Virus record (IMG/VR): IMGVR_UViG_2802429241_000009
DNA length: 39,485 nucleotides
Source of the DNA: a virus
Taxonomy: Duplodnaviria; Heunggongvirae; Uroviricota; Caudoviricetes
Direction: 5' to 3' (one strand)
Shown: piece after piece, positions 1 through 39,485 of the stretch
Layout of the letters: the number at the start of each line of letters is the position of its first letter
How positions within the stretch are numbered: the first letter of the stretch is position 1
Notes under the pieces: model-generated
The model's database searches: none
Seen by the model: the letters and a program-made list of their open reading frames with translations, nothing else
What the model was told of the DNA's origin: nothing
Made by a program: the position numbers and the translations under genes

Positions 1-1251
1 GTGCTTACCGATACAAAATTAAAAAACCTCAAGCCGCAGGACAAACTGTACAAGGTCTCCGATCGTGACGGGCTGTATGTAGCTGTGCTTACGTCAGGCA
101 CGGTCTCGTTTCGTTATGACTACCGTATCAACGGTCGCCGCGAAACACTGGTAATCGGGCAGTATGGGCGTGACGGTATCAGCCTGGCAGAAGCGCGAGA
201 AGAACTGATTGCTGCAAAGAAGCTGCTTAAAGCAGGCCAGTCGCCGGCTGCGGCTAAACGTGACGGTATCAAAAAGATTCGTGGTGCCGAGACGTTTGCG
301 GTACATACCGACAGTTATATGAAACACGTCATCCTGGCTGACAGTACCCGCGCAATGAAGCAGGCGGTGATCGACCGTGACATACTTCCGGTTCTTGGCA
401 ACAAAATGATGGCTGAAATTACCACATCGATGGTTCGTGATTTGTGTGACCGGATTGTCGAACGCGGTGGTCGGGCAACAGCAGTACAGGCCAGGGAGAT
501 CATCAGCAGCGTATACCGTCACGCCAATGACCGTGGTCATGGTTTGTTTAATCCTGCGGCTGACATTAAACCTTCGTCTATCGCCATATTTAAACCACGA
601 GAGCGAACACTGACACCAGAAGAAATTGGCCTGTTCTTCCGCACGTTGGATGCCATTGGTGCTATGGGCACTATGAAAATGGCTTTAAAACTGGTGCTTA
701 TCACTATGGTTCGTAAGGGCGAATTCGCCAATGCAACGTGGGATGAAATAGATTTTAAAAAATGGACATGGACAATTCCTTCAGACCGCATGAAGGGAAG
801 CCGGGCGCATGTTATTTACCTGCCTAAACAGGCTCAGGATATATTGGTCGGGTTGCAGATGTGCGCTGGTGGAAGTGAATATCTGGTTCCTGGTCGTTAC
901 AATTTCAGGAAGCCATTATCTAATGCCGCGCTGAACTCTCTGATCGACAGAACGGTGAAAATAATAAACGAAGATGGTGAGCATATTCAGGACTTCACTG
1001 TACATGATATGCGCCGTACAGCCAGTACGTTGTTGCATGAGGCTGGTTATCCTTCAGACTGGATTGAAAAGGCTCTGGCACATGAGCAGAAAGGTGTGCG
1101 CGCCGTATATAACAAAGCGGAATACGCCAGACAGCGCGCCTACATGTTGCAGCAGTGGGCCGATATGATTGATTCCTGGATTAACGGGGAGCATACGGAT
1201 CTGATTCCGTTCTCCCCGTCGAAGTTTGAGAAGTGGATGGCGGGGGAATAA
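1..1251 (+). CDS. int: Tyrosine-type phage integrase; GTG start at window position 1, so the true 5' end may lie upstream
   Basis: 416-aa ORF; C-terminal HDMRRTAST...LAHEQKGVRAVYNKAEY resembles the tyrosine recombinase catalytic region (R..H..R..Y); N-terminus typical of prophage integrases. Confidence 0.9.
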   Translation: MLTDTKLKNLKPQDKLYKVSDRDGLYVAVLTSGTVSFRYDYRINGRRETLVIGQYGRDGISLAEAREELIAAKKLLKAGQSPAAAKRDGIKKIRGAETFAVHTDSYMKHVILADSTRAMKQAVIDRDILPVLGNKMMAEITTSMVRDLCDRIVERGGRATAVQAREIISSVYRHANDRGHGLFNPAADIKPSSIAIFKPRERTLTPEEIGLFFRTLDAIGAMGTMKMALKLVLITMVRKGEFANATWDEIDFKKWTWTIPSDRMKGSRAHVIYLPKQAQDILVGLQMCAGGSEYLVPGRYNFRKPLSNAALNSLIDRTVKIINEDGEHIQDFTVHDMRRTASTLLHEAGYPSDWIEKALAHEQKGVRAVYNKAEYARQRAYMLQQWADMIDSWINGEHTDLIPFSPSKFEKWMAGE

Positions 1252-1254
1252 CGT

Positions 1255-1449
1255 TTAATAGTTCTGCTGATTTTCTTCCATCTCTGCTTCTGCTGCCAGT
1301 GATTCAATTTTGTTTTCGAATATTGCTGACAGTGTTGCAAATTCAGCATCAGTGACAGCGGGAATTGGAACAAACCTGATCCCGCTGTGTGCAAGCATGT
1401 TTGCAGTTTCAAGGCATTTTCTTAAATCTGCTGGTGATGCCCTGTTCAT
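1255..1449 (-). CDS. Hypothetical small protein (64 aa), last gene of the leftward early operon
   Basis: ATG overlaps the stop of the upstream methylase gene (ATGA overlap at 1446-1449); acidic C-terminus; no recognisable domain. Confidence 0.4.
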   Translation of the reverse strand: MNRASPADLRKCLETANMLAHSGIRFVPIPAVTDAEFATLSAIFENKIESLAAEAEMEENQQNY

Positions 1450-2096
1450 GCAGCACGCTCCCGTCCCTGGTTGTCTGTTGGTGACAGCGGAGCATTGCTG
1501 AATGCATTTGTTAATCCGCCAATATCCAACGCGTATCCAGGGTGTAGTTGCACTGCCGGGTCTTCGCACTGATTACCCCAAACATCGAAGCCATGAGACG
1601 TCTGGCGGGCGAACAGTTCAATGCGAGAAACATCGCCTAATAATTGCACAAGTTTTTCACGAACGATATCTGGCTTTCTTGAATGCTCAAGCCGCGGTGC
1701 GGTAAATGACTGAACGATCCCTGCATTAATGCGCGTAGGTAGTTTTCCCTTTACCGCAAACAGGCAATCTTCACTATTGGCGCGAGTCATGTGTCCCATA
1801 CCCATAACAAGTTTATCTGGTTGTCGACTACCACATTTTATCCACGTGAAGCCCTTCATCGTCATCAGACGGAATCCCCAGGCTTCAACAACTTTTAGTG
1901 CTTCGAGTGGTTGTGTTGGCACCCACCACATGGCCAACAGACAGTTTTCATCGGCCAAATCCCACACAGGAAGGCGGCAGATATCCAGCACACTCATAAC
2001 CGGATATTTAAAACCGGCACCGCGATTACCATCTGCGGCTTTGTCCCGGTATACCCAGGGTGGATCTGCATAGATTAGTGTGTATTTCTTAGTCAT
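1446..2096 (-). CDS. MT-A70 family DNA N6-adenine methyltransferase
   Basis: N-terminal LIYADPPW motif; about 216 aa; start taken at the ATG giving MTKKYT (GTG at 2108 is an alternative). Confidence 0.8.
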   Translation of the reverse strand: MTKKYTLIYADPPWVYRDKAADGNRGAGFKYPVMSVLDICRLPVWDLADENCLLAMWWVPTQPLEALKVVEAWGFRLMTMKGFTWIKCGSRQPDKLVMGMGHMTRANSEDCLFAVKGKLPTRINAGIVQSFTAPRLEHSRKPDIVREKLVQLLGDVSRIELFARQTSHGFDVWGNQCEDPAVQLHPGYALDIGGLTNAFSNAPLSPTDNQGRERAA

Positions 2097-2340
2097 AAAC
2101 CACCCCACAACATCCTATGCCGCTATAGTCGCCACGGCGAAGGCCGTTACCTTTTGTGATACATTGGTCCCTGCGAACCGCGATCCTTGCACGCTCAACA
2201 TCACCAGAAGCAACATCCATACACTGAAGCCAAAGGTAGGCGGCAATTCGGAATTGCCCTTTTTGCTCTCTTTCAATCGCGCGTTTTTCGATCTCTATCG
2301 CCGCAGGAGTAACGGCAACAACCTTTGAAGGGCTGCGCAT
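2089..2340 (-). CDS. Hypothetical protein (83 aa)
   Basis: ORF with AAGG Shine-Dalgarno before the ATG at 2340; 3' end overlaps the methylase start; ORF could extend to 2388. Confidence 0.4.
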   Translation of the reverse strand: MRSPSKVVAVTPAAIEIEKRAIEREQKGQFRIAAYLWLQCMDVASGDVERARIAVRRDQCITKGNGLRRGDYSGIGCCGVVYD

Positions 2341-2497
2341 TGAAACCTTGTTCATGTGATATTTTTCAAGTCGGCTTAACTCTCTCACTTAATCCAACCC
2401 TCTCTGAAAATTAATGCCAGCAGATAAAGCCATGCTGAAACAGAGGCCAGGAATAAGTACCATCCTGACCATTTGCTCCAGTGCTTTAGCAGCACAC

Positions 2498-2746
2498 TCA
2501 TGCCGCGTTGCTCACAGGACGATATACACGTTGCTGAACAGGAGGTTTTTTACCTTGGAACTCTGCCGGGCTTGCTGCCTGACGTTCATCAAGCCAACGC
2601 TCAACTTCATCACGGTTCCATGCGCAGCGTTTGTCAGTGATATACCAGCGTTTAGGAAATTCCCCTGCGCGCTCCATACGGTCGATAGTGCTCCATGACA
2701 GTGGCACCACCGCCAGGAGTTCCTTCTTACCTAATGCACCTTTCAT
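2498..2746 (-). CDS. AlpA-family small HTH protein (excisionase / transcriptional regulator candidate)
   Basis: 82 aa; helix-turn-helix segment KKELLAVVPLSWSTIDRMERAGEFP; good SD (AGAGAGGT) before the ATG. Confidence 0.65.
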   Translation of the reverse strand: MKGALGKKELLAVVPLSWSTIDRMERAGEFPKRWYITDKRCAWNRDEVERWLDERQAASPAEFQGKKPPVQQRVYRPVSNAA

Positions 2747-2795
2747 AAATACCTCTCTTGGTTGCAGTGCGGCGCGTGTTGCGCCGCGGTGGTGG

Positions 2796-3677
2796 TTACA
2801 TAGATGTTTCGTTTAATTCTTCCCGACGAACGCTGTAAACGTCGGTGGCTTTTGCCAGCAGTTCGTCATCATCTGAAAGTTTTTGTGCAATGTATTTGTA
2901 AGCCTTATCCAGTTCGGAGACAGTGCTGTAATTCATCGCTGCGCTGGTAAAGGCCATCAGCATTTCTTCTGGCTCACGGCTATCCGCTTTACGCGTTTGC
3001 TCATCAGGCTTTTTCACTGATTTAGCGTTGATCAGACTGTTCATTCCCGCAGCCGTAGTCATTTGCGGAGTAATGTCTCGCTCAACGCGCGGTGCCGTTT
3101 CCTGTAATTCGTCAGGGGTGTAAACACCAAGAAGTACATCAGGAGCGTGCAGGCGAGCCCATCGTTTCGTGCAAAGATAGGCAAGTTGCTGGCGCGGATC
3201 CTGTTCCCACAATGGAGAGTTACGCACTCCGGCTTGCGCCATACTGATGGTAAGCTCACGTGGTTCTGCTTCTCCTTTAAGGACTGCTGACACAGTTACC
3301 GTCAGATTCGGTGATTTATCTGTTTTGCCGTTAACATTCGACCAGTCACCGCTCCAGCGATAATTCAGGCGTGTCGCTAGCAGGCTGGAAGAGGATACGA
3401 CCGCGTTTACCAACTGTGCTTCGTAGCCTAACGTTCCGTTTACCACATGCGTTTTCTGCGCCACGGCGAAAGGGTTCATTCCCCACTGTGCCGCCTGCAT
3501 GGTCACCGCCAGGCAATCGGCAGGTTTGCCTTCAAGATGTTTCGGTACAGTCACTTTGCTTTGTGACATCAACTCAGCGAAACGCACCAGTTGATTCATG
3601 CCCTCGGAGCTGAAGATTGCCGCAGCAGTGCCTACAGTTGTGCCTGGTTGTGATGTGATTGCGATATCATTGCTCAT
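2796..3677 (-). CDS. RecT/Red-beta family single-strand annealing protein
   Basis: 293 aa; segment PRVERDITP resembles the ERQPERDITPV region of lambda Bet as recalled; start overlaps the exonuclease stop (ATGA). Confidence 0.75.
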   Translation of the reverse strand: MSNDIAITSQPGTTVGTAAAIFSSEGMNQLVRFAELMSQSKVTVPKHLEGKPADCLAVTMQAAQWGMNPFAVAQKTHVVNGTLGYEAQLVNAVVSSSSLLATRLNYRWSGDWSNVNGKTDKSPNLTVTVSAVLKGEAEPRELTISMAQAGVRNSPLWEQDPRQQLAYLCTKRWARLHAPDVLLGVYTPDELQETAPRVERDITPQMTTAAGMNSLINAKSVKKPDEQTRKADSREPEEMLMAFTSAAMNYSTVSELDKAYKYIAQKLSDDDELLAKATDVYSVRREELNETSM

Positions 3678-4495
3678 ACGTACATATCCTGTTTACGTGC
3701 CCAGTCAGGGCGTTTAATAATTTCCACTCCGCCCCATTCATCGTTGATGCGGCATTCGTGATAGGTATTCAGATCCCGGCGGAACAGAGCGTGCCCGGCA
3801 TCGACATCTGGCGCATCCAGCTCGAACACGCGTACCGGATACCGACCACAATCAATGCTTTCGCTCACGGCAAGAAAGAAAAAACCATGCGGCTGACCAG
3901 TAACCCTCATTGCGCCTTCGCGGTACATTGCGTCCTGCACGTGGTAGCGGAATTCCTCGATGTGGCGTGCAAAACGGTCCATATCTGCAACCTTTTTCAC
4001 GTCGACGATCACGTTGTGCTCGTTCAGCCATTTGTCTGGACGAATGCGGCACAACTCACCAGTCTCTTCATCGTTCCAGTACATTGATGCTTCGCAGTAA
4101 CCAGGTGCTTCCAGCATCCAGCGTGCCGCCGGGTGAGCCATTGCGCTATCACGCATCAGCTCCAGTTTCCGCCACTGCTCGGCATCAAGTACCGTAATCC
4201 CCATATCCGCTACATCACGAAGAAATGCCCCTTCGTCAGCTTTACCTTGTTTTGTCCGACGATCGAATTTCGGTGAAACGATGAAGCGTTTGTCAAACTC
4301 TCCAGGTTCCAGAAGCAGACAGTGCAGAGCAGTACCCATGTCCAGTGCAGACTTCTTCTCTTCGTCTTCCGGAGCAGCCTTCACCCATTTCAGAAGGGCA
4401 GGGTTCTTAGCCACCATATCTAGCTGCGACTTACTCACGCCGTCACCGGCGTGGTAGTCCTCGTTGCTGATATCGAAATAAATTCCCGGATTCAT
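3674..4495 (-). CDS. Recombination exonuclease (RecE C-terminal-like PD-(D/E)XK nuclease), partner of the annealing protein
   Basis: 273 aa directly upstream of, and coupled to, the RecT-like gene; start overlaps the upstream stop. Confidence 0.65.
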   Translation of the reverse strand: MNPGIYFDISNEDYHAGDGVSKSQLDMVAKNPALLKWVKAAPEDEEKKSALDMGTALHCLLLEPGEFDKRFIVSPKFDRRTKQGKADEGAFLRDVADMGITVLDAEQWRKLELMRDSAMAHPAARWMLEAPGYCEASMYWNDEETGELCRIRPDKWLNEHNVIVDVKKVADMDRFARHIEEFRYHVQDAMYREGAMRVTGQPHGFFFLAVSESIDCGRYPVRVFELDAPDVDAGHALFRRDLNTYHECRINDEWGGVEIIKRPDWARKQDMYV

Positions 4496-4791
4496 GCCGC
4501 GTCCCTCTGCCCATCAATCTGATCAGCCAGATCCCAGCGGGCGATAATTGCCATTGCCTCGCGACGGTAGGCATCCATCAGTTCTTCGAACTCAGGGCTG
4601 TCTTTAGCAGCCTCCAGTACTTCCTGACGAACGCCTTTGCCTGTTACAACGTCGAAAGTTGAGGACAGTTGATGAAGTCGGATGCTCTCAATCAGTTCAA
4701 CTTGTCGGTCATATAGCTGTTCTGACAGGCGGTAGTCCTTGTCGAATGCCAGCATGATTTTTTGAAGATTTTTCTGCTGATTAACGTTCAT
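4492..4791 (-). CDS. Hypothetical early protein (99 aa)
   Basis: ORF coupled to the exonuclease gene (ATGA overlap); internal ATG giving MNVNQQ chosen because the upstream 50-aa ORF stop overlaps it. Confidence 0.5.
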   Translation of the reverse strand: MNVNQQKNLQKIMLAFDKDYRLSEQLYDRQVELIESIRLHQLSSTFDVVTGKGVRQEVLEAAKDSPEFEELMDAYRREAMAIIARWDLADQIDGQRDAA

Positions 4792-4793
4792 TA

Positions 4794-4946
4794 TCAGCCC
4801 TCCCATATCTCGTTATCGTTGGCCACATCGCGAGCTTCTTTGCTGACGAAAGCCCACTTAATGCCTTCCTGTAAGGTGCGGAACTTCCAGCTCATGAATC
4901 CGCATGCAGTAACGCAGTACCAACCGTTGATGATTTTCCACTGCAT
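4794..4946 (-). CDS. Hypothetical 50-aa protein, first gene of the leftward early operon
   Basis: Not in the ORF track (under 60 aa); ATG at 4946 preceded by GAGG; stop overlaps the next start; sits just downstream of the PL-like promoter and operator. Confidence 0.35.
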   Translation of the reverse strand: MQWKIINGWYCVTACGFMSWKFRTLQEGIKWAFVSKEARDVANDNEIWEG

Positions 4947-4965
4947 AACTTGTTACCTCGGTCTG

Positions 4966-4980
4966 TTACCGTTGAGGTAA
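4966..4980. promoter_or_regulatory. Operator-like palindrome TTACC-N5-GGTAA (left operator region, downstream of PL-like promoter)
   Basis: Exact 5+5 inverted repeat; an extra TTACC half-site at 4953..4957; 62 bp from the site at 5028. Confidence 0.55.
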
Positions 4981-5008
4981 TGATTATGCGTATCTGGTTT
5001 GGTGTCAA
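4981..5008 (-). promoter_or_regulatory. PL-like promoter candidate for the leftward early operon
   Basis: Perfect -35 TTGACA on the minus strand (plus-strand 5003..5008); weak -10 candidates (TAATCA at 16-bp spacing or CATAAT at 14 bp); bracketed by operator sites. Confidence 0.4.
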
Positions 5009-5027
5009 TAGATATGAGTTAAAAAAA

Positions 5028-5042
5028 TTACCCATAAGGTAA
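5028..5042. promoter_or_regulatory. Operator-like palindrome TTACC-N5-GGTAA (left operator region, upstream of PL-like -35)
   Basis: Exact inverted repeat between the repressor terminator and the TTGACA -35. Confidence 0.55.
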
Positions 5043-5052
5043 TCACATAGGC

Positions 5053-5077
5053 AATAAAAAAGCCGCCAGAAGGCGGC
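5053..5077 (-). terminator. Intrinsic terminator downstream of the repressor gene
   Basis: Minus-strand hairpin GCCGCC-TTCT-GGCGGC followed by TTTTTTATT. Confidence 0.75.
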
Positions 5078-5099
5078 TTACTTACTGAAAAGTATGATT

Positions 5100-5684
5100 T
5101 TATTGTTTGTTTTTTTCGTTCTGGTTGATGACAAATTCAATGTAACTTTCGATCTTTGCTTTCTCGGTTTCGGGTAACAATGCGTAGCGCGAGCGATCAT
5201 AGTTGATGGTCGCAGGGTCGTGCGGGTGAATCAGTAATTCATAGCCGTGACGCCCGAATGCGGATGCAACATTCTCCAGGGTGGAAATGGAAACGCTGAC
5301 CTCATTGTTTAACAGGCGGCTGATTGTCACCTGGGCGACGCCGGATGCGCGGTGTAGTTTTCCCTGCGTTGAAAGGTCGCGGCTTTCGCTCATCCAGCGT
5401 TCCAGGTTGTGAGCCGCCAGCTGACCAATGTCGCTAGGGCCGACAGGCTGAAAACCTTCCTGAGAAAGCGAGCGATCGATATCAAGCCAGTTACGGGGTT
5501 TATTGGCGGCAGCTTCAATTTTTCGCGCAACCTGGTCGCCGATAACCTTCTTGCCAAGAGCCCAGCGGTTTACCAGATTTGCCTGAGTTCCAAGTTTTTC
5601 AGCCATCCGCGTCTGAACACCATTGAATTCACGGTCGATCAAGTCGTTGAGATTTTGCCTGCGGACGTCCTGGATACTTTTCAT
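5100..5684 (-). CDS. Prophage repressor candidate (CI-like position, two HTH-like segments, no visible autocleavage module)
   Basis: 194 aa, divergent from the Cro-like gene; followed by an intrinsic terminator; no Ala-Gly/Cys-Gly plus Ser-Lys peptidase module recognised by eye. Confidence 0.65.
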   Translation of the reverse strand: MKSIQDVRRQNLNDLIDREFNGVQTRMAEKLGTQANLVNRWALGKKVIGDQVARKIEAAANKPRNWLDIDRSLSQEGFQPVGPSDIGQLAAHNLERWMSESRDLSTQGKLHRASGVAQVTISRLLNNEVSVSISTLENVASAFGRHGYELLIHPHDPATINYDRSRYALLPETEKAKIESYIEFVINQNEKNKQ

Positions 5685-5739
5685 TTTCTGGAAAATCGCC
5701 TCATATATGAATCAGTAGATGATTCAATTTAAAGCAATA

Positions 5740-5754
5740 TTACCCAACAGGTAA
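5740..5754. promoter_or_regulatory. Operator-like palindrome TTACC-N5-GGTAA (immunity region site 1)
   Basis: Exact inverted repeat between the divergent repressor and Cro-like genes. Confidence 0.6.
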
Positions 5755-5756
5755 AT

Positions 5757-5771
5757 GCACCCCATAGGTAA
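5757..5771. promoter_or_regulatory. Operator-like variant GCACC-N5-GGTAA (immunity region site 2)
   Basis: One half-site degenerate; 17 bp centre-to-centre from site 1. Confidence 0.4.
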
Positions 5772-5784
5772 CTATCCTTGATTT

Positions 5785-5813
5785 TTGTTACCTTATGGGT
5801 GAATATTTATTAT
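5785..5813 (+). promoter_or_regulatory. PR-like sigma70 promoter candidate for the Cro-like gene
   Basis: -35 TTGTTA (5785..5790), 17-bp spacer, -10 TATTAT (5808..5813); operator variant overlaps the -35. Confidence 0.5.
5788..5802. promoter_or_regulatory. Operator-like variant TTACC-N5-GGTGA (immunity region site 3), overlapping the PR-like -35
   Basis: One mismatch in the right half; overlaps TTGTTA -35 and spacer. Confidence 0.45.
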
Positions 5814-5838
5814 CTGAAATAAATATCAGGCAATAGCT

Positions 5839-6069
5839 ATGAGCGATAACGGACATTTCGATTTCAAAAAGCACTGGCTTGCACTTACTCCGGATGAGCG
5901 TGAAGCCTTCGCACAGGAAGCCGGAACGACGAGTCACTATATCCAGACTCACTTAACAGGTAAGCGCAAAATGCCAGGTAAGGTATTGATGAATGGGCTT
6001 TTTAAAGCCTGTAAAACAAGACAATGGCTGCGCTCAAAAGCAGAACTGGCATACTTCTTCTACTCATGA
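5839..6069 (+). CDS. Cro-like small HTH regulator
   Basis: 76 aa, divergent from the repressor across the operator cluster; LALTPDEREAFAQEAGTTSHYIQTHLTGKRKMP HTH-like segment. Confidence 0.65.
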   Translation: MSDNGHFDFKKHWLALTPDEREAFAQEAGTTSHYIQTHLTGKRKMPGKVLMNGLFKACKTRQWLRSKAELAYFFYS

Positions 6070-6090
6070 TATCCAGCCACAACCATCTGT

Positions 6091-6118
6091 AGACCGCCAT
6101 CCGGCGGTCTTTTCATAT
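6091..6118 (+). terminator. Intrinsic terminator downstream of the Cro-like gene (tR1-like position)
   Basis: AGACCGCC-ATCC-GGCGGTCT followed by TTTTCATATCT. Confidence 0.6.
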
Positions 6119-6124
6119 CTATTC

Positions 6125-6139
6125 GCACCTTAAAGGTAA
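6125..6139. promoter_or_regulatory. Operator-like variant GCACC-N5-GGTAA downstream of the Cro terminator
   Basis: Same variant as at 5757; followed by ATATGGTT. Confidence 0.3.
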
Positions 6140-6217
6140 TAAAAAACCAAATATGGTTGATCAAATTTTCCAATTGTGCAAAATAGCCAATATCAATAAC
6201 AAAAAGGGGCGGAAAAA

Positions 6218-6430
6218 TTGAAGATAGTAACCAGAATGGAGGCCGCAAAAGCCGGGTTAAATCGCTATTTCACAGGAAAGCGGTGCCGTCACGGCCATCT
6301 CTCTGAAAGGTATGTTCTGAACGGAACATGTGTTGAATGTGCAATGAATAGCGCCAACCGCCATCGTAATGAATTTGCTTGTGCACTAAAGAGTGCAAGA
6401 GGGGAAACCTATGGCAAGCAGCTGGATTAA
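6218..6430 (+). CDS. Small zinc-finger-like protein (putative early regulator)
   Basis: C-x-H-x-H ... C-x2-C spacing (CRHGH...CVEC); TTG start at 6218 with GGGG SD, or ATG at 6236. Confidence 0.45.
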   Translation: MKIVTRMEAAKAGLNRYFTGKRCRHGHLSERYVLNGTCVECAMNSANRHRNEFACALKSARGETYGKQLD

Positions 6431-7235
6431 GGTTGAAGTTATCACTCCTGATAAACCTGAAATTTTTCAGATAGCAGAAATTCTGGGTATTGATCCAGAT
6501 GCTGTTCTTGGAAAGCTGGTTCGTATATGGGCATGGGCTGACCAGCAAACAATAGACGGTAACGCTGGCAGCGTTACAAAAGGAGTACTTGATAGACTCG
6601 CTTTTATTACAGGATTTGCTGACGCCCTCATTAGCGTCGGATGGCTTGCTTATCATGACGGCAAACTAATCCTTCCAAACTTTGAGCGACATAATGGAGA
6701 ATCATCGAAAAAACGTGCACTTACGAATAGAAGAGTGGCAGAGCATCGAAAACGAGTAACGCAAAAAGTAACGCCAACAGCGTTACAAAAGGAGTTACCA
6801 GAGGAAGAGGAAGATATATATAAAACCCCACACATAGCGCACGTGCGCGATGGTGCTCCGACCAGTGAAGCGAACGGTATGCCGTTGCAGGTGGCTGAAC
6901 CTGAATTTCTGGATGGCCTGAGTGAACCCATCGGGAAATTTCCGATGACCGATGGCTGGCATCCGTCGCCGGATTTTCGACGGCGTGCTGCGCTGTGGGG
7001 AACGGCCCTGCCGGAACCGGAATTTACACCTGCTGAACTTGCTGCATTCCGGGATTACTGGATGGCTGAGGGCAAAGTGTTCACGCAGGTTCAGTGGGAA
7101 CAAAAATTCGCCAGGCACGTAAATCATATCAGGGGAAAATCAAAAAACGCCGGGAAAAGCGATGAGCTTGACTGGAATAACACTGACTGGATAGAAGGGG
7201 TGTGGGATGAAATCAACTCCAGAACTTCTCAATGA
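6411..7235 (+). CDS. Replication initiator / replisome organizer (lambda O-like position)
   Basis: 275 aa immediately upstream of the P-like gene; palindromic iteron-like repeats and an AT-rich tract lie inside the gene; start at ATG 6411 (GTG 6393 alternative). Confidence 0.65.
   Translation: MASSWIKVEVITPDKPEIFQIAEILGIDPDAVLGKLVRIWAWADQQTIDGNAGSVTKGVLDRLAFITGFADALISVGWLAYHDGKLILPNFERHNGESSKKRALTNRRVAEHRKRVTQKVTPTALQKELPEEEEDIYKTPHIAHVRDGAPTSEANGMPLQVAEPEFLDGLSEPIGKFPMTDGWHPSPDFRRRAALWGTALPEPEFTPAELAAFRDYWMAEGKVFTQVQWEQKFARHVNHIRGKSKNAGKSDELDWNNTDWIEGVWDEINSRTSQ
6559..6588. repeat. Iteron-like element 1 inside the replication initiator gene: GTAACGC-N5-GCGTTAC plus AAAAGGAGTAC
   Basis: Perfect 7-N5-7 palindrome; recurs about 209 bp downstream in a different reading frame. 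Confidence 0.55.
6768..6797. repeat. Iteron-like element 2: GTAACGC-N5-GCGTTAC plus AAAAGGAGTTAC, with an extra GTAACGC at 6756 and an AT-rich tract at 6811..6825
   Basis: Same palindrome and 3' extension as element 1 but in another codon frame, so conserved at DNA level. Confidence 0.55.
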
Positions 7236-7983
7236 GTACGATCGCTTACGTGAGCATGGTGTTGCTGTGCATGAAGAGCGGCGTGACAGCAATGGCAAAA
7301 AGGAGCAGGTTGCTAGAATTTTCAATGAACTATTTGTCCAGTTACAGGCTGCATTTCCTGCAAGCGTTTCGACCATAAGGGAGCAGAACAAACTTAATGA
7401 ATTCCGTAAGCAATGGATGCTTGCCTTTCTGGAGAATGGGATCACAACAATGGAACAGGTTAACGCTGGTATGCGCCACGCCCGCGCCAGTGAATCTCCG
7501 TTCTGGCCGTCGCCTGGGCAATTCATCAAGTGGTGTAAAGACAGCAAGATGGTTCTTGGCGTCACCATTGACGATGTGATGGCGGAGTTTCACCGGTACA
7601 GCAAGGAAAAAAGTTTATATCCAGGTGGTCCCGAAAGATTCCCGTGGCGGCATCCGGTTATGTACTGGGTCGTATGTGATACCCGCCGTGCAATGTATCA
7701 GCGCCAGCTTAGCGAGATTGAGGTTGAGAAACACGCGCGCAGGCTGCTCGATGATTGGGCGAAAAAGGTGGCTTCCGGACAGCAGATACCCGATCCGGTG
7801 ATCAGCATACAGGCAAAGCCAGAGCCCATGAGTACACCTCCGGACACAGGGAGAGGCGTTTACCATCCACCAGGGCGAAGTTTCGGGTGCATGCCTAACG
7901 CCGCCACCCTTGGGGGAATAACACCGGCGCAGTGGCTGATGGAGGAATACAGGCGGGGAAAGGCGGCAGGATTTATCAAGTAA
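7207..7983 (+). CDS. Lambda P-like replication protein (helicase loader)
   Basis: NGITTMEQVNAGMR and FPAS...QW segments match lambda P as recalled; overlaps the end of the upstream replication gene. Confidence 0.8.
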   Translation: MKSTPELLNEYDRLREHGVAVHEERRDSNGKKEQVARIFNELFVQLQAAFPASVSTIREQNKLNEFRKQWMLAFLENGITTMEQVNAGMRHARASESPFWPSPGQFIKWCKDSKMVLGVTIDDVMAEFHRYSKEKSLYPGGPERFPWRHPVMYWVVCDTRRAMYQRQLSEIEVEKHARRLLDDWAKKVASGQQIPDPVISIQAKPEPMSTPPDTGRGVYHPPGRSFGCMPNAATLGGITPAQWLMEEYRRGKAAGFIK

Positions 7984-7988
7984 TACCA

Positions 7989-8008
7989 GCGCGATAGCGC
8001 ATTTTTTT
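7989..8008 (+). terminator. Weak terminator-like hairpin after the P-like gene
   Basis: 4-bp GC stem (GCGC-GATA-GCGC) followed by a 7-T run. Confidence 0.35.
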
Positions 8009-8020
8009 ACGCCTCAATAA

Positions 8021-8035
8021 TTACCTGCCAGGTAA
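8021..8035. promoter_or_regulatory. Operator-like palindrome TTACC-N5-GGTAA (upstream member of a pair)
   Basis: Exact; 62 bp from the site at 8083, the same spacing as in the left operator region. Confidence 0.55.
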
Positions 8036-8054
8036 TAAAATATTCTAAACTCTA

Positions 8055-8083
8055 TTGATTTCGTGTCTTATGTGGTTTTTAAT
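8055..8083 (+). promoter_or_regulatory. Sigma70-like promoter candidate upstream of the gene at 8101
   Basis: -35 TTGATT, 17-bp spacer containing TTATGTGGTT, -10 TTTAAT; bracketed by operator sites 62 bp apart. Confidence 0.4.
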
Positions 8084-8097
8084 TACCTTAGAGGTAA
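8083..8097. promoter_or_regulatory. Operator-like palindrome TTACC-N5-GGTAA (downstream member, ends 4 nt before the ATG at 8101)
   Basis: Exact; overlaps the candidate -10 TTTAAT. Confidence 0.55.
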
Positions 8098-8100
8098 ATC

Positions 8101-8445
8101 ATGAGAAAACAGATACAGGCTCTTGGTCGACTCAAAACAGGCCAGATGAACAAAACAGAATCTGCGTATTGCCAGCACCTTGAGCAGCGTAAACGTGCAG
8201 GGGAAATCGCCTGGTATCGATTCGAGGGTATCAAGCTGCGGTTAGCTGACAACACGTTCTATACGCCCGATTTTGCTGTGATGCTCGCCACCGGAGAGAT
8301 GGAACTGCACGAAGTGAAAGGTTTCTGGACCGACGACGCCAGGGTGAAAACCAAAGTCGCCGCAGATCAGTATCCGTTCCGAATCATCGGGGTAACGGTT
8401 AAACCAAAGAAAGCAGGTGGTGGCTGGAACGTCGAAGAGTTCTGA
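8101..8445 (+). CDS. Small PD-(D/E)XK-motif nuclease-like protein (possible Holliday-junction resolvase type)
   Basis: 114 aa; TPDFAV ... ELHEVKG resembles a D...E.K nuclease motif; starts 4 nt after an exact operator palindrome. Confidence 0.45.
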   Translation: MRKQIQALGRLKTGQMNKTESAYCQHLEQRKRAGEIAWYRFEGIKLRLADNTFYTPDFAVMLATGEMELHEVKGFWTDDARVKTKVAADQYPFRIIGVTVKPKKAGGGWNVEEF

Positions 8446-8506
8446 ATCGACGATCTTTTTAGTTATCAATGTAATCAATAAGTTATGTGGATAAGCGAGG
8501 GTAAAG

Positions 8507-8986
8507 ATGGAAAGTAATATCAAAGGGTTAGTTTCCGCCGGGCATGAGATGGCTTCGGAACTGAAAGCAGAATGTGGTGCCGTTGATATGCGCAGTGTGG
8601 CAAAGCTGATCAGCGATTTGGCAACGCAACTGGAAGTGCAACTGGTGCGTGCTAATGCGCTGGCAGCGGAGAATGCGGGGCTGAAGGCTGCGCACCCTCA
8701 ACCATTCGGACATGAGATGATGAAGGCTCTTGATGCGTATGAGAAGCATCAGGATGAAGTGCCAGAGACTGGAATGCTCAATGCATTTTTCATCTTGCGC
8801 GACAGCATCCGTGTTGACACCCCAGCCACCGATGCTTTCCTGACTGAAATTGAACGCAAAGCAATCCGAAAGTTCATTAACAGCATTGAACACATCCTGC
8901 GTGACAAGCTGTCTCCGTATGACACCGAAGAGATGCTTGAGGCTATGCGTATTTTTCTGGAAGAACAGGGAGGTGAGCAAAAATGA
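8507..8986 (+). CDS. Hypothetical protein (159 aa)
   Basis: ORF with GAGGGT SD; no recognisable domain. Confidence 0.5.
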   Translation: MESNIKGLVSAGHEMASELKAECGAVDMRSVAKLISDLATQLEVQLVRANALAAENAGLKAAHPQPFGHEMMKALDAYEKHQDEVPETGMLNAFFILRDSIRVDTPATDAFLTEIERKAIRKFINSIEHILRDKLSPYDTEEMLEAMRIFLEEQGGEQK

Positions 8987-9972
8987 CGATCACAAAACAA
9001 CGGGTAGAAGAAATCATATCCCGCATTGAAATGTATGGGCATGGTGCAGGGTATACCGCCGAAGAGGTTTATGACCTGGCTGTACTGGCGCTGAATTTAT
9101 CAAATATCGCAAACCTGAAGCGATACGAGCTTGATATGGAAGGTTGCGACTCGTGCGGTCAGGATTGTGGCGCTGACATGACTGAAGATTCTGATGGCGA
9201 TTATGTCCTGTTTGATGACGTGGTTAAGTTGTTTGATTTTGATACAACCACTCAGAAGTTAGAAAGCCCAGCAAAGGAGGCAACCAGGGAGCAAGATGAT
9301 TATCAGGCACTGCGCGAGGCGGCAGAACGTGCAATTCCGGCAATGGAACGCCTGTTAATGTTGCCAGTTGATGATGATTTGTTAACTGAACAGGAACTTA
9401 AGGATTACGGTGTGGATATTGATGCGCTCAACGCCTTCAAATTTCTGGCCGGACCAGAAACCGTGCTGGCACTGCTGGATGAACGGGAAAGAAACCAGCA
9501 ATACATCAAACGCCGCGACCAGGAGAACGAGGAAATTGCGCTAACGGTAGGGAAGCTGCGTGTTGAGCTGGAAGGCAAAGACAGCAAAATAGCCAATCTT
9601 ACCGCCGAACGCGATGCTCTTCGTGAAGGTGAGATGGGCGACGCTAGGCATAGCAACACACGGGCCGCAGCTGATATCTACTTCCAACTGGTCGAGGAGT
9701 GCGAAATTCCTGCTGGCGGATCTCTGGTCGAGTACGTTGACGATATGCGCGAGAAGCTGGAAGCCGCAGAGAAGCGCATTGCAGAGTTAGAAAGTGGTTC
9801 TCAGGCACAAAAGTTAGTTGAAGCAATCATTGTTGCGATAGAAAACGAACAGGAAAGGCTTTTTGATGAAGATTACCTAATGGATTCGAAAGAATGCATT
9901 GACGTAATTCGTGAAGAAGTAAAGCGATGGAATGATTCCCGTGCCGCTGGCATTCGCATCAAAGGAGAGTGA
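8983..9972 (+). CDS. Hypothetical acidic coiled-coil protein (329 aa)
   Basis: Long ORF, start overlaps the upstream stop; acidic/coiled-coil composition. Confidence 0.55.
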   Translation: MTITKQRVEEIISRIEMYGHGAGYTAEEVYDLAVLALNLSNIANLKRYELDMEGCDSCGQDCGADMTEDSDGDYVLFDDVVKLFDFDTTTQKLESPAKEATREQDDYQALREAAERAIPAMERLLMLPVDDDLLTEQELKDYGVDIDALNAFKFLAGPETVLALLDERERNQQYIKRRDQENEEIALTVGKLRVELEGKDSKIANLTAERDALREGEMGDARHSNTRAAADIYFQLVEECEIPAGGSLVEYVDDMREKLEAAEKRIAELESGSQAQKLVEAIIVAIENEQERLFDEDYLMDSKECIDVIREEVKRWNDSRAAGIRIKGE

Positions 9973-9973
9973 G

Positions 9974-10165
9974 GTGGACGGACAAATATCAATTGTTCGA
10001 CCGGGAGCATGTGACGATAGCGAGATACGAATGATTATTCGTCTGGCGATGGGGAAAACAATAACCGCTCTCATTACTCCAGAAAATCTCGCATTAGCAT
10101 TAACCGGAAAGTCAGACCTACCAGTAGAGCTAAAGCTGCGAAATGTTGAGATTAAGGCGAAATAG
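9974..10165 (+). CDS. Hypothetical small protein
   Basis: GTG start preceded by AAAGGAGAG; short ORF, weak support. Confidence 0.3.
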   Translation: MDGQISIVRPGACDDSEIRMIIRLAMGKTITALITPENLALALTGKSDLPVELKLRNVEIKAK

Positions 10166-10166
10166 C

Positions 10167-10703
10167 ATGAATTCTATTACCAAAGAACGTATCGAATTAT
10201 CCATTAAAAATCCGCTTGAAAACGGGCTTACTCGTAGCGAACAAATGGAAGTGGCACGGATTGCACTGGCATCACTGGAAGCCGAACCTGTAAGCCAAAC
10301 TTACAAGTTGCCAGTTAATACACCTTGCCAAGATGCGCCAGTCAATATCTGGCTGCAAACGGCTGGAGTATGGCCAGAAGATGGCGAGTTAAGCGAATTA
10401 ACGTGGTGCAGCCACAATCAGCACCATGATGACACGCTATATGTTCGAGCTGACCTTGTAAATGGCAACTATCCGGTAACTCCGGATGGTTGGATAAGCT
10501 GTAGTGAGCGAATGCCTGAAATTAGACAAACAGTTATTGGATGGAATGGATATGCAGTTAGACAATGCGTATATACAAGGAATGAATATGCCAAGACACA
10601 GAAAGGCAGAGAGCCAAGGTTTGAAACCTTAACTGGTATATGGCATGGAGTAACCCACTGGATGCCGCTACCAGAACCGCCGCAGGAGGTTAACCGTGGC
10701 TAA
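10167..10703 (+). CDS. Hypothetical protein with a DUF551-like C-terminal segment
   Basis: 178 aa; C-terminal W..C..RMP...GW motif pattern typical of DUF551 phage proteins as recalled. Confidence 0.5.
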   Translation: MNSITKERIELSIKNPLENGLTRSEQMEVARIALASLEAEPVSQTYKLPVNTPCQDAPVNIWLQTAGVWPEDGELSELTWCSHNQHHDDTLYVRADLVNGNYPVTPDGWISCSERMPEIRQTVIGWNGYAVRQCVYTRNEYAKTQKGREPRFETLTGIWHGVTHWMPLPEPPQEVNRG

Positions 10704-10977
10704 CCTGCAACTTGCCGTCAAAGGTGAATACTTCGATGCCATGATTCGCGGGGAGAAAACGGAAGAGTATCGCTTGTGTAATGACTACTGGAATAAGCGA
10801 ATTATGTTCCGGGAGTATGACCGCCTGATTATCACAAAGGGATATCCGAAGCGCGACGACTTCAGTCGCAGAATTGACGTCCCGTATAACGGATATGAAA
10901 TAAAAACAATCACACATCCACACTTCGGTGATAAACCGGTAAAGGTATACGCGATAAAGGTAAATATTGATGGCTAA
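10696..10977 (+). CDS. Small ASCH/PUA-like domain protein
   Basis: 93 aa; GTG start after GGAGG; family assignment from recollection only. Confidence 0.45.
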   Translation: MANLQLAVKGEYFDAMIRGEKTEEYRLCNDYWNKRIMFREYDRLIITKGYPKRDDFSRRIDVPYNGYEIKTITHPHFGDKPVKVYAIKVNIDG

Positions 10978-11308
10978 ATCAGCAGCAGAGCGCAAAGCCG
11001 CTCAGAGAGCCAGACAAGCTGCATCTGGTGTGCGTAAGCTGGAAATTGTGCTTGATGCTCAGGAAATTGAAATGCTGGAGCGTAACTGTGCTACGCGTCG
11101 CCCCGGGCGTGCGCCTTACGAATTTGGTGAGTATATAGCGTTACTGATCCGCCAGGATGATGCACGCGTGCACGGGCGTATAAAATCGATCAGCAGAAAA
11201 CGTTGCGGTAAGTGCGGCGAGAGAGTTCCAGTTAATTCATGCCCGTGTAATGGTGACTCGCAATGCTGGGTGACTAAAGGCTGGCATGAAACGAAATTAA
11301 TAGTGTGA
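10970..11308 (+). CDS. Putative DNA-binding regulator: N-terminal ribbon-helix-helix-like segment plus C-terminal Cys cluster; candidate late-gene regulator
   Basis: RKLEIVLDAQEIEMLER resembles an RHH strand-helix; C-terminal C-x2-C-x8-C-x-C-x5-C; last gene before the terminator and terminase genes. Confidence 0.45.
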   Translation: MAKSAAERKAAQRARQAASGVRKLEIVLDAQEIEMLERNCATRRPGRAPYEFGEYIALLIRQDDARVHGRIKSISRKRCGKCGERVPVNSCPCNGDSQCWVTKGWHETKLIV

Positions 11309-11357
11309 CATGTTACGAGTAGATTATGCATGATGAATTTGATGGGTTTTGAATACT

Positions 11358-11384
11358 GCCGCCAACTATGGCGGCTTTATTTTG
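11358..11384 (+). terminator. Intrinsic terminator immediately upstream of the terminase small subunit gene
   Basis: GCCGCC-AACTAT-GGCGGC followed by TTTATTTTG. Confidence 0.65.
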
Positions 11385-11387
11385 CAT

Positions 11388-11419
11388 GGTACTATTACCA
11401 CAACGGTAACTATTACCAC
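11388..11419 (+). repeat. Tandem direct repeat GGTA(A)CTATTACCAC x2 between the terminator and the terminase small subunit start
   Basis: 14/15-bp units at 11388..11401 and 11405..11419; each contains the TTACC half-site, and the second forms GGTAA-CTA-TTACC. Confidence 0.5.
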
Positions 11420-11426
11420 GGTGGTT

Positions 11427-12023
11427 ATGATGCCTGCTGAACCTAAAACCTATAAACGCAAATCAACGCAATTTAAGCCGCTCACAGCAATGCAGGAGGC
11501 TTATTGCCAGTCATACATCAAAACGCCTGAAAACCAGACTCAGGCAGCGATTAACGCAGGATTCTCCCCAAATACAGCGGCAGTTAAAGCCAGTGTCATG
11601 ATGCGCGATGAACGCATTCAAAAACGGATTGCCGAGTTGATGGAGGAGCGCAACAAACGAATGCGCGTCAGTGCTGATTACGTTCTCATGCGCCTGGTGG
11701 AGATCGACCAGATGGACGTGATCGATATCCTCAACGACGATGGGAGCCTTAAACCAATCCGTGAGTGGCCGAAAATCTGGCGCACTACGCTTAGTGGCTT
11801 TGATCTGTCATCGACCATCATGAACATGAACGAGGATTCGATAGAGACAATCCTCAAAAAAATTAAATGGCCTGACAAGGTGAAGAACCTCGAACTGATT
11901 GGTAAGCACGTCGACGTCAACGCATTCAAAGAACGCCTGGATGTTAATGTGAATGTGACAATTGCTGATCGCATAGCGGCAGCCAGGAAGCGACTCAAAG
12001 AACGTCAGGATGGTAATCAGTGA
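11427..12023 (+). CDS. Terminase small subunit
   Basis: Immediately upstream of and overlapping the large terminase gene; start at ATG-ATG after GGTGG (upstream TTG start would cross a terminator hairpin). Confidence 0.65.
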   Translation: MMPAEPKTYKRKSTQFKPLTAMQEAYCQSYIKTPENQTQAAINAGFSPNTAAVKASVMMRDERIQKRIAELMEERNKRMRVSADYVLMRLVEIDQMDVIDILNDDGSLKPIREWPKIWRTTLSGFDLSSTIMNMNEDSIETILKKIKWPDKVKNLELIGKHVDVNAFKERLDVNVNVTIADRIAAARKRLKERQDGNQ

Positions 12024-13495
12024 CAGATACAGCGTTATCTCCTGAAGAGCAGTTGATCGAGGATATTGCAGGGTTCACTCACGATCCGCTTGGCTATGCC
12101 CTCTATGCGTTCCCGTGGGGGGAAGAGGGGACTGAATTAGCACATGCCACCGGTCCACGTCAGTGGCAGGCTGATGCGTTCCGAGAGATACGTGATCACC
12201 TGCAGAATCCAGAGACGCGCTATCAGCCGCTTATGCTGGCACGCGCTTCGGGTCACGGTATTGGTAAATCCGCATTCATCTCAATGCTGATCAACTGGGG
12301 CATGTCCACTTGCGAGGATTGTAAGGTCGTGGTGACCGCCAACACCGACAACCAGCTACGAACGAAGACCTGGCCGGAAATTATCAAGTGGTCGAACCTT
12401 GCTATCACGAAAGACTGGTTTACCTGTACCGCTACCGCGATGTACAGCAATGACCCTGGGCACGACAAGCGGTGGCGAGCTGACGCAATCCCCTGGTCTG
12501 AGCACAACACTGAGGCATTCGCCGGACTACACAACGAGCGCAAACGCATCATCGTGGTATTCGACGAAGCATCCAACATTGCCGATCTGGTGTGGGAGGT
12601 AGCAGAGGGTGCGCTGACGGACGAAGACACTGAGATTATCTGGGTGGCATTCGGAAACCCTACACGTAACACCGGGCGTTTCCGCGAATGTTTCCGCAAA
12701 TATAAACACCGCTGGAAAACTGCGCAGATTGACAGCCGGACGGTGGAAGGCACTAACAAACAGCAGTTGCAGAAATGGGTTGATGACTACGGGGAAGACA
12801 GCGACTTCGTTAAAATCCGTGTGCGCGGCATATTCCCGGATGCATCTGAATTGCAGTTTATCCCTACCGGCCTTACTGACGAGGCAATGAAACGGGTGGT
12901 AACCGCTGCGCAGGTTGCACATGCTCCGGTGATAATCGGCGTTGACCCGGCATACTCCGGCGTTGATGACGCTGTGATATACCTGCGGCAGGGGCTGCAC
13001 AGTAAGGTGCTGTGGACTGGCAACAAGACCACTGACGATCTGATTATGGCGAAGCGTATCGCTGACTTTGAAGACCAGTACCAGGCTGACGCGGTATTCA
13101 TCGACTTCGGTTACGGTACCGGTCTGAAGTCAATCGGTGACGGCTGGGGGCGTACATGGCAACTTGTTCCGTTCGGCGGTGCGTCCACTGACCCGCAGAT
13201 GCTTAACAAGCGTGGGGAGATGTTCAACTCATGTAAGACATGGCTGAGGCTGGGCGGCATGCTGGATGACCAGGAAACAGCGGACGACCTGTCGGCGGCA
13301 GAGTACAAAGTTCGCGTGGACGGTAAAATCGTTATCGAACCGAAGGAAGATATCAAGGAGCGGCTTGGGCGTTCTCCTGGTAAAGGCGATGCGCTATTGC
13401 TGACGTTTGCTTTCCCGGTGTCGAAGCGCCTGCGACTTCCCGGGCAGCAGAACCAGCAAGGCAAGGCCATTACAGATTACGATCCCTATGCTTAA
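12020..13495 (+). CDS. Terminase large subunit
   Basis: 491 aa; Walker A-like ARASGHGIGKS; position upstream of portal. Confidence 0.9.
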   Translation: MTDTALSPEEQLIEDIAGFTHDPLGYALYAFPWGEEGTELAHATGPRQWQADAFREIRDHLQNPETRYQPLMLARASGHGIGKSAFISMLINWGMSTCEDCKVVVTANTDNQLRTKTWPEIIKWSNLAITKDWFTCTATAMYSNDPGHDKRWRADAIPWSEHNTEAFAGLHNERKRIIVVFDEASNIADLVWEVAEGALTDEDTEIIWVAFGNPTRNTGRFRECFRKYKHRWKTAQIDSRTVEGTNKQQLQKWVDDYGEDSDFVKIRVRGIFPDASELQFIPTGLTDEAMKRVVTAAQVAHAPVIIGVDPAYSGVDDAVIYLRQGLHSKVLWTGNKTTDDLIMAKRIADFEDQYQADAVFIDFGYGTGLKSIGDGWGRTWQLVPFGGASTDPQMLNKRGEMFNSCKTWLRLGGMLDDQETADDLSAAEYKVRVDGKIVIEPKEDIKERLGRSPGKGDALLLTFAFPVSKRLRLPGQQNQQGKAITDYDPYA

Positions 13496-13623
13496 TCCGC
13501 TGGAGGGGATAATGACGAAGATATCCTCTGGCGAGGATAAAGCAAATCCAGTCTATGAGCTGGCTGTTTGTGACATGTCACGACATCAAAATGCATCGAA
13601 TTCGTATTTCATGATTCACAGCT

Positions 13624-13648
13624 TAAAAAAATGCCCGGCGAACCGGGC
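13624..13648 (-). terminator. Intrinsic terminator on the minus strand downstream of the tRNA gene
   Basis: Minus-strand hairpin GCCCGG-TTCG-CCGGGC followed by ATTTTTTT. Confidence 0.65.
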
Positions 13649-13811
13649 GAACTGGAAGCGATGAGTTATGCCTTCCGTGGCTGTACGGGTTTACAGCATG
13701 AAGTCATCGCAATGGCGTCCTGCTGTAAAAAGGGTGGTGATAGTCCTTCAAGGGAAACCATCACCGCCAAGCACCTGGAACTTCTGGCATCACGGTCCTT
13801 AGGCGTGATTC

Positions 13812-13888
13812 TGGCGTGGCATGCAGGATTCGAACCTGCGACCAACCGCTTAGAAGGCGGTTGCTCTGTCCGACTGAGCTAATGCCAC
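13812..13888 (-). tRNA. tRNA-Arg (anticodon UCU), phage-borne
   Basis: 77 nt with full cloverleaf: 7-bp acceptor GTGGCAT/ATGCCAC, D-stem GCTC/GAGC, anticodon stem ACCGC/GCGGT with loop CTTCTAA, T-arm GCAGG-TTCGAAT-CCTGC, encoded CCA; close to E. coli argU as recalled. Confidence 0.85.
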
Positions 13889-14210
13889 AACGCTGAGAGC
13901 ACTTAGCCTGTTAAGGCACCACACTTTGTTGCGGCTCCATAAATGCTCTCATCGTTGTACCCTCGTCTCTTCCGAGGCGTCACACCGAATCGCCAGGATG
14001 GTGAATCCCCGTGCGCGGAATAAAACCGCTCGACTTGCACATTCCGGCTACCTGGTTCGTTTGCCCGAGCAAGGGAGGGTGCCCCTTAAACGTATCCAGA
14101 CCGCTATCGTCGCATGTGCCATACGCCGTACTGCTCAAAATAAAAGCTCACTCCACCTGTTCAATTTAACGACAAGCCAGTCAGGTTAGTAACCGGAATG
14201 AACTTTTTGG

Positions 14211-14225
14211 TTACCTTAAAGGTAA
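14211..14225. promoter_or_regulatory. Operator-like palindrome TTACC-N5-GGTAA upstream of the portal-proximal genes
   Basis: Exact; in the noncoding region between the tRNA and the structural genes. Confidence 0.5.
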
Positions 14226-14315
14226 TAATTCGTGCGTTAAATGTCAACCATCTACGATAAATAAATCATATGTGGTTAAATTGGTAATAATTTAATTGCG
14301 TACGGAGTCATTGAT

Positions 14316-14522
14316 ATGTGCATGGGTAGCTCACCATCAGTGCCTGCAACACCAGAAGTTCAGGCAGCACCACAGGAGCAGGATGCCGCCGTTGTTGATG
14401 CCCGCGACGAAGAAACACGTCGCCGTCGCGCTGCTGCTGGTCGTAGTTCTACGCTGCTTACCGGTTCTCAGGGCGACACATCAACCGCTAATACCAGCGG
14501 TAAAACGCTGCTTGGTCAGTAA
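14316..14522 (+). CDS. Hypothetical small protein (68 aa) upstream of portal
   Basis: GGAG SD; shares a 12-bp initiation-region repeat with the portal gene; Ala/Pro/Arg-rich. Confidence 0.35.
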   Translation: MCMGSSPSVPATPEVQAAPQEQDAAVVDARDEETRRRRAAAGRSSTLLTGSQGDTSTANTSGKTLLGQ

Positions 14523-14536
14523 CCGGAGTCATTGAA

Positions 14537-16216
14537 ATGGCGGAAACAACTAAAGAGCGATTGAACAAACAGTTCGCACAACTTGAAAGCGAGCGTCAGT
14601 CGTTCGAGCCGCACTGGCGCGAGTTGAGTGATTACATCAACCCGCGTGGTTCCCGCTTTCTGACTTCTGAGGTCAACCGTAACGATAGACGCAATACACG
14701 AATTATTGATTCGACCGGGACTATGGCGGCGCGCACTCTCGCCAGCGGCATGATGTCAGGCATCACAAGCCCCGCGCGTCCGTGGTTTCGCCTGGCTACG
14801 CCAGATCCTGAAATGATGGATTATGGCCCTGTTAAGTTGTGGCTTGAGGCGGTGCAGAACCGCATGAACGATATGTTCAATAAGTCGAATCTCTACCAGT
14901 CTCTTCCGCAGTTATACGGAAGCCTCGGCACATACAGCACTGGTGCAATGGCGGTACTGGAGGATGACGAGGACATCATTCGCACAATGCCATTCCCTAT
15001 AGGCAGTTACTACCTGGCTAACTCACCTCGTGGCAGTGTGGACACCTGTTTTCGCAAGTTCTCTATGACTGTTCGTCAGCTTGTTCAGGAGTTCGGGCTA
15101 AATAACGTCAGCGAATCCGTAAAAAGCATGTGGGAAAGCGGCACCTACGAGAAGTGGATTGAGGTGATGCATTCGGTTTACCCGAACATTGACCGCGATA
15201 CATCGAAGCTGGATAGCAAGAACAAGCCATTCAAATCGGTTTATTACGAGGTTGGCGGCGATAACGACAAGTTGTTGCGTGAGTCCGGATTCGATGAGTT
15301 TCCAATTATGGCTCCGCGCTGGGAAGTTAACGGCGAAGATGTTTATGGATCATCATGCCCGGGTATGCTGGCGCTTGGACCTGTTAAGGCATTGCAGCTT
15401 CTCCAGAAGCGTAAGTCGCAGTTGATTGATAAAGCCACCAATCCGCCGATGGTTGCTCCGACTTCCCTCAAGAATCAGCGCGCATCCCTTCTTCCTGGCG
15501 ACATCACGTATATCGATCAGATTACTGGTCAGGATGGTTTCAGGCCTGCTTATCTGGTTAACCCCAGTACAGCAGATCTGGTAGCAGACATTCAGGACAC
15601 TCGCCAAATCATTAACAGCGCCTACTTTGTCGATCTGTTCATGATGTTGCACAACATCAATACCCGCTCGATGCCTGTTGAAGCAGTGATCGAAATGAAA
15701 GAAGAAAAACTTCTAATGTTGGGGCCGGTTCTGGAGCGTCTGAACGACGAATGTCTTAATCCTCTCATTGACCGCGCTTTCTCGATGATGGTGCGTAAAA
15801 ACATGCTGCCGCCACCGCCTGACGCGATGGAAGGCATGCCCCTGAAGGTCGAATACATTTCCGTCATGGCTCAGGCGCAGAAGTCTATCGGCCTGTCCAG
15901 TCTGGCGTCCACGGTTAACTTCATTGGTCAACTTGCGCAAGCGAAACCAGAAGCTCTCGACAAACTCAACGTTGATCAGGCGATCGATGCATTCGCTGAT
16001 ATGTCCGGAGTGTCTCCAACCGTCATTGTTCCGCAGGAACAGGTTGAGCAGGCTCGCCAGCAACGGGCACAGCAGCAACAGCAGCAACAAATGATGGCGA
16101 TGGGGATGGCGGCGGCACAGGGTGCCAAGACGCTAAGCGAAGCTAAAACTTCGGAGCCGAGTGTTTTGTCAGCCATGGCGAATGCAGTTAGTGGTCATGG
16201 TGGGCAATCACAATGA
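14537..16216 (+). CDS. Portal (head-to-tail connector) protein, T7 gp8-like
   Basis: 559 aa; Gln/Ala/Met-rich C-terminus resembles the T7 portal C-terminus as recalled; position after terminase and before scaffold and capsid. Confidence 0.75.
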   Translation: MAETTKERLNKQFAQLESERQSFEPHWRELSDYINPRGSRFLTSEVNRNDRRNTRIIDSTGTMAARTLASGMMSGITSPARPWFRLATPDPEMMDYGPVKLWLEAVQNRMNDMFNKSNLYQSLPQLYGSLGTYSTGAMAVLEDDEDIIRTMPFPIGSYYLANSPRGSVDTCFRKFSMTVRQLVQEFGLNNVSESVKSMWESGTYEKWIEVMHSVYPNIDRDTSKLDSKNKPFKSVYYEVGGDNDKLLRESGFDEFPIMAPRWEVNGEDVYGSSCPGMLALGPVKALQLLQKRKSQLIDKATNPPMVAPTSLKNQRASLLPGDITYIDQITGQDGFRPAYLVNPSTADLVADIQDTRQIINSAYFVDLFMMLHNINTRSMPVEAVIEMKEEKLLMLGPVLERLNDECLNPLIDRAFSMMVRKNMLPPPPDAMEGMPLKVEYISVMAQAQKSIGLSSLASTVNFIGQLAQAKPEALDKLNVDQAIDAFADMSGVSPTVIVPQEQVEQARQQRAQQQQQQQMMAMGMAAAQGAKTLSEAKTSEPSVLSAMANAVSGHGGQSQ

Positions 16217-16509
16217 CAGATTACGAAGATGATCAACTGAAAGAAGAAAACGCCCGTAAGCAATGTGACATGGCACAGCGTGAAATTGATGACATTCGCT
16301 TTGTCATGAGCAGTGAACAGGGGCGTCGCGTTGTCTGGTCGGTGCTGGAGAAAGGCCGTGTGTTTTCCGCTATCTCACCGATGGACGCTATGGCAATGGC
16401 ATTTAATGAGGGGCAACGCAATCTGGCGCTGGAACTGTTTCAGCGCGTTATGGCGCATTGCCCTGAACAGTATTTGAAGATGGCCAAAGAGGCCAGTGAA
16501 CAGGAGTGA
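16213..16509 (+). CDS. Hypothetical protein (98 aa)
   Basis: ORF overlapping the portal stop (ATGA). Confidence 0.5.
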   Translation: MTDYEDDQLKEENARKQCDMAQREIDDIRFVMSSEQGRRVVWSVLEKGRVFSAISPMDAMAMAFNEGQRNLALELFQRVMAHCPEQYLKMAKEASEQE

Positions 16510-16511
16510 TC

Positions 16512-17207
16512 ATGAATTTATTTGAGCGTTTGCTGTATCGCCGTCTTTGCAATGAGCAACCAGTCGATGGTGGAGCAGCTCCGGCTGCGTCAGAACCGTC
16601 AGCGCCTGCAGGTGATACCCCTGCTCCAGTTGGTGATCCATCACAACAGGAAGGTGATAAGCCACAACCTGTTGCTGATGGCGATAAACCTGCTGATGAC
16701 AAAAAGCCTGAAAACGATAAGCAGGATGGAAAAAAGGGCGGCGATAAACCAGAGGGTGCGCCTGAGAAGTACGAGTTTCAGGCTGCCGAAGGCGTAGATC
16801 TGGATACAGAAGCGTTGAAGGAATTCGAGCCGGTGGCGCGAGAACTTAACCTGACCAACGAGCAAGCGCAAAAGCTGGTTGATGCTTATCCGAAGATTCT
16901 GGCAGGTGTTCAGCAGCGCCAGGCAGAAGCCTGGCAGAAAACAACCGAGCAGTGGGCTGCGGATGTAAAAGCTGACAAAGAAATCGGTGGCGACAAGTTG
17001 ATTTCTAACCTTAGCGTCGCACAGCGTGCGCTTGACCAGTTCGGGACACCTGAACTCAAAGAATATCTGAACACCACCGGGCTGGGTAATCACCCTGATC
17101 TGGTCAAAACGTTCGTGAAAATCGGAAAGGCGATGTCTGAAGATGGCATGGTCACCGGTGGTAATGAAGGCCAGCGTAGTGCGGCCGAAGTGCTCTATGG
17201 CAAATAA
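16512..17207 (+). CDS. Scaffolding protein candidate
   Basis: Acidic, Pro/Ala/Asp/Lys-rich low-complexity N-terminus; between portal and capsid genes. Confidence 0.6.
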   Translation: MNLFERLLYRRLCNEQPVDGGAAPAASEPSAPAGDTPAPVGDPSQQEGDKPQPVADGDKPADDKKPENDKQDGKKGGDKPEGAPEKYEFQAAEGVDLDTEALKEFEPVARELNLTNEQAQKLVDAYPKILAGVQQRQAEAWQKTTEQWAADVKADKEIGGDKLISNLSVAQRALDQFGTPELKEYLNTTGLGNHPDLVKTFVKIGKAMSEDGMVTGGNEGQRSAAEVLYGK

Positions 17208-17215
17208 GAGAGGAA

Positions 17216-18208
17216 ATGACAATGGCTGTTAAAGGCTTAACTGCGCTAACGCTGGCTGACTGGGGTAAGCGCGTCGATCCAAACGGGAAAGTCGATAAGA
17301 TTATCGAGCTTCTCGGTCAAACTAACCCGATCCTTCAGGATATGCCTTTTGTCGAAGGGAACCTTCCTACCGGACACCGAACCACCATTCGTTCTGGTTT
17401 ACCTTCAGCTACCTGGCGTTTGCTGAACTATGGCGTACAGCCAAGCAAATCAACCACAGTGCAGGTAACCGATTCCGTTGGCATGCTGGAAACCTATGCT
17501 GAAGTCGATAAGTCACTGGCAGATCTGAACGGCAATACCGCCGAATTCCGCCTGTCTGAAGACCGCGCATTTATTGAAGCGATGAATCAGCAGATGGCGC
17601 AGACGCTGTTTTATGGTGATTCCAGCGTTAACCCTCAGCAATTTATGGGACTGTCCTCCCGCTATTCCAGCCTGTCTGCGGGTAATGCTCAGAACATCAT
17701 TGATGCTGGTGGCACGGGTACAGATAACACCTCAATCTGGTTAGTGGTGTGGGGCGAAAACACCGTGCATGGCATCTTCCCGAAAGGGCAGAAGGCTGGC
17801 ATCCAGATGGAAGATAAAGGCCAGGTGACACTGGAAGATGCTAATGGCGGCAAGTACGAAGGCTACCGTACCCATTACAAATGGGACAACGGACTTGCTC
17901 TGCGTGACTGGCGTTATGTTGTGCGCATTGCAAACATCGATGTCAGCAATCTTTCAGAACCTTCCTCTGCCGCAAATATTGCGAAGTTGATGGTTAAAGC
18001 ACTGCATCGCATTCCAAACCGTGGCATGGGTCGCCCGGTGTTCTACATGAACCGCACTGTAGGCCAGGCTCTTGATCTGCAGTCTCTGGAGAAAACATCT
18101 CTGGCTATCAGCGTAAAAGAGACAGAAGGCGAGTGGTGGACTTCATTCCGTGGTGTACCAATCCGTGAAACTGATGCGCTTCTGGAAACAGAAGCCCGCG
18201 TGGTGTAA
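17216..18208 (+). CDS. Major capsid protein candidate
   Basis: 330-aa ORF immediately after the scaffold gene; strong SD; position-based call. Confidence 0.7.
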   Translation: MTMAVKGLTALTLADWGKRVDPNGKVDKIIELLGQTNPILQDMPFVEGNLPTGHRTTIRSGLPSATWRLLNYGVQPSKSTTVQVTDSVGMLETYAEVDKSLADLNGNTAEFRLSEDRAFIEAMNQQMAQTLFYGDSSVNPQQFMGLSSRYSSLSAGNAQNIIDAGGTGTDNTSIWLVVWGENTVHGIFPKGQKAGIQMEDKGQVTLEDANGGKYEGYRTHYKWDNGLALRDWRYVVRIANIDVSNLSEPSSAANIAKLMVKALHRIPNRGMGRPVFYMNRTVGQALDLQSLEKTSLAISVKETEGEWWTSFRGVPIRETDALLETEARVV

Positions 18209-18259
18209 CGCCTGTTATTAACCTGTGGGTCGTAACAGACCCACTAATGGAGAAAGAAG

Positions 18260-18697
18260 ATGATCACCGACAAACTGTTGATGTTCTCCGAAGCACAGGC
18301 GGTAACTGATACCGCGGCTTCTACTGACGTAATCGATCTCGGTCCAATTGATGGAAACCATCGCGATATCGGCGTGGGTTACCCGCTTGAGTTTTGGGTG
18401 CTGGTTAACGCAGCCGCCGCGGCAAGCGGTGATGCAACTGTAAACATCCAGTTGCAGACGAGTGAGAATAACAGCTCATGGACCACTATTTATGATAGTG
18501 GCGCACTGGCAAAGACCGCCCTGACAGCAGGTAAACGAGTTGTTTCTGCAAAGGTGCCTGCCGGTGTTCAGCGATATCTGCGTGTTAACTACTCCGTCGC
18601 AACTGGCCCACTAACGGCTGGCGAATTCACTGCTGGTATCAGTCTTGATGTTGATGCCAATACGCCGTATCCGATCCGCTCAAAAGTAACTGGTTAA
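18260..18697 (+). CDS. Hypothetical virion protein (possible capsid decoration)
   Basis: 145 aa directly downstream of the capsid gene. Confidence 0.45.
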   Translation: MITDKLLMFSEAQAVTDTAASTDVIDLGPIDGNHRDIGVGYPLEFWVLVNAAAAASGDATVNIQLQTSENNSSWTTIYDSGALAKTALTAGKRVVSAKVPAGVQRYLRVNYSVATGPLTAGEFTAGISLDVDANTPYPIRSKVTG

Positions 18698-18707
18698 GGT
18701 GATATCG

Positions 18708-19043
18708 ATGTCAGGTGAGAAACCAAGATACCGCGTTCTGCGCCTCTCTCATATCCATAACACACTGTGGCCTGAGGGGGCAGAAATCGAATACGAAGGT
18801 GAGCCTGGTAGCGCACTGGAACCTGTTAACGATGCAGCCAGACAGGCAAAAGCAAAAGTTGCAGGAAAGGTGTCAATGGCAACAACCAGCACCAAAATCA
18901 TCAACGATGTGTCAGATGATGGTGAACTGGATAAGCTCCGTGAAGAGTACGAATTGCTCTTTAACGAGAAGCCACACCATAACGCCAAAGCCGAAACGCT
19001 CCGCGAGAAGATCGCAGATAAGCGTAAAGAACTGGGCGTGTAA
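18708..19043 (+). CDS. Hypothetical protein
   Basis: ATG after GGTG; followed by an intrinsic terminator. Confidence 0.45.
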   Translation: MSGEKPRYRVLRLSHIHNTLWPEGAEIEYEGEPGSALEPVNDAARQAKAKVAGKVSMATTSTKIINDVSDDGELDKLREEYELLFNEKPHHNAKAETLREKIADKRKELGV

Positions 19044-19059
19044 GCCTCGCGGATCAGAC

Positions 19060-19081
19060 AAGGGGCTTCGGCCCCTTTATT
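19060..19081 (+). terminator. Intrinsic terminator after the capsid-proximal gene block
   Basis: AGGGGC-TTCG-GCCCCT followed by TTATT. Confidence 0.6.
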
Positions 19082-19093
19082 GCAGGAGTGTAT

Positions 19094-19417
19094 ATGGAAC
19101 TCGTAAACCTCAAAACCGGCACTGACAGCTACCAGGATGAGAGCGGAGAAACCAGAACTCGCGATGAATACCCGTGGGGGCTGTGCATCACGCTTAATAA
19201 CGACACATTGAATAAGCTGAAGGCGCAACCTAAGGGCGTCGGAACAGAAGTAATGATAACTGCAAAGGCTGTTATTCGAGGCCTGTCTGCCAGAGAAACT
19301 GACGATGGCGTTAATCGCAGCGCCGATCTGCAGATCACTGATATGGCGATCGCTCCTGTTTCCGGGGATGTAGAAAAATCAGCGGCTGAAACTCTGTACG
19401 GCAATGGGGGTGAGTAA
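19094..19417 (+). CDS. Hypothetical virion protein
   Basis: ATG after GGAG; 108 aa. Confidence 0.45.
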   Translation: MELVNLKTGTDSYQDESGETRTRDEYPWGLCITLNNDTLNKLKAQPKGVGTEVMITAKAVIRGLSARETDDGVNRSADLQITDMAIAPVSGDVEKSAAETLYGNGGE

Positions 19418-20022
19418 TGGCCTCTGTAGTAGAGATCTGCAATCGTGCGCTGTCCAATATTGGCAATAGCCGCAGCATTAACAGCCTGACGGAAGCCAGC
19501 AAGGAAGCTGGGGAATGTTCGCTGCACTTTGAGGCCTGCCGTGATGCTGTTCTTTCTGATTTTGACTGGAACTTTGCTACCAAACGCGTGGCGCTTGCAG
19601 ATACGAGCAATCCACCGCCTGACTGGGAATATGCGTACCAGTACCCGTCCGATTGTCTGCGCATTACTGAAATTATGCTTCTTGGTGTACGCAATCCAAC
19701 AGCAGCAATGCGCGTTCAGTACGAAGTTGGTGCAGACACCAACGGAACAGGAAAGTTGATCTACACAGACCAGCCGCAGGCATGGCTCAAGTATGTATCT
19801 CGCGTTTCAGATGTGAACATGTTTGATGCCATTTTTATGGAGGCGTTGGCCTGGCGTCTTGCGGCAGCTATTAACATGGCGCTGACTGGGAATGCAGACC
19901 TCGGTACGTTTGCCCTCAATATGTACAATCGCGTGATTCTTAGTGCTGGCTCGCATAGCCAGAATGAATCACAGGAACCACAGCCACCGGTTGACGAGTT
20001 TACCATTGCGAGGTTGTCCTGA
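19417..20022 (+). CDS. Tail tubular protein A-like (adaptor), T7 gp11-like position
   Basis: 201 aa; N-terminal pattern loosely resembles T7 gp11 as recalled; gene order. Confidence 0.5.
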   Translation: MASVVEICNRALSNIGNSRSINSLTEASKEAGECSLHFEACRDAVLSDFDWNFATKRVALADTSNPPPDWEYAYQYPSDCLRITEIMLLGVRNPTAAMRVQYEVGADTNGTGKLIYTDQPQAWLKYVSRVSDVNMFDAIFMEALAWRLAAAINMALTGNADLGTFALNMYNRVILSAGSHSQNESQEPQPPVDEFTIARLS

Positions 20023-22493
20023 TGGCTATCAGTTGGATCCAGCCCAGCTTTGCCGGTGGTGAGATTGGACCGTCGTTGTACGGTCGTATCGACATGGCGA
20101 AGTACCAGGTGGCATTGCGCAAGTGCGATAACTTTATCGTGCGGCAGTATGGCGGCGTTGAGAATCGACCTGGTACGCGTTTTGTCGGTGCCGCCAAATA
20201 CCCAAATCGGAAATGCCGCCTGATCCCGTTCCAGTTCTCGACGGTTCAGACTTATGCTCTGGAGTTCGGACACCAGTACATGCGCGTTATCAAAGATGGT
20301 GCGTTGGTGCTGAACAGCAGCAATGTTATTTATGAAATTGCCACGCCATATACTGAAGCCGATCTGTTCCGAATTAAATTCACGCAAAGCGCAGACGTGC
20401 TTACGCTGGTTCATCCGGCATACCCGCCGAAAGAGTTGCGCCGCTATGCGCATGACAACTGGCAACTGGTTGATGTGGTAACGAAGAACGGGCCATTTGA
20501 AGATATCAATATTGACGAGTCAGTGACGGTTTATGCCAGCGCCAGCACCGGGACAATTACGTTAACGGCAAGCGCCTCTATTTTTGGCGCGGAGCAGGTA
20601 GGCAAATTGTTCTATCTGGAACAGCCTGCAGTGGATTCTGTTCCGGTATGGGAAACCAGTAAGAGTACGTCGATTGGCGATATTCGCCGTGCAGACAGTA
20701 ACTACTATCGCGCCGTTACAGCAGGCAAAACAGGCACTTTGCGCCCTTCGCATACAGAAGGCACATCATGGGATGGCTGGGGCGGATCCGGTGATGATGA
20801 TACCGGCATTGAGTGGGAGTATCTGCACAGTGGTTTTGGCATTGCCCGTATCTCTGCTGCAAATGGAACTACTGCAACTGCCGAGGTGATTTCCTATATC
20901 CCTTCGCAGGTTGTTGGCGAGGATAATGCCAGCTACAAATGGGCTAAATATGCCTGGAACAGTATTAACGGTTATCCTGGCACTGTTGTTTATTATCAAC
21001 AACGTCTTTACTTCGCCGCATCGACTGCGTTCCCTCAGACTATCTGGGCCAGCCGTACTGGGGATTATAAGGATTTTGGCAAAAGCAATCCTACGCAGGA
21101 TGACGACAGAATTATCTACACCTATGCCGGGCGTCAGGTTAATGAGATCCGCCACCTGATTGATGTTGGTTCGCTGGTGGCGCTGACTTCTGGAGGTGAG
21201 TACGTCATCACCGGCGACCAGAACAAAGTATTAACTCCATCATCATTTGCATTCAGCTCTCAGGGATCAAATGGTTCGAGCAATGTCCCACCAATTGCCG
21301 TGGCGAATATTGCTCTGTTCGTCCAGGAGAAAGGCAGTGTTGTCCGTGATCTGGCCTACTCATTCGATGTTGACGGCTATCAGGGGAACGACCTTACTAT
21401 CCTTGCCAATCATCTTTTTCAGAAGCACAGCATTGTTGACTGGTGCTTCTCGATTGTCCCTTACTCCAGTGCCTTCTGCATTCGTGATGACGGTAAATTA
21501 CTGGTGATGACCTATTTGCGTGATCAGCAGGTTTTTGCATGGGCACCACAATCCAGTACCGGAAAATATGAAAGCACATGCAGTATCAGCGAAGGCAATG
21601 AAGATGCGGTGTATTTCGTCGTTAACAGAACCGTTAACGGGCAAACAGTGAGATACATCGAGAGACTGTCCAGCCGTTTATTTACCAGCGATGAAGATGC
21701 TTTCTTTGTTGATTCTGGCCTTAGCTATGATGGAAGAAATACGTCTGACAGAACGATGACCATCACTGGTGGTTCTGGTGAATGGGATTACCACGCGGAA
21801 TATACAATCAGTGTTTCTGGTGGTGCGTACTTCACCAGTAGTGATGTTGGTGCGCAACTACAGTTCCCTTATACCGGAGCTGATCCTGATACTGGCGATG
21901 AAGTGTCAAAAGAATTACGTTGCGACATTATTTCTGTAACCAGCAATACCGCAGTAGTGGTTCGTGCTAACAGGAACGTCCCGCCATCCCTCAGGAATGT
22001 GGCCACCACGAACTGGCAGATGGCGCGCCGGACATTTGGCGGCTTGTCTCATCTTGAAGGCCAGACCGTAAACATCCTCTCTGATGCGAACGTGGAACCA
22101 CAAAAAGTGGTTTCCGGAGGTGCCGTCACGCTGGAATCACCGGGGGCTGTTGTGCACATCGGCCTGCCAATAACTGCTGAATTCGAAACACTGGATATCA
22201 ACATTAACGGACAGGAAACGCTGCTGGACAAAAAACAGGTGATCCCGTCCGTTACTCTGGTTGTGAATGCCAGTCGCGGCATCTGGGCGACTACGCCCGG
22301 CGGTAAATGGTACGAATATCCACAGCGTGAATTCGAGTTCTACGATGATCCTGTTGATGATGCTACCGGAAAAGTAGAAGTGAAACTGGACAGTAACTGG
22401 GGCAAAAACGGGCGTGTAAAAATCCGTCAGCTTGACCCGTTGCCGCTGTCTGTTCTTGCCGTTATTCCTCGCCTTACTGTTGGGGGATTCTGA
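20022..22493 (+). CDS. Tail tubular protein B-like (nozzle), T7 gp12-like position
   Basis: 823 aa following the adaptor-like gene; size and order. Confidence 0.55.
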   Translation: MAISWIQPSFAGGEIGPSLYGRIDMAKYQVALRKCDNFIVRQYGGVENRPGTRFVGAAKYPNRKCRLIPFQFSTVQTYALEFGHQYMRVIKDGALVLNSSNVIYEIATPYTEADLFRIKFTQSADVLTLVHPAYPPKELRRYAHDNWQLVDVVTKNGPFEDINIDESVTVYASASTGTITLTASASIFGAEQVGKLFYLEQPAVDSVPVWETSKSTSIGDIRRADSNYYRAVTAGKTGTLRPSHTEGTSWDGWGGSGDDDTGIEWEYLHSGFGIARISAANGTTATAEVISYIPSQVVGEDNASYKWAKYAWNSINGYPGTVVYYQQRLYFAASTAFPQTIWASRTGDYKDFGKSNPTQDDDRIIYTYAGRQVNEIRHLIDVGSLVALTSGGEYVITGDQNKVLTPSSFAFSSQGSNGSSNVPPIAVANIALFVQEKGSVVRDLAYSFDVDGYQGNDLTILANHLFQKHSIVDWCFSIVPYSSAFCIRDDGKLLVMTYLRDQQVFAWAPQSSTGKYESTCSISEGNEDAVYFVVNRTVNGQTVRYIERLSSRLFTSDEDAFFVDSGLSYDGRNTSDRTMTITGGSGEWDYHAEYTISVSGGAYFTSSDVGAQLQFPYTGADPDTGDEVSKELRCDIISVTSNTAVVVRANRNVPPSLRNVATTNWQMARRTFGGLSHLEGQTVNILSDANVEPQKVVSGGAVTLESPGAVVHIGLPITAEFETLDININGQETLLDKKQVIPSVTLVVNASRGIWATTPGGKWYEYPQREFEFYDDPVDDATGKVEVKLDSNWGKNGRVKIRQLDPLPLSVLAVIPRLTVGGF

Positions 22494-22957
22494 TGATCGA
22501 TGTTCAAATTATTCCCGCTACCGAAGAGCATCTTCAGATGATTTTGCCGGATGTTCGTCAGGCTGATATTGACGAACTGTATGCGGTATCGCTGATGACT
22601 ACCGAAGATGCGCTGCGCGTTGGTCTTCGCACTGCGACTATGGCCTGGTCAGGGTTCGCGAACGGAGAACTGGTAACCATGTTTGGTGTATCTCCGGCGT
22701 CAATGATCGGTGGCAATGGTACGCCCTGGCTGGTAGGAACCAGCCGTATTGAAAAATATCAGAAGACATTTCTGCGCCACTGCCGCCCTGTATTGCAGCA
22801 GATGCTGGCAGTTTATCCGCGCCTGGAAAACTACGTCGACGAGCGAAACCATGTTGCCAAAGCATGGCTGCACTGGCTTGGATTCAGGCTTGAAGAAGCC
22901 GCGCCTTATGGTGCTCTTGGTCTTAATTTCCACAGATTTCACATGGAGAGAAAATAA
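22493..22957 (+). CDS. Internal virion protein (T7 gp13-like position)
   Basis: 154 aa; ATGA overlap with the upstream gene. Confidence 0.45.
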   Translation: MIDVQIIPATEEHLQMILPDVRQADIDELYAVSLMTTEDALRVGLRTATMAWSGFANGELVTMFGVSPASMIGGNGTPWLVGTSRIEKYQKTFLRHCRPVLQQMLAVYPRLENYVDERNHVAKAWLHWLGFRLEEAAPYGALGLNFHRFHMERK

Positions 22958-23502
22958 TGTGCGATCCGGTTATTGCTGGTGGCGCAATGCTCGCCATGAG
23001 TGGCATTCAGGCATACACCCAGTACCAACAGGGAAAGTATGCCTCGAAGGTTGCAGAAGCGAACGCAGATATAGCCACAGCTCAGGCAAATGATGCAATA
23101 AACAGAGGTAACGCTGAAGCTGAGCAACGACGCAGAGAGACCCGACAGCGGCTTGGTACACAGGCGGCGACAATGGGGGCTACCGGCGCTGATTTATCTA
23201 CAGGTAACGCGCTGGATATATTTGGCGACACTGCCCAGTTTGGCGCTCTTGATTCGCTGACGACGGTGAATAACGCGCAACGCGAGGCTTACGGTTATCA
23301 GGTTCAGGCTGCCAACTATAAAGCAGAAGCCAGTTCAGCCCGTAAACAGGGGAATGTGGGAGCAGCAACAACATTGCTCACTGCGCCTCTGAAGGCATAC
23401 GGTGCGTACCAGATGTTTGGTGGGACGTGGAGTCCGTTTACTCAAAGCACTCCTGCGCCAATCGGGGCAGCAGCAGGAACCAGATTACCCGGAGGATTAT
23501 AA
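22957..23502 (+). CDS. Internal virion protein B-like (T7 gp14-like position)
   Basis: 181 aa, Ala/Gln-rich; gene order. Confidence 0.45.
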   Translation: MCDPVIAGGAMLAMSGIQAYTQYQQGKYASKVAEANADIATAQANDAINRGNAEAEQRRRETRQRLGTQAATMGATGADLSTGNALDIFGDTAQFGALDSLTTVNNAQREAYGYQVQAANYKAEASSARKQGNVGAATTLLTAPLKAYGAYQMFGGTWSPFTQSTPAPIGAAAGTRLPGGL

Positions 23503-26015
23503 TGCCAGTCGTACCAACAGTATCCGGACGTCAGGTTGAGAGTCGTGGAGTTCAGTCAGCAGGCTTGCAGACGTTTTCTCAGCAAGGTATTGGTGATGCT
23601 TTTGTTCGGGCAGGGACAGAGGCAATTGATGTTTTGGGGCAGGCAAAACAGCGTGCCAATATCGCTCTGGCTCAGGAGGCATCTCTTAACCTCAGTCAGA
23701 TAAGCAGCGATCTGCTGAATAATCCTGAAACAGGATTGCTTAACCTGAAAGGGAAAAATGCTATTGAAAAAGGCCATGAGTATACGCAGCAGTTTGATGC
23801 TCAGGTCGAACAACTGGCTATGTCGCTGCCGGATGAACAGGCTCGTAATGCTTTCATGCAGCAGGCGCAGCAGCAGCGCATTCAGTTCACTACGCAGGCC
23901 GGGCGACACGAGATAGGGCAAATTAATGCCTACGAAGAAGGCCAGTTTCAGGCGACACTGCTGAACAATGGTAAAAATGCCGCAGCATTGTATGGCGACA
24001 ACGCCGCATACGTATTGGCTAACAAGCAAACTTTCCAGCAAATTGAGGAGTACGGTGTTGCACATGGCTGGAGCGACGAGCAAATCCAGGCCAAGAAAAT
24101 CGAGTTTAAAGAGAAGGTTGCTGATGCCGCATTGTCCCAGTGGTCGGCAAACAATGCGACCGCATTCATCCAAAGTAATGGCGAGTTAAGTGATACTGCT
24201 GCTGGAGCTCGCCGTGCTGTAGCAGATAGTGACTCTTCCGAGCGTGCCCGTGGCATACGCAACAATAACCCAGGAAATCTCGAATACAGCAAAACTAATC
24301 CGTGGGTAGGCCAGACCGGTGATGATGGTCGATTTGCTAAATTCGAAACACCTGAACACGGGATTCGTGCATTAGGGCGGAACCTGATGTCGTATCAGAG
24401 GCAGGGTATTGATACCGTCAGCGAGATAATTAATCGCTGGGCACCGCCTACTGATAAAAATGACACTATGTCGTATATCAAAGCAGTGTGCGAACAACTT
24501 GGCGTTTCTGCTGATGAGCCTCTCGATGCATCTAATCCTGATACCCTGAAGGCGCTTTGTGCAGCCATTATCCATCATGAGAACGGTAGCCAGCCATACA
24601 GTGATCAGCAGTTAACTGCTGGTGTCAGTGCAGCACTTGGTTTATCAACAATTCCAACCAACACCAAACGCTATACCGGTAATGCAGCATTCGATGCGGC
24701 ATCTCCTGAGGCGCAGGCAAGTTTTATGCGACAGGCGGATCAACTGCGTCGGCAGCAGCAGGCTGAATATAAAACGATGATTGACAGCCAGGTTCGCGAT
24801 GCGACAGCTGCGTATATGCGTGGCGTTGAATTTCCTAACCCACCTGGTGAGGCTGATTTTATTGCAGCTTATGGAGTCAGAGAAGGAAACCTGCGATATA
24901 CCGAGTTCAGAAATACGCAAATCGCCGGACAGTATATAGGCTCTTTCCGCAACATGCCGACAAGCAGCATTACAGCATATGTTGAGCAATTACGCCCGGA
25001 TACTGGTGAGACAGGGGAGGGTTATGCGGCACGAGCCGCTCTTTATGACAACGTTGTGTCGGCTGCAAGTCAGGTGATAAAGCAGCGACAGGCTGATCCT
25101 GTACAGTTCTCTCTTGCCGCCGGACAGGCAAAGCCTATCGACATGAGCAATAAGGATAACTTTGGACAGAGCGTTGCCTTGCGTGCTGCTCAGGTCAGTG
25201 ACATTGCTAAGTCATATGGCACTCCACTGACGTTCTTTTCCAAAGATGAGGCCAATCAGATCGGTGTTTTCTTTCGTGATGCGCCCGTTTCCCAACAGGC
25301 AGCATATCTCGATACCATCAGGCAGAGCACTGGTGGTGGGCAGGTGTATATGTCAGCACTACAGCAGATCAGTGCCAACGCTCCATCTGCTGCCGTTGCC
25401 GGGATACTGATGGATAAGCCAGGTGGTATTTTGGCAGAAAAAAACTGGTTTAATCCGGATGTTTCCGTGTCTCCTGAAACCGCTGCGCAGACAATTCTTG
25501 CTGGCGCGGCGGCTCGTAAAGGTACTGATGACGCGAAAGGTATTCCGATGCCTAAAGATGCTGATCTTCGCCTTGAGTTTTCTGACATGGTGAAGGATGC
25601 ATTTGCTGGTGACGCTCAGGGGGCATCAATGGCATACGAGATCGCAAAGGATTATTACGCTGGTGTGATGGCGAAAAAAGGCGTGGTATCAGGCGAAATT
25701 GACAATGATGTCTGGAAACAGGCTGTTAACGTAGCTACAGGTGGCGTGCATGACTATAACGGAATGGGGAATGTCCTTTTGCCGTGGGGAATGTCTGCAG
25801 AGCAATTCGATAAGCAGGTTAATCAGGCTTGGAATGAACAAGTTGTCGGCTCCGGGATAAAAACACCGCCTGGTCAGTATGGTTTGCAAAGTTACGGCGA
25901 TAGTCAGTACCTGGTGAAACTTGGTACTGGTTATCTGCTGAAAGACGATGGTTCTCCCGTTGTTCTTAATCTGACACAGAAGCGTCAGAGATTCTCCGGA
26001 GATATTCCTCAATGA
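23502..26015 (+). CDS. Internal virion / ejection protein (T7 gp15-like position)
   Basis: 837 aa from the ATG after GGAGG (TAATG overlap with the upstream stop). Confidence 0.6.
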   Translation: MPVVPTVSGRQVESRGVQSAGLQTFSQQGIGDAFVRAGTEAIDVLGQAKQRANIALAQEASLNLSQISSDLLNNPETGLLNLKGKNAIEKGHEYTQQFDAQVEQLAMSLPDEQARNAFMQQAQQQRIQFTTQAGRHEIGQINAYEEGQFQATLLNNGKNAAALYGDNAAYVLANKQTFQQIEEYGVAHGWSDEQIQAKKIEFKEKVADAALSQWSANNATAFIQSNGELSDTAAGARRAVADSDSSERARGIRNNNPGNLEYSKTNPWVGQTGDDGRFAKFETPEHGIRALGRNLMSYQRQGIDTVSEIINRWAPPTDKNDTMSYIKAVCEQLGVSADEPLDASNPDTLKALCAAIIHHENGSQPYSDQQLTAGVSAALGLSTIPTNTKRYTGNAAFDAASPEAQASFMRQADQLRRQQQAEYKTMIDSQVRDATAAYMRGVEFPNPPGEADFIAAYGVREGNLRYTEFRNTQIAGQYIGSFRNMPTSSITAYVEQLRPDTGETGEGYAARAALYDNVVSAASQVIKQRQADPVQFSLAAGQAKPIDMSNKDNFGQSVALRAAQVSDIAKSYGTPLTFFSKDEANQIGVFFRDAPVSQQAAYLDTIRQSTGGGQVYMSALQQISANAPSAAVAGILMDKPGGILAEKNWFNPDVSVSPETAAQTILAGAAARKGTDDAKGIPMPKDADLRLEFSDMVKDAFAGDAQGASMAYEIAKDYYAGVMAKKGVVSGEIDNDVWKQAVNVATGGVHDYNGMGNVLLPWGMSAEQFDKQVNQAWNEQVVGSGIKTPPGQYGLQSYGDSQYLVKLGTGYLLKDDGSPVVLNLTQKRQRFSGDIPQ

Positions 26016-27814
26016 GTTACTTTGGCCTTAATCCAGTAAACCAGAATCAGCAGCTTGACGAAGCAGCATCAAATCCAGCTGGCTTTAACAGCGATGTTGG
26101 TTTTTTCGACAATGCTGTAGGAGCGGCATTGTCTGGTTTGTACTCCGGGCTGGTGGCAAAGCCAGATCAGTTGCTATGGGCAGGGATGGATAAAATCGTA
26201 TCCCCGATTGCTCAGTTTGTTAACGAAAACACCTCGCTCAATGACACTTCAGTTTCATACATTGCTGAGCAGAGAAAACTAGCAGAGCAGCAGGTTAAGC
26301 GGCTGACGCCTGATGCCGCGACAACCGGAACCGCCGGGCAGGTTCTTTATGGGTTGTTCGATATGGGCGGGCAGGCTGTTGTCGGTACAACGCTCGGTGG
26401 TCCTGTCGGAGGTGCAGCGGCGGTAACTTCGCTACAGGGTTTTTCTGAGTTTGAACGGCTGACAGCACAGGGTGTTGATTTCAGGACGGCGCAGGAAGCG
26501 GGATTAGTGCAGGGCATTACTGCTGGTGCCGGAACACTGATCCCTATGAGCCTCGGGTTACGTGCTGGTGGTGCGCTGGCGGAAGGTGTGGCGGCTCAGC
26601 TTGCGCGGACGGGTGAGAGTTCAGTGCGACGCGCCGCAGCAACAGCAGTACGTGCAACGCCAGATATTGCCTATGCCGCAGGTACAAATATTGCGTTCGG
26701 TATGGCACAGCGTGGGCTTACTGCAAAAACGCTTCGTGATGGTGGCTATAGCGAAATGGCTAACCAGTATGATGTGTTGGATCGACAGGCAATTGCTATT
26801 GATGCTGTTCTTGGGGTGGCGTTTGGTGGTGTCGGCAGATTTATTAACTCTCGCGGCGAGTCTACAAGCGCACCAAATTTTTCACCAGTTGATATCGATG
26901 CTGCACTGGCGGCGAATGCCGCTCATCATGCTGAAATTGATATTGCTCCCGGCGTTCCGATCAACGTGCTTTCGCGTAATTCGCACATTCAGGCTCTGCG
27001 AAAAGCCATGTCTGATGTTAGCCAGGGGAGACCTGTAGACGTTGCCAGCATTGTTGAGTCTGCATCTTTCAGTGAAATTCCTGGGCGCAAGAGTCTGCTG
27101 TCTCAGGCAGTTAATGAGGCTCTGTCATCTGTAGATGATGGAGTAACGGCGCGCGCTATAGAAAATCGGTTGCTTGAAGAACAGGCCGCGCAGCTTTTGC
27201 CGCGTGGCGATAGACAGGTTTACCAGTCTGAAATCGCTAATAGCCAACGAATTATTGAAAATCTCACTGAACAGCGCGCACAAATTCTTGCAGAAGAGCC
27301 AACCGGTAGCGGTAAGGCTTTATCTCGTGCTCGATCAGATAAACAGGCCAGACTTCGCGATATTGACCAACGAATCCGGCAGGCACAAGAACGCCTGGAA
27401 TTTTCTCGTAACGCGTTTGCACCGCATGAGCCTGGCGGTCAGTTTTTTGAAGCTCGAGCAGAACTGGCTCGGAGACAGCAGGCAGAAAGTGAACTTAATG
27501 CTCAGGCTGTTTCATTCTATAAAACAGCAGAGGTCAGGACGCCAGACGAAGTAGCTCCTTTTGAGCCTGATAAAATATTGCAACAGGCAGAACAAAAAAT
27601 GATGTCAGATCAGGCAGGAGATATTGATCTGCGCATAGCTGAAGACTCGCTGCTTGAATCACCTGACATGATAATCACCGTGCTGGATGATGATGGTAAT
27701 CCACAATCGCGCAGTGCGCGTGAAGTACTGGATGAAGCGAACAGGGAAAGTGAGCAGGCAATACAGGATTCCAGCCTGTTTGATGTCGCTGTGGCGTGTT
27801 TCTTGAGAGGTTAA
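26012..27814 (+). CDS. Internal virion / ejection protein
   Basis: 600 aa; ATGA overlap with the upstream gene. Confidence 0.55.
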   Translation: MSYFGLNPVNQNQQLDEAASNPAGFNSDVGFFDNAVGAALSGLYSGLVAKPDQLLWAGMDKIVSPIAQFVNENTSLNDTSVSYIAEQRKLAEQQVKRLTPDAATTGTAGQVLYGLFDMGGQAVVGTTLGGPVGGAAAVTSLQGFSEFERLTAQGVDFRTAQEAGLVQGITAGAGTLIPMSLGLRAGGALAEGVAAQLARTGESSVRRAAATAVRATPDIAYAAGTNIAFGMAQRGLTAKTLRDGGYSEMANQYDVLDRQAIAIDAVLGVAFGGVGRFINSRGESTSAPNFSPVDIDAALAANAAHHAEIDIAPGVPINVLSRNSHIQALRKAMSDVSQGRPVDVASIVESASFSEIPGRKSLLSQAVNEALSSVDDGVTARAIENRLLEEQAAQLLPRGDRQVYQSEIANSQRIIENLTEQRAQILAEEPTGSGKALSRARSDKQARLRDIDQRIRQAQERLEFSRNAFAPHEPGGQFFEARAELARRQQAESELNAQAVSFYKTAEVRTPDEVAPFEPDKILQQAEQKMMSDQAGDIDLRIAEDSLLESPDMIITVLDDDGNPQSRSAREVLDEANRESEQAIQDSSLFDVAVACFLRG

Positions 27815-27819
27815 ATTAA

Positions 27820-30294
27820 ATGAGACAGGAATGTATACAAGCGGTCCAGCAGGCGGCGCAGCGCACGTTAACGGCGCGAGAAATACAGAACATTGAAGAC
27901 CGCATTTATCGCAATATGCGCTCCATTGCTCGTGATGACCCTATGTCGTGGCGACAACTTTCCGAGTCAGAGCGGCTGTATCGTGCAGCACAATTGGCAT
28001 CTGAAGAATTACAGCGAGAAGCGGCATTAAAGAAACGTCGTGTGGCTCTCACTATAGCCGCACGTCAGAGATTGGATAAATTTATCAATAGCTATCAAGG
28101 GGCTGATGGGAAACTTGGCGCTCTTAACCGTACTATTGCTTTTAATGCAGACGGTAAATCGAATTTCCTCTCTGTTGAGTCCAGAACAAAAGCCACTCGT
28201 GATTATGCATTGAGTCAATTGCAGGAGGCATTCGAAGCAGTTGATCCTCGCTTTTTTGGCCTGTTTGAAGATGAAGCGGGCGTGCGTGACCTGGTATATG
28301 AAATGCGAGGGCAAAATACTGGCAATGCTAAAGCAAGAAAAGGTGCTAAGGCGTGGAGAGAAGTGACAGATCTACTCCGCCGCCGGTTTAATGATGCTGG
28401 TGGGGACATTGGCTATCTCGAAAACTGGGGGATCCCTCAACATCATTCTATGGAAAAGGTTGGGGCGGTATCAAAGGATAAGTGGGTTAGCGATGTTATA
28501 GGTAAGCTGGATCGCAAATATTATATCCGAGCCGATGGACAACTGATGAATGATGCCGAGTTGTCTGCATTTCTTGGAGAGGCTTATAACACGATCGCTA
28601 CTGGTGGGCTGAATAAGCTTACTGATACCGGAATGCGAATTTCCGGCGCACGTGCTAACCGTGGTAATGCATCACGACAGATACATTTCAAAGATGCAGA
28701 TTCCTATCTCCAATATCAACAACTTTATGGCGATCGCTCTCTATGGGAAATCATGGTCGGTCACCTGGAAGGGATCAGTAAAGATATTGCTCTGGTGGAA
28801 ACATATGGCCCAAACCCCGATCATGTTTTCCGTTCCCTTCTTGATCAGGTGAAGGCTGAAACGGCAACAGCTAACCCGAGTAAAACCGGTAGCGTTGAGC
28901 GGCTGGCGAACAAAACAGAGAACCTGTACAACTTTATTTCCGGAAAGACACAGCCTGTAGCTAATCCGCACATCGCGCGATGGTCTGACAATATCCGCAA
29001 CTGGCTGGTTGCCAGCAGACTCGGATCCGCGTTGCTGTCATCGTTCTCTGATCTTGGAACCATGTATCTGTCTGCGAAGGTTACCAACCTTCCAATGAAC
29101 CAGTTATTCCGCAACCAGCTTGAAGCTATGGACCCAACGAACCGTACTGAGCTTGCGCGGGCGCGCCGAGCTGGTCTGGCGATGGAATCTCTACTTGGCA
29201 GCGTTAACCGCTGGGCGATGGATAATATGGGGCCGTCTGTGTCTCGTTGGGCGGCAACGGCGGTAATGCGTGCCAGTGGGCTTACAGCATGGTCAGATGC
29301 GCACAAGCGCGCCTATGGCGTAACTATGATGGGAAGCCTGGGAGAAGTAGTGTCACGGACACCAGACCTTCGTAGCCTCGATGACTCTGATTTTCGTATC
29401 CTGAAAAGCAAAGGGATTACTGACACAGACTGGAGCGTATGGAAGCTGGCGCAACAGGAGGACTGGGGGAACGGTAATAATACGATGCTGACACCGGAAA
29501 GCATTATGCGTATCCCTGATTCAGCAGTTAAACATCTTGGTGAGCCTGAACGTGTGAAATTTGAGGCAATGCGTAAACTGCTCGGTGCCGTAACTGAAGA
29601 AGTTGATATGGCTGTTATTACACCGGGCGCACGTGAACAGATGTTCGTAGGGTCTGGTCTTCAGCGTGGAACATGGAAAGGTGAATTAACGAGAAGTGTT
29701 TTCCTGTTTAAATCGTTCCCTATCTCGGTAGTTATGCGTCACTGGCATAGAGCTATGGGGATGCCGTCTGCTGGTGGGCGTGCGGCATATATAGCAACGT
29801 TTTTAGCAAGCACAACCATGCTTGGTGCTCTTTCCATGCAGATTACTGATCTTATTAATGGGAGAAATCCAAAAGAAATGACCGGTGACAACATGGTTAA
29901 ATTCTGGATAAATGCATTTTTAAAAGGTGGTGGGGCAGGGTTGTATGGTGATTTTCTTTTCTCTGACCACACCAGGTACGGGAGCGGCGCACTAGCGTCG
30001 ATGCTTGGCCCGGTAGCTGGTCTGGTTGATGACGTAGTGAAGATTGCTCAGGGCATACCGTTAAATGCTGTGGAAGGGAAGAATGAGCAGACTGGTGGTG
30101 ATCTGGTTAAGCTTGGGAAAGGTTTGATGCCTGGTGCGAATCTCTGGTACTTGAAGGCGGCTCTCGATCACATGATCTTTAACCAGATGCAGGAGTATTT
30201 TTCACCAGGCTATTTGCGTAAAATGGAGCAACGTTCGAAGAAAGAGTTTAATCAGACATACTGGTGGCGACCTCAGGATGTCACTCCGCAATAA
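27820..30294 (+). CDS. Internal virion / ejection protein (T7 gp16-like position)
   Basis: 824 aa; GAGAGG SD. Confidence 0.55.
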   Translation: MRQECIQAVQQAAQRTLTAREIQNIEDRIYRNMRSIARDDPMSWRQLSESERLYRAAQLASEELQREAALKKRRVALTIAARQRLDKFINSYQGADGKLGALNRTIAFNADGKSNFLSVESRTKATRDYALSQLQEAFEAVDPRFFGLFEDEAGVRDLVYEMRGQNTGNAKARKGAKAWREVTDLLRRRFNDAGGDIGYLENWGIPQHHSMEKVGAVSKDKWVSDVIGKLDRKYYIRADGQLMNDAELSAFLGEAYNTIATGGLNKLTDTGMRISGARANRGNASRQIHFKDADSYLQYQQLYGDRSLWEIMVGHLEGISKDIALVETYGPNPDHVFRSLLDQVKAETATANPSKTGSVERLANKTENLYNFISGKTQPVANPHIARWSDNIRNWLVASRLGSALLSSFSDLGTMYLSAKVTNLPMNQLFRNQLEAMDPTNRTELARARRAGLAMESLLGSVNRWAMDNMGPSVSRWAATAVMRASGLTAWSDAHKRAYGVTMMGSLGEVVSRTPDLRSLDDSDFRILKSKGITDTDWSVWKLAQQEDWGNGNNTMLTPESIMRIPDSAVKHLGEPERVKFEAMRKLLGAVTEEVDMAVITPGAREQMFVGSGLQRGTWKGELTRSVFLFKSFPISVVMRHWHRAMGMPSAGGRAAYIATFLASTTMLGALSMQITDLINGRNPKEMTGDNMVKFWINAFLKGGGAGLYGDFLFSDHTRYGSGALASMLGPVAGLVDDVVKIAQGIPLNAVEGKNEQTGGDLVKLGKGLMPGANLWYLKAALDHMIFNQMQEYFSPGYLRKMEQRSKKEFNQTYWWRPQDVTPQ

Positions 30295-30303
30295 GGAAGT
30301 GTT

Positions 30304-30477
30304 GTGTTTTTAATTATTTTGAGTGTGATAATTTCTGGTGGGTTGTTATTTATTGACCGCTACAAATATTTTCTTAACCCTCAGACTCAAGCTATTTGCT
30401 GGTTCATCTTTGTTGTGCAGGGAATAGTTCTTGTTGCAAGCCTTATTGAGGGGAGGCCTCTGATTTTTACTGGGTAA
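30304..30477 (+). CDS. Small hydrophobic membrane protein (57 aa, two predicted TM segments)
   Basis: Not in the ORF track; GTG start after AAGGAAG; VFLIILSVIISGGLLFI and ICWFIFVVQGIVLVASLI hydrophobic stretches. Confidence 0.3.
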   Translation: MFLIILSVIISGGLLFIDRYKYFLNPQTQAICWFIFVVQGIVLVASLIEGRPLIFTG

Positions 30478-30489
30478 ATAGGTGACTAC

Positions 30490-30786
30490 ATGCAAGCGAT
30501 AGGATTCATTGTTTATATCGTCGTTGGCCTTTTTCAGTTGGCAGCAATTATGGCTGGGCTTGAATCAAGGTGGGGATTGCACTGGATAATTGCAGCCCCC
30601 ATTGCTTTCATCGTGAGCTATATTCCATTTGTTGGAGCGATTGTTGGTATGGTTGGTGCTGTGGATGTATGGCGGTGGGAGTGGTGGCAGGCTGGCCTTC
30701 TCTTCTTTGGTGGGATCATCTTTGCTATTGTCTGCGGTGGAATGTCATCATTTTTCGAACGGCTATCATTCAGAAAAGGAACGTGA
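30490..30786 (+). CDS. Small integral membrane protein (98 aa, about 3 TM segments)
   Basis: Strongly hydrophobic ORF; GGTGA SD; followed by a hairpin plus T-run terminator. Confidence 0.5.
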   Translation: MQAIGFIVYIVVGLFQLAAIMAGLESRWGLHWIIAAPIAFIVSYIPFVGAIVGMVGAVDVWRWEWWQAGLLFFGGIIFAIVCGGMSSFFERLSFRKGT

Positions 30787-30794
30787 CATGTCAC

Positions 30795-30819
30795 AGGCCG
30801 CTTTCGCGGCCTTGTTTTT
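30795..30819 (+). terminator. Intrinsic terminator after the 98-aa membrane protein gene
   Basis: AGGCCGC-TTTC-GCGGCCT followed by TGTTTTTA; lies between convergent genes. Confidence 0.65.
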
Positions 30820-30979
30820 AACGAATGCCACCGCCACCCGGGCGGGAATCCGCAGAACGCCCACCGCAGCGGGAGCCGTCAGCGGCAGTATCGCTGTCGT
30901 GCTGACAACGACCGGCAAAAGCCTGAGTTGAAGCTACCAGAGACAACAAAACGAACAGTGCAGCAAATGCTTTTTTCAT
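30818..30979 (-). CDS. Signal-peptide microprotein (53 aa; mature peptide about 31 aa with 2 Cys)
   Basis: MKKAFAALFVLLSLVASTQAFA looks like a Sec signal peptide with an AFA cleavage site; convergent with the upstream + gene; competing + ORF 30788..30931 crosses the terminator. Confidence 0.35.
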   Translation of the reverse strand: MKKAFAALFVLLSLVASTQAFAGRCQHDSDTAADGSRCGGRSADSRPGGGGIR

Positions 30980-31051
30980 TGTGAAATTTCCATCCATAAG
31001 CCACCTCAATGTGGCGTCAATGAGTGTAGCACTGACTTTTGTTTCGTCCAC

Positions 31052-31074
31052 AAAAAAAGCCCGCAGCGCTGGCT
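31052..31074 (-). terminator. Intrinsic terminator at the 3' end of the 179-aa membrane protein gene
   Basis: Minus-strand imperfect hairpin overlapping the stop codon followed by TTTTTTTG. Confidence 0.5.
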
Positions 31075-31613
31075 TACCAAAACTTGTACCACGGGGATTT
31101 ATCCTTCAATGGGCAATCCTTCCATCGTGTGGCCAACCATTCATATTCTTTAAAATATGTGTTTATGTTTTCTTTTTCTCTAATGGCTTGTATAAGAGGT
31201 AGCGCAATCTGATAGTTATTTACAACGGAGCTGTAAAATACTTCCTTAATCATGGTCTCATCATAAGTTTTCCGCTTCACGCTCACAGCCATGCGTTCGT
31301 AGAAACCTAGACAGTAAATTATTTCTCTCTTCTCTGTCTTTTCTTCATCCGTAAGATCAGCCTGCCCATTGCTTGGATACATATAAGAGCGGAATGATTT
31401 GTTCGATTCGTGAATGCGGCGCATAGTAGATAGGCCTTTCTTATAATCTACATCAAACCTGCTTTCACCAAGGAATACTGAAGTGTGTACTTTTCTCGCT
31501 GTATTTACATTATAAATAATAGTAGCGATAGCTATGAACAAGCCAAGCGAAACCGCGACTGCACTTACGATTTGAGCCACAGCCATGGCAAATTGCATTT
31601 CTTCACTTAACAC
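31074..31613 (-). CDS. Membrane-anchored hypothetical protein (179 aa), AT-rich gene; candidate superinfection-exclusion or defence protein
   Basis: GTG start after GGAGA; N-terminal TM (AMAVAQIVSAVAVSLGLFIAIATIIY); visibly lower GC than neighbours; hairpin/U-run structures at both ends. Confidence 0.55.
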   Translation of the reverse strand: MLSEEMQFAMAVAQIVSAVAVSLGLFIAIATIIYNVNTARKVHTSVFLGESRFDVDYKKGLSTMRRIHESNKSFRSYMYPSNGQADLTDEEKTEKREIIYCLGFYERMAVSVKRKTYDETMIKEVFYSSVVNNYQIALPLIQAIREKENINTYFKEYEWLATRWKDCPLKDKSPWYKFW

Positions 31614-31630
31614 AAACTGTCTCCAGACAT

Positions 31631-31653
31631 GAAAACGGGGCCTAATGGCCCCG
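31631..31653 (-). terminator. Hairpin plus short U-run between the antirepressor gene and the 179-aa gene (terminator or attenuator)
   Basis: Minus-strand CGGGGCC-ATTA-GGCCCCG followed by TTTTC, ending about 20 nt before the GTG start of the 179-aa gene. Confidence 0.45.
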
Positions 31654-31822
31654 TCATTAAACTATCCGAATGTTAAACGCCTTCGTACTCGTCAAATTTT
31701 CTCATGTGGGCTCCTCCTGTATCGGTGCATAATCGCTATGGATCACCCGTGAGGTAATAGTAAGCTATTCACCTGCAATCTGTACAGAATTATTTAAAGG
31801 CACATCCCTGTGCCGCCGCTCG

Positions 31823-32509
31823 TCAGAAGAACCCTGCCTTGTCGTTGATGTACTCCGCGTGCGTCTGGATATCACGCAGGCATTTGCTCACACCGACGAT
31901 GTAGCAGAACATGGTGGTCAACTCCGCCGCCGCGCCCGATACGTCGTGCCCGTCTTCCTGTAACTGGTTCAGCAGATTCATCAGCAGTGAGTTCTCCGTC
32001 AGGCCGAGAACACCAGACGGCGAGTGAATCAGGCTGCGGTAGCCTGGCTTCAGCGGGGCGCTGTAGGTTTTGTTCTCTATCTTCATCGCCTGCATCACTG
32101 CTGACGCCGTGGCGTTGGCTACCTGGTCGGCAACCATCTTTATGCGTTCTTCCTGCGGGAGCGAGTTTTTAATGTAACTTCCGGTGCGGCGGATCTGAGG
32201 AAGAACCTCACCTGTAACCCATTTACGAAAGCGGTAGGGGATAGTGCCTGGTGTCACCGCATCGCGGCAGCGGAGGATCAGTGTGTAGAGGCCTGACTCG
32301 CTGATAATATTGGTTTCGCCTTGACGACCTAAGTTAAATTTAGCCCTTTCATCATCATCAAGAGATTTGATTGACATGGTGGGGTTTGTCAGTTGAAGAG
32401 CTTTAATAACGTCTTTGGCAACAAACCAAGGATTTCCATCAATAACAATGGCTCGAATGGTTGCTTCTGATTCAAAATGAAAAACAGATGGGGTTACGTT
32501 AGCAGTCAT
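31823..32509 (-). CDS. BRO-N domain antirepressor-like protein
   Basis: N-terminal SVFHFESEATIRAIVIDGNPWFVAKDVIKALQL resembles the BRO-N signature; AGGTG SD before the ATG; long structured leader upstream. Confidence 0.7.
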   Translation of the reverse strand: MTANVTPSVFHFESEATIRAIVIDGNPWFVAKDVIKALQLTNPTMSIKSLDDDERAKFNLGRQGETNIISESGLYTLILRCRDAVTPGTIPYRFRKWVTGEVLPQIRRTGSYIKNSLPQEERIKMVADQVANATASAVMQAMKIENKTYSAPLKPGYRSLIHSPSGVLGLTENSLLMNLLNQLQEDGHDVSGAAAELTTMFCYIVGVSKCLRDIQTHAEYINDKAGFF

Positions 32510-32667
32510 GGCAATCACCTTTTAGTATGGTTAATCACCACCTGAGGTGCAAATCTCGTTGGTGGTGAGACGTACAGGGTTTGCACTACCGGCTAAAAGG
32601 ACCCGGCGCACCTTTCGGTGCCCCTGCACGTCCCACCATAATTCTGGCATGACTGTGCTATACGCAT

Positions 32668-32690
32668 AAAAAAACCACGTCTGGCGTGGT
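32668..32690 (-). terminator. Intrinsic terminator inside the antirepressor upstream region (attenuator or 3' end of a short RNA)
   Basis: Minus-strand ACCACG-CCAGA-CGTGGT followed by TTTTTTTAT. Confidence 0.6.
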
Positions 32691-32750
32691 ATGCGCCTTT
32701 TAGTAATCCGGGGTGCAAATCCCGGCACTGGATTTTGCCAGTGCTCGATT

Positions 32751-32779
32751 ACTATGGCACAAGAGGAGTGCGATGTAAA
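32751..32779 (-). promoter_or_regulatory. Candidate leftward promoter of a short structured RNA / antirepressor leader
   Basis: Minus-strand -35 TTTACA (plus 32774..32779), 17-bp spacer, -10 CATAGT (plus 32751..32756); predicted start near 32744. Confidence 0.3.
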
Positions 32780-32780
32780 T

Positions 32781-32795
32781 TTACCGCAAAGGTAA
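32781..32795. promoter_or_regulatory. Operator-like palindrome TTACC-N5-GGTAA adjacent to a candidate leftward promoter of the antirepressor leader
   Basis: Exact; abuts the candidate -35 (TTTACA on the minus strand). Confidence 0.5.
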
Positions 32796-32873
32796 TGATA
32801 AACGCTGATAAATATAAAAATCAACCGTATTTGGTTGATTGCGTTTAACGCTTGATCACCTGAAAGCAAGATA

Positions 32874-32888
32874 TTACCTTTAAGGTAA
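32874..32888. promoter_or_regulatory. Operator-like palindrome TTACC-N5-GGTAA just upstream of the zinc-ribbon protein gene
   Basis: Exact; overlaps the alternative ATG at 32888. Confidence 0.5.
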
Positions 32889-32908
32889 TGTTATTGTGGG
32901 GAAAAGCA

Positions 32909-33637
32909 ATGGAAGTTTTCTGGATAGTTGTTGGTGTGGTTGCGGTGATTATTTACGTTATCAACCAGAACAAGACTAAGATCTCTGATCGTACGGTCGT
33001 TAATCATAACAAAACGATAAAGACCGAAGATGGGGAGATAACGATTAATCGTACACAGGTGATAGAACACACCTCTACTCAGTTTCAAAAAACTGGAGGT
33101 AATGCGCCTAATATTTCCGCACCTCCTGCTTATGATAGTGCGGTAATCCAGACATATTATAAACAGCAGGAGTTAGCAAAAGAGAGGCAACTGATTCAGC
33201 CAAAGCCGTTTACAGCTGAGCTTCCACCTGGAGTGTCAACGCGTCCGGCATATCATGGAAGATTCCCTGGTGATGACATATCGTCTCAGTCATCTAAAAA
33301 AGCACCTCAGGCAGTATCAGAGCCAGCAAGAATACCTTCTGTATCGCCGCCAAAAGAAGAATCAGCTAACAGAGTTTCAAGTGGTAGCAAGCAGTGCTTG
33401 CGATGCAGAATAAACCTTCCATATGAAAAATTCAGGAAATCGTCAAAAAATCCAGATGGATTGACTAAGTGGTGTGCAAGGTGTCTCGATGGCCCAAAGA
33501 ATACACGCCATATGAAGTGGTGCCCAATTTGTAATGTCCGCAGAAAACGAACCAGTTTTTACCCTAATAATCAAAATGCGGATGGCTTAATGGCATGGTG
33601 CAAAACGTGCTGGGACGAGCACAAAGCGAAACGATAG
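32909..33637 (+). CDS. Membrane-anchored protein with a tandem C-terminal zinc-ribbon-like repeat
   Basis: N-terminal TM (VFWIVVGVVAVIIYVI); Ser/Pro-rich linker; two repeats of C-x2-C-x(17-20)-DGL-x3-WC-x2-C; ATG at 32888 is an alternative start. Confidence 0.55.
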   Translation: MEVFWIVVGVVAVIIYVINQNKTKISDRTVVNHNKTIKTEDGEITINRTQVIEHTSTQFQKTGGNAPNISAPPAYDSAVIQTYYKQQELAKERQLIQPKPFTAELPPGVSTRPAYHGRFPGDDISSQSSKKAPQAVSEPARIPSVSPPKEESANRVSSGSKQCLRCRINLPYEKFRKSSKNPDGLTKWCARCLDGPKNTRHMKWCPICNVRRKRTSFYPNNQNADGLMAWCKTCWDEHKAKR

Positions 33638-33660
33638 GCCGCTCTTGCGGCCTTTTCTTT
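33637..33660 (+). terminator. Intrinsic terminator after the zinc-ribbon protein gene, between convergent genes
   Basis: GGCCGC-TCTT-GCGGCC followed by TTTTCTTT. Confidence 0.65.
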
Positions 33661-33916
33661 ATGTGGTTTGTTTTCGTAGTTGTTCGGCACAATAGTCGAG
33701 ATGTGTTTGCAGATCCTGCATAGACATCTGTGAGCTGGTGACGTAGTTAATCAGTGCAGTCAGTTCGGCAAGTGGGCCATCGACATTAAATCCATCCTTA
33801 TCGAGATCCCGGAGTAATTTCATCAAGTGCGATCCCTCCACCAGTGATCTGACGCCTCCCGGCGTGTGAATCCTTTCGGTAAATCCGTCTTCCAGTGGAT
33901 AGTGATACCGCTGCAT
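33659..33916 (-). CDS. Small antirepressor-domain protein (85 aa), putatively LexA-controlled
   Basis: Homologous by eye to the C-terminal about 80 aa of the BRO-N protein at 31823..32509 (shared IH.P.GV, LM.LL, DG..V.G..AELT, D.QTH..Y); GGAGAAG SD; LexA-box-like site 21 nt upstream. Confidence 0.55.
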   Translation of the reverse strand: MQRYHYPLEDGFTERIHTPGGVRSLVEGSHLMKLLRDLDKDGFNVDGPLAELTALINYVTSSQMSMQDLQTHLDYCAEQLRKQTT

Positions 33917-33935
33917 CTTATCTTCTCCATGTAAT

Positions 33936-33955
33936 AACTGTATATTTATACAGTA
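33936..33955. promoter_or_regulatory. LexA box (SOS box) candidate
   Basis: AACTGTATATTTATACAGTA: CTGT-N8-ACAG with an all-A/T spacer, 18 of 20 matches to TACTGTATATATATACAGTA as recalled; 21 nt upstream of the ATG of the minus-strand gene 33659..33916. Confidence 0.7.
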
Positions 33956-33992
33956 TCAAATAATTTGTTTGCTATCCAGCACGTTTTGCAAA

Positions 33993-34007
33993 TTACCTGA
34001 AAGGTAA
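33993..34007. promoter_or_regulatory. Operator-like palindrome TTACC-N5-GGTAA in the divergent region between the small antirepressor-domain gene and the tailspike
   Basis: Exact inverted repeat. Confidence 0.5.
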
Positions 34008-34111
34008 TATCTATTCGTATTCACAGTCTTTCTATCCATATGTGGTTTTTCAGGTAATAGAATAACCAGATATGCGGCGCAACGGGTGCTGCGACTATCT
34101 GGAGATTTAAC

Positions 34112-36244
34112 ATGACGGTCTCAACCGAAGTTGACCACAACGAATACACCGGTAACGGCGTTACGACATCATTTCCGTATACCTTCCGTATTTTCAAAAA
34201 ATCCGACCTGGTTGTTCAGGTGTCTGACCTGAACGGGAACGTAACAGAATTGGTTCTGGATACCGGTTATACGGTAACAGGGGCGGGCACTTATAGTGGC
34301 GGTTCTGTGGTTCTTCCGTCTCCGCTTGCTACTGGATGGCGAATTACGATAGATCGTGTGCTTGATGTAGTGCAAGAGACAGACCTTCGCAATCAGGGAA
34401 AGTTTTTTCCCGAAGTGCATGAAGATGCCTTTGACTATCTGACGATGCTGATCCAGCAATGTTTTGGATGGTTCAGACGTGCATTGATGAAACCCACGTT
34501 GCTTGCAAAATATTATGATGCAAAGCAAAACAGAATTTCTAACCTTGCAGATCCATCATTTGAGCAGGACGCTGTAAATAATCGCTCAATGCGTAATTAT
34601 GTCGATGCTGCAATCGCCGGGGTTGTTGGTGGTTTTGGCTGGTTTATTCAGTATGGTTCTGGGGCAGTATACAGAACGTTCCAGGATAAGATGCGAGATA
34701 CCGTCAGTGTTCGCGATTTTGGGGCGAAGGGGGATGGTTTTAGTGATGATACCCCATATATTCAGCAAGCAAATGATACAGCCACATCAATTGGTGCCAC
34801 ATTACATTTCCCAAGAGGGGTTTACGTTTGTACTGATGGGATTGATAAAACGTGCGAGTGGACTGGTGTTGGTGCGGCAAAAATAGGTGTATTTCCACTA
34901 AACGATGATAAAGTTTATATGGTTCCAGGAAATAAGCACAAATTGCCTGGAACTTGCCTCTTATTCAAAGGTACGGGTAGTAAGGTATTTACTACAGGAA
35001 GAAGTGATAAATTCTCATCTATGCGTTATTGTATCCGTAATATCGGTCGAAAAGATAAAGGGCTCACTGCATTTGGTAGGGATTTTTCTGTCGTTTGCGA
35101 TTTTGACTTTAAAGATCAAGATGGAAACATAACGCAACCTAATAATGATAATTCTGCGGATTATGATGTTGGGTTGATACTTGACAATACCGATTTGTCA
35201 GGACCAGTTAATGTTACTGTTGGTGGTTACTTTAAAAAATCTGGAATTGTACACATGGGGCAGGATCCCGATGGTTGTACAATTATCAATACACGCACAA
35301 TGGGGAACATTGGTCTTGCTATTATTGGTGATCAAACAGGAACTAACAGTGCATTCAATATGCACGGTGGCGCTATTTTTGGCAATGATCACCATAGTCG
35401 AAACACCGAACAAGGTGTTGAAAAATGGGGTGAGCATGCACTTTACATTGATATTCCATCATCGTCAGGAAACGGTTCTAGAAACGGTATTTCTTTTTAC
35501 GGAACCTGGTTAGCGACTAAGTTGGATGTTCCTGTAAAATATGACAGATGTGGAGCCGTTCAGTATTTTGGTGTGGTGTTTGAGAATGCAACACAAGCAG
35601 GTAGCCAACAAGCTGGAGGTATTAAAAAACAAATTGGAACCAGTAATACAGGTGATATAGGTTTCTTTGGGTGCAGATTTAATTCAGACCAGATACGTAT
35701 TTCTGGTGCCTTATTGGAGACTGCGACGGAATCGACAGTGATCGTTTCTGGAAGTAATGCTGGATATGGTGTTGAATTTTGGAAAGGAAAGGTTGGAGGG
35801 CGTTTTACAGGAAGCAAAAATCAAACAAATATTCAACTAACGGATGATCCAACAAAAACAACTAGTGGTATTGTTCTTCGTCGTGACAATACAGGAAATT
35901 TCCATGTAATGAAAGATAATGACATTAAATTATCAGTTGATGATAAAGGCATTATCACTAGATCATCTTATACAGTTGTTACTGTTTCTGCTGGAGAAAT
36001 TACTGTTACCAGAAACTTTCATAGATTATCTGGAGGGGCGCAAGAGTTATCTACTATTAATGGTGGTAATGAAGGAATGAGGGTAATTCTTACACGTAAT
36101 ACATCAGCGGATGACATAACATTGAAGAATCAGATAGGAAACCTTCGTATCAATGGTGATTTCATGTTAGGTGCTTTTGACACCATCGAATTGATCTACA
36201 TCGGAGGATACTGGAATGAGATTTCACGTGTAAATCGCTCTTAA
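34112..36244 (+). CDS. Tailspike / tail fiber with beta-helix depolymerase-like central domain
   Basis: N-terminus MTVSTEVDHNEYTGNGVTTSFPYTF resembles the conserved podovirus tail-fiber anchor domain; VRDFGAKGDGFSDDTPYIQQA resembles pectate-lyase-type beta-helix starts; distal part AT-rich. Confidence 0.8.
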   Translation: MTVSTEVDHNEYTGNGVTTSFPYTFRIFKKSDLVVQVSDLNGNVTELVLDTGYTVTGAGTYSGGSVVLPSPLATGWRITIDRVLDVVQETDLRNQGKFFPEVHEDAFDYLTMLIQQCFGWFRRALMKPTLLAKYYDAKQNRISNLADPSFEQDAVNNRSMRNYVDAAIAGVVGGFGWFIQYGSGAVYRTFQDKMRDTVSVRDFGAKGDGFSDDTPYIQQANDTATSIGATLHFPRGVYVCTDGIDKTCEWTGVGAAKIGVFPLNDDKVYMVPGNKHKLPGTCLLFKGTGSKVFTTGRSDKFSSMRYCIRNIGRKDKGLTAFGRDFSVVCDFDFKDQDGNITQPNNDNSADYDVGLILDNTDLSGPVNVTVGGYFKKSGIVHMGQDPDGCTIINTRTMGNIGLAIIGDQTGTNSAFNMHGGAIFGNDHHSRNTEQGVEKWGEHALYIDIPSSSGNGSRNGISFYGTWLATKLDVPVKYDRCGAVQYFGVVFENATQAGSQQAGGIKKQIGTSNTGDIGFFGCRFNSDQIRISGALLETATESTVIVSGSNAGYGVEFWKGKVGGRFTGSKNQTNIQLTDDPTKTTSGIVLRRDNTGNFHVMKDNDIKLSVDDKGIITRSSYTVVTVSAGEITVTRNFHRLSGGAQELSTINGGNEGMRVILTRNTSADDITLKNQIGNLRINGDFMLGAFDTIELIYIGGYWNEISRVNRS

Positions 36245-36338
36245 CTTCTTATCGAAAATAGAGGTTATTTTTATTCATATATGGTTTATGTATCATAAAG
36301 CCACCAGTTAATTGGTTACACACTTAAAAGGTGGTTTT

Positions 36339-36743
36339 ATGATAGCTCATCCAACAAGTGAGTCTTTAAATCAATGGCTTAGCATGGGGTCTCTTGCTGC
36401 TGTTATTGCTGGGGTTCCTCCGGAGGTGGCTCTTGGTGCTTTATCTGGCGCGGTGATTTTTGTTACCTCAGCTGTAGAGTATCCGATCCGCCGTCGGGTG
36501 CTACTGTCGATGCTCAGCTTTCTTTGCGGCCTTCTCTTCTACAAACCAGCAGCATCAATTCTTATCGGCATAGCCAGCCTGATCCCTACCATCACGCAGG
36601 ACTCTTTTGAAAAAGGGATTGTTTTCTCTGCTGGCGCATTCGTGTCAGCAATTGTCGCCGTGCGTATTGGTATATGGCTCTATCACCGTTCCGATAATCC
36701 ACGCGAGTTAATTCCGGGGAGAAAAGACGATGGTAACGCATGA
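36339..36743 (+). CDS. Holin/antiholin-like multi-pass membrane protein
   Basis: Hydrophobic ORF at the start of the lysis cassette; ATG after AAAGGTGG (track ORF starts at TTG 36312). Confidence 0.5.
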   Translation: MIAHPTSESLNQWLSMGSLAAVIAGVPPEVALGALSGAVIFVTSAVEYPIRRRVLLSMLSFLCGLLFYKPAASILIGIASLIPTITQDSFEKGIVFSAGAFVSAIVAVRIGIWLYHRSDNPRELIPGRKDDGNA

Positions 36744-37038
36744 TTTTTTTTTGCTTATCACCAATGCAGTTATTTGCACTGGCATAGCAATTCGCGTTGT
36801 CACATTCCGGCGTAACGGCTCTCAACACCGAAGGTGGGGAGGATGGCTTGCTTATTTCCTGATTGTTGCTGCGGCCAGTATTCCTGTTCGTGTCGCCTAT
36901 GCAATCTGGTTACGTACGCCAATGGCTGTGGATTTATCTGAGGTCATTATCAACGCTGTCATGCTAGCTGCGGTTATTAAAACGCGCGGTAACGTCGTTC
37001 AAATTTTCAAAGTATCGAGGTCTAAATATGGAGATTAA
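36730..37038 (+). CDS. Holin-like membrane protein (about 3 TM segments)
   Basis: 102 aa hydrophobic protein immediately upstream of the endolysin. Confidence 0.55.
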
Positions 37039-37657
37039 ACAATTCCAGCGAGCTGCTGGTATTAGCGAGGCGTTGGCCTCACGCTGGTTCTCGCATATAA
37101 CTTCTGCGATGAAAGAGTTTGGTATCAGCAAACCCGAAGATCAGGCAATGTTTATTGCTCAGGTCGGGCATGAGTCTGGGGGCTTCACCCGGTTGCAGGA
37201 AAATTTCAACTACAGCGTCACCGGACTGGCTAACTTCGTTCGGGCTGGGCGTCTCACTCAGGGACAGGCCAACGCATTGGGGCGCCGTGCTGGTGAACCA
37301 CCATTGCCACTTGATCGCCAGAGAGCGATCGCCAATCTGGTGTACAGCAAACGCATGGGGAACAATGCCTCTGGTGATGGCTGGAATTACCGTGGCCGCG
37401 GACTTATCCAGATTACCGGTTTGAATAACTATCGTGATTGCGGAAACGGCCTGAAAGTGGACCTGCTGGAGAATCCTGAACTGTTGGCGCAGGACGAATA
37501 TGCGGCTCGTAGCGCGGCGTGGTTCTTCGCCAGCAAAGGATGCATGAAGTATACCGGCGATATTGCACGTGTAACTCTGATTATCAATGGTGGCCGGAAC
37601 GGCATCGACGACCGGCGCGCGCGGTACATCACTGCCAGTAAGGTGCTGGCGGTATGA
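37028..37657 (+). CDS. Endolysin, glycoside hydrolase family 19-like
   Basis: [15 protein letters not shown] resembles the GH19 signature; GHESGGF segment; position between holin and Rz. Confidence 0.8.
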
Positions 37658-38136
37658 TCTGGGCATTCGCAAAAGCATACTGGAAACAGTTGGTTATCAT
37701 GGCGATGCTTGCTGTTCTGGTCATATCAGGAGTTGTTGCCTGGAATGTACACGGTAGCCGTCAGTACGACGCCGGGTATGCACAGGCGAAGGAAGACCGC
37801 AAAGCTGAAGATGAGAGAGTTCGTCAGCACTACGAACAGGAGAAAGCGACCAATGAACGTGAAGCTCAGCAGAGGATCGACCAGGCGCGCAATGATGCTC
37901 TTGATGCTGCCGCTCGCGCTGGCCGGTTGCAGCAACAACTCTTTGCCATCCGTGAGCAGCTCAGGCAGTATAACGCCATTGTCGGCGCTGGGACGTCAGC
38001 CGCAGACACCGGAGTTTTGCTTGCCGACGTGCTCAGCAAATCTCTCGAGAGAAACAGACAACTGGCAGAGTATGCTGACCGGGCATCCGAAGCCGGAAGA
38101 GTCTGCGAAAAACAGTACGACACTCTGACCAGATAG
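37654..38136 (+). CDS. Rz-like inner-membrane spanin
   Basis: N-terminal TM then coiled-coil, Arg/Gln-rich periplasmic domain; ATGA overlap with the endolysin stop; contains an embedded +1-frame lipoprotein ORF. Confidence 0.7.
37853..38128 (+). CDS. Rz1-like outer-membrane lipoprotein spanin (embedded in Rz, different frame)
   Basis: ATG after AGGAGA; lipobox LPLALAGC; Pro/Ser-rich mature part; entirely within the Rz gene. Confidence 0.55.
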   Translation: MNVKLSRGSTRRAMMLLMLPLALAGCSNNSLPSVSSSGSITPLSALGRQPQTPEFCLPTCSANLSRETDNWQSMLTGHPKPEESAKNSTTL

Positions 38137-38321
38137 CATGGCATTTTTCATGGTACTGATTTCCGGTGACGGTATATAAAACGGTACTAGAAAAATGAAG
38201 TTTTGGAAAAACGTTATCACTCAATTGGTTATGATTGTCGTAAATAATTGAGTGGGAATAAACCCGAACACTAAATGCTGAGGTTTTCTATTCGTACGAG
38301 GCTTCAGCATATTTTGGTAAC

Positions 38322-38354
38322 AAAACCCTCTGTTCATCCACTGGAGGGTTTTTT
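38322..38354 (+). terminator. Intrinsic terminator after the lysis cassette (A-run / hairpin / T-run, potentially bidirectional)
   Basis: AAAACCCTC ... GAGGGTTTTTT with a 13-nt loop; a second hairpin at 38275..38310 precedes it. Confidence 0.65.
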
Positions 38355-38411
38355 ATGCAATTAAAAAGCCCATAATCCTCACGAATTACAGGCCTGGTAG
38401 TGGAAAGACGA

Positions 38412-38954
38412 TTAATTAAACCAACTGTCTGATTTATTCTCTTCTGCTTTACCCACGCTTTTCATCAAATCACGACCACCTTCAGTCATATTCCTGTTAG
38501 CGTCAGCTTCAGATTGTACAACATCGGTTTGCGCTGCTTTGTGTTTCAGTTCCTGATCGATAAATTCGTTCTCACGCTTAACGCGCGCTTCTTCTTTTGC
38601 CAGCGCCAGTTTTTGCTTCTGAATCTCTAAGTTGCGCAGCTCATCTTCATAACTTTGATCGCGCTTTTTATCCGCAGTGAATTCGGCGTCCCGTTTATCC
38701 TGGCGAGCTTTTTTATCCGCTGCTGCTGCTGCCGCTCTTTTATTCGCTGCGGCCTGAGCGTTTGCGCGCCGTTGCTTCTCTTGCTGGATTTCCCTGTTGC
38801 GCTCCGCAACCCATTCGTCATGCTGCCTTTGTTCTTCATTTTTGCCTTGCTGTTCAGCTTCTGCGACCGCAGAGAGTTGATCCTGTAATGAAGAGGCGAA
38901 AGCCGGGCTACTAACAGCAGCTAATATGGCGGCGCAAAGAAAAACTTTCTTCAT
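38412..38954 (-). CDS. Exported coiled-coil protein (signal peptide, Lys/Ala/Glu/Arg-rich); host flank or prophage cargo
   Basis: MKKVFLCAAILAAVSSPAFA signal peptide; charged low-complexity mature region. Confidence 0.6.
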   Translation of the reverse strand: MKKVFLCAAILAAVSSPAFASSLQDQLSAVAEAEQQGKNEEQRQHDEWVAERNREIQQEKQRRANAQAAANKRAAAAAADKKARQDKRDAEFTADKKRDQSYEDELRNLEIQKQKLALAKEEARVKRENEFIDQELKHKAAQTDVVQSEADANRNMTEGGRDLMKSVGKAEENKSDSWFN

Positions 38955-38969
38955 GAGTCCTCCTGATAG

Positions 38970-39485
38970 TTAGCTCTTTTCAGGACATTTTGTATTTGGC
39001 TGAATACGCGTTTCGTTATAAGTGGTGGTAATAACAACGGCTAAACCCGTTGTGAACTGGCATTCTTTACCCACCTGGGTGGAGGTGTACACTTTGGTGC
39101 CTTCCTTATAAGTTAAAGAGACACCTTCCACTAAGGTTTTATCATTCACCATAGTACCCGCTGCCGCGCCTACAGCTCCGCCACCAACTGCACCAGCCGT
39201 TGTTCCGGAGTTACTACCAGATCCAACGTTATGGCCGATAACGCCGCCTGCGACAGCGCCAATAAGTGCGCCAAAGGCTTGCGCATTCCGTTTATTTTGT
39301 GAGTTATCTACGGCAACTTTTGCGGGAAGAATGGAGATAATATTAACGGTTTTAGTTTCTTGCTTTGTATTCAGTTGATCGGTTTGATAGACATCGGCGG
39401 CATGGTCGTCAGCATTTGACTGGCATCCTGCCAGGGTGAATGACGCTAAAATTGCCACAGGCAGAAAACATTTTTTAAATTTCAT
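38970..39485 (-). CDS. Glycine-zipper outer-membrane lipoprotein (YcfJ-like); host flank or prophage cargo
   Basis: Lipobox LAGC; GALIGAVAGGVIGHNVGSG glycine-zipper segment resembling E. coli YcfJ as recalled; start codon is the last three bases of the window. Confidence 0.6.
   Translation of the reverse strand: MKFKKCFLPVAILASFTLAGCQSNADDHAADVYQTDQLNTKQETKTVNIISILPAKVAVDNSQNKRNAQAFGALIGAVAGGVIGHNVGSGSNSGTTAGAVGGGAVGAAAGTMVNDKTLVEGVSLTYKEGTKVYTSTQVGKECQFTTGLAVVITTTYNETRIQPNTKCPEKS

Follow-up and report, generated by a model that had tools for sequence, protein, structure and literature searches.

In the GenBank record of phage epsilon15 (NC_004775), the junction in front of the terminase genes is marked by a regulator gene (gp49, 'transcriptional regulator, similar to N15 gp46'), a stem_loop at 39646-39672 and a protein_bind site named 'repressor' at 12-27. 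Regulator, terminator and "repressor" site are already annotated there, and the arrangement is an ordinary one; the record carries no annotation of a second operator, of an extended -10 element or of GTGACATGTCAC palindromes. Several other phage systems invite comparison. In the lambda Q/PR'/tR' module, a small regulator gene ends the early operon and a terminator then precedes the late genes. Repressor operators are dispersed in temperate phages, as in the P1 C1 and lambdoid OL/OR sets, and RinA, LtrC and ArpU are late activators of Gram-positive phages. RHH repressors that use short repeated subsites include omega (heptads WATCACW), Arc/Mnt of the P22 immI region and the TacA or ParD antitoxins.

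We compared these systems to a stretch of 39,485 nucleotides (the window, meaning the whole stretch of DNA analysed), which represents a Uetakevirus (epsilon15/phiV10-like) prophage. In this temperate phage of the epsilon15/phiV10 type, the region under study is most likely the place where the early-right operon gives way to the packaging operon. Read from left to right, it would consist of the phrog_536 gene with a palindrome at its stop codon, a strong terminator, an extended -10 promoter with two operators, and terS. All sequence features named in the original prediction were found in the window, and the elements relevant here are the following:

5100..5684, minus strand: prophage repressor Rep, with an HTH_3 domain; SPC32H Rep homolog
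10970..11308, plus strand: phrog_536 protein gene, 112 aa (113 aa if started at TTG 10967), last gene of the early-right operon
11305..11316, no strand: palindrome A, GTGACATGTTAC, one base off the consensus GTGACATGTCAC; its TGA ends the phrog_536 reading frame
11358..11384, plus strand: intrinsic terminator tA, 7-bp stem with 6 G-C pairs, loop ACTA, then TTTATTTT
11387..11395, plus strand: candidate extended -10 element P_terS, TGgTACTAT, without a -35
11394..11410, no strand: operator O1, ATTACC-ACAAC-GGTAAC; its epsilon15 equivalent is annotated 'protein_bind: repressor'
11412..11428, no strand: operator O2, ATTACC-ACGGT-GGTTAT, overlapping the Shine-Dalgarno sequence GGTGG (11420-11424)
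11430..12023, plus strand: terS, terminase small subunit, 197 aa (Pfam Terminase_2 at 1e-29)
13570..13581, no strand: palindrome B, GTGACATGTCAC, downstream of terL
30783..30820, plus strand: palindrome C, GTGACATGTCAC (30783-30794), with terminator tC (stem 30795-30812, T-tract)

The regulator gene, the terminator, the palindromic site and terS are homologous one by one to their epsilon15 counterparts, with 76-78% identity between the regulator proteins and an 84-nt segment between terminator and ATG. The two junctions differ in the gap between palindrome and terminator (41 nt in the window, 22 nt in epsilon15) and in palindrome A, which is a one-base variant in the window. A strong intrinsic terminator had been predicted in front of the terminase genes, and this was borne out by a terminator scan, by its folding energy and by its conservation in about 80 related loci. 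The hairpin GCCGCCA-ACTA-TGGCGGC (11358-11375) is followed by the T-tract TTTATTTT and has a folding energy of -13.8 kcal/mol, with 7 U in 8 in the U-tract UUUAUUUU; only three other strong terminators were found on the plus strand of the window. Among 20 sequence variants from the related loci, the stem contains a single change, which is G.U-compatible, and the distance from tA to the terS ATG is fixed at 84 nt without indels. tA thus combines a G+C-rich hairpin, a U-tract and conservation in relatives, as expected for an intrinsic terminator, and we predict that transcription terminates here. Its epsilon15 counterpart is annotated as a rho-independent terminator. We also considered a larger RNA structure around tA (z = -2.4) and discarded it, as conservation in epsilon15 was not evident.

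The original prediction placed the terS start at ATG 11427. We find ATG 11430, located 5 nt after GGTGG, to be the most likely start instead: it is the sole ATG of the pair in epsilon15 and Tyrion, the first ATG is replaced by ATT in one relative (L060), and the RefSeq annotation of TL-2011b starts terS at the equivalent position. A start further upstream at TTG 11349 had been rejected, correctly.

The segment between tA and terS had been described as a tandem direct repeat in two copies. The copies do exist (GGTACTATTACCAC at 11388-11401 and GGTAACTATTACCAC at 11405-11419; a search allowing up to 3 mismatches returned 4 matches in the window versus 0.49 expected), but they are really the overlapping flanks of two adjacent palindromes, O1 and O2, which belong to a 17-bp motif, ATTACC-N5-GGTAAT, with 15 matches across the window at up to 2 mismatches versus 1.0 expected. 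In O2, the arms are conserved among variants and the spacer is variable. A third operator upstream of O1 was rejected, with the left arm falling into the T-tract (1/6 matches) and the GG of GGTACT being variable. No palindrome ranks higher than ATTACC-N5-GGTAAT in the window or in epsilon15, Tyrion or PAT1, and Kp4865-1 has near-matches throughout; it was not found in lambda or Chlobot. Operators are located on either side of rep (4965, 5027 and 5739). The first two bracket PL (TTGACA-17-AATCAT), the third lies with degenerate neighbours at PR, and further sites are found at 8020 and 8082. Operator pairs spaced 62 bp apart enclose sigma-70 promoters at PL and the resolvase promoter, and operators precede most transcription units, among them the resolvase, terS, portal, tailspike and antirepressor units. 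The motif thus forms clusters flanking a repressor gene and overlaps promoters, as a repressor operator set does. It most likely represents the operator of Rep, which is homologous to the SPC32H Rep structure 5D50 (E 4e-42). No heteroimmune Uetakevirus was found, as epsilon15, Tyrion, PAT1 and Kp4865-1 all use the same palindrome. One palindrome at many promoters, clustered on both sides of the repressor gene, resembles the P1 C1 and OL/OR sets, and the fixed 62-bp spacing would suit a looping tetramer. In contrast to those sets, operators in the window also lie directly before structural and packaging units, and Rep is their presumed rather than established binder.

Downstream of tA, the sequence TGGTACTAT at 11387-11395 matches a sigma-70 extended -10 element (TGn one base upstream, T1, A2 and T6) and represents a candidate promoter with a predicted transcription start near 11402. 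Across the 20 variants, TG, T1, A2, A5 and T6 are invariant, and the n position is G, A or T. The hexamer variants TATTAT and TACAAT are nearer to consensus, one variant reads TACCAT, and most changes at positions 3 and 4 go toward consensus. The last two bases of the -10 hexamer are the first two bases of O1, a geometry also seen at PL and the resolvase promoter. As A5 and T6 are operator bases too, part of the hexamer conservation is shared with the operator. The argument for P_terS is one from conservation, the element lacking a -35. O1 and O2 together cover the predicted start site and the terS ribosome-binding site. Because the repeats overlap the conserved extended -10 element, terS probably has its own, Rep-controlled promoter.

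We would give about an even chance to a model in which tA closes the early operon and a repressor-controlled promoter of their own then drives terS-terL. We see directly the individual sequence elements, how they are conserved and the operators spread over the genome, and from these we infer promoter activity, binding by Rep and insulation by tA. In the lysogen, Rep at O1/O2 would shut off terS-terL, blocking promoter and read-through alike, and would also act at PL, PR and before other transcription units. After derepression, terS-terL would be transcribed from their own promoter, with tA insulating them against the early operon. The model makes no use of the palindrome found upstream of tA and of two other terminators, and it offers no role for the 112-aa protein. 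We regard this combination of terminator and own promoter as the most likely reading and a read-through module of the lambda PR'-tR' type as less likely. What our re-description of the junction changes is above all the interpretation of the repeats and of the terS start codon. More worthwhile as a lead is that the phrog_536 protein family is paired with a cis element, a pairing that appears to be new.

The original prediction had noted a 113-aa reading frame upstream of the terminator, and we found it (10967/10970..11308, with C-x2-C ... C-x-C ... C at its end). The protein has a basic N-terminal arm with a conserved ERKxxQRxR motif; its core is weakly RHH-like, and four Cys cluster at the C-terminus. 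It matches the phrog_536 profile over its full length (residues 1-111, E 1.5e-54; family 'transcriptional regulator', including N15 gp46 and epsilon15 gp49), and tblastn recovered epsilon15 gp49 and N15 gene 46. Members of this small, uncharacterised family fall into about 217 clusters at 50% identity. The protein has no sequence relative in the PDB, and Foldseek against the PDB and HMM searches of the PDB, Pfam and NCBIfam returned nothing significant.

A second palindrome, the 12-bp GTGAC-N2-GTCAC, is located at or beside the phrog_536 stop codon in at least six phage lineages, spanning podo-, sipho- and myovirus-type temperate phages, with a chance expectation of about 3e-5 per locus. It is present in the N15 group (49/49 loci), a P2-like Yersinia phage, a Rouxiella prophage, Chlobot and next to a distant metagenomic homolog. 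Nearly all of the 80 related loci have palindrome A in its perfect form, and phiV10 has the variant of the window. Exact copies number 2-4 per Uetakevirus or N15 genome versus 0.02-0.06 expected. Two further operon ends, as well as mosaic joints, are marked by the palindrome in Uetakeviruses: palindrome B is found in relatives at such a joint, about 5 nt upstream of a terminator on the minus strand, and the TGA of palindrome C is the stop codon of ORF 30490..30786, with the first base of tC directly after the palindrome, an arrangement shared with epsilon15, Tyrion and PAT1. As RNA, the palindrome would form a weak 4-5-bp hairpin (-0.5 to -3.8 kcal/mol), and its stem does not covary but keeps the same sequence, which speaks for recognition at the DNA level. 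The ERKxxQRxR arm may be compared with the arginine-rich boxB binder of the lambda N/nut system. We consider an RNA-hairpin reading less likely than one as DNA, but conceivable, since the C-to-T variant of the window would keep a G.U pair. A full-text literature search for the palindromes returned unrelated papers only. The stop-codon palindrome points to an unstudied regulator. The repeats downstream of tA are unsupported as a target of this protein, being copies of the genome-wide operator that also flanks rep; Chlobot, a lambda-like phage, has an 89%-identical phrog_536 homolog and lacks the operator.

Since the GTGAC-N2-GTCAC palindrome is found just upstream of tA and of two other terminators, a link between the protein and termination is conceivable. 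The original prediction had likened the locus to the lambdoid PR'-tR' arrangement, with the small protein allowing read-through into the late genes. Its foundations hold in part: tA does exist and is conserved, the small protein is encoded last among the early genes, and no Q-type gene was found among the scanned ORFs of the window or in the epsilon15 and Tyrion annotations. At other points, the analogy lacks support. The repeats are not the target of the protein, and the protein itself has no Q-family domain (Phage_antitermQ, Q82/Q21 types; no Pfam match at E <=0.01, nor at <=10 across 32 members). The late genes are divided among several operator-preceded units and do not form one long Q-dependent operon. 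There also appears to be no conserved promoter directly upstream of tA. The one match there is weak (GTGACA-18-CATGAT at 11305-11334, with the palindrome serving as -35); epsilon15 and Tyrion have GTGACA-17-TAAATT at the same place (read by eye), and the match is lost in relatives with an inserted gene. A promoter using the palindrome as its -35 was rejected as not conserved.

A modified version of this idea, regulated read-through, would have terS-terL transcribed from the early or the resolvase promoter, with the phrog_536 protein accumulating as the last early product, binding GTGAC-N2-GTCAC before tA, tC and the post-terL terminator and letting RNA polymerase pass, a late timer in a Q-less phage. 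We found no description of late-gene switch-on in epsilon15/phiV10-like phages in the accessible literature, and the ZX5 paper makes no statement on late regulation. The position of the gene as last early product, the usual location of its homologs at the early/late border, and the recurrence of the palindrome far above chance, both at the stop codon and genome-wide, all speak for this scenario. Moreover, each of the three conserved Uetakevirus copies precedes an intrinsic terminator by 2-41 nt, a terminator follows 16 to about 55 nt after the palindrome in the Rouxiella prophage and the Yersinia phage, and in N15 one copy in the immA leader lies about 115 nt upstream of its terminator. The motif ATATGTGGTT, present at the resolvase, portal, tailspike and lysis units, is missing at terS, so that terS may belong to the far end of the resolvase operon and be transcribed by read-through. 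However, phrog_536 homologs occur alongside Q in N15 (gene 40), Chlobot and L151 (directly upstream of the Q gene) and alongside a gene in the position of ogr in the P2-like Yersinia phage; given this coexistence with late regulators, the family does not stand in for Q in general. About 30% of Uetakevirus loci have an inserted gene between palindrome and tA, in N15 and Chlobot the palindrome directly precedes a Shine-Dalgarno sequence and gene rather than a terminator, the terminator beside palindrome B serves the minus strand, and the viable phage phiV10 has a mismatched palindrome A. No known antiterminator is built in this way, RHH proteins are normally repressors, and one would expect a protein bound to the DNA ahead of a terminator to be a roadblock. 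Taken together, we consider regulated read-through unlikely.

Slightly more doubtful still is the general proposal that phrog_536 represents a new kind of termination modulator, which reads GTGAC-N2-GTCAC with an RHH-like core and a four-Cys module and alters the fate of RNA polymerase at terminators. If true, Q-less epsilon15-like phages would use the protein to set the time at which transcription reads through into packaging and late genes, and its target in N15 would be the terminator of the immA leader. phiV10 is in use as a reporter phage for E. coli O157. An activator mode similar to RinA, LtrC or ArpU shares with the locus a small regulator gene immediately upstream of terS, but there is no sequence relationship (no Pfam match), the distance from the site to the terS promoter is not fixed, and the homologs are found in proteobacterial phages. 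As a general rule, we rejected a class-I activator, with the palindrome centred at about -72.5 (epsilon15) or about -91.5 (window) from the predicted terS start, because many loci carry inserted whole genes between palindrome and start.

Attenuation would dispense with a promoter between tA and terS altogether: tA would be partial and lower terminase relative to the early genes, and Rep would only be a roadblock to stray read-through in the lysogen. Just 42 nt separate the T-tract from the first ATG, without a -35, and terminase is required in small amounts only. A second strong terminator at 6091-6110, after the cro-like gene, is located inside the early operon, and terminator read-through must thus happen somewhere in the phage. 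Yet the tA hairpin, with its folding energy and U-tract, looks efficient, and the TGnTAYNAT conservation pattern fits a promoter, rendering attenuation improbable.

To a similar degree, we doubt that phrog_536 is a conventional RHH-type repressor or insulator unrelated to the switch-on of terS, acting as a roadblock at operon ends with convergent transcription or controlling an adjacent, often LexA-regulated promoter immediately downstream. The half-sites of the palindrome are 7 bp apart centre to centre, which we take to be like the omega-repressor heptads. In comparison to omega, Arc/Mnt and TacA/ParD, phrog_536 adds a C-terminal four-Cys module, its site is at the 3' end of its own gene rather than at the promoter, and no RHH profile matches its sequence. 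Five loci and Kp4865-1 do contain the palindrome 6 nt upstream of the -35 of a LexA-box promoter that drives umuD-like or other genes, LexA boxes are also found downstream of the phrog_536 gene in the Yersinia phage and in L150, and palindromes B and C are located at convergent-gene junctions. The three palindromes of the window, in contrast, have no adjacent promoter bar one weak match, and a roadblock right before a strong terminator seems redundant.

Finally, it is very improbable that the repeats before terS form a packaging recognition (pac) site bound by the small terminase: they adjoin terS, and several GenBank records of the group start here, but we rejected this reading because the palindrome recurs genome-wide (at least 11 copies), including both sides of rep and the inside of promoters. 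The record starts reflect convention, that of phiV10 lying directly after the stop codon, that of Tyrion 2 nt later and that of epsilon15 after the T-tract.

We compared the stretch at 10600-12100 to related phages. Identity is 99% to E. coli O157 typing phages 9 and 10 and 79-86% to epsilon15, SPN1S and Tyrion, and the phiV10 record shows complete identity at its start. The window thus represents a Uetakevirus-type temperate podophage, and its genes are arranged in the following order.

Gene order in the window
Integrase
Early leftward operon: methylase, PerC-like activator, excisionase, RecET
5100-5684, minus strand: rep, the repressor gene
Rightward operon: cro-like, O-/P-like replication, resolvase, Ead/Ea22, DUF551, ASCH-like, 112-aa gene
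terS and terL
Variable moron region with a tRNA-Arg gene
Structural genes, portal to injection
Antirepressor and serotype-conversion region
Tailspike gene and lysis genes

The tRNA-Arg gene (anticodon TCT) is located at 13812-13888 on the minus strand, in the variable stretch between terL and the portal unit.

All elements named in the original prediction are found in front of terS: an ORF (10970-11308) encoding a 112-aa protein with a Cys-rich C terminus, an intrinsic terminator (tA) and two copies of a direct repeat (11388-11401 and 11405-11419). The tA hairpin, GCCGCCA-ACTA-TGGCGGC (11358-11375), is followed by TTTATTTT. A terminator scan recovered it, its folding energy is -13.8 kcal/mol, and only three other strong terminators are present on the plus strand of the window. 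Among 20 distinct variants drawn from ~80 related loci, the terminator-to-ATG segment has a constant length of 84 nt, and the stem shows a single, G.U-compatible change. The TTG at 11349 had rightly been rejected as the terS start, but ATG 11430 is favored over the proposed 11427. It is most likely the true start, because epsilon15 and Tyrion carry no other ATG there, ATT replaces the first ATG in one relative, the TL-2011b annotation uses ATG 11430, and GGTGG is located 5 nt upstream. Within 11318-11397, GUAGAUUAUGCAUGAUGAA upstream of tA is able to pair with the U-tract and the bases that follow. The larger structure that this would form around the terminator hairpin (minimum free energy -28.3 kcal/mol, z = -2.4) is not evidently conserved in epsilon15. 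A strong plus-strand intrinsic terminator at 6091-6110 (AGACCGCC-ATCC-GGCGGTCT, then TTTC) directly follows the cro-like gene (5839-6069), ahead of the replication genes. Its position is tR1-like, with no N-like gene or nut site identified.

In the GenBank record of epsilon15, a binding site labeled "repressor" is annotated at 12-27, before terS, and six others elsewhere; every one of them is a palindrome of the form ATTACC-N5-GGTAAT. This is the commonest palindrome in the window, epsilon15, Tyrion and PAT1, has near-matches scattered in Kp4865-1, and is absent from lambda. The window contains 15 matches with at most two mismatches (1.0 expected), including the following.

Operators in the window
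4965 and 5027: downstream of rep, either side of promoter PL
5739: between rep and the cro-like gene, with degenerate neighbors
8020 and 8082: either side of the promoter before the resolvase gene
11394-11410 and 11412-11428: O1 and O2, before terS
14210: before the portal unit
31742, 32780 and 32873: antirepressor region
33992: before the tailspike gene

Sites clustered either side of a repressor gene are the classical signature of immunity operators. The product of rep is clearly homologous to the structurally solved SPC32H repressor (5D50; E = 4e-42), and we infer that it binds the ATTACC-N5-GGTAAT operators. The distribution of these palindromes, together with the epsilon15 annotation, indicates that the tandem repeat is really the overlap of the abutting operators O1 and O2. 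It had been proposed as a target of the 112-aa protein and instead belongs to the repressor regulon. O1 and O2 have conserved arms and variable spacers, as expected of a protein-binding palindrome.

Two operator pairs are spaced exactly 62 bp apart, center to center, around sigma-70 promoters, namely PL (TTGACA-17-AATCAT, the best promoter match in the window) and the resolvase promoter. The first operator is located upstream of the -35 element, and the second covers the -10 element and the start site. The same spacing is found in epsilon15, Tyrion, PAT1 and Kp4865-1, and would suit a looping tetrameric repressor.

Operator pairs spaced by 62 bp
Window: 4965/5027 and 8020/8082
epsilon15: 32554/32616 and 35906/35968
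Tyrion: 34194/34256 and 37264/37326

The T-tract of tA is directly followed by TGGTACTAT (11387-11395). In the 20 variants its TG is invariant and followed by G, A or T, and the hexamer retains T1, A2, A5 and T6; changes at positions 3 and 4 generate TATTAT or TACAAT, which are nearer to consensus, and once TACCAT. This variation is probably that of an extended -10 promoter, here without a -35 element. The hexamer shares its final two bases with the start of the operator, an overlap identical to those at PL and the resolvase promoter. The extended -10 pattern and this overlap together point to a repressor-controlled promoter dedicated to terS-terL, an arrangement to which we would give an even chance on the sequence evidence. 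Transcription would then start near 11402, within O1, and produce a leader of ~25 nt with a Shine-Dalgarno sequence, and tA would serve as an insulator closing the early operon.

A second motif, ATATGTGGTT, has nine matches in the window with at most one mismatch (2.3 expected), four of which precede the first gene of a transcription unit by 25-65 nt.

Copies of ATATGTGGTT before the resolvase, portal, tailspike and lysis units
8068-8077, plus strand
14268-14277, plus strand
34038-34047, plus strand
36277-36286, plus strand

The motif is usually found 30-45 nt downstream of a Rep-type operator and is conserved in epsilon15 and Tyrion. It may represent a promoter element or activator site common to middle and late units, with the PerC-like protein (2089-2388, minus strand) and a small Cys-rich protein (6218-6430) as candidate binders.

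The 112-aa protein belongs to phrog_536 (E = 1.5e-54), a small family with 217 clusters at 50% identity among 1.84 billion representatives. We found no Pfam or NCBIfam match across 32 members, even at E values up to 10, and no PDB relative by sequence search. Members share a basic N-terminal arm (ERKxxQRxR), a short run of hydrophobic residues, a pair of helices (RRPGRxPY...EYIALLIRQD) and four cysteines (CGKCG...C...C). The AlphaFold model (mean pLDDT 71.6) contains helices at residues 5-18, 30-43 and 52-75, a coil at 19-29 and a low-confidence Cys region. The "RHH-like" assignment is plausible but not established. One entry of the representative library, a predicted protein of 7287 aa, has six separate regions that match the family profile (E = 1.6e-48); an assembly or gene-calling artefact may explain it.

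The stop codon of the phrog_536 gene is located inside GTGACATGTTAC (site A, 11305-11316), one base off the perfect palindrome GTGACATGTCAC. The perfect form occupies the equivalent position in nearly all of 80 related IMG/VR loci, including those with different final codons or another stop codon, and the one-base variant is shared with phiV10. GTGAC-N2-GTCAC is also found at or beside the stop codon of homologs with 30-55% protein identity in unrelated phage backgrounds.

Stop-codon palindromes of phrog_536 homologs
N15 gene 46 and 49 of 49 N15-like loci: GCG TGA CTGGTCAC, center CGGG in one locus
P2-like Yersinia phage: TTG TGA CGCGTCACAA, a perfect 16-bp palindrome
Lambdoid Rouxiella prophage: CTG TGA CATGTCAC
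Lambda-like phage Chlobot: 7 nt past a different stop codon
Very distant metagenomic homolog: ACG TGA CAGGTCAC

The stop-codon palindrome is missing from Vibrio K308, two further loci (L150 and L151) and the Serratia P2-like prophages, the last of which carry a cluster of such palindromes 1.5 kb downstream. The chance of a match within 30 positions is ~3e-5 per locus. Uetakevirus and N15 genomes contain 2-4 exact copies, compared to 0.02-0.06 in shuffled genomes, and lambda contains none. The half-sites are invariant, the two central bases vary, and the half-sites are 7 bp apart, center to center, a spacing that fits two sheet-inserting dimers on adjacent subsites, as in the omega repressor. 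As an RNA hairpin the palindrome would be weak (-0.5 to -3.8 kcal/mol) and its stem does not covary, which favors recognition as DNA rather than RNA.

Each Uetakevirus contains two further conserved copies.

Further palindrome copies in the window
13570-13581: site B, after terL
30783-30794: site C, containing the stop codon of the ORF before it and directly followed by the stem of a strong terminator

In Kp4865-1, PAT1 and epsilon15, site B is followed ~5 nt on by a good minus-strand terminator serving the convergent moron gene. Site B is an exact mosaic joint: its terL side is conserved in the window and in loci L012-L091, and the minus-strand cassettes that end 3-4 nt from it in different relatives are of at least eight unrelated kinds. 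At site A, the sequence directly 3' is variable and marks the left edge of an insertion hot spot before tA, which holds a 22- or 41-nt spacer, a 70-aa ORF, or a LexA-box-promoter cassette driving a umuD-like or other gene.

The original prediction proposed a lambda PR'-tR'-like read-through into the terminase genes, assisted by the 112-aa protein. Several points favor some link between this protein and termination: its gene comes last among the early genes, the stop codon-palindrome-terminator arrangement recurs, homologs are usually located at the early/late border, no Q gene was found among the scanned window ORFs or in the epsilon15 and Tyrion annotations, and ATATGTGGTT is absent at terS. 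Coexistence with Q in N15 (gene 40), Chlobot and L151, where the homolog is immediately 5' of a Q gene, however counts against a dedicated late antiterminator, as does the Yersinia phage, whose homolog is accompanied by a gene at the position of ogr. The homologs of Chlobot and the Rouxiella prophage are encoded in the leftward exo-xis region, distant from the late genes, and the palindrome of N15, Chlobot and many Uetakevirus loci precedes a gene, not a terminator. With the proposed target repeats assigned to the repressor and a conserved promoter-like element between tA and terS, we regard regulated read-through as unlikely. A role of the 112-aa protein as a conventional repressor or insulator seems quite improbable, and is compatible with terS-terL having its own promoter. 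Factor-independent attenuation at tA appears equally improbable.

Epsilon15 has already been annotated with the regulator gene, the terminator and a "repressor" site, which makes this type of junction a known one, also within this phage family. The second terS operator, the extended -10 element, the 62-bp operator pairs, the association of phrog_536 with GTGAC-N2-GTCAC, and the palindrome placement beside terminators and at mosaic joints appear to be new, as we found no description of them in the searchable literature, although an earlier one is possible. Foremost among these are the phrog_536-palindrome pairing and the palindrome placement.

N15 contains two more exact copies of its palindrome form GTGACTGGTCAC (28550-28561 and 33237-33248), one in the leader of the immA (antA-icd-antB) operon, ~115 nt before its terminator, and the other inside repA. 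LexA-box promoters follow the phrog_536 gene in loci L062-L064, L070, L086 and L150, in Kp4865-1 and in the Yersinia phage. In the window, a LexA box (CTGTATATTTATACAG, 33938-33953) is located between the tailspike operator and an antirepressor-related gene of phrog_450 (33659-33916, minus strand).

What the first reader, a model, noticed from the sequence alone, without database searches (positions are those of the whole stretch)
11305..30794. 12-bp palindrome GTGACATGT(C/T)AC at three sites
GTGACATGTCAC occurs at 13570..13581 and 30783..30794, and GTGACATGTTAC at 11305..11316. Two copies coincide with the stop codon of a gene immediately before an intrinsic terminator (11306..11308 and 30784..30786); the third lies in the noncoding stretch after the terminase genes. 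Three near-identical 12-bp palindromes are unlikely by chance. Possible roles are a regulator binding site, a restriction/modification target, or a recombination or packaging signal.
Basis: seen in the sequence. Interest (0 to 1): 0.45.

Follow-up and report, generated by a model that had tools for sequence, protein, structure and literature searches.

The report
Conserved operator palindrome of phage regulator
The 12-bp palindrome is real and is most likely the docking site of a small, uncharacterised phage DNA-binding protein whose own gene ends inside one copy; protein and site travel together through many unrelated phages, and the site looks like the host's chromosome-organising matS site with one central base removed.

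Summary
GTGACATGTCAC lies at 13570 and 30783, and GTGACATGTTAC at 11305; shuffled sequence gives none. The window is an epsilon15/phiV10-like podophage. The three sites are kept (about 99% invariant) in relatives down to about 80% identity, while DNA on one side of each site is swapped among 3-5 unrelated cassettes starting within 0-3 nt of the motif. The gene whose stop codon lies in site 1 (10970-11308, PHROG 536, no Pfam model) is predicted with high confidence to have a ribbon-helix-helix DNA-binding fold plus a zinc knuckle. Its homologs occur in unrelated myo-, P2-like, N15-like, Vibrio and other phages. There the general motif GTGAC-NN-GTCAC recurs, in five lineages again on the homolog's stop codon. 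Ten family-encoding genomes hold 24 such sites (0.4 expected); 274 kb of control phage and E. coli DNA hold none. The best explanation is that the palindrome is this protein's operator, and mosaic joints at the sites are a by-product. The half-sites equal host matS (GTGAC-RNY-GTCAC) with a 2-bp instead of a 3-bp centre. Homology to MatP is unproven. Binding and regulatory output are inferred, not shown.

The parts
10970..11308 (+). Gene for the candidate binding protein (112 aa; epsilon15 gp49 / phiV10 p55 / N15 gp46 family; PHROG 536). It has a basic N-terminal arm, a ribbon-helix-helix core and a C-terminal Cys cluster. Its TGA stop (11306-11308) lies inside site 1.
11305..11316 (.). Site 1: GTGACATGTTAC, a one-mismatch copy of the palindrome (rare C>T variant).
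   Evidence: Perfect palindrome at the same place in epsilon15, SPN1S, BUCT711, TL-2011b and in nearly all of the 79 IMG/VR loci, only two of which share the window's T variant.
11317..11357 (+). Remnant spacer between site 1 and the terminator. It keeps the last ~20 nt of a ~70-aa gene that is intact in 23 of 80 relatives.
11358..11383 (+). Intrinsic terminator (GCCGCCaactatGGCGGC plus T-run) ending the early-right operon, upstream of the small terminase gene.
13548..13563 (.). Weakened hairpin left of site 2. In phiV10 it is a clean bidirectional terminator (GCCAGCtcatcGGCTGGC).
13570..13581 (.). Site 2: exact palindrome, 74 nt after the large terminase gene. Its left flank is constant; its right flank is one of at least 5 unrelated cassettes in relatives.
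13582..13625 (.). Scar of a deleted reverse-strand cassette gene (phiV10 p03 / epsilon15 p50, present in relatives).
30783..30794 (.). Site 3: exact palindrome overlapping the TGA stop of ORF 30490-30786. Its right flank (terminator) is constant; its left flank is one of at least 4 unrelated gene ends in relatives.
30795..30822 (+). Intrinsic terminator (AGGCCGCtttcGCGGCCT plus T-run) abutting site 3.
38133..38144 (.). Decayed fourth position (ATAGCATGGCAT) on the Rz stop codon. SPN1S has GTGACATGTCAT and epsilon15 has GTGACATGGCAT at this place.

Best explanation
The palindrome is the cognate DNA site (operator) of the phage's own small ribbon-helix-helix/zinc-knuckle protein, encoded at 10970-11308. 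The general recognition sequence is GTGAC-NN-GTCAC. Inferred mechanism: one protein dimer sits on the dyad. Its two-stranded beta-ribbon lies in the major groove and its conserved basic N-terminal arm (R8, K9, Q12, R13) reaches the outer bases, so the symmetric GTGAC half-sites are read while the central 2 bp are not contacted and are free to vary. One site sits on the protein's own stop codon, so gene and site move as a unit. The further sites lie at operon ends next to terminators in this genus. In other lineages they lie just upstream of ribosome-binding sites or of a promoter. The most likely output, held with much lower confidence (about 0.35), is repression or roadblock/insulation of transcription leaving the early operon and at operon boundaries. 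Because the site is the only sequence kept under selection in otherwise fast-changing intergenic DNA, it has also become the preferred joint for cassette exchange. Shown here: the motif is non-random, conserved, tied to the gene family and specific in its spacing, and the protein has a predicted RHH fold. Inferred: actual binding, stoichiometry and regulatory sign.
Against: No binding experiment exists. The RHH assignment rests on a predicted monomer model; sequence profiles do not reach significance for any RHH Pfam model and Foldseek finds nothing. The putative base-contacting beta-strand residues are not strongly conserved in the family alignment, although the half-site is. Three family-encoding contexts show no exact site (Aeromonas phage, the P0150 P2-like prophage, and the short P0220 contig). 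In this genus the sites sit at 3' ends of operons rather than at promoters, which is unusual for a classical operator. Some sites lie inside coding regions (ZF40, the repA of N15-like phages, BUCT711). The 160 IMG/VR loci are close relatives and not independent, so the lineage count (about 9 of 12) is the real sample size.
Confidence: 0.7

Rival explanations
1. The sites are primarily recombination signals: boundary or linker sequences, or targets of a site-specific system, that mediate exchange of gene cassettes (morons).
For: Every site is an exact mosaic joint: site 2 has one left and at least 5 right flank classes, site 3 has at least 4 left and one right, and site 1 has 3 right classes. 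Alignments with TL-2011b and EC.W1-9 begin at the motif.
Against: No recombinase or nuclease gene co-occurs consistently. The motif tracks an RHH protein, which is not a catalytic fold. Sites also occur inside conserved coding sequence (repA of three N15-like phages, ZF40 gp08 and gp12), where no cassette boundary exists. Any conserved functional site in variable DNA will become a joint through short-homology recombination.
Confidence: 0.1
2. The sites are bound by a host factor, most obviously MatP, because they carry matS half-sites. The phage would use or decoy the host Ter-organising system.
For: matS is GTGAC[AG]N[TC]GTCAC, with E. coli consensus GTGACATTGTCAC, so the phage motif is that sequence minus one central base. 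The family is restricted to phages of Enterobacterales, Vibrio and Aeromonas, which are MatP-bearing taxa (from memory).
Against: The spacing differs by 1 bp, and the two classes are cleanly separated: 100 kb of Ter DNA has 5 N3 and 0 N2 sites, while the phages have 24 N2 and 1 N3. Sites track the presence of the phage gene, not the host: Salmonella phage ST-35 has none. True matS is avoided in prophages.
Confidence: 0.07
3. The motif acts in RNA, as a small hairpin in 3' or 5' untranslated regions that modulates termination, RNA stability or translation of the next gene.
For: In this genus the order is always gene end, then palindrome, then terminator in the direction of the variable gene. 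In other lineages the motif lies 9-19 nt before a start codon.
Against: The hairpin is only 4 bp with a 4-nt loop, -1.2 kcal/mol, no better than shuffles. Half-site sequence is invariant across very distant phages, with no compensatory substitutions. Some sites lie in coding regions, or upstream of a promoter where they would not be transcribed in the relevant sense.
Confidence: 0.07
4. The motif is a restriction/modification target or a packaging (pac) signal.
For: It is a palindrome, and two copies flank the terminase genes. The phiV10 record starts inside site 1.
Against: The phiV10 start is simply the base after the last gene's stop codon. There are three or more dispersed copies. The central bases vary between lineages. 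TerL-related phages without the RHH gene lack the motif. In N15, P2-like and ZF40 phages the sites are far from the terminase genes.
Confidence: 0.02

Closest known systems
MatP / matS (E. coli Ter macrodomain organiser)
   Same: The half-sites are identical (GTGAC...GTCAC). The binding protein contains a ribbon-helix-helix. There are a few dispersed sites per replicon rather than clustered operators. The taxonomic range overlaps (enterobacteria, Vibrio).
Ribbon-helix-helix repressor/operator pairs (P22 Arc and Mnt, CopG, MetJ, type II antitoxins such as MazE, ParD, TacA)
   Same: Small dimeric beta-alpha-alpha protein; short symmetric DNA site; a site adjacent to the regulator's own gene.
   Different: It has an extra C-terminal Cys cluster. 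The site lies at the 3' end (stop codon) of the gene rather than in its promoter. There are single 12-bp sites rather than tandem arrays. No partner toxin gene is present.
Boundary or linker sequences at mosaic junctions of lambdoid phages, and promoter-stem-loop cassettes of T4-type phages (recalled from memory)
   Same: Short conserved sequences located exactly where unrelated gene cassettes are joined.
   Different: Here the conserved sequence is tied to a specific DNA-binding protein family and also recurs in genomes of unrelated architecture.
Lambda Q and its binding element just downstream of gene Q (recalled from memory)
   Same: A regulator gene at the end of the early operon with its DNA site immediately after it, followed by a terminator and then the late genes (site 1 layout).
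   Different: There is no sequence or fold similarity to Q proteins. A promoter overlapping site 1 is not conserved. ZF40 and N15-like phages carry a separate Q gene.
DksA/TraR-type zinc-finger proteins
   Same: Weak profile match of residues 49-110 to TraR and YbiI (E about 0.02).
   Different: No Pfam zf-dskA_traR hit in any of 57 members. Only three Cys are well conserved. No structural hit.

Membership tests
Ribbon-helix-helix (MetJ/Arc/CopG) DNA-binding superfamily | beta-strand / helix / helix core fold | tested here: met
Ribbon-helix-helix (MetJ/Arc/CopG) DNA-binding superfamily | Significant match to an RHH sequence profile | tested here: not met
   Only 5 of 57 members give sub-threshold hits to RHH_5, RepB-RCR_reg or RHH_1 (best E 0.013). 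The window protein gives none.
Ribbon-helix-helix (MetJ/Arc/CopG) DNA-binding superfamily | Dimer whose paired beta-strands bind a symmetric or repeated DNA site | not testable with these tools
   Only a monomer could be modelled. Binding is inferred from co-occurrence of gene and motif.
MatP/matS system | 13-bp site GTGACRNYGTCAC | tested here: not met
   All phage sites have a 2-bp centre. There are 24 N2 against 1 N3 in family-encoding genomes, while E. coli Ter DNA shows the reverse, 0 N2 and 5 N3.
MatP/matS system | MatP domains (Pfam PF06303 and PF17414, which the MatP proteins carry) | tested here: not met
   No MatP Pfam hit in 57 members. hhalign against E. coli MatP gives E=0.15, probability 0.4%. 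The predicted C-terminus is a Cys cluster plus a short helix. A profile-profile test against diverse MatP could not be built.
MatP/matS system | Sites confined to the host terminus macrodomain | tested here: not met
   The sites are on phage genomes of many types, and true matS is reported absent from prophages.
DksA/TraR C4 zinc-finger family | CxxC-N17-CxxC four-cysteine finger matching PF01258 | tested here: not met
   C79 and C82 are invariant and C99 nearly so, but the fourth Cys varies in position. There is no PF01258 hit. The only support is a weak PDB profile hit, E 0.02.
Intrinsic terminator (motif as part of the terminator) | Stable GC-rich hairpin followed by a T-run | tested here: not met
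   The palindrome alone folds to -1.2 kcal/mol with z about 0. The adjacent terminators are separate hairpins.
Type II restriction/modification target | Fixed recognition sequence matched to an enzyme encoded by phage or host | not tested
   No enzyme database was available. Indirectly unlikely, because the central bases differ between lineages and the motif tracks the RHH gene.

The most novel reading that the evidence does not exclude
The protein and its GTGAC-N2-GTCAC sites form a phage-borne counterpart of the host MatP/matS system. It would be a private 'address code', one base out of register with matS, that lets the phage mark, bridge or insulate its own DNA, or interfere with MatP, MukBEF or divisome functions, without being read by host MatP. 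It could be either a diverged mini-MatP or a convergent invention.
Probability: 0.12. Interest if true: 0.85.

Novelty: new variant of a known kind. Interest (0 to 1): 0.62.

Why it matters
It pairs an uncharacterised but widespread phage gene family (152 clusters at 50% identity, no Pfam or NCBIfam model) with a precise, testable DNA target. That gives a first handle on regulation in epsilon15/phiV10-type phages, which are used for Salmonella and E. coli O157 typing and reporter phages, and in N15-like phage-plasmids. In N15-like phages the sites fall at the antirepressor promoter and inside repA. It also gives a clean example of how a selected protein-binding site becomes the seam at which phage gene cassettes are exchanged. 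The one-base offset from matS raises a directly testable question: do phages keep a binding code deliberately out of register with a host chromosome-organising system?

Tried and rejected
- **phiV10 record start inside site 1 as a physical genome end:** rejected. The record was simply opened after the last gene's stop codon.
- **Site 1 as a sigma-70 promoter (GTGACA-18-CATGAT):** not conserved in the 23 relatives that carry an extra gene there.
- **Leftward promoter from site 3:** I checked the alternative flanks by eye and the -10 elements are not conserved.
- **Conserved two-gene module (regulator plus downstream small gene):** the downstream genes are unrelated across lineages.
- **MatP homology:** profile-versus-sequence comparison was not significant. 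The MatP homolog search returned only near-identical sequences, so no profile-profile test was possible. The MatP-matS structure paper was not available.
- **Diverse seeding with the search for related loci:** it failed twice with diverse alignments, and closer queries returned near-identical loci. Divergent contexts came instead from the look-up of encoding contigs.
- **Literature:** searches for the motif, the protein family or matS-like phage sites found nothing.
- **epsilon15 'repressor' sites as TTACC-N6-GGTAA:** my spacing guess was wrong. The repeats read TTACC-N5-GGTAA and are a different element.
Full report
**Observation**

The pattern GTGACATGTYAC occurs at 11305 (T variant), 13570 and 30783, and never in 100 dinucleotide-preserving shuffles. 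One further one-mismatch copy (16265, GTGACATGGCAC) lies inside a coding region. It has no counterpart within 2 mismatches in epsilon15, SPN1S, BUCT711 or ZF40, and its number is as expected by chance, about 1.2. The stop codons of ORFs 10967-11308 and 30490-30786 are the TGA inside the palindrome. An intrinsic terminator abuts site 3. Another lies 41 nt after site 1.

**What the window is**

The window is a phiV10/epsilon15-type temperate podophage (Uetakevirus), 97-99% identical over the terminase region to E. coli O157 typing phages 9 and 10 and phiV10. Site 1 ends the last gene of the early-right operon, just before the terminase genes. Site 2 follows the large terminase gene. Site 3 ends the long structural operon.

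**Conservation and mosaicism**

- epsilon15 and SPN1S, only about 80% identical, have exact palindromes at all three positions. BUCT711 has two of the three plus two other copies, and TL-2011b has two of the three.
- SPN1S has a fourth copy with one mismatch on the Rz stop codon. That position has decayed in the window, at 38133-38144.
- In 160 related IMG/VR loci the motif is 99% invariant. On one side of each site the sequence falls to 63-83% agreement and splits into 3-5 unrelated classes that begin within 0-3 nt of the motif.
- At site 2 the window has lost a reverse-strand gene that phiV10 and epsilon15 carry there.
- At site 1 the window has lost a ~70-aa gene that 23 of 80 relatives carry between the palindrome and the terminator.
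- In this genus the order is always variable-gene end, then palindrome, then terminator, read in the direction of the variable gene.

**The linked protein**

The gene ending in site 1 encodes a 112-aa protein (PHROG 536, 'transcriptional regulator') with no Pfam or NCBIfam model.

- The family is small, with 152 clusters at 50% identity.
- Its architecture is conserved: a basic N-terminal arm (R8, R13 nearly invariant), a strand-helix-helix core, and a Cys cluster (C79 and C82 invariant, C99 nearly so).
- AlphaFold2 gives pLDDT 91.5.
- Foldseek and Pfam add nothing significant.
- A weak TraR/YbiI profile hit (E 0.02) was not reinforced by any other search.

**Co-occurrence test**

Homologs exist in phages of quite different architecture. 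The results by lineage:

| Lineage | Identity to window protein | GTGAC-NN-GTCAC sites |
|---|---|---|
| Myovirus ZF40 | 66% | Three exact TGTGACATGTCACA; one lies 2 nt after the homolog's stop |
| P2-like Yersinia phage | 42% | GTGACGCGTCAC on the stop codon |
| phiKO2 and N15 | about 37% for phiKO2 | GTGACTGGTCAC on the stop; further copies inside repA and, in N15, 24 bp upstream of the antirepressor-operon promoter |
| P0208 and P0213 contexts | 35% and 30% | Again on the stop codon |
| Vibrio phage K303 | 31% | Three sites; two lie exactly 19 nt before start codons, one of them the small terminase |
| P0183 context | 34% | A tandem pair between convergent genes |
| Aeromonas phage, one P2-like prophage (P0150), one 3.9-kb contig (P0220) | 30-39% | No exact site |

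In total, ten distinct family-encoding genomes carry 24 N2 sites against 0.39 expected (Poisson 2e-34), and only one N3 site. No N1 or N4 sites occur in any of the 15 genomes scanned. Four TerL-related control phages without the gene, plus 107 kb of E. coli, carry no N2 site. The half-sites never change, the centre does, and no compensatory changes are seen. As RNA the palindrome is a marginal hairpin, -1.2 kcal/mol with z about 0.

**Interpretation**

The most economical reading is that GTGAC-NN-GTCAC is the operator of this RHH/zinc-knuckle protein, bound by a dimer on the dyad. Gene and site form a portable unit because one site lies on the gene's own stop codon.

Binding itself, the stoichiometry and the regulatory sign are inferences. 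Given the positions of the sites, I favour repression or roadblock/insulation of transcription, though with low confidence. Those positions are operon ends beside terminators in this genus, just upstream of ribosome-binding sites or a promoter elsewhere, and the regulator as the last early gene.

The mosaic joints are best seen as a consequence. The site is the only conserved sequence in otherwise fluid intergenic DNA, so short-homology recombination resolves there.

**Comparison with known systems**

The half-sites are those of matS, the 13-bp MatP site GTGAC[AG]N[TC]GTCAC, whose E. coli consensus is GTGACATTGTCAC. The phage motif is that consensus minus one central base.

In my sample the two codes are cleanly separate. 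E. coli Ter DNA has 5 N3 and 0 N2 sites per 100 kb, while the phages have 24 N2 and 1 N3. Bobay et al. report that true matS is absent from prophages.

**Novelty and verdict**

I found no description of the motif or the protein family in the searchable literature. In kind this is an RHH regulator with a palindromic operator, so it is a new variant of a known kind. Its unusual features are the zinc knuckle, the site on the regulator's own stop codon, its dispersal across unrelated phage types, and its matS-like half-sites.

- Confidence that the palindrome is this protein's binding site: about 0.7.
- Confidence in any particular regulatory output: about 0.35 or less.

Noticed in passing
window 13582-13625: Scar of a precise deletion of a reverse-strand gene (phiV10 p03 / epsilon15 p50, Sf6 gp66-like) that sits right of site 2 in relatives. 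Relatives carry at least five different cassettes at this spot.
   Followed up: partly
window 11317-11357: Only the last ~20 nt remain of a ~70-aa gene (MPKIRYDLEDMRDN...) that 23 of 80 related loci carry between site 1 and the terminator.
   Followed up: partly
window 38133-38144: Decayed fourth copy of the motif (ATAGCATGGCAT) on the Rz stop codon. SPN1S keeps GTGACATGTCAT and epsilon15 keeps GTGACATGGCAT there, which suggests an ancestral site at the end of the lysis operon.
   Followed up: partly
window 13812-13888 (- strand): tRNA-Arg (anticodon TCT) between the terminase and portal genes, preceded on the minus strand by a strong terminator (13633-13648).
   Followed up: no
window 11390-11420: Tandem TTACC-N5-GGTAA inverted repeats just upstream of the small terminase gene. 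They correspond to the sites annotated as 'repressor' binding sites in the epsilon15 record and are a different element from the palindrome studied here.
   Followed up: no
L264 (N15) 33237; L171 (phiKO2) 2390; L254 5092: The same 12-mer (GTGACCAGTCAC on the coding strand) lies about 610-620 nt into the repA gene in three N15-like phage-plasmids. This hints at control of replication-gene expression or another function inside the coding sequence.
   Followed up: partly
L259 12475 and 12498: Two exact GTGACGCGTCAC sites with starts 23 bp apart (11-bp gap) between convergent genes, after a Bro-N gene. This is the only tandem arrangement seen.
   Followed up: no
L007 (Klebsiella phage BUCT711) 26462 and 23066: An exact palindrome and a GTGACGTGTCAC variant inside structural genes (an internal-virion-protein homolog and the adjacent large structural gene). 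They are not present at these places in the E. coli or Salmonella relatives.
   Followed up: no
window 30800-33640, compared with L004, L005, L008: The region right of site 3 is a hot spot for accessory genes. The window has a small membrane protein and a DUF4760 protein on the minus strand. Relatives carry a YafO toxin, a Bro-N protein or an Arc/Ant antirepressor module.
   Followed up: no
L172 (Vibrio phage K303): This genome contains the only 13-bp (N3, matS-spacing) GTGACnnnGTCAC site found in any family-encoding phage examined.
   Followed up: no

Follow-up and report, generated by a model that had tools for sequence, protein, structure and literature searches.

The window, as we call the whole stretch of phage DNA analysed here (39,485 nt), holds between its terminase and portal genes a tRNA-Arg gene with anticodon UCU on the minus strand (Table 1). 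From its architecture, the region 13624..14247 looks like a single leftward, mostly noncoding transcription unit, in which a promoter and operator are followed by a conserved RNA core, a stem-closed variable domain (H7), the tRNA, an sRNA-like module with a first terminator-like hairpin (T1), and then a second terminator (T2). The new point is the core RNA and not the tRNA, which is routine; current annotation misses the element.

Table 1. Features of the leftward unit and its surroundings in the window.
Feature	Position	Strand	Details
Small gene	14316..14522		separates the noncoding stretch from the portal gene
Candidate early leftward promoter P_left	14219..14247	minus	-35 TTGACA 14247..14242, 17-nt spacer, -10 TACCTT 14224..14219
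Palindrome TTACCTTAAAGGTAA	14211..14225		overlaps P_left -10; conserved in six phages
Weaker alternative promoter-like site	14137..14164	minus	TTGAAC-16-TATTTT; 8/12 matches in relaxed scan
Conserved pseudoknotted RNA core	13958..14131	minus	~175 nt; alignment A1, covariation, covariance model
Core H1	14128..14123 / 14113..14108	minus
Core H2	14101..14096 / 14055..14050	minus	closing stem
Core H3	about 14030..14012	minus	variable hairpin
Core H4	14009..14006 / 13998..13995	minus
Core H6	13977..13973 / 13965..13961	minus	loop GAAGAGA
Core pseudoknot PKa	14119..14114 with 14042..14037	minus
Core pseudoknot PKb	14003..14000 with 13986..13983	minus
Near-invariant 19-mer GGUAGCCGGAAUGUGCAAG	14052..14034	minus
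H7 domain	13888..13957	minus	14-bp stem CAACGAUGAGAGCA 13957..13944 / UGCUCUCAGCGUUG 13901..13888; MFE fold
tRNA-Arg, anticodon UCU	13812..13888	minus	77 nt, CCA encoded; ARAGORN, Rfam RF00005, annotation of relatives
sRNA-like trailer	13727..13811	minus	hairpin AUCACG-CCUAAGGAC-CGUGAU 13809..13789, spacer, T1
T1, terminator-like hairpin	13765..13736	minus	11 pairs, tail CCCUUUUUA; terminator scan
Conserved hairpin region and T2	13625..13726	minus	conserved in epsilon15, SPN9TCW, Tyrion, Klebsiella phage
T2, predicted intrinsic terminator	stem 13648..13633, A, U7 13631..13625	minus	GCCCGG-UUCG-CCGGGC, six G-C pairs, 4-nt loop
Eight-codon ORF MKYEFDAF*	13586..13612	minus	where relatives carry a cargo gene after T2

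A complete 77-nt tRNA with a UCU anticodon had been read from the sequence in the initial annotation, and its structure is accepted both by ARAGORN, which finds it as the single tRNA of the window (called as tRNA-Arg, with tct as the anticodon at position 35), and by Rfam RF00005, at 73.3 bits (gathering score 29; E = 2.4e-14). The cloverleaf presents UCU in a 7-nt anticodon loop, and its 3' end reads ...GCCACGCCA, the encoded CCA included. The gene is real and ordinary, and it is already known in related phages: phiv142-3, O157 typing phages 9 and 10, SPN9TCW and SPC32H/N all have the same tRNA-Arg in their annotation, and so do one Klebsiella phage and numerous E. coli prophages in RefSeq. 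Like the argO of Stx phages and the tRNA-Arg of T4-like phages and cyanophages, it is a standard UCU cloverleaf, here in a phage with AGA-rich tail genes; no substantive difference separates this class of phage-borne tRNA-Arg(UCU) from the window tRNA, which is a member of it. The codon-usage comparison proposed with the first reading gave 6.7 AGA per 1000 codons in the phage ORFs, or 10.7% of Arg codons, concentrated in the tail and tailspike genes. Since AGA usage in E. coli is several-fold lower, it is plausible that the phage tRNA-Arg supplies AGA decoding.

The tRNA had also been described as antisense to a structural operon spanning terminase and portal. The minus strand is correct, but the unit occupies an inter-operon gap and does not lie within one continuous structural operon, because the terminase operon ends in a terminator-like hairpin (13548..13563, plus strand), where phiV10 has an annotated terminator, and a separate conserved block lies upstream of the gp3/portal operon. 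The absence of a convincing ORF in 13889..14210 was borne out on both strands of 46 diverse homologues. No frame is open in more than 17 of the 46, and indels are not multiples of three, which rules out protein coding there. The inverted repeats noticed in this stretch were confirmed, and they match helices that covary in the RNA. A tRNA promoter, a late promoter, a packaging site and a noncoding RNA had all been offered as its content, and it is the noncoding RNA that the comparison supports. The packaging site is unsupported: P1 and lambdoid phages carry the same element in their early regions, a long way from the packaging genes. The best promoter candidate (P_left) lies just outside the stretch.

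Comparison of homologues indicates a structured RNA of ~245 nt, composed of the core and the stem-closed variable domain, directly 5' of the tRNA and on the same strand. In the core alignment, 96.3% of cells are paired and 13 pairs are changed on both sides. None of 500 shuffles was as good, and sliding the register leaves 26-47% paired. The compensatory changes fall in four helices and one pseudoknot, and these covarying helices, together with many G-U pairs, show that the RNA has the sense of the window's minus strand. The 5' strand of the core can pair in two mutually exclusive ways, locally as the H1 hairpin or at long range in another helix. Folded as a single sequence, core plus H7 has an ordinary energy (z = -1.0), which is uninformative for the core. 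A covariance-model scan had been suggested for this stretch, and a model derived from homologues gives the window core 140.5 bits. No Rfam 15 family matched the 13889..14131 RNA at gathering thresholds, and permissive searches found none at E up to 10 (13450..14350) or at E up to 1 (eight homologous loci). Neither ARAGORN nor the Rfam tRNA model detected hidden tRNA pseudogenes in 13889..14131, and a T-loop in H4 was ruled out, the fifth loop base being C and not A.

The H7 stem closes a 42-nt insert with two small hairpins in the window, and its final G is at the same time nucleotide 1 of the tRNA. Across the family, at least 90 of 159 instances have the stem, around inserts of 41-142 nt and with compensated variants such as CAACGATGATGGCT/AGTCATCTTCGTTG. 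On the other side of the tRNA, ~160 nt of conserved structured RNA together with T1 separate it from the terminator at 13624..13648 (fold z-score of 13618..13811, -2.8). The trailer spacer of relatives carries the RprA-like seed GCUGUGUGUAGUC, which the window copy lacks. T1 and T2 are both predicted from sequence as intrinsic terminators, each a GC-rich hairpin followed by a U tract. The terminator at 13624..13648, which the initial annotation had assigned to the tRNA, is real and strong, but it is not simply the tRNA's own: in relatives the start codon of a further gene follows ~20 nt on. In those relatives, T2 is directly followed by a Shine-Dalgarno sequence and an ATG. The gene is present in phiV10, epsilon15, SPN9TCW and the Klebsiella phage, and the cargo behind T2 includes Tad2-like (PF11195) and Gp49/Sf6 gp66 (PF13876) proteins. 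The region is a hotspot for anti-defence genes such as those for Tad2-like proteins. The eight-codon ORF found there in the window is probably a deletion remnant.

Sequence reading and a relaxed scan place the predicted start of P_left near 14212. Its hexamers and spacing are kept in six Uetakevirus-like phages, and a strict consensus promoter scan did not call it. The palindrome over its -10 element is likely an operator, a prediction that draws on its alignment with the protein_bind feature 'repressor' (with an IHF site) in the GenBank record of epsilon15, an annotation that is itself predicted. The weaker alternative site ends ~6 nt before the RNA core and is not conserved in Tyrion or Klebsiella relatives. 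A sigma54 promoter at TGGCAC in the H1 loop was ruled out, the -12 element being absent.

The core RNA is a widespread family without an entry in Rfam 15. It is carried by more than 120 IMG/VR contigs and by 24 species representatives, 22 of which fall in named enterobacterial genera, and 817 of 5426 complete E. coli genomes (~15%) match some part of the 13600-14320 query. In P1, P7, D6 and SJ46, the noncoding DNA between trnI and ban is ~80% identical, whereas the lambdoid phages mEp460, cdtI, Stx2c and Stx2a WGPS2 have the element directly after the repressor gene; it is also carried by Klebsiella, Salmonella and Enterobacter phages. In every phage case it points the same way as the genes downstream. 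ST64B, which shares the early organisation, is not a carrier: the model found no match, and a different head of ~300 nt precedes the same downstream modules. In RefSeq and GenBank records the element is either blank or covered by ORFs called on the opposite strand. Of the opposite-strand ORFs annotated in the region, mEp460_037, which faces the element, and PhiV10p04, which faces the tRNA and trailer, are probably not genuine. No description of the element was found in the full-text literature on put-like RNAs, the P1 trnI-ban region and the phiV10 tRNA, or in the literature on prophage RprA-like sRNAs and lambdoid phages lacking N. The fold is complex and strongly conserved, and its carriers include P1, a standard laboratory phage, and Shiga-toxin-converting phages.

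By analogy with put, our preferred reading, held tentatively, is that the core is a cis-acting antiterminator leader. An early leftward, repressor-controlled transcript would run from ~14212 to 13625, and the core would act in cis on its own transcription complex so that E. coli RNA polymerase resists terminators, a processive antitermination in the manner of HK022 put RNA. Transcription from the early promoter would then pass T1 and T2 into the accessory or anti-defence genes directly behind T2. The window would have lost the gene behind T2, and the tRNA would be a passenger, decoding AGA for the AGA-rich tail genes. The position of the element is consistent with such a role. Of 129 contexts, 46% have a sigma70-like site (9 or more of 12 positions matching) in the 125 nt upstream, compared with 4% in a control window. 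In mEp460, a phage without an annotated N gene, a pL-like promoter is set among operator repeats, and the core lies ~45 nt after it. At least one terminator-like hairpin stands between the core and the first Shine-Dalgarno-preceded ORF in 82 of 115 contexts (71%). In 27 of these 82, the end of the hairpin and the start codon are 17-24 nt apart, leaving no room for a promoter there. The anti-defence-type cargo behind T2, the covarying helices with their one RNA sense, and the co-orientation with downstream genes all point the same way. Because the spacing between core and terminators varies, as do the intervening modules (tRNA, tRNA-like, RprA-like), any effect on termination must act at a distance.

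Several observations argue against an antiterminator. In P1 the element lies inside an operon, behind a tRNA, and no terminator was found between it and ban, the first downstream gene, which encodes a DnaB-like helicase. There is a single copy per genome, and the covariance model detected neither a second, putR-like copy nor one in the rightward operon of mEp460, whereas HK022 has putL and putR. The core is also two to three times the size of put and not homologous to it. Epsilon15 keeps T2 and the downstream gene although most of its core is deleted, and the window retains the unit though no gene follows T2. T1 and T2 may merely end noncoding transcripts, the folding energy of core and H7 is no better than ordinary, and the flanking tRNA and tRNA-like modules would equally fit excision of a free RNA.

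This last point leads to the main rival in our ranking, which we regard as possible though rather unlikely. Core and H7 would form a stable trans-acting RNA that is excised by RNase P or RNase E at the tRNA or tRNA-like module, in the way of P1 C4 and P4 CI, and that binds a conserved host factor, possibly as a decoy or inhibitor in early infection. The exact end of H7 at tRNA nucleotide 1 in the window would suit such processing, as would the tRNA-shaped module GUGGUGAAUGCGCAGGCUGAUGCGC...CCACCACAAC that follows H7 in phages without the tRNA. The P1 core, which starts ~12 nt after the 3' end of tRNA-Ile, fits as well, but P1-type copies have neither H7 nor a downstream tRNA-like module, and RNase P cleavage is conjectural. 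Two pseudoknots and near-invariant single-stranded blocks are features of protein-binding RNAs, and the element sits in an RNA-gene cluster beside anti-defence cargo; however, no partner protein or co-occurring gene was identified, and the promoterless coding genes directly behind T2 are left unexplained.

An unlikely third reading has the element as a cis-acting stabilising or processing scaffold, whose compact 5' structure shields an untranslated transcript from 5'-end-dependent RNase E and from Rho loading and organises its processing. In all cases the element stands at the start, or close to the start, of a long, structured untranslated leader (the gap in mEp460 is ~720 nt), and the H7 stem encloses hypervariable inserts as a processing stem might. 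Yet the P1 element is internal to an operon, and invariant 19-nt single-stranded blocks across unrelated phages exceed what a simple protective hairpin needs. Less likely again is a riboswitch-like sensor of a small molecule or tRNA that gates T1 and T2 through alternative structures. Its appeal lies in the pseudoknotted, aptamer-like architecture with invariant junction nucleotides and in the two exclusive pairings of the 5' strand. The terminators, however, are 120-600 nt away with interchangeable modules between, so that there is no overlapping expression platform; moreover, the cargo genes share no metabolic theme and no Rfam riboswitch matches. Finally, it is most improbable that the stretch is an ordinary spacer (tRNA promoter, late promoter or pac site) with structure from shared ancestry, or that the 87-aa ORF at 13926..14189 (plus strand) is a real gene: the weak promoter-like site upstream of the core and the opposite-strand ORFs called in mEp460 and phiV10 are set against the compensatory changes and the collapse of pairing on register shifts, the lack of a conserved frame, and the occurrence of the element in non-homologous positions of unrelated phages in one orientation with respect to transcription.

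Should the antiterminator reading be true, it would explain how the pL-leader terminators are passed in lambdoid phages without an annotated N gene, and the core would be a phage RNA that reprograms RNA polymerase with no protein involved, of which just one other is known. A free RNA would instead be a new early phage effector against a conserved host factor. A wider claim, possible but in our view doubtful, is that factor-independent processive antiterminator RNAs include a second class, unrelated in structure to the first and represented by the core, which would gate anti-defence cargo in P1, in lambdoid phages without annotated N (including Shiga-toxin-converting phages) and in phiV10/epsilon15-like phages.

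Among known phage RNAs, C4 of P1 and CI of P4 are excised from a longer early transcript with the involvement of RNase P. These RNAs (Rfam clan CL00128) resemble the core in being small structured phage RNAs, but there is no sequence or model similarity. C4 and CI are antisense regulators of ~77-80 nt with a defined downstream target, and no target complementarity was identified for the core. A C4 homologue is present elsewhere in the window (Rfam scan). The RprA family (RF00034) touches the trailer and not the core: the module before T1 in relatives has the RprA-like 3' seed UUGCUGUGUGUAGUCUU followed by a terminator, and one relative locus (L011) scores 50.2 bits, under the gathering score of 70, while the model has no match within the window. 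The Pas sRNAs of EPEC prophages were rejected as kin, being unrelated and located in the late region. In the lambda pR'-6S RNA-tR' arrangement, as for the StxS sRNA, a promoter-proximal transcript either stops at a terminator as a small RNA or reads through into the genes downstream (PMC7547250). There the antiterminator is the Q protein, acting late at a DNA site, whereas the element belongs to an early, operator-controlled unit with no linked Q-like partner.

A lambda-type nut site was ruled out. No boxA (CGCUCUUA or GCUCUUUA) occurs on the minus strand of 13600..14260, even allowing 1-3 mismatches, and none of the first downstream genes is N-like, these having no Pfam match or being Gp49/Sf6 gp66 or Tad2-like (Ban in P1). 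A sequence in mEp460 that resembles a boxA belongs to the 3' arm of a terminator of the T1 type. The H6 loop resembles the GAAGA loop of nutL boxB, but it has 7 nt.

A close parallel for the proposed antiterminator leader is put, which acts by binding the beta' zinc-binding domain of RNA polymerase. HK022 putL and putR and the putL-like RNA of HK639 are factor-independent processive antiterminator RNAs of ~70 nt, whose two stems form a V and which have a 5' duplex/triplex and the essential residues U28 and G35 (PMC9378689). Unlike put, the core has at least five helices and two pseudoknots in its ~175 nt, the residue aligned with G35 varies (U/A/C/G), and the A3-G7 duplex is absent. Homology was ruled out by the covariance model (R1), which found no match across 22-32 kb of HK022 or anywhere in the HK639 genome, and by local alignment: HK639 putL aligns to HK022 putL with 90% identity over 30 nt and to the element only at shuffle level. 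The strands of put stem I, CGGCG...AUGCGUCG, also appear in the first hairpin of the window, mEp460 and the P1 type. We take this as a coincidence, since the stem covaries within the core family and key put residues are absent. What the two do have in common is their setting, as each is a structured cis RNA just after pL in lambdoid phages without annotated N, with terminators downstream and with conservation among the phages of one host.

The window is a phiV10/epsilon15-like podophage of the genus Uetakevirus, with 96-97% identity over 13400-14540 to phiv142-3, HEMP4, phiV10 and the O157 typing phages 9 and 10. Elsewhere in this Uetakevirus genome, a C4 antisense RNA (RF01695, 77.8 bits) adjoins isrK (RF01394, 67.4 bits), and the pair is a P1/P7-type immI-like antirepressor control module. 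The initial annotation had placed a phage-borne tRNA-Arg(UCU), followed by a terminator, between the terminase and portal genes, and both are real and ordinary. The tRNA is the only one called in the window by ARAGORN (tct) and scores 73.3 bits (E 2.4e-14) with the Rfam tRNA model. It is not new, having already been annotated in phiv142-3, typing phages 9 and 10, SPN9TCW, SPC32H/N, Klebsiella phage ST512-KPC3phi13.3 and many RefSeq E. coli prophages. Phages commonly carry tRNA-Arg(UCU)-like genes, the nearest match outside the family being a cyanophage tRNA-Arg (92%). In the phage ORFs, 6.7 of every 1000 codons are AGA (10.7% of Arg codons), and these are clustered in tail, injection and tailspike genes, with head genes nearly devoid of them. 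The interest of the interval lies not in the tRNA or the terminator (T2) but in the flanking RNA.

The DNA upstream of the tRNA had been described as noncoding, without a convincing ORF, and a noncoding RNA was among the contents suggested for 13889..14210. Both proposals were borne out: alignment of homologues, together with covariation, identifies a conserved RNA, and no reading frame is conserved, including those of the plus-strand ORFs opposite the tRNA and the RNA element. The annotated mEp460_037 and PhiV10p04, the latter a hypothetical ORF that spans the tRNA on the opposite strand in the phiV10 reference records in place of a tRNA annotation, are probably spurious.

In the alignment, near-invariant blocks alternate with variable hairpins bearing compensatory changes. 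The conserved core, modelled on alignment A1 (46 sequences left after dereplication at 88% identity), comprises four nested helices (H1, H2, H4 and H6) and two pseudoknots, PKa, in which the H1 loop pairs with ATGTGC of a near-invariant 19-mer, and PKb, in which the H4 loop CACC pairs with a downstream GGUG. In this model 96.3% of cells are paired and 13 pairs are changed on both sides. The observed values were reached by none of 500 column shuffles, and pairing falls to 26-47% when the register is shifted by 1-3 columns. PKb holds one compensated pair (C-G to A-U in four sequences); the putative PKa is invariant in A1 and covariation therefore gives no test of it. For the 5' strand RNAalifold offers a long-range alternative, but changes on both sides are confined to the local H1 hairpin. 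Since G-U pairs are frequent and some are invariant, the functional strand is the minus strand of the window. The covariance model from A1 scores 140 bits in the window, 139 in mEp460 and 134 in P1. No Rfam 15 family matches this RNA, with E-value limits of 10 in the window and 1 at eight homologous loci, and no description of the element was found in full-text literature searches of incomplete coverage. The core is a new covarying RNA family, and the element is apparently an undescribed, widespread, pseudoknotted phage RNA heading an early noncoding and accessory transcription unit.

Features of the tRNA-flanking region and comparison loci (window positions unless a locus number, L, is given)
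Feature	Position	Strand	Remarks
Terminase large subunit gene	end at 13495		
Remnant behind T2	13612..13586	-	8 codons
T2, terminator stem	13648..13633		6-bp all-GC, then U7
Imperfect 40-nt palindrome (80%)	13690..13729		hairpin region (ACAGCA...UGCUGU) of the trailer, between T1 and T2
T1, terminator-like hairpin	13765..13736		tail CCCUUUUUA
Conserved hairpin	13809..13789		3' of tRNA
tRNA-Arg(UCU)	13812..13888	-	
H7, 14-bp stem domain	13888..13957	-	directly 3' of core; CAACGAUGAGAGCA / UGCUCUCAGCGUUG closing 42-nt insert
Core	13958..14131	-	
19-mer	14052..14034		GGTAGCCGGAATGTGCAAG
Palindrome TTACCTTAAAGGTAA	14211..14225		overlaps P_left
P_left, candidate promoter	14219..14247	-	TTGACA 14247..14242, 17-nt spacer, TACCTT 14224..14219
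AT-rich block	14226..14315		28% GC
Small gene	14316..14522	+	
Portal gene	14537..16216	+	
ORFs antisense to RNA genes	13631..13882; 13926..14189	+	over tRNA / RNA element
C4 and isrK	32558..32744	-	
PhiV10p04 (phiV10)	L001 2081..2332		matches plus-strand frame
mEp460_037 (mEp460)	L008 1430..1798		matches plus-strand frame
Cargo genes behind T2	L001 1687..2058; L004 983..1504; L005 1088..1594; L006 1250..1615		
RprA-like RNA	L011 1355..1474	-	
int-alpA RNA (Tyrion)	L014 450..514	-	
STnc100-like match (P1)	L007 2493..2612	-	
ST64B unit	L162 7239..8053	-	repressor gene, pL, long untranslated leader

A sensitive BLAST search with 13889..14215 revealed, besides close relatives, ~80% identical DNA in unannotated intergenic regions of very different phages. 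In P1, P7, D6, SJ46 and RCS47 the element lies between trnI (the tRNA-Ile2 gene) and the helicase gene ban, and in the lambdoid mEp460, cdtI, Stx2c-converting phages and Stx2a WGPS2 it lies just downstream of a cI-like repressor gene. It is also present in mEp390, Klebsiella SopranoGao, Enterobacter Tyrion and one phage deposited as a Stenotrophomonas phage. In every case it has the orientation of the flanking genes, which corresponds to the window minus strand. The invariant 19-mer occurs in >120 IMG/VR contigs and in 24 species-representative genomes, 22 from named enterobacterial genera and two from metagenome bins labelled Bacillota/Oscillospiraceae, where contamination is suspected. Its invariance is no search artefact, since anchoring on a different block added only five copies, each with one change in the 19-mer. 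Some part of a 13600-14320 query matched 817 of 5426 complete E. coli genomes, at 540 chromosomal and 356 plasmid places; the listed plasmid records, at about 90-100 kb, agree in size with P1-like phage-plasmids. Among 134 instances then examined for tRNA linkage, 31 have tRNA-Arg ~164 nt downstream of the 19-mer and 17 (P1-likes) have tRNA-Ile2 just upstream, against 86 without an adjacent tRNA, so the link is frequent and not constant.

The element often stands close to a promoter-like site. In 46% of 129 unique contexts the 125 nt upstream of H1 contain a sigma70-like site (at least 9/12 matches), compared with 4% in a control window. In mEp460, a pL-like promoter (TTGCAT-17-TATCTT) is embedded in operator repeats directly behind the cI terminator, and the core lies ~45 nt downstream of that promoter. 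P_left was not called by a strict consensus promoter scan and is therefore proposed from its conservation in six Uetakevirus-like phages; the overlapping palindrome aligns with a site labelled 'repressor' in the epsilon15 GenBank record. The AT-rich block, near-invariant in six related phages, holds a second operator-like half-site and GGTTAAATTGGTAATAAT, which may serve the rightward gp3/portal operon as an extended -10 promoter. P_left and the GGTTAAATTGGTAATAAT site would form a divergent, operator-controlled pair.

Behind the core, the final G of the H7 stem is nucleotide 1 of the tRNA. At least 90 of 159 instances have this stem; the inserts measure 41-142 nt, and some of the stems are compensated variants. 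In relatives H7 is followed by tRNA-Arg or by a tRNA-shaped module (acceptor-like stem GUGGUG/CACCAC plus a D-arm-like hairpin). An RprA-like seed, lost from the window copy, precedes T1 in relatives, and the palindrome between T1 and T2 is kept in all Uetakevirus relatives. Several phages (many IMG/VR loci, e.g. L060 and L101) also encode, beyond the element, an RNA that shares its 3' seed and terminator with the host sRNA RprA (UUGCUGUGUGUAGUCUU plus hairpin); this RNA scores 50 bits on L011, under the Rfam gathering score of 70, and may be a phage mimic of RprA. An int-alpA RNA (RF02996, 44 bits; gathering score 35.8) follows the element-bearing unit of Tyrion, and the P1 upl/tciA intergenic region has a weak STnc100-like match (33 bits, under the gathering score of 47).

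SPN9TCW, the Klebsiella phage, Tyrion and many viral contigs have a minus-strand gene whose start, AAGGTGA...ATG, comes no more than ~10 nt after T2; in phiV10 and epsilon15 such a gene lies ~10-20 nt past T2. As annotated, SPN9TCW_003 crosses the T2 hairpin at its start and probably has 30 codons too many. This cargo is variable, including the Gp49/Sf6 gp66 family (PF13876), a Tad2-like Thoeris anti-defence domain (PF11195) and an SPFH-like membrane protein. At least one terminator-like hairpin separates the core from the first Shine-Dalgarno-preceded ORF in 82 of 115 unique contexts, and 27 of them leave just 17-24 nt from the end of the hairpin to the start codon. As this makes a promoter of their own impossible, the genes concerned depend on read-through.

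As a best guess from these features, the core would act in cis, rendering RNA polymerase terminator-resistant as HK022 put does (PMC9378689). Early polymerase modified by the core would pass T1 and T2 to reach the accessory genes behind. The argument draws on a covarying family whose members stand near the promoter in early, operator-controlled units of three unrelated phage groups, on the terminators and then accessory genes that follow, and on variable cargo between. Against it, the P1 copy is mid-operon with no terminator found between it and ban, each genome has one copy, and epsilon15 keeps T2 and its gene despite losing most of the core. The main rival, favoured by the tRNA punctuation and the complex fold, is that core and H7 act in trans once processing at the tRNA or tRNA-like modules beside them has set them free; it gives no account of the promoterless genes directly behind T2. 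A riboswitch-type alternative structure is disfavoured relative to a processive effect, because the terminators lie at varying distances and the modules in between can replace one another.

The core is not a put homologue: the covariance model finds no match in HK022 22-32 kb, which covers putL and putR, or in HK639, which has an annotated putL-like RNA with clear homology to HK022 putL, and the essential put features (G35, 5' duplex/triplex, two-stem V shape) are absent. As to lambda-type nut, no boxA was found at the element and there is no N-like gene; mEp460 has no N gene among its annotated genes. Epsilon15-type phages (L006 1757..1760, L172) have lost the core except H1, as well as H7, the tRNA and the 5' half of T1, a segment corresponding to window 13763..14093. 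The epsilon15 junction lies in the 13-nt UUCCCUUGAUGCU, which SPN1S-type relatives carry twice, once in the H2 loop and once in the T1 loop, so that these loops share one motif; the sequences point to a repeat-mediated deletion between the two copies. ST64B shares downstream modules with element-bearing phages but differs in its 5' head, the leader having an H7-like stem, a tRNA-shaped module, an RprA-like seed and T1 behind a different head of ~300 nt that replaces the core. This head contains GUAGCCAGUGCAAG, reminiscent of the 19-mer. A different head upon shared downstream modules suggests that the 5' heads are interchangeable.

Follow-up and report, generated by a model that had tools for sequence, protein, structure and literature searches.

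Matched initiation regions of a small podophage gene and the adjacent portal gene: a clade-specific feature probably acquired by local copying

The 12-mer CGGAGTCATTGA occurs as two exact copies, offset by 221 nt on the plus strand of the window (the whole stretch of 39,485 nucleotides of viral DNA analyzed here), one just before a 68-aa gene, referred to below as gp3, and the other just before the portal gene (Table 1). These are probably two ordinary Shine-Dalgarno (SD) initiation regions serving neighboring genes in the late (head) operon of a podophage of the phiV10/epsilon15 type, present here as a prophage, and their extended identity is best explained as a secondary, clade-specific feature that arose by copying. 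The phylogenetic pattern points to such an event, in which the 14 nt preceding gp3 would have replaced the 14-nt gp3-portal spacer, by overwriting or conversion, in the common ancestor of the phiV10 and Tyrion lineages. It probably ran through template switching or conversion over a short stretch, with priming on the CGGAG and ATG common to both sites, and copy 2 would since have been drifting near the neutral rate outside its SD. Under this scheme, the repeat would have neither created gp3 nor maintained it.

Table 1. Features of the gp3-portal region (positions in the window)
Feature	Position	Strand	Details
Conserved leader, TTAAATTGGTAATAATTTAATTGCGT	14276..14301	+	Directly 5' of the first initiation site
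Repeat copy 1, CGGAGTCATTGA	14303..14314	+	SD GGAG 14304-14307, spacer 14308-14315, ATG 14316-14318; putatively the older copy
gp3, 68 aa, homolog of epsilon15 gp3 and phiV10 p06 (phrog_831)	14316..14522	+	phrog_831 E = 2.4e-36; includes TAA stop 14520-14522
gp3-portal spacer, 14 nt between gp3 stop and portal start	14523..14536	+	Holds copy 2 (14524-14535), SD GGAG 14525-14528; putatively the derived copy
Portal (head-to-tail connector), T7 gp8 type, 559 aa	14537..16216	+	Start ATG 14537-14539; PF12236 E = 2.7e-187, residues 7-496; phrog_332 E = 1.7e-253

Both copies lie where the initial annotation had placed them, with the start codons it had named: copy 1 is followed by T and the gp3 ATG, and copy 2 by A and the portal ATG. 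The two sites share the predicted SD geometry GGAG-N8-ATG, and by this spacing, together with the matches of the genes they precede to phrog_831 and PF12236, both can be classed as canonical SD initiation regions, each copy supplying an SD and a start codon as had been proposed, first for the 68-aa ORF and then for the portal. The two ORFs also proved to be genuine genes, as the upstream one is conserved, matches phrog_831 and is under purifying selection, and the downstream one is a portal gene by its PF12236 match, whose beginning at residue 7 supports the assigned ATG as its start. Ribosomes would bind the first GGAG, start at the gp3 ATG and stop at its TAA. Since this stop codon ends two bases before the second GGAG, portal translation may then begin either de novo from that GGAG or through re-initiation by the terminating ribosomes, which would amount to translational coupling. 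At its other end, the portal gene overlaps a gp5-like gene by 4 nt (16213-16216).

The register of the CGGAGTCATTGA pair, and not the recurrence of a 12-mer, is its unusual aspect. Recurring 12-mers are common in the window (119 distinct ones), and with up to one mismatch allowed on both strands CGGAGTCATTGA still has two copies, compared to a mean of 0.18 in shuffled sequences, of which 1 in 100 reaches two. Among the 1,431 pairs of called genes, none matches upstream in register over a longer stretch than gp3/portal (12 nt); the next matches are of 9 and 8 nt, with none of 10 or 11; the 9- and 8-nt runs arise because SD cores are common to genes. No third copy was found in the phage, and no antisense or complementary copy on either strand. 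The shared motif could in principle be an operator through which a trans-acting translational regulator (a RegA-like protein or a small RNA) controls both genes, and the overlap of the 12-mer with both SDs is the sole observation in favor of this reading. We regard it as exceedingly improbable, as the motif has two copies only, with no complementary sequence and no conserved structure, and is missing from the portal site of sister clades with the same gene set. RNA structure at the sites was not significant (z = 0.26 and -0.11) and Rfam searches returned no family except tRNA; RNA-level explanations were rejected on the lack of a significant fold, of an Rfam family at the sites and of an antisense copy of the motif.

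The leader directly upstream of the first site has 0 differences in 26 positions between the window and Tyrion-clade phages, against a divergence of 0.55 at 4-fold degenerate sites (P ~ 1e-9), and it is near-identical also in epsilon15 and SPN1S. It probably belongs to the promoter or the 5' UTR of the late operon; a consensus scan detected no sigma-70-like promoter.

The protein encoded by gp3 matches phrog_831 over its full length (residues 1-68 against profile positions 3-70 of 70), and the same profile is matched by 71 of the 71 diverse members of alignment A2. It has the same sequence as phiV10 p06 (100% identity) and shares 88% identity with epsilon15 gp3, and dN/dS values of 0.012-0.22 indicate strong purifying selection. 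The homologs are annotated as hypothetical proteins in the phiV10, epsilon15, Tyrion, and SPN1S records, and the family comprises approximately 1,520 clusters at 50% identity. M1-C2 is invariant in alignments A1 and A2, which also share the conserved blocks QAAPQEQD, RRRRAAAGR-ST-LTG, and KTLLGQ, while residues R36, T46, T49, G53, K63, L65, L66, and G67 are conserved at 90% or more; across 143 family representatives, 117 begin with MC. The window protein has the family trait of a Met-Cys N-terminus combined with a C-terminal half made up of a basic helix, STILTG, and KTLLG. AlphaFold2 predicted one helix (residues 24-43) with the rest as coil (pTM 0.32). No Pfam family matched the close members, and a profile search of the PDB gave nothing significant, the sole phage chain being 9vvp_S Gp17 (E = 6.5), which is a gp6.7 homolog. 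Searches with tblastn using two distant family members against deposited phages gave no matches, and in the literature we found nothing on the function of epsilon15 gp3 or phiV10 p06 and no virion proteomic or structural data on gp3. A bacterial lipoprotein was considered and rejected, as the window protein lacks a signal peptide and has its Cys at residue 2; a hydrophobic extension before the Cys occurs in only about 7 of the 143 representatives. A longer overlapping ORF with a TTG start (14296-14535, 79 aa) contains stops in 8 of the 10 relatives compared and is therefore not a gene.

The gene gp3 lies directly 5' of a PF12236 portal gene in the window (14-nt gap), in epsilon15, phiV10, Tyrion, and SPN1S, and in 56 haplotypes, and the ORF downstream of gp3 is likewise PF12236 at four distant loci (L235, L236, L239, and L241). 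At an Arsenophonus locus (L089), gp3 is intact and no downstream portal ORF could be called. Judged from this synteny and from the similarity of its N-terminus to that of T7 gp6.7 described below, the most likely role of gp3 is that of a small, largely unstructured protein of the virion or its assembly, acting together with the portal.

A first IMG/VR scan returned near-identical loci only, and a scan of genome contigs with degenerate patterns returned at least seven loci. The meaningful sample is the 56 distinct site-pair haplotypes, since locus counts are redundant (some IMG/VR contigs stand under two locus ids). The gene is present without the repeat in epsilon15, SPN1S, Klebsiella, Enterobacter, Citrobacter, Kluyvera, Superficieibacter, Morganella, and Proteus, as well as in distant metagenomic IMG/VR phages, and therefore the repeat did not create gp3. 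The gp3-portal gap is 14 nt in most Enterobacterales lineages, and its sequence is variable (taggcagag, cgcgcagag, acctgagag, and others; TAGGCAGAG in the epsilon15 type). A portal site resembling the gp3 site, with the spacer tcattg(a/t)(a/c), occurs in the phiV10+Tyrion clade only. On the other side of the gene, gcggagtcattgaa precedes gp3 at loci L107, L208, and L210, whose portal site is unrelated, and forms related to copy 1 precede gp3 in L204, L217, and epsilon15. Because the gp3-type site is found in clades with an unrelated portal site, the comparison identifies the gp3 site as the older copy and the portal site as the derived one.

The initial annotation had suggested that a local duplication created or preserved the small gene, and had proposed a comparison with relatives. 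Local copying does best explain the extended identity, and the small ORF is widely conserved, but gp3 is far older than the repeat, the matched pair is confined to the phiV10+Tyrion clade, and we found no evidence that the repeat preserved the gene. Loss of the ORF with retention of the repeat was not encountered, as the ORF is intact in every readable locus. A stronger form of the duplication reading holds that a duplication or cassette insertion placed the gene between two portal initiation sites, either at the origin of gp3 or by loss and re-acquisition in the phiV10/Tyrion ancestor. The direct repeats do flank exactly one gene-length unit of 221 nt and end at both starts, as an insertion or duplication at a gene boundary would leave them. 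With regard to how the gene originated, however, this reading is refuted by the presence of gp3 without the repeat in all outgroups, since the gene is much older than the repeat. The re-acquisition form is countered by the gp3 of the clade, which falls, at 85-100% identity, within the diversity that the group has inherited vertically, and by the searches for rearrangements: 533 of 5,426 E. coli genomes carry the gp3-portal region, the full 221-nt unit is present in all of the best 40 genome matches, and neither IMG/VR nor the 5,426 genomes yielded a gp3-less relative, a hybrid junction, or a junction of repeat-mediated deletion or duplication. No paralogous content was found between the repeats either, and the reading as a whole is highly improbable.

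The rapid turnover of portal spacers, of which there are more than 10 distinct types (about 15), raises another alternative, namely that a fast-evolving portal spacer drifted by chance or compositional convergence to the gp3 spacer in one lineage. The 8-9-nt in-register runs between unrelated genes of the window would fit such drift, as would a partial resemblance to the gp3-type site elsewhere (GGAGCGATTGCAG in L094). Yet a match of 7-8 spacer positions plus a flanking base in register has, by rough estimate, a probability of ~1e-4 per pair and roughly 0.01 over the sampled lineages, and the distribution of run lengths drops steeply, leaving nothing at 10 or 11 nt. We consider convergence very unlikely.

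The later history of the two sites was compared between clades. The copy 1 site has 1 difference in 14 positions from the Tyrion clade (P ~ 2e-4), and the 14-nt spacer holding copy 2 has 3-5 differences in 14 (P = 0.01-0.13, which is marginal). Natural variants that break the match do so on one side only, altering copy 2 with copy 1 unchanged (L016, L022, L103, L104, L110, and L113), and both sites of the epsilon15 clade show neutral drift outside the SD. Position -3 is A in both copies in the phiV10 clade and T in both in the Tyrion clade, with L110 as an exception. This shared change hints at ongoing homogenization or shared selection, although it concerns one informative site (rough estimate p ~ 0.07). 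Within each clade the two sites still agree over 12-13 nt even though 4-fold sites differ at 0.55 between the clades, and this retention may somewhat exceed simple neutral decay (rough estimate p ~ 0.07). Taken together, the evidence for active upkeep of the identity between the sites is weak.

Such upkeep would be expected if the identity were functional, with matched sites kept by selection, repeated conversion, or both for equal translation of gp3 and the portal and hence 1:1 assembly (e.g., 12 gp3 on a 12-mer portal). The co-change at -3 (A/A in phiV10, T/T in Tyrion) and the persistence of the match in both diverged clades speak for this reading, as does the family-wide position of gp3 directly 5' of the portal gene. 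The concerted change is nevertheless a single site, the conservation of copy 2 is marginal and its variants are one-sided, and initiation rates also depend on the downstream coding sequence, which differs between gp3 and the portal gene. All other clades of this phage group with the same two genes have unrelated sites, so that matching is not required. We find a functional identity unlikely on this evidence and on the comparison with T7 gp6.7 below, and prefer a copying event between two ordinary initiation regions.

The repeat itself is an ordinary, minor feature of one clade in which two normal ribosome-binding sites match, and it illustrates that a tidy duplication of a start region is not necessarily a sign of gene birth. 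The by-product of the analysis is more useful, as gp3 represents a very large uncharacterized family with an invariant Met-Cys start, encoded beside T7-type portal genes. Its product is a plausible candidate for a small virion protein associated with the portal or core, both in epsilon15-like podophages and in many others.

The closest known counterparts are epsilon15 gp3, phiV10 p06, Tyrion gp04, and SPN1S_0005 (phrog_831), which share the same 207-nt ORF, 14-nt gap, and place before the portal and do not differ from the window at the gene level. The Tyrion record already annotates both ribosome-binding sites, and the annotation tables of phiV10, epsilon15, Tyrion, and SPN1S contain no feature marking the extended site identity, which is itself absent from epsilon15 and SPN1S. 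Replication template switching between quasi-repeats that lie close together gives rise to short templated patch mutations or gene conversion. The present case resembles such events in that a tract of ~14 nt bounded by the microhomologies CGGAG and ATG appears to have been replaced from 221 nt upstream with the donor unchanged; the present case differs in being drawn from comparison between phages, with no intermediate or recurrent event observed. The region also resembles translationally coupled late genes of phages in its short, conserved 14-nt gap and in the downstream SD 2 nt after the gp3 stop, but coupling needs no site identity, and other clades of this phage group show none.

Two small T7 proteins were compared with gp3. 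One was gp7.3 (phrog_1320), which its position and a basic A/G-rich motif had suggested as a homolog; homology was rejected by hhalign, with probabilities of 0.4% (A1) and 0.2% (A2). The other, gp6.7 (PF17570; phrog_1391), is similarly small (88 aa, and 68 aa for gp3) and mostly unstructured, and each is encoded among the structural genes of a phage whose portal is of the PF12236 family. Both proteins start with an invariant Met-Cys and are Ser/Pro/Lys-rich, then Pro-rich and acidic (MCMGSSPSVPATPEVQAAPQEQD in gp3 and MCFSPKIKTPK..AVEPAPLTQE in gp6.7); the window gp3 begins MCMGSSPS, and some family members begin MCFSSPKIP or MCVFSKPKI..APEPAP. Their C-terminal halves, however, are unrelated (RRRRAAAGR-STLLTG-KTLLGQ in gp3 and SGRKSLKVE...IRKSAFGGKK in gp6.7), gene 6.7 of T7 does not lie next to gene 8, and presence in the virion as a core/ejected protein, a trait of gp6.7, is putative for gp3. 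At the profile level, phrog_1391 is matched by 1 of the 71 A2 members (E = 3.4e-5), and a gp6.7 HMM scores at least 10 bits in 3 of 263 gp3 family members and in 0 of 2,630 shuffles, a modest enrichment. PF17570 has sub-threshold matches in 3 of the 71 A2 members (best E = 0.041) and no match in the window protein or the A1 members. An hhalign comparison of gp3 (A2) with gp6.7 (A3) gave a probability of 20.7% over 4 columns, MCFS only. Homology of gp3 to gp6.7 was not demonstrated, as single-sequence and profile-profile tests were not significant beyond MCFS, and only a functional analogy of the N-terminus was retained.

This comparison bears on a functional identity of the two initiation sites from both sides. 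Twelve copies of loop I of T7 gp6.7 (residues 2-15) surround the portal barrel (PMC11784390). The gp3 N-terminus is of a corresponding MC-x-S-PK type, and a few family members score against gp6.7 models, although the homology tests fail. In its fullest form, which we regard as quite unlikely, gp3 would be the functional counterpart of gp6.7, with about 12 disordered peptides bearing an N-terminal Cys clasping the portal barrel to the internal core, and the phiV10/Tyrion sites would be kept identical by recurrent conversion under selection for a 1:1 ratio of gp3 to portal. If true, a gp6.7-like gp3 with matched sites would provide a natural example of stoichiometry set by the copying of a ribosome-binding site.

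The 12-mer CGGAGTCATTGA occurs twice on the plus strand at a spacing of 221 nt, and its coordinates confirm the initial annotation, which had placed one copy with a following ATG before a 68-aa ORF and the other before the portal gene. In both copies, GGAG lies 8 nt ahead of the ATG of a real gene, which supports their proposed role as ribosome-binding sites. With up to one mismatch on either strand, the window contains these two copies only (shuffle mean 0.18). Because 119 distinct 12-mers recur within the 39.5-kb window, recurrence alone is unremarkable and register is the relevant test. The adjacent pair formed by the 68-aa ORF (hereafter gp3) and the portal gene shares 12 nt in register upstream, more than any other of the 1,431 pairs of called genes; the next matches, of 9 and 8 nt, derive from shared Shine-Dalgarno (SD) cores. 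The repeat is thus real and unlikely to reflect pure chance, and it sits in the tail of the run-length distribution rather than being a different order of thing.

Features of the leader, gp3 and portal region (window coordinates), with the order of the surrounding genes
Feature	Coordinates	Strand	Details
Terminase small subunit			Gene order 1; PF03592
Terminase large subunit			Gene order 2
tRNA-Arg(UCU)	13812-13888	minus	Gene order 3, in an 820-nt gap
Leader TTAAATTGGTAATAATTTAATTGCGT	14276-14301		26 nt upstream of the first initiation site; identical in the window and the Tyrion clade
79-aa TTG ORF	14296-14535	plus	Other frame; covers all of gp3
Copy 1 of the 12-mer	14303-14314	plus	Followed by T-ATG
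gp3, 68 codons	ATG 14316, TAA 14520-14522	plus	Gene order 4; opened by the ATG after copy 1
Copy 2 of the 12-mer	14524-14535	plus	Followed by A-ATG
Portal, 559 codons	ATG 14537	plus	Gene order 5; PF12236, E=2.7e-187; opened by the ATG after copy 2
Portal C-terminal tail	16030-16216		Residues ~498-559
Portal stop/Bbp19-like start	16213-16216		4 nt shared
Bbp19-like protein			Gene order 6; PF25181
Scaffold/protease-like protein			Gene order 7
Major capsid protein			Gene order 8; PF20911

Sequence comparisons identify gp3 as a real and old gene. Along its entire length, the protein matches phrog_831 (E=2.4e-36). Homologues are present in prophages throughout the Enterobacterales, and an exhaustive profile search (E<=1e-3) recovered 1,520 clusters at 50% identity. 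A Met-Cys start is found in 117 of the best 143 representatives of these clusters; in the alignments M1 and C2 are invariant, and conservation extends to the blocks QAAPQEQD, RRRRAAAGR-ST-LTG and KTLLGQ. Compared with Tyrion, gp3 of the window has 31 synonymous differences against 2 nonsynonymous ones (dN/dS 0.012; 0.05-0.22 in other comparisons). The 207-nt ORF and the 14-nt gap before the portal gene are the same in phiV10, epsilon15, Tyrion and SPN1S, and in distant IMG/VR phages gp3 likewise lies immediately upstream of a PF12236 portal gene, with gaps of -4, +2, +6 and 228 nt. Public annotations already include the gene, listed as a hypothetical protein in phiV10 (p06), epsilon15 (gp3), Tyrion (gp04) and SPN1S, and its ribosome-binding sites, both of which are marked in the Tyrion record. 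A naive longest-ORF caller picks the 79-aa TTG ORF over gp3; this ORF is spurious, as stops break it in 8 of the 10 relatives examined.

Both initiation regions were taken from the fetched loci, which include some contigs twice; the distinct site-pair haplotypes number 56. The sites before gp3 and the portal gene are, respectively, acggagtcattgat and ccggagtcattgaa in the phiV10 clade, acggagtcattgtt and acggagtcattgtc in the Tyrion clade, acggagctattgct and acggagtaggcagag in epsilon15/SPN1S, and gcggagtcattgaa and agtaagggaccgtc in the clade of loci L107, L208 and L210, the last clade with a 9-nt gap and a different portal N-terminus. Two further loci, L204 and L217, have degraded forms of copy 1 before gp3 and unrelated sequence before the portal gene. 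In the remaining clades (Enterobacter, Klebsiella, Citrobacter, Kluyvera, Superficieibacter, Pantoea-like, Morganella and Proteus), the portal site has only the SD in common with copy 1 and the spacer is highly variable (e.g., taggcagag, cgcgcagag, acctgagag, atctggcag and cgattgcag). Among the 56 haplotypes, copy 2 resembles copy 1 only in the combined phiV10 and Tyrion clade, which has the portal N-terminus MAETTKERLNKQF; in Tyrion, the full 14-nt intergenic spacer differs from the 14 nt before gp3 at its last base only. The best explanation of the extended identity is a secondary event, restricted to this clade, that copied the gp3 initiation region into the gp3-portal spacer. In the simplest reading, a single event in the phiV10 and Tyrion ancestor would have overwritten this spacer with the gp3 site, over a tract bounded by CGGAG and ATG, which were already common to both sites. 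Since gp3 is far older than such an event and is present in clades without the repeat, the repeat cannot have created the gene, contrary to one suggestion of the initial annotation; its other suggestion, that the duplication preserves gp3, is likewise unsupported.

Fourfold degenerate sites, which differ at 0.55 between the window and Tyrion-clade phages, served as a neutral yardstick. Against this rate, the leader (-40 to -15 upstream of gp3) has 0/26 differences (P~1e-9), copy 1 has 1/14 (P~2e-4), and copy 2 has 3-5/14 (P 0.01-0.13, largely from the SD). In epsilon15-clade phages, drift outside the SD proceeds at the neutral rate at both sites. Natural variants alter copy 2 without a matching change in copy 1, including C>T in locus L022, GGGG for GGAG in L103 and L113, and further changes in L104 and L110. 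Position -3 is A in both copies in the phiV10 clade and T in both in the Tyrion clade, a hint of concerted change at one informative site (chance probability ~0.07, a rough estimate); the sole exception is L110, where copy 1 has a recombinant appearance. Given the one-sided variants and the single concerted site, active maintenance of the identity is possible but unproven. The one mildly novel reading is that identical sites would enforce 1:1 synthesis of a portal partner resembling T7 gp6.7. Another of the one-sided variants, T>G in copy 2 (tcatGgaaATG) of the IMG/VR locus 2563366988_000007 (L016), creates a new ATG in frame, 6 nt farther upstream; initiation there would extend the portal by Met-Glu.

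Direct repeats around one gene could mediate its precise deletion or tandem duplication. Deletion- and duplication-specific 38-mers, whose design keeps wild-type genomes from seeding a match, had zero matches in 5,426 E. coli genomes, the deletion junction was absent from IMG/VR, and the intact 221-nt unit was present in all of the top 40 E. coli genome matches. There was no third or complementary copy of the motif on either strand of the phage sequence, no significant RNA structure at either site (z = 0.26 and -0.11), and neither a sigma-70-like promoter nor an Rfam family other than tRNA in the region. The extended identity has no demonstrated function beyond ribosome binding. The leader, nearly unchanged in epsilon15 and SPN1S, probably serves as a regulatory element of the late operon or as a 5' UTR; farther upstream, the epsilon15 record annotates sites for IHF, repressor and RNase III.

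By sequence, the window is assigned to the phiV10/epsilon15-like podophages (Uetakevirus); across this region, megablast identity is 97% with phiV10 and with phiv142-3, and ~79% with epsilon15. Of 5,426 complete E. coli genomes, 533 carry the leader/gp3/portal junction (probe 14134-14715), mostly at 95-99% identity and almost without exception on the chromosome. The megablast also returned 65 Synechococcus phage records, probably through the tRNA-Arg (anticodon TCT), which lies between the terminase large subunit gene and gp3. PhiV10 and several relatives align to window 13496-13811 in two pieces and are ~350 nt longer there (1687-2058 in the phiV10 locus, L001); in phiV10, the extra DNA includes p03, a gene on the minus strand that resembles Sf6 gene 66 and is absent from the window and phiv142-3. 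The stretch between the terminase and head modules is an indel hotspot. The portal tail, past the Pfam domain, is low-complexity and Gln/Ala/Met-rich (..QQRAQQQQQQQMMAMGMAAAQGAK..), and the overlap of the portal stop with the Bbp19-like start suggests that these two genes are translationally coupled as well.

For gp3, the AlphaFold2 prediction from a 71-sequence alignment has a single helix (residues 24-43) with coil on both sides (pTM 0.32), which is not a globular fold, and searches of PDB and Pfam gave no significant match. About 7 of the 143 representatives have a hydrophobic, signal-peptide-like extension up to the conserved Cys (e.g., MKTFILNLLLIPMGC, MRRLILSLLLIPVGC, ..LLFPVFGC and ..AFITC); the likeness to a lipobox is a hint of possible Cys modification or membrane targeting in some members. 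The position and motifs of gp3 pointed to T7 gp7.3 and gp6.7 as candidates, whose T7 sequences were used for comparison. Homology to gp7.3 was ruled out (hhalign 0.2-0.4%), and membership in the gp6.7 family is unsupported, as the profile-profile alignment spans MCFS only (probability 20.7%). The gp6.7 PHROG was matched by 1 of 71 gp3 family members (E=3.4e-5) and PF17570 by 3 of 71, below threshold, while the gp6.7 HMM scored at least 10 bits in 3 of 263 members and in 0 of 2,630 MC-keeping shuffles. The likeness lies in the N-terminal ~30 residues, where MC and a Ser/Pro/Lys segment are followed by Pro-rich and acidic stretches. In T7, residues 2-15 of twelve gp6.7 copies wrap the portal barrel and tie it to the core (PMC11784390). 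From the gp6.7-like N-terminus and the invariant synteny with T7-type portals, our tentative working hypothesis, which we rate at clearly less than an even chance, is that gp3 may be a small, disordered protein that associates with the portal, as a virion component or in assembly.

Follow-up and report, generated by a model that had tools for sequence, protein, structure and literature searches.

A short hairpin located between the major capsid gene and the cement protein gene of a phiV10-like phage is conserved with compensatory change among its relatives, and its most likely role is that of a barrier to mRNA decay or of a processing element rather than of a terminator. A second hairpin, found at the only other sizeable gap in the same operon, is most likely a weak, leaky intrinsic terminator. 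The combined proposal, that both elements are RNA punctuation, with hairpin 1 acting post-transcriptionally as a barrier to decay and hairpin 2 acting as the leaky terminator, is one in which our confidence and our doubt are evenly balanced.

The window, by which we mean the whole stretch of 39,485 nucleotides that was analysed, belongs to a phiV10-like Uetakevirus, a phage of E. coli, and the region of interest is 98% identical to phiV10 and to other Uetakevirus genomes and prophages. The gene order was obtained by mapping the phiV10 and PAS61 annotations onto the open reading frames of the window. The features to which the text refers are as follows.

14537-16216, + strand: portal gene (mapped annotation)
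16213-16509, + strand: small gene (mapped annotation)
16512-17207, + strand: protease/scaffold gene (mapped annotation)
17216-18208, + strand: major capsid protein gene (Pfam GP7 family PF20911, E = 2e-149)
18209-18224, + strand: A/U-rich, single-stranded spacer of 16 nt, CGCCUGUUAUUAACCU, largely conserved in the clade alignments and unpaired in the consensus fold
18225-18244, + strand: hairpin 1, GTGGGTC-GTAACA-GACCCAC, with a 7-bp stem (18225-18231 paired with 18238-18244) and the 6-nt loop GUAACA
18249-18253, + strand: Shine-Dalgarno sequence GGAGA of the Bbp16-like gene (ATG 18260), its columns invariant in 48 distinct sequences
18260-18697, + strand: gene for a Bbp16-family cement/decoration protein of 145 aa, homologue of epsilon15 gp8 (Pfam PF21190, E = 4e-47)
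18708-19043, + strand: small gene, 111 aa, homologue of epsilon15 gp9 and named PhiV10p12 in phiV10 (mapped annotation)
19060-19081, + strand: hairpin 2 including its tail, AAGGGGC-TTCG-GCCCCTT, with the stem at 19060-19066 and 19071-19077, the core GGGGC/GCCCC and a UUCG loop (19067-19070)
19084-19088, + strand: Shine-Dalgarno sequence AGGAG of the gp10-like gene (ATG 19094), directly 3' of the T-tract, with CAGGAG conserved
19094-19417, + strand: gene for a Gp10-like capsid decoration protein of 107 aa, homologue of epsilon15 gp10 (Pfam PF21628, E = 7e-52)
19417-20022, + strand: adaptor gene (mapped annotation)

The capsid protein shares 99.7-100% identity with its counterparts in phiV10, TL-2011b and other relatives; the start of its gene as annotated in phiV10 corresponds to 17222. 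The Bbp16-like protein of 145 aa matches the PDB entries 3j4u_H, a "cementing protein" (E = 2e-26), and 8cjz_B, a "Capsid Decoration Protein", and the Gp10-like protein matches gp10 in 3j40_N (E = 1e-21). A Pfam search with the 111-aa gp9-like protein returned no match. In the capsid of BPP-1, the asymmetric unit contains 7 CP and 7 MCP, meaning that the cement protein is present 1:1 with the capsid protein, and the cement protein is essential (PMC3863775). From the portal gene to the ejection-protein genes only two intergenic gaps reach 20 nt or more, one of 51 nt and one of 50 nt, and these are the sites of hairpin 1 and hairpin 2. Both gaps share a common layout of stop codon, 16-nt spacer, hairpin and Shine-Dalgarno sequence. 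The tail and ejection-protein genes that follow the adaptor are tightly packed, with overlaps or with gaps of no more than 14 nt. The phiV10 and PAS61 annotations contain no phage-encoded RNA polymerase.

Hairpin 1 begins 16 nt past the capsid stop codon (TAA, 18206-18208) and ends 4 nt ahead of GGAG (18249-18252). Five of its 7 base pairs are G-C, and its folding energy within 31 nt of sequence is -13.6 kcal/mol (z = -3.25), a stability reached by none of 200 shuffled sequences. The tail that follows, TAATGGAG, has 2 T in 8 positions and no U-run. No longer helix around hairpin 1 is predicted, either in a 111-nt context or in the consensus fold. When the region was compared with Rfam, there was no hit at the gathering threshold, nor any at E <= 10 across 18100-19200, and hairpin 1 is annotated in none of the phiV10-type records that were examined. 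The element is present as a single copy, no other copy being found in the window with 2 mismatches allowed. A REP-type repeat family was also considered for hairpin 1 and was rejected on account of this single copy and the absence of a shared consensus. It should be mentioned that the window contains 39 perfect hairpins of at least 7 bp, compared to 13.7 +/- 3.8 in shuffled sequences, and that about 0.02 would be expected per 51-nt gap. Since 7-bp hairpins are not rare, hairpin 1 is not remarkable as such, and the case for it rests on its conservation with compensatory change.

The first-pass annotation of this DNA had reported a perfect 7-bp hairpin between the capsid stop and the next Shine-Dalgarno sequence, without a U-run, and a further structure after two more genes. 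The hairpin is exact in the sequence at 18225-18244, the lack of a U-run extends to 48 of 48 relatives, and the genes at 18260-18697 and 18708-19043 do precede hairpin 2. The accompanying division into capsid and downstream transcripts is wrong, as the genes after the two hairpins encode the Bbp16-family cement protein and the Gp10-like decoration protein, whose characterised homologues occur 1:1 with the capsid protein.

Relatives were drawn from GenBank phages, from IMG/VR and from one genome per species. The close clade was defined by a capsid identity of at least 80% and comprises 48 distinct capsid-to-cement spacers. Because a single MAFFT alignment of the 48 spacers sets the stem classes out of register, the classes were analysed separately, and the counts of G·U and A·C were made in a fixed stem register. 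Among these 48 relatives the stem is either maintained through compensatory and G·U changes or swapped for an unrelated G+C-rich stem, and in none of them is the stem followed by a T-run. The window-like class (28 distinct sequences) has a 7-bp stem in which 97.4% of the cells are paired, and the pairing falls to 15-47% when the 3' partner is slid. Three of the 7 pairs in this class show double-sided change: the base of the stem varies as G-C, A-U or G-U, pair 6 as U-A, C-G or U-G, and pair 7 as C-G or U-A. RNAalifold applied to the same class returns exactly the helix of hairpin 1 and no other helix. This class contains 6 G·U cells versus 1 C·A cell.

A Klebsiella/Kluyvera-like class of 13 sequences carries at this position a 9-bp stem of unrelated sequence, closed by a GNRA-type loop, and 100% of its cells are paired. 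All 16 non-Watson-Crick cells of this class are G·U and none is A·C; one stem position varies among G·U, U·G, C-G and G-C. Further replacement stems occur at the hairpin 1 position, namely AGCGGCCCG-GTAA-CGGGCTGCT in other relatives, AGCGGGGC/GCCCCGCT in Pantoea and GGCGGGC/GCCCGCC in another lineage, together with a version with a 4-nt loop in Superficieibacter. As a control, a perfect 7-bp hairpin within the capsid gene (18178-18195) was followed in the relatives, where it is broken by synonymous changes without compensation. A G·U cell on the sense strand is an A·C mismatch on the opposite strand or in DNA, and the object under selection is therefore an RNA helix in the sense transcript. 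The pattern of substitutions thus indicates that hairpin 1 is selected as an RNA structure on the sense strand, and a role at the DNA level appears unlikely. A comparison of whole-spacer folding energies between the + and the - strand did not discriminate between them: the clade split 25 versus 22, and the distant loci leaned slightly the other way.

The distant set consists of 82 loci from different species with capsid identities of 41-94%. The gap between the capsid and cement genes is at least 40 nt long in 44 of the 82, and in 41 of these 44 gaps there is a single hairpin with a folding energy of at most -10 kcal/mol (the strongest reaching -41). For the gaps, the median z-score is -2.4. 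Only 2 of the 41 hairpins are followed by a T-run, defined as at least 5 T in the next 8 nt. Strong hairpins of the same U-less type occupy this position in BPP-1 (-21.6 kcal/mol) and BcepC6B (-22.4 kcal/mol). The gap is shorter than 40 nt in the other 38 loci, none of which (0/38) has a hairpin of -10 kcal/mol or better, and in epsilon15 it measures 12 nt and lacks hairpin 1. Judged by these loci, a post-capsid hairpin is common yet facultative in the GP7 capsid family, and since 38 of the 82 distant relatives as well as epsilon15 manage without it, it is dispensable for this type of capsid. In gaps of at least 100 nt, the hairpin is closer to the capsid stop than to the next start codon in 9 of 13 cases. 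Given its location near the capsid stop in long gaps, the element is assigned to the capsid cistron, as a part of its 3' end.

The assignment to the capsid cistron has to be weighed against the reading that hairpin 1 serves the cement gene, which we consider unlikely on balance. The hairpin would then be a 5' protective structure, or an insulator at the ribosome-binding site that tunes the translation of cement versus capsid protein, either by holding the ribosome-binding site in a defined context or by stabilizing a processed message of the cement gene. In agreement with such a role, the distance from the stem to GGAG is 4 nt in 48 of 48 clade sequences (as read by eye), despite stems that vary from 7 to 9 bp and loops that vary from 4 to 6 nt. 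It is noted that this constant distance from hairpin 1 to the Shine-Dalgarno sequence agrees no less with a function in the translation of the downstream gene than with a barrier to decay. The Shine-Dalgarno sequence is also predicted to pair with codons 9-10 of the cement gene (UUCUCC), and the first 10 codons of that gene have a synonymous variation of 0.10 compared to a mean of 0.61 in the remainder. However, the first 10 codons of the capsid gene are equally constrained (0.13 versus 0.73), so that low early variation is better viewed as a general trait of the starts of highly expressed genes than as evidence for a composite element, and the helix between the Shine-Dalgarno sequence and its complement is invariant and hence without support from covariation. 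A composite element made of hairpin 1, this helix and the early codons was accordingly rejected as having no specific support. Against a function for the cement gene, moreover, the hairpin lies anywhere between 6 and 201 nt ahead of the start codon in the distant relatives, and it keeps to the capsid stop where the spacers are long.

It is decidedly unlikely, in our estimate, that hairpin 1 is a weak terminator or pause site lacking a U-run, at which a step-down in transcription sets the ratio of capsid to downstream message. In favour of this reading, it is a G+C-rich hairpin right behind the most highly expressed gene, where T7-like phages and phiX174 (T_F) have terminators, and a T-rich tail does follow the hairpin in a few distant relatives (for example, loci L095 and L151). 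However, of the features of an intrinsic terminator, hairpin 1 has the G+C-rich stem-loop past the stop codon but not the U-rich tract, which is missing from all 48 clade sequences and from 39 of the 41 distant hairpins. As E. coli RNA polymerase needs the U-tract for intrinsic termination, the clade-wide absence of a U-run disfavours such termination at hairpin 1. A terminator score of the d'Aubenton-Carafa type, with the 5-bp G+C core used for hairpin 2, gave -35 for hairpin 1 and a weakly positive +7.4 for hairpin 2. A scan with a generic terminator consensus listed neither of the two. In addition, the gene behind hairpin 1 encodes the cement protein. As this protein is essential in BPP-1 and needed there 1:1 with the capsid protein, it would be counter-productive to place a strong terminator, or a step-down in transcription, between these genes.

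A broader proposal would make hairpin 1 a member of a widespread and uncatalogued class of U-less post-capsid hairpins, present in GP7-family podoviruses across the Proteobacteria and having a specific regulatory job beyond the blocking of exonucleases, and we regard it as very doubtful. Candidate jobs for such a class include a factor-dependent attenuator and translational control of the capsid-to-cement ratio through the fixed 4-nt spacing. Least probable is that hairpin 1 has no function of its own, being a decayed terminator, a DNA-level palindrome (for recombination or for the binding of a protein) or a product of chance: its absence from epsilon15 and many relatives and the 39 perfect 7-bp hairpins of the window would fit, but the compensatory substitutions and whole-stem replacements at a fixed position, the asymmetry of G·U versus A·C that points to sense-strand RNA and not to duplex DNA, the loss of the coding-region control hairpin, and the single copy, which leaves no repeat family, all speak against it.

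Hairpin 2 starts 16 nt past the stop codon of the gp9-like gene and combines a G+C-rich stem-loop with a U-rich tract. It folds with -12.7 kcal/mol (z = -2.87), and 2 of 200 shuffled sequences are as stable. The T-rich tract TTTATT (19076-19081) contains 5 T in 6 positions and is an interrupted run. The failure of the consensus scan to list hairpin 2 is apparently caused by the extension of the stem, which consumes two T's of the T-run. The stem GGGGC-TTCG-GCCCC, the T-rich tail and CAGGAG are kept in more than 50 distinct relatives, among which extended or compensated variants such as GGGGGC/GCCCCC, GGGGCC-GGAT-GGCCCC-TTTTTTT and GGAGGCC-GGTT-GGCCTCC-TTCTTTTT are found, and in the Pantoea relatives the tail is a full T-run (TTTTTTT). 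At the homologous gp9/gp10 junction of epsilon15, the RefSeq record carries an annotated rho-independent terminator (NC_004775, stem_loop 7664-7686). BPP-1 has a canonical terminator, CGGGGGC-TTCGT-GCCCCCG-CTTTTTCTT, after bbp15 and before the tail genes. By the same score, the counterparts in epsilon15 and BPP-1 reach +2.8 and +8.2, which is similar to the +7.4 of hairpin 2. At least 17 relatives without the gp10-like gene retain the terminator, which is then directly followed by the adaptor gene, as in BPP-1.

A scan found no promoter-like site between hairpin 2 and the genes downstream of it, and read-through would consequently be needed for the expression of these genes. Taken together with the sequence features above, hairpin 2 is most likely a weak and leaky intrinsic terminator. 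The first-pass annotation had called the structure at 19060-19081 a canonical terminator; the stem, the conserved T-rich tail and the epsilon15 annotation bear out the terminator, and with an interrupted T-run the word "canonical" is slightly generous. Its other suggestion, of partial termination or RNA processing, survives for hairpin 1 in the part concerning stability or processing, which is favoured; termination is disfavoured by the missing U-run in 48 of 48 close and 39 of 41 distant sequences. It is noted that hairpin 2 precedes gp10, a major capsid component in epsilon15, and that a terminator at this point is not obviously useful for stoichiometry.

Returning to the reading that hairpin 1 is a barrier to mRNA decay or a processing element, we find in it the structural properties of an mRNA stabilizer: it is a stable intercistronic stem-loop, it lies in a co-directional operon, and it is selected as RNA of the sense strand. 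With no U-run, it would act after transcription and not as a terminator. We propose that hairpin 1 forms in the sense RNA immediately outside the stretch covered by a ribosome that terminates on the capsid gene, where it would stop 3'-to-5' exonucleases, so that decay intermediates would end at this point. The portal-protease-capsid message would be preserved while the distal sequence decays, and the level of capsid mRNA would be raised without RNA polymerase being blocked. The hairpin may also sit as a cap at the 5' side of a downstream message produced by processing. Hairpin 2 would end a fraction of the transcripts after the block of capsid, Bbp16-like and gp9 genes, and the genes for gp10, the adaptor, the tail and the ejection proteins would be expressed from transcripts that read through it. 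The exonuclease barrier, the partial termination and any effect on the ratios of transcripts or proteins are what we infer from these features; a search of the literature turned up neither a transcriptome of a Uetakevirus or BPP-1-like phage nor other transcript data on a Uetakevirus.

What weighs against a decay barrier is the modest strength of the stem: among structures known to stall PNPase or RNase II, one of 7 bp and about -13 kcal/mol ranks low. Two specific routes of processing were also considered. An RNase III site of the type of the T7 R sites or lambda sib, which has a duplex of about 20 bp or more, was excluded, the stem of hairpin 1 being 7 bp long (9 bp in the Klebsiella-like class). 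A check by eye of the single-stranded stretches flanking hairpin 1 found no exact match to the RNase E motif RN|WUU.

If this account is correct, a temperate podovirus that depends on the host RNA polymerase would grade one long head operon without the use of extra promoters. It would also mean that a small RNA element with covariation in about 50 distinct sequences has been missed by annotation pipelines. The practical value is modest and may lie in the annotation of operons and terminators in Uetakevirus-like prophages of E. coli O157 and its relatives, and in a compact part for polycistronic tuning.

The grading of late-operon expression by such hairpins is a known strategy. The two elements described here are ordinary operon punctuation without a new mechanism, and hairpin 2 is already annotated in epsilon15. 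Intercistronic stem-loops that stabilize mRNA are textbook knowledge in bacteria and include REP in malE-malF of E. coli, the puf hairpins of Rhodobacter and the mRNA-stabilizing sequences of phiX174. Like these stabilizers, hairpin 1 is U-less, stable, conserved on the sense strand and located behind the most abundantly needed cistron, and, as with stabilizers such as REP, it would be expected to raise the amount of upstream message at steady state. Unlike the REP-type stabilizers, it is much shorter (7-9 bp), occurs as a single copy and has no REP consensus, and its function is deduced from its features.

In T7 and LUZ100 the capsid gene is immediately followed by a terminator (PMC10134795). 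Hairpin 1 resembles T-phi of T7 and the LUZ100 terminator in occupying this place behind the capsid gene and in its presumed purpose, which is a boost of the capsid message relative to later genes. However, a phage RNA polymerase is truly terminated at T-phi and at the LUZ100 element, whereas hairpin 1 is U-less and its phage has no annotated RNA polymerase. A further difference from the T7-like case is that the gene after hairpin 1 encodes another abundant capsid protein.

Leaky terminators are known in phages generally (PMC9163698), and in phiX174 each of the genes J, F and G is followed by a weak terminator, named T_J, T_F and T_G, respectively (bioRxiv 10.1101/2020.03.05.979765). Our two-hairpin arrangement is comparable to these leaky hairpin terminators behind structural genes, with their nested transcripts. 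The phiX174 terminators belong to another virus family and genome type, however, and their efficiencies have been measured. The closest counterpart of hairpin 2 is the gp9/gp10 terminator of Salmonella phage epsilon15, with which it shares the homologous junction, the G+C-rich stem, the tetraloop, the T-rich tail and the adjacent ribosome-binding site of gp10. Compared to that terminator, hairpin 2 has a shorter stem and an interrupted T-run (TTTATT), and the epsilon15 site is annotated as bidirectional.

The palindrome TTACCT-N3-AGGTAA, a 15-nt site, occurs nine times in the window with at most one mismatch, where 0.02 copies would be expected. Three copies flank a repressor-like gene, another precedes the head operon by about 100 nt and two adjoin the C4 and isrK RNA genes; the sites look like an operator set of a phage regulator. 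The RNA genes were called at the Rfam gathering threshold, and are listed here with the palindrome and its neighboring gene:

4966, 5028, 5740, 8021, 8083, 14211, 32781, 32874 and 33993: TTACCT-N3-AGGTAA sites
5100-5684, minus strand: repressor-like gene
13815-13888, minus strand: tRNA gene, Rfam match
32558-32643, minus strand: C4 antisense RNA, RF01695
32668-32744, minus strand: isrK Hfq-binding RNA, RF01394

The tRNA gene has the terminase gene on one side and the portal gene on the other, and lies on the strand opposite to both. In the relative PAS61 (L313) the portal is annotated at 15937-18144 of its own record, with a 5' end 528 nt longer than in phiV10 (window 14537-16216). Because this extra 5' part would span the stretch where the window carries its minus-strand tRNA, the longer portal is probably a start-codon mis-call in the PAS61 record.

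Further perfect hairpins were found inside two genes:

6559-6577 and 6768-6786: GTAACGC-N5-GCGTTAC, within the replication-protein ORF at 6393-7235
18178-18195: GCTTCTG-GAAA-CAGAAGC, 7 bp, inside the capsid gene at its 3' end

The first two, nearly identical and spaced 209 nt apart, may be origin iterons. The capsid-gene hairpin probably arose by chance, since related phages show no upkeep of it by compensatory change.

The gp10-like decoration gene (19094-19417) is missing in at least 17 close relatives, namely EC.W1-9 (L083) and 16 IMG/VR loci. These retain the weak intrinsic terminator hairpin of the gp9/gp10 junction, which there lies immediately 5' of the adaptor gene. The absence of the gp10-like gene, together with the presence of a Bbp16-family gene (18260-18697), leads one to ask which protein is the true decoration protein of phiV10-type capsids.

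Synonymous variation is strongly suppressed over codons 1-10 of both this Bbp16-like gene (0.10 vs a mean of 0.61 in the remaining gene) and the capsid gene (0.13 vs a mean of 0.73). The low-variation or pairing regions are:

17222-17251: capsid gene, codons 1-10
18249-18289: Shine-Dalgarno sequence and codons 1-10 of the Bbp16-like gene

At the latter, base pairing is predicted between the Shine-Dalgarno sequence GGAGAA (18249-18254) and UUCUCC (18283-18288) in codons 9-10 of the Bbp16-like gene. This predicted helix shows no covariation; the same pairing is predicted in the Salmonella phage epsilon15 and in several distant relatives.

Follow-up and report, generated by a model that had tools for sequence, protein, structure and literature searches.

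The stretch following the last ejection-protein gene of this prophage carries three small genes that are accessory cargo. Two of them, ORF-A and ORF-B, are real genes for small inner-membrane proteins, kept by selection and placed immediately behind the gp17-like gene in a cargo slot whose content varies by recombination. The third, ORF-C, is a self-contained moron in its own right, and its cassette is transferred as one unit among phages whose backgrounds are otherwise unrelated. The window (the whole stretch of DNA analyzed, 39,485 nucleotides) is an epsilon15/phiV10-like (Uetakevirus) prophage of E. coli. All three proteins are already catalogued, under the names "transmembrane anchored protein", "integral membrane protein" and hypothetical protein, and as it stands they amount to ordinary accessory cargo of a prophage, of mild interest for the one uncharacterised mini-domain that they include. 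The explanation that we tentatively prefer for the three genes jointly is a late-operon end with ORF-A and ORF-B as inner-membrane cargo, next to an ORF-C moron for a periplasmic conversion factor.

In this epsilon15-like temperate phage, the region takes in the last (3') part of the late, or virion, operon and the first unit of the accessory region. Coordinates and features of all three ORFs were borne out as the earlier note gave them. The last large gene of the operon (27820..30294, plus strand) encodes an 824-aa virion/ejection-type protein that corresponds to epsilon15 gp17 and phiV10p20, as judged from the phiV10 annotation and a match to phrog_684 'virion structural protein' (E=0). It is followed by ORF-A (30304..30477, plus strand), which has a GTG start and the Shine-Dalgarno sequence AAGGAAG 5 nt upstream, and by ORF-B (30490..30786, plus strand), which has an ATG start and the Shine-Dalgarno sequence AGGTG. 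The pair had been placed directly after the last ejection-protein gene and ahead of a plus-strand terminator, and both points hold: the phrog_684 gene lies upstream, and the intrinsic terminator that ends the late operon (30795..30819, plus strand; stem at 30795-30812 with 6/7 pairs G-C, then TGTTTTT) ranks first among the terminators of the 16.6-kb late region and is annotated in phiV10 too. A perfect 12-bp palindrome, GTGACATGTCAC (30783..30794), overlaps the ORF-B stop codon and lies at the cassette boundary. On the minus strand are ORF-C (30818..30979), a gene for a DUF4760 protein (31074..31613; Pfam PF15956, E=8e-31) and a Bro-N antirepressor gene (31823..32518), the last of these preceded by a C4 antisense RNA (32558-32643) and isrK (32668-32744).

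ORF-C encodes a 53-aa pre-peptide, MKKAFAALFVLLSLVASTQAFA↓GRCQHDSDTAADGSRCGGRSADSRPGGGGIR (arrow, predicted cleavage point), in which the signal peptide is specified by 30914-30979 and the predicted 31-aa mature part by 30821-30913. The 162-bp gene is contained in a cassette of roughly 290 bp with the order terminator, putative promoter, gene, terminator. Its upstream edge is the terminator of the DUF4760 gene (31052..31075, minus strand), where the stem is imperfect in the window and perfect in other phages (AGCCCGC..GCGGGCT then a T run). At the other edge the hairpin of the late-operon terminator doubles as the minus-strand end of the ORF-C transcript, and among 13 divergent homologues, 12 likewise have a GC-rich hairpin behind the stop codon of ORF-C. 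Conservation drops sharply at both bounding terminators. An Rfam scan of 29800-32000 gave no RNA family accounting for the GC-rich ORF-C region.

A candidate sigma-70 promoter for ORF-C (31023..31050, minus strand) combines the -35 element TGGACG (31045-31050), a 16-nt spacer and the -10 element TACACT (31023-31028) preceded by TGc. No site in this region reaches the 9-of-12 threshold of the consensus scan; in 16 homologous leaders TAnnnT is nearly invariant at a fixed position at the -10 element, with TGGACG 16 nt upstream. ORF-C would be transcribed in the lysogen from this promoter of its own. The 5' leader also contains a stem-loop, GCCAC-N6-GTGGC (31000..31015, minus strand). A hairpin is present in 13/16 homologous leaders as compared to 2.0 expected in shuffles, and its stem sequence differs between genera.

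The cassette was detected in 537 of 5426 complete E. coli genomes with differing neighbours, and 307 IMG/VR viral contigs encode an ORF-C relative. Among the best 80 of these 307, all with the identical protein, together with the window, we found 10 types of upstream flank and 8 types of downstream flank in 45 combinations. The neighbouring DUF4760 gene, for instance, is swapped elsewhere for YafO or DUF2335 genes. In phiV10 the ORF-C gene is missing and only its last roughly 20 nt are left, at the same junction. The exact ORF-C protein occurs in at least 1000 contigs. Flanking terminators, presence or absence among relatives and a deviant base composition (GC 0.57 vs 0.49 for the window) are among the features by which morons are recognized (Juhala/Hendrix; PMC3594210), and ORF-C has these three; a promoter of its own, another such feature, is putative in ORF-C.

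The core of mature ORF-C consists of 26 near-invariant residues, GxC-x12-CGxR[AS]AxxRPGG, and is not confined to phages. This module was identified in 57 loci of several phyla, spread over Alphaproteobacteria, cyanobacteria, Vibrio, Bacteriovorax and Myxococcota, and its family comprises 353 cluster representatives at 50% identity. Copies in the chromosomes of Alphaproteobacteria and cyanobacteria are common, often without obvious phage context. The module always stands after a signal peptide or beside a TM segment, and in 6-9 of 89 longer relatives it is fused to SH3_3, SH3_4 or PG_binding_1 (a range, with members counted per family and overlap between families possible). Neither Pfam nor NCBIfam contains a model for the module, typical distant members included, and the ORF-C profile found no sequence in the PDB up to E=10. 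An AlphaFold2 model of ORF-C is confident only in the signal-peptide helix, with pLDDT about 50-60 in the mature peptide.

Since the module is widespread outside phages, it points to a more general envelope function. One possibility, which we consider somewhat unlikely, is that ORF-C is an envelope factor of benefit to the host and unrelated to exclusion, a widespread bacterial mini-domain carried as conversion cargo whose disulfide loop binds a general ligand (peptidoglycan, a metal ion or a phosphate-bearing lipid). The breadth of the family, the chromosomal contexts without phage genes and the fusions to cell-wall-binding domains are consistent with such a function, and the invariance of Asp, Ser and Arg residues would be in keeping with a loop that binds a ligand. 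However, the fusions are few, no ligand can be inferred, the predicted fold is not confident and every one of the Enterobacterales copies examined lies within a prophage accessory region. As part of a periplasmic conversion factor, our preferred reading, the module would serve in the envelope as a small loop that binds a ligand. A signalling peptide of the arbitrium type was rejected as an identity for ORF-C, since proteins with several domains and proteins from outside phages contain the module too.

ORF-A and ORF-B are cargo of a different kind. ORF-A, described in the earlier note as a 57-aa protein with 2 TM segments that had been left out of the ORF list, has the expected length, two hydrophobic segments in its hydropathy profile and a conserved frame; as an unlisted gene it did not stand, the protein being identical to CBJ02129.1, an 'integral membrane protein' of ETEC H10407. 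RefSeq mostly omits it from annotation, and the exact protein was found in 577 contigs. In ETEC H10407, a natural lysogen, all three genes lie at NC_017633 2851176-2851860. Its homologues form 13 clusters at 90% identity, are 56-58 aa long and keep the GTG or TTG start together with the Shine-Dalgarno sequence; the GC content of the gene is 0.37, and it has decayed in one Cronobacter prophage. A hairpin near the end of ORF-A (30440-30461) resembles a terminator but lacks conservation among homologues, and was rejected as a terminator for this reason. ORF-B was expected to be a 98-aa protein with about 3 TM segments, and its AlphaFold2 model (pLDDT 89) agrees: helices 2-28, 32-42/46-59 (kinked) and 65-97 give three TM segments, followed by a basic C-terminal tail. 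It matches phrog_3075, a family of no known function, over its full length (residues 1-98 of 98, E=3.7e-53), and its homologues form 48 clusters at 90% identity, down to 44% identity. Comparison of ORF-A with ORF-B revealed no homology between the two. We regard both frames as real because homologue lengths are conserved and the called frames are under purifying selection, with pN/pS of 0.13-0.46 for ORF-A and 0.04-0.07 for ORF-B.

The slot that these two genes fill is occupied differently in other phages, by the 46-aa 2-TM phiV10p21, by other small membrane proteins, by lipoproteins or by secreted proteins; in a Kluyvera prophage the occupant is a 2-TM protein of 92 aa whose tail is highly charged. 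The alternative occupants fall into PHROGs of unknown function only and have no Pfam domain. phiV10p21 (phrog_7892), which follows gp20 of phiV10, shares the slot, the terminator and the palindrome with ORF-A and ORF-B, yet has 24% identity to ORF-A in a forced alignment, so it is alternative cargo and not a homologue. The gp17 C-terminus of the window is 98.5% identical to that of a phage with phiV10p21 and about 90% identical to those of phages with ORF-A and ORF-B. Exchange of the cargo is thus independent of gp17.

The late-region scan for promoters and terminators detected no promoter of their own for ORF-A and ORF-B, and both genes lie within the late transcription unit. They are therefore unlike what is expected of immunity genes expressed from a prophage, and it is possible that they are not made in lysogens at all. 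ORF-A and ORF-B would be exchangeable cargo, transcribed late, that affects DNA entry from the inner membrane, a role that we propose with low confidence. ORF-B, possibly together with ORF-A, could be a holin-like or antiholin-like protein of lysis timing in place of an exclusion factor. ORF-B shares with class I holins such as lambda S three TM segments, a predicted N-out/C-in topology, a basic C-terminal tail and transcription together with the late genes. It has a match to Phage_holin_5_2 (E=0.01), and the charged tail of the 2-TM Kluyvera protein in the same slot is in line with this idea. However, the 16.5 bits of the Pfam match are below the cut-off of 29.2 bits, ORF-B falls under every Pfam holin threshold, and a complete lysis cassette lies elsewhere (36312-38136), with Phage_holin_8, Phage_holin_3_7, a GH19 endolysin and a DUF2514 spanin. 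ORF-B has no profile similarity to these two holin-family proteins of the phage, a Foldseek search of its model against the BFVD viral structures gave none with E below 2, and the slot is empty or otherwise filled in viable relatives, phiV10 among them. We therefore judge a lysis-timing role of ORF-B to be improbable, and for the pair it is less likely than the role in DNA entry.

The exclusion or immunity role that had been suggested for all three ORFs is plausible as a positional analogy only. Small phage proteins of comparable kind are known from T4: Spackle, exported by Sec, is a small periplasmic protein that gives protection from superinfection, Imm blocks DNA entry as a small membrane protein with 2 TM segments, and both are early genes of a virulent phage. 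ORF-C resembles Spackle, and ORF-A resembles Imm, by size and compartment only, and none of the three ORFs matches a PHROG family annotated for exclusion. No match was found in PADLOC-DB 2.0 for any of them or for their neighbours at E up to 1, and nothing in Pfam or NCBIfam was above threshold for the three ORFs. The closest parallel in gene order comes from P22, where sieA lies directly after gene 16, the last ejection-protein gene, is convergent with it and has its own promoter. ORF-C is likewise convergent with the last ejection-protein gene and apparently has its own promoter, which is an analogy of position and not membership. The slot next to ORF-C, behind the gp17-like gene, is moreover a hot spot of envelope-targeted cargo, which also speaks for an exclusion role. 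SieA is a superinfection exclusion protein of the inner membrane with 162-164 aa, 3 TM segments and a cytoplasmic FxRYPxEAxxFNK motif (PMC10883804). Its target is DNA delivery at the envelope stage, and it is accessory cargo expressed from the prophage, as ORF-C would be; in contrast, ORF-C is a predicted 53-aa secreted pre-peptide, and ORF-A and ORF-B, although membrane proteins, have the orientation of the late operon. Alignment of the ORF-A, ORF-B and ORF-C profiles to P22 SieA with hhalign showed no relationship, at probabilities of 0.1-0.3%.

A second parallel is the moron gp15 of HK97, an exclusion gene with a shown phenotype that encodes an inner-membrane protein with non-phage homologues (YebO) (PMC3594210). 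Like ORF-C with its putative promoter, it is a small envelope protein encoded by a free-standing promoter-gene-terminator insert in or beside the late operon, with deviant GC and with homologues outside prophages; ORF-C differs in being predicted soluble and periplasmic, and the two have no sequence relationship. ORF-C would act as a lysogenic-conversion factor in the periplasm, the compartment crossed by the incoming ejection proteins, an idea that we put forward with little confidence. A more specific version has a low probability in our view. Mature ORF-C would then be a 31-residue exclusion factor of the Spackle type, built on an undescribed and widespread extracytoplasmic mini-domain (a disulfide loop of roughly 26 residues, present from Enterobacterales to cyanobacteria on its own, in tandem or joined to domains that bind the cell wall) which was captured by phages as a mobile moron, binds an envelope target and blocks periplasmic DNA delivery. 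Literature searches gave nothing on any of the three proteins and no transcriptome of a lysogen carrying the ORF-C cassette; the transcriptome paper on the LF82 'Gally' prophage, a P22-like phage, has no data on these genes, and the paper on the Uetakevirus ZX5 is silent on them.

The minus-strand reading of ORF-C, a signal peptide followed by a 31-aa peptide rich in Gly, Arg and Asp with two cysteines, was confirmed in its n-h-c layout (MKK, then AFAALFVLLSLVA, then STQAFA↓G), in the A at -3 and -1 and in its composition, with 8 Gly, 5 Arg, 4 Asp and 2 Cys in the mature part. It matches phrog_14503 over its full length (residues 1-53 of 53, E=2.3e-40), and its homologues form 57 clusters at 90% identity with conserved length. 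In their alignment the signal peptide is variable (pN 0.24) and the core is near-invariant (pS 0.70, pN 0.105, pN/pS 0.15), and in the codons of the core every one of the 25 third positions is variable, as compared to 10 of the first and 8 of the second positions. ORF-C would be exported by Sec and cut by signal peptidase I after AFA, and the mature peptide would be oxidised to a C-x12-C disulfide loop. We found no lipobox of the form L-[AS]-[GA]-C, as in exclusion lipoproteins of the Cor/Llp type, the first Cys being preceded by R, N, S or H (…AFAGRC / …FAGNC).

An uncleaved ORF-C, anchored in the inner membrane by its N-terminal helix with the 31-aa module on the periplasmic face, would agree with the name 'transmembrane anchored protein' that the identical protein carries in NCBI and UniProt, and with the longer relatives that tether the module beside a TM helix. 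We consider it doubtful, with a small chance of being correct: the hydrophobic core is just about 13-14 residues long, and across genera the [A/S/V]-x-A↓G pattern persists amid drift of the remaining signal-peptide positions, as is characteristic of cleavage sites for signal peptidase I. The product would thus be a 31-residue soluble periplasmic peptide and not 'transmembrane anchored'.

Conservation of the frames in relatives, named in the earlier note as a check, supports all three ORFs, with substitution patterns that fit the called frames. The preference for ORF-C over the overlapping plus-strand ORF 30788-30931 was upheld as well, the rival frame having pN/pS 1.9 and up to 6 stops in homologues. 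It is very improbable that the small ORFs are non-functional, in a region of terminators between convergent operons, or that the true gene is ORF 30788-30931. The small size of the ORFs, the frequent lack of annotation for ORF-A and the weak Shine-Dalgarno sequence of ORF-C would speak for such a reading, but the called frames are exactly those under purifying selection, and the lengths are conserved across genera.

The ORF-C cassette is carried by about one tenth of complete E. coli genomes, including ETEC H10407, and ORF-A and ORF-B by about one in 25, so even a modest phenotype, such as exclusion or envelope modification, would be widespread. The slot behind the last ejection-protein gene seems to be a hot spot where podovirus prophages in general carry cargo, and it may prove useful for finding new envelope-acting accessory genes. 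The core of ORF-C is among the shortest strongly conserved secreted modules in this analysis, and identification of its ligand would annotate hundreds of clusters in several phyla.

The studied region is 98-99% identical to HEMP4 and phiv142-3, Uetakevirus (epsilon15/phiV10-like) phages of E. coli, and the ORF ending at 30294 (27820-30294, + strand) encodes an 824-aa virion structural protein of the gp17/phiV10p20 type (phrog_684 match). The two small membrane-protein genes that follow it, ORF-A and ORF-B, and the opposing signal-peptide gene, ORF-C, therefore lie at the junction between the end of the late virion operon and the start of the accessory region before the tail-fibre gene. An ORF and hydropathy check returned the coordinates and features of all three exactly as the earlier note described them. 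None is new to databases: ORF-A is CBJ02129.1 of ETEC H10407 and is usually left out by RefSeq, ORF-B is phrog_3075, and ORF-C is catalogued as a 'transmembrane anchored protein' (TL-2011b gp43, UniProt A0A0A1A7U0, phrog_14503).

ORF-A (30304-30477, + strand) starts with GTG behind a good Shine-Dalgarno sequence and has two hydrophobic segments. ORF-B (30490-30786, + strand) was modelled by AlphaFold2 (pLDDT 89) with three transmembrane helices, a conserved proline kinking the second, and a basic C-terminal tail; the numbers of transmembrane segments proposed earlier thus hold. So does the + strand terminator proposed after ORF-B (30795-30812 plus a T run), the best of the 16.6-kb late region and also annotated in phiV10. 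All three ORFs are real genes, with length-conserved homologues of each in several enterobacterial genera and purifying selection in the called frames, very strong for ORF-B (pN/pS 0.04-0.07) and moderate for ORF-A (0.13-0.46). In a Cronobacter prophage (locus L065, 6509-6676) the ORF-A homologue has decayed: its frame is interrupted by a stop and by +1 and -1 indels that compensate each other, next to an intact ORF-B. ORF-A is therefore dispensable and can be separated from ORF-B. A Kluyvera prophage carries ORF-A without ORF-B and a Salmonella prophage ORF-B without ORF-A. In a Salmonella prophage an ORF-B homologue also lies 3' of a gp17-like gene that is only distantly related, and a metagenomic prophage has one near an integrase. 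A promoter scan of the late region found no promoter-like site 5' of ORF-A/B; on the simplest reading, the late transcript ends with these two genes. A complete lysis cassette is present elsewhere in the phage genome, and profile comparison found no relationship between ORF-B and the phage's own holins.

The slot between the gp17-type gene and the palindrome and terminator differs in content from phage to phage and is a cargo hot spot. It holds phiV10p21 (46 aa, two transmembrane segments) in phiV10, ORF-A with a different membrane protein of 92 aa in Kluyvera, and elsewhere a lipoprotein (137 or 138 aa) or a secreted protein (186 or 283 aa). Among 79 IMG/VR flanks convergent with ORF-C in the best-matching contigs, we counted ORF-A+B (23), a Bro-N/Ant gene (16), the 137-aa lipoprotein (11), the 283-aa secreted protein (8), a 152-aa protein (7), the 186-aa secreted protein (6), a small transmembrane protein with the 138-aa lipoprotein (5) and phiV10p21 (3). 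Seven alternative slot proteins, the Bro-N/Ant gene set aside, contained no Pfam domain; six are PHROGs of unknown function and the Kluyvera 92-aa protein matches no PHROG. The gp17 C-terminus of the window is 98.5% identical to that of a phage carrying phiV10p21 and about 90% to those of ORF-A/B carriers, so cargo is exchanged independently of gp17.

The N-terminus of ORF-C (30818-30979, - strand) bears out the proposed signal peptide, with MKK as n-region, a hydrophobic core of 13 residues and an AFA|G cleavage site; the remaining 31 residues include two cysteines. A comparison of 16 sequences covering 12 genera gave nearly saturated synonymous sites (pS 0.70) and a pN of 0.105 for the mature core and 0.24 for the signal peptide; all third codon positions of the core vary, against 10 first and 8 second positions. 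The rival + strand ORF (30788-30931) has a pN/pS of 1.9 and up to six stops in homologues, and the earlier choice of the minus strand was therefore correct.

Aligned phages with unrelated flanks share near-invariant DNA over the whole ORF-C cassette and lose similarity abruptly on both sides. The alignment delimits the upstream gene's terminator (31052-75), a 72-nt leader, ORF-C, a GC-rich hairpin and a 12-bp palindrome (30783-94). The cassette occurs in 537 of 5426 complete E. coli genomes, adjoining DUF4760, YafO or DUF2335 genes. Taken together, the window and the best 80 of 307 IMG/VR contigs encoding a relative, all 80 with the identical protein, have 10 types of upstream flank and 8 types of downstream flank, combined in 45 ways. 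Only the last ~20 nt of the gene remain in phiV10. ORF-C has a GC content of 0.57 versus 0.49 for the window. A TAnnnT -10 element is nearly invariant in 16 divergent leaders, 13 of which have a short GC-rich hairpin 3' of it (2.0 expected in shuffles). This stem-loop (31000-31015, - strand, in the window) lies shortly 3' of the conserved -10 and 18-28 nt upstream of the start. Its stem varies by genus (GCCAC/GTGGC, GCCGC/GCGGC, TTGCC/GGCAA, ACCACC/GGTGGT), and it may stabilise or regulate the mRNA as a hairpin at its 5' end. Of 13 divergent homologues, 12 have another hairpin 3' of the stop codon. These features fit the published definition of a moron (PMC3594210), and we infer expression of ORF-C in the lysogen.

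The terminator of the upstream DUF4760 gene (31052-31075, - strand) has a C-to-A change in its stem (AAGCCAGC…GCGGGCTT) in the window and its closest relative. The 7-bp stem is perfect in TL-2011b, phiv142-3, EC.W1-9 and E. coli 99_0288, and in the window more transcription may run on into ORF-C. The perfect palindrome GTGACATGTCAC occurs exactly twice in the window, 3' of the terminase gene (13570-13581) and beside the terminator at the late-operon end (30783-30794), and at the same two junctions in phiV10 (2262-2273 and 19493-19504). It also adjoins the ORF-C terminator in Kluyvera, Klebsiella, Buttiauxella and Cronobacter prophages despite diverged ORF-C DNA. It may serve as an operator, mark a recombination boundary or belong to the minus-strand terminator.

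Other features of the window were also annotated. A Bro-N antirepressor gene (31823-32518, - strand) has C4 antisense RNA (32558-32643, - strand; Rfam, 77.8 bits) and isrK (32668-32744, - strand; 67.4 bits) directly upstream, which indicates a P1/P7-type immI antirepressor control module; a 112-aa ORF overlapping these RNAs (32531-32869) is probably spurious. Between this module and the tail fibre lies another accessory gene of 249 aa (32888-33637, + strand; phrog_6762), whose C-terminal zinc-finger-like stretches match endonuclease VII, HNH and Lar-like restriction-alleviation PHROGs and Pfam Stc1. A tRNA-Arg(TCT) gene (13812-13888, - strand) sits between the large terminase gene (12020-13495) and portal-region genes, in a stretch of ~1 kb that lacks long ORFs, a position occupied by other small cargo genes in phiV10.

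The ORF-C signal peptide drifts between genera, but there is hardly any variation at the A/S/V-x-A|G site or in the core CQHDxDTAADGSRCGGRSADSRPGG. No lipobox is present in ORF-C or its aligned homologues. Given the short hydrophobic core and the conserved cleavage site, a 31-mer with one disulfide, free in the periplasm, is the most likely product, and 'transmembrane anchored' is probably the wrong name for it. The core module (G-x-C-x12-C-G-x-R-[AS]-A-x-x-R-P-G-G) was found at 57 genomic loci, including Mesorhizobium, Rhizobium, Agrobacterium, Bradyrhizobium, Methylobacterium, cyanobacteria, Vibrio, Bacteriovorax and one myxobacterium (Myxococcota), and 353 representatives of clusters at 50% identity match its profile. 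The module can form a secreted peptide by itself, sit at either terminus of longer proteins, lie next to transmembrane helices or be present in two or three copies. Fusions to SH3_3, SH3_4, PG_binding_1 and NucA/NucB were seen, as were tandem repeats, a signal peptide-module-TM-cytoplasmic domain arrangement and a four-Cys 'CPCPY' variant. Searches of Pfam, NCBIfam and PDB returned no counterpart and AlphaFold2 gave no confident fold for the peptide; the core is a widespread mini-domain without a Pfam or NCBIfam model.

The earlier note regarded such proteins as typical exclusion or immunity factors. The note's observations are confirmed and this interpretation is supported in part. The best argument for an exclusion role is position: P22 sieA converges on the last ejection-protein gene and is served by its own promoter, and ORF-C has the same position with a putative promoter of its own. 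The sieA product obstructs the ejection-protein conduit (PMC10883804). HK97 gene 15, the first described moron, is likewise an exclusion gene with chromosomal homologues (PMC3594210). The searches tied none of the three ORFs to a characterised family: none resembles SieA in profile comparison or matches a PADLOC model or an exclusion-annotated PHROG, and we found no literature on them. Equal support for a general envelope-binding role comes from how widely the ORF-C module occurs outside phages. The structural and genetic description is secure, and an exclusion mechanism would be the minority possibility. ORF-A, ORF-B and ORF-C are ordinary, already catalogued prophage accessory genes, and of some interest are how extremely mobile the ORF-C cassette is as a module and the unmodelled, phylum-spanning mini-domain that it encodes.
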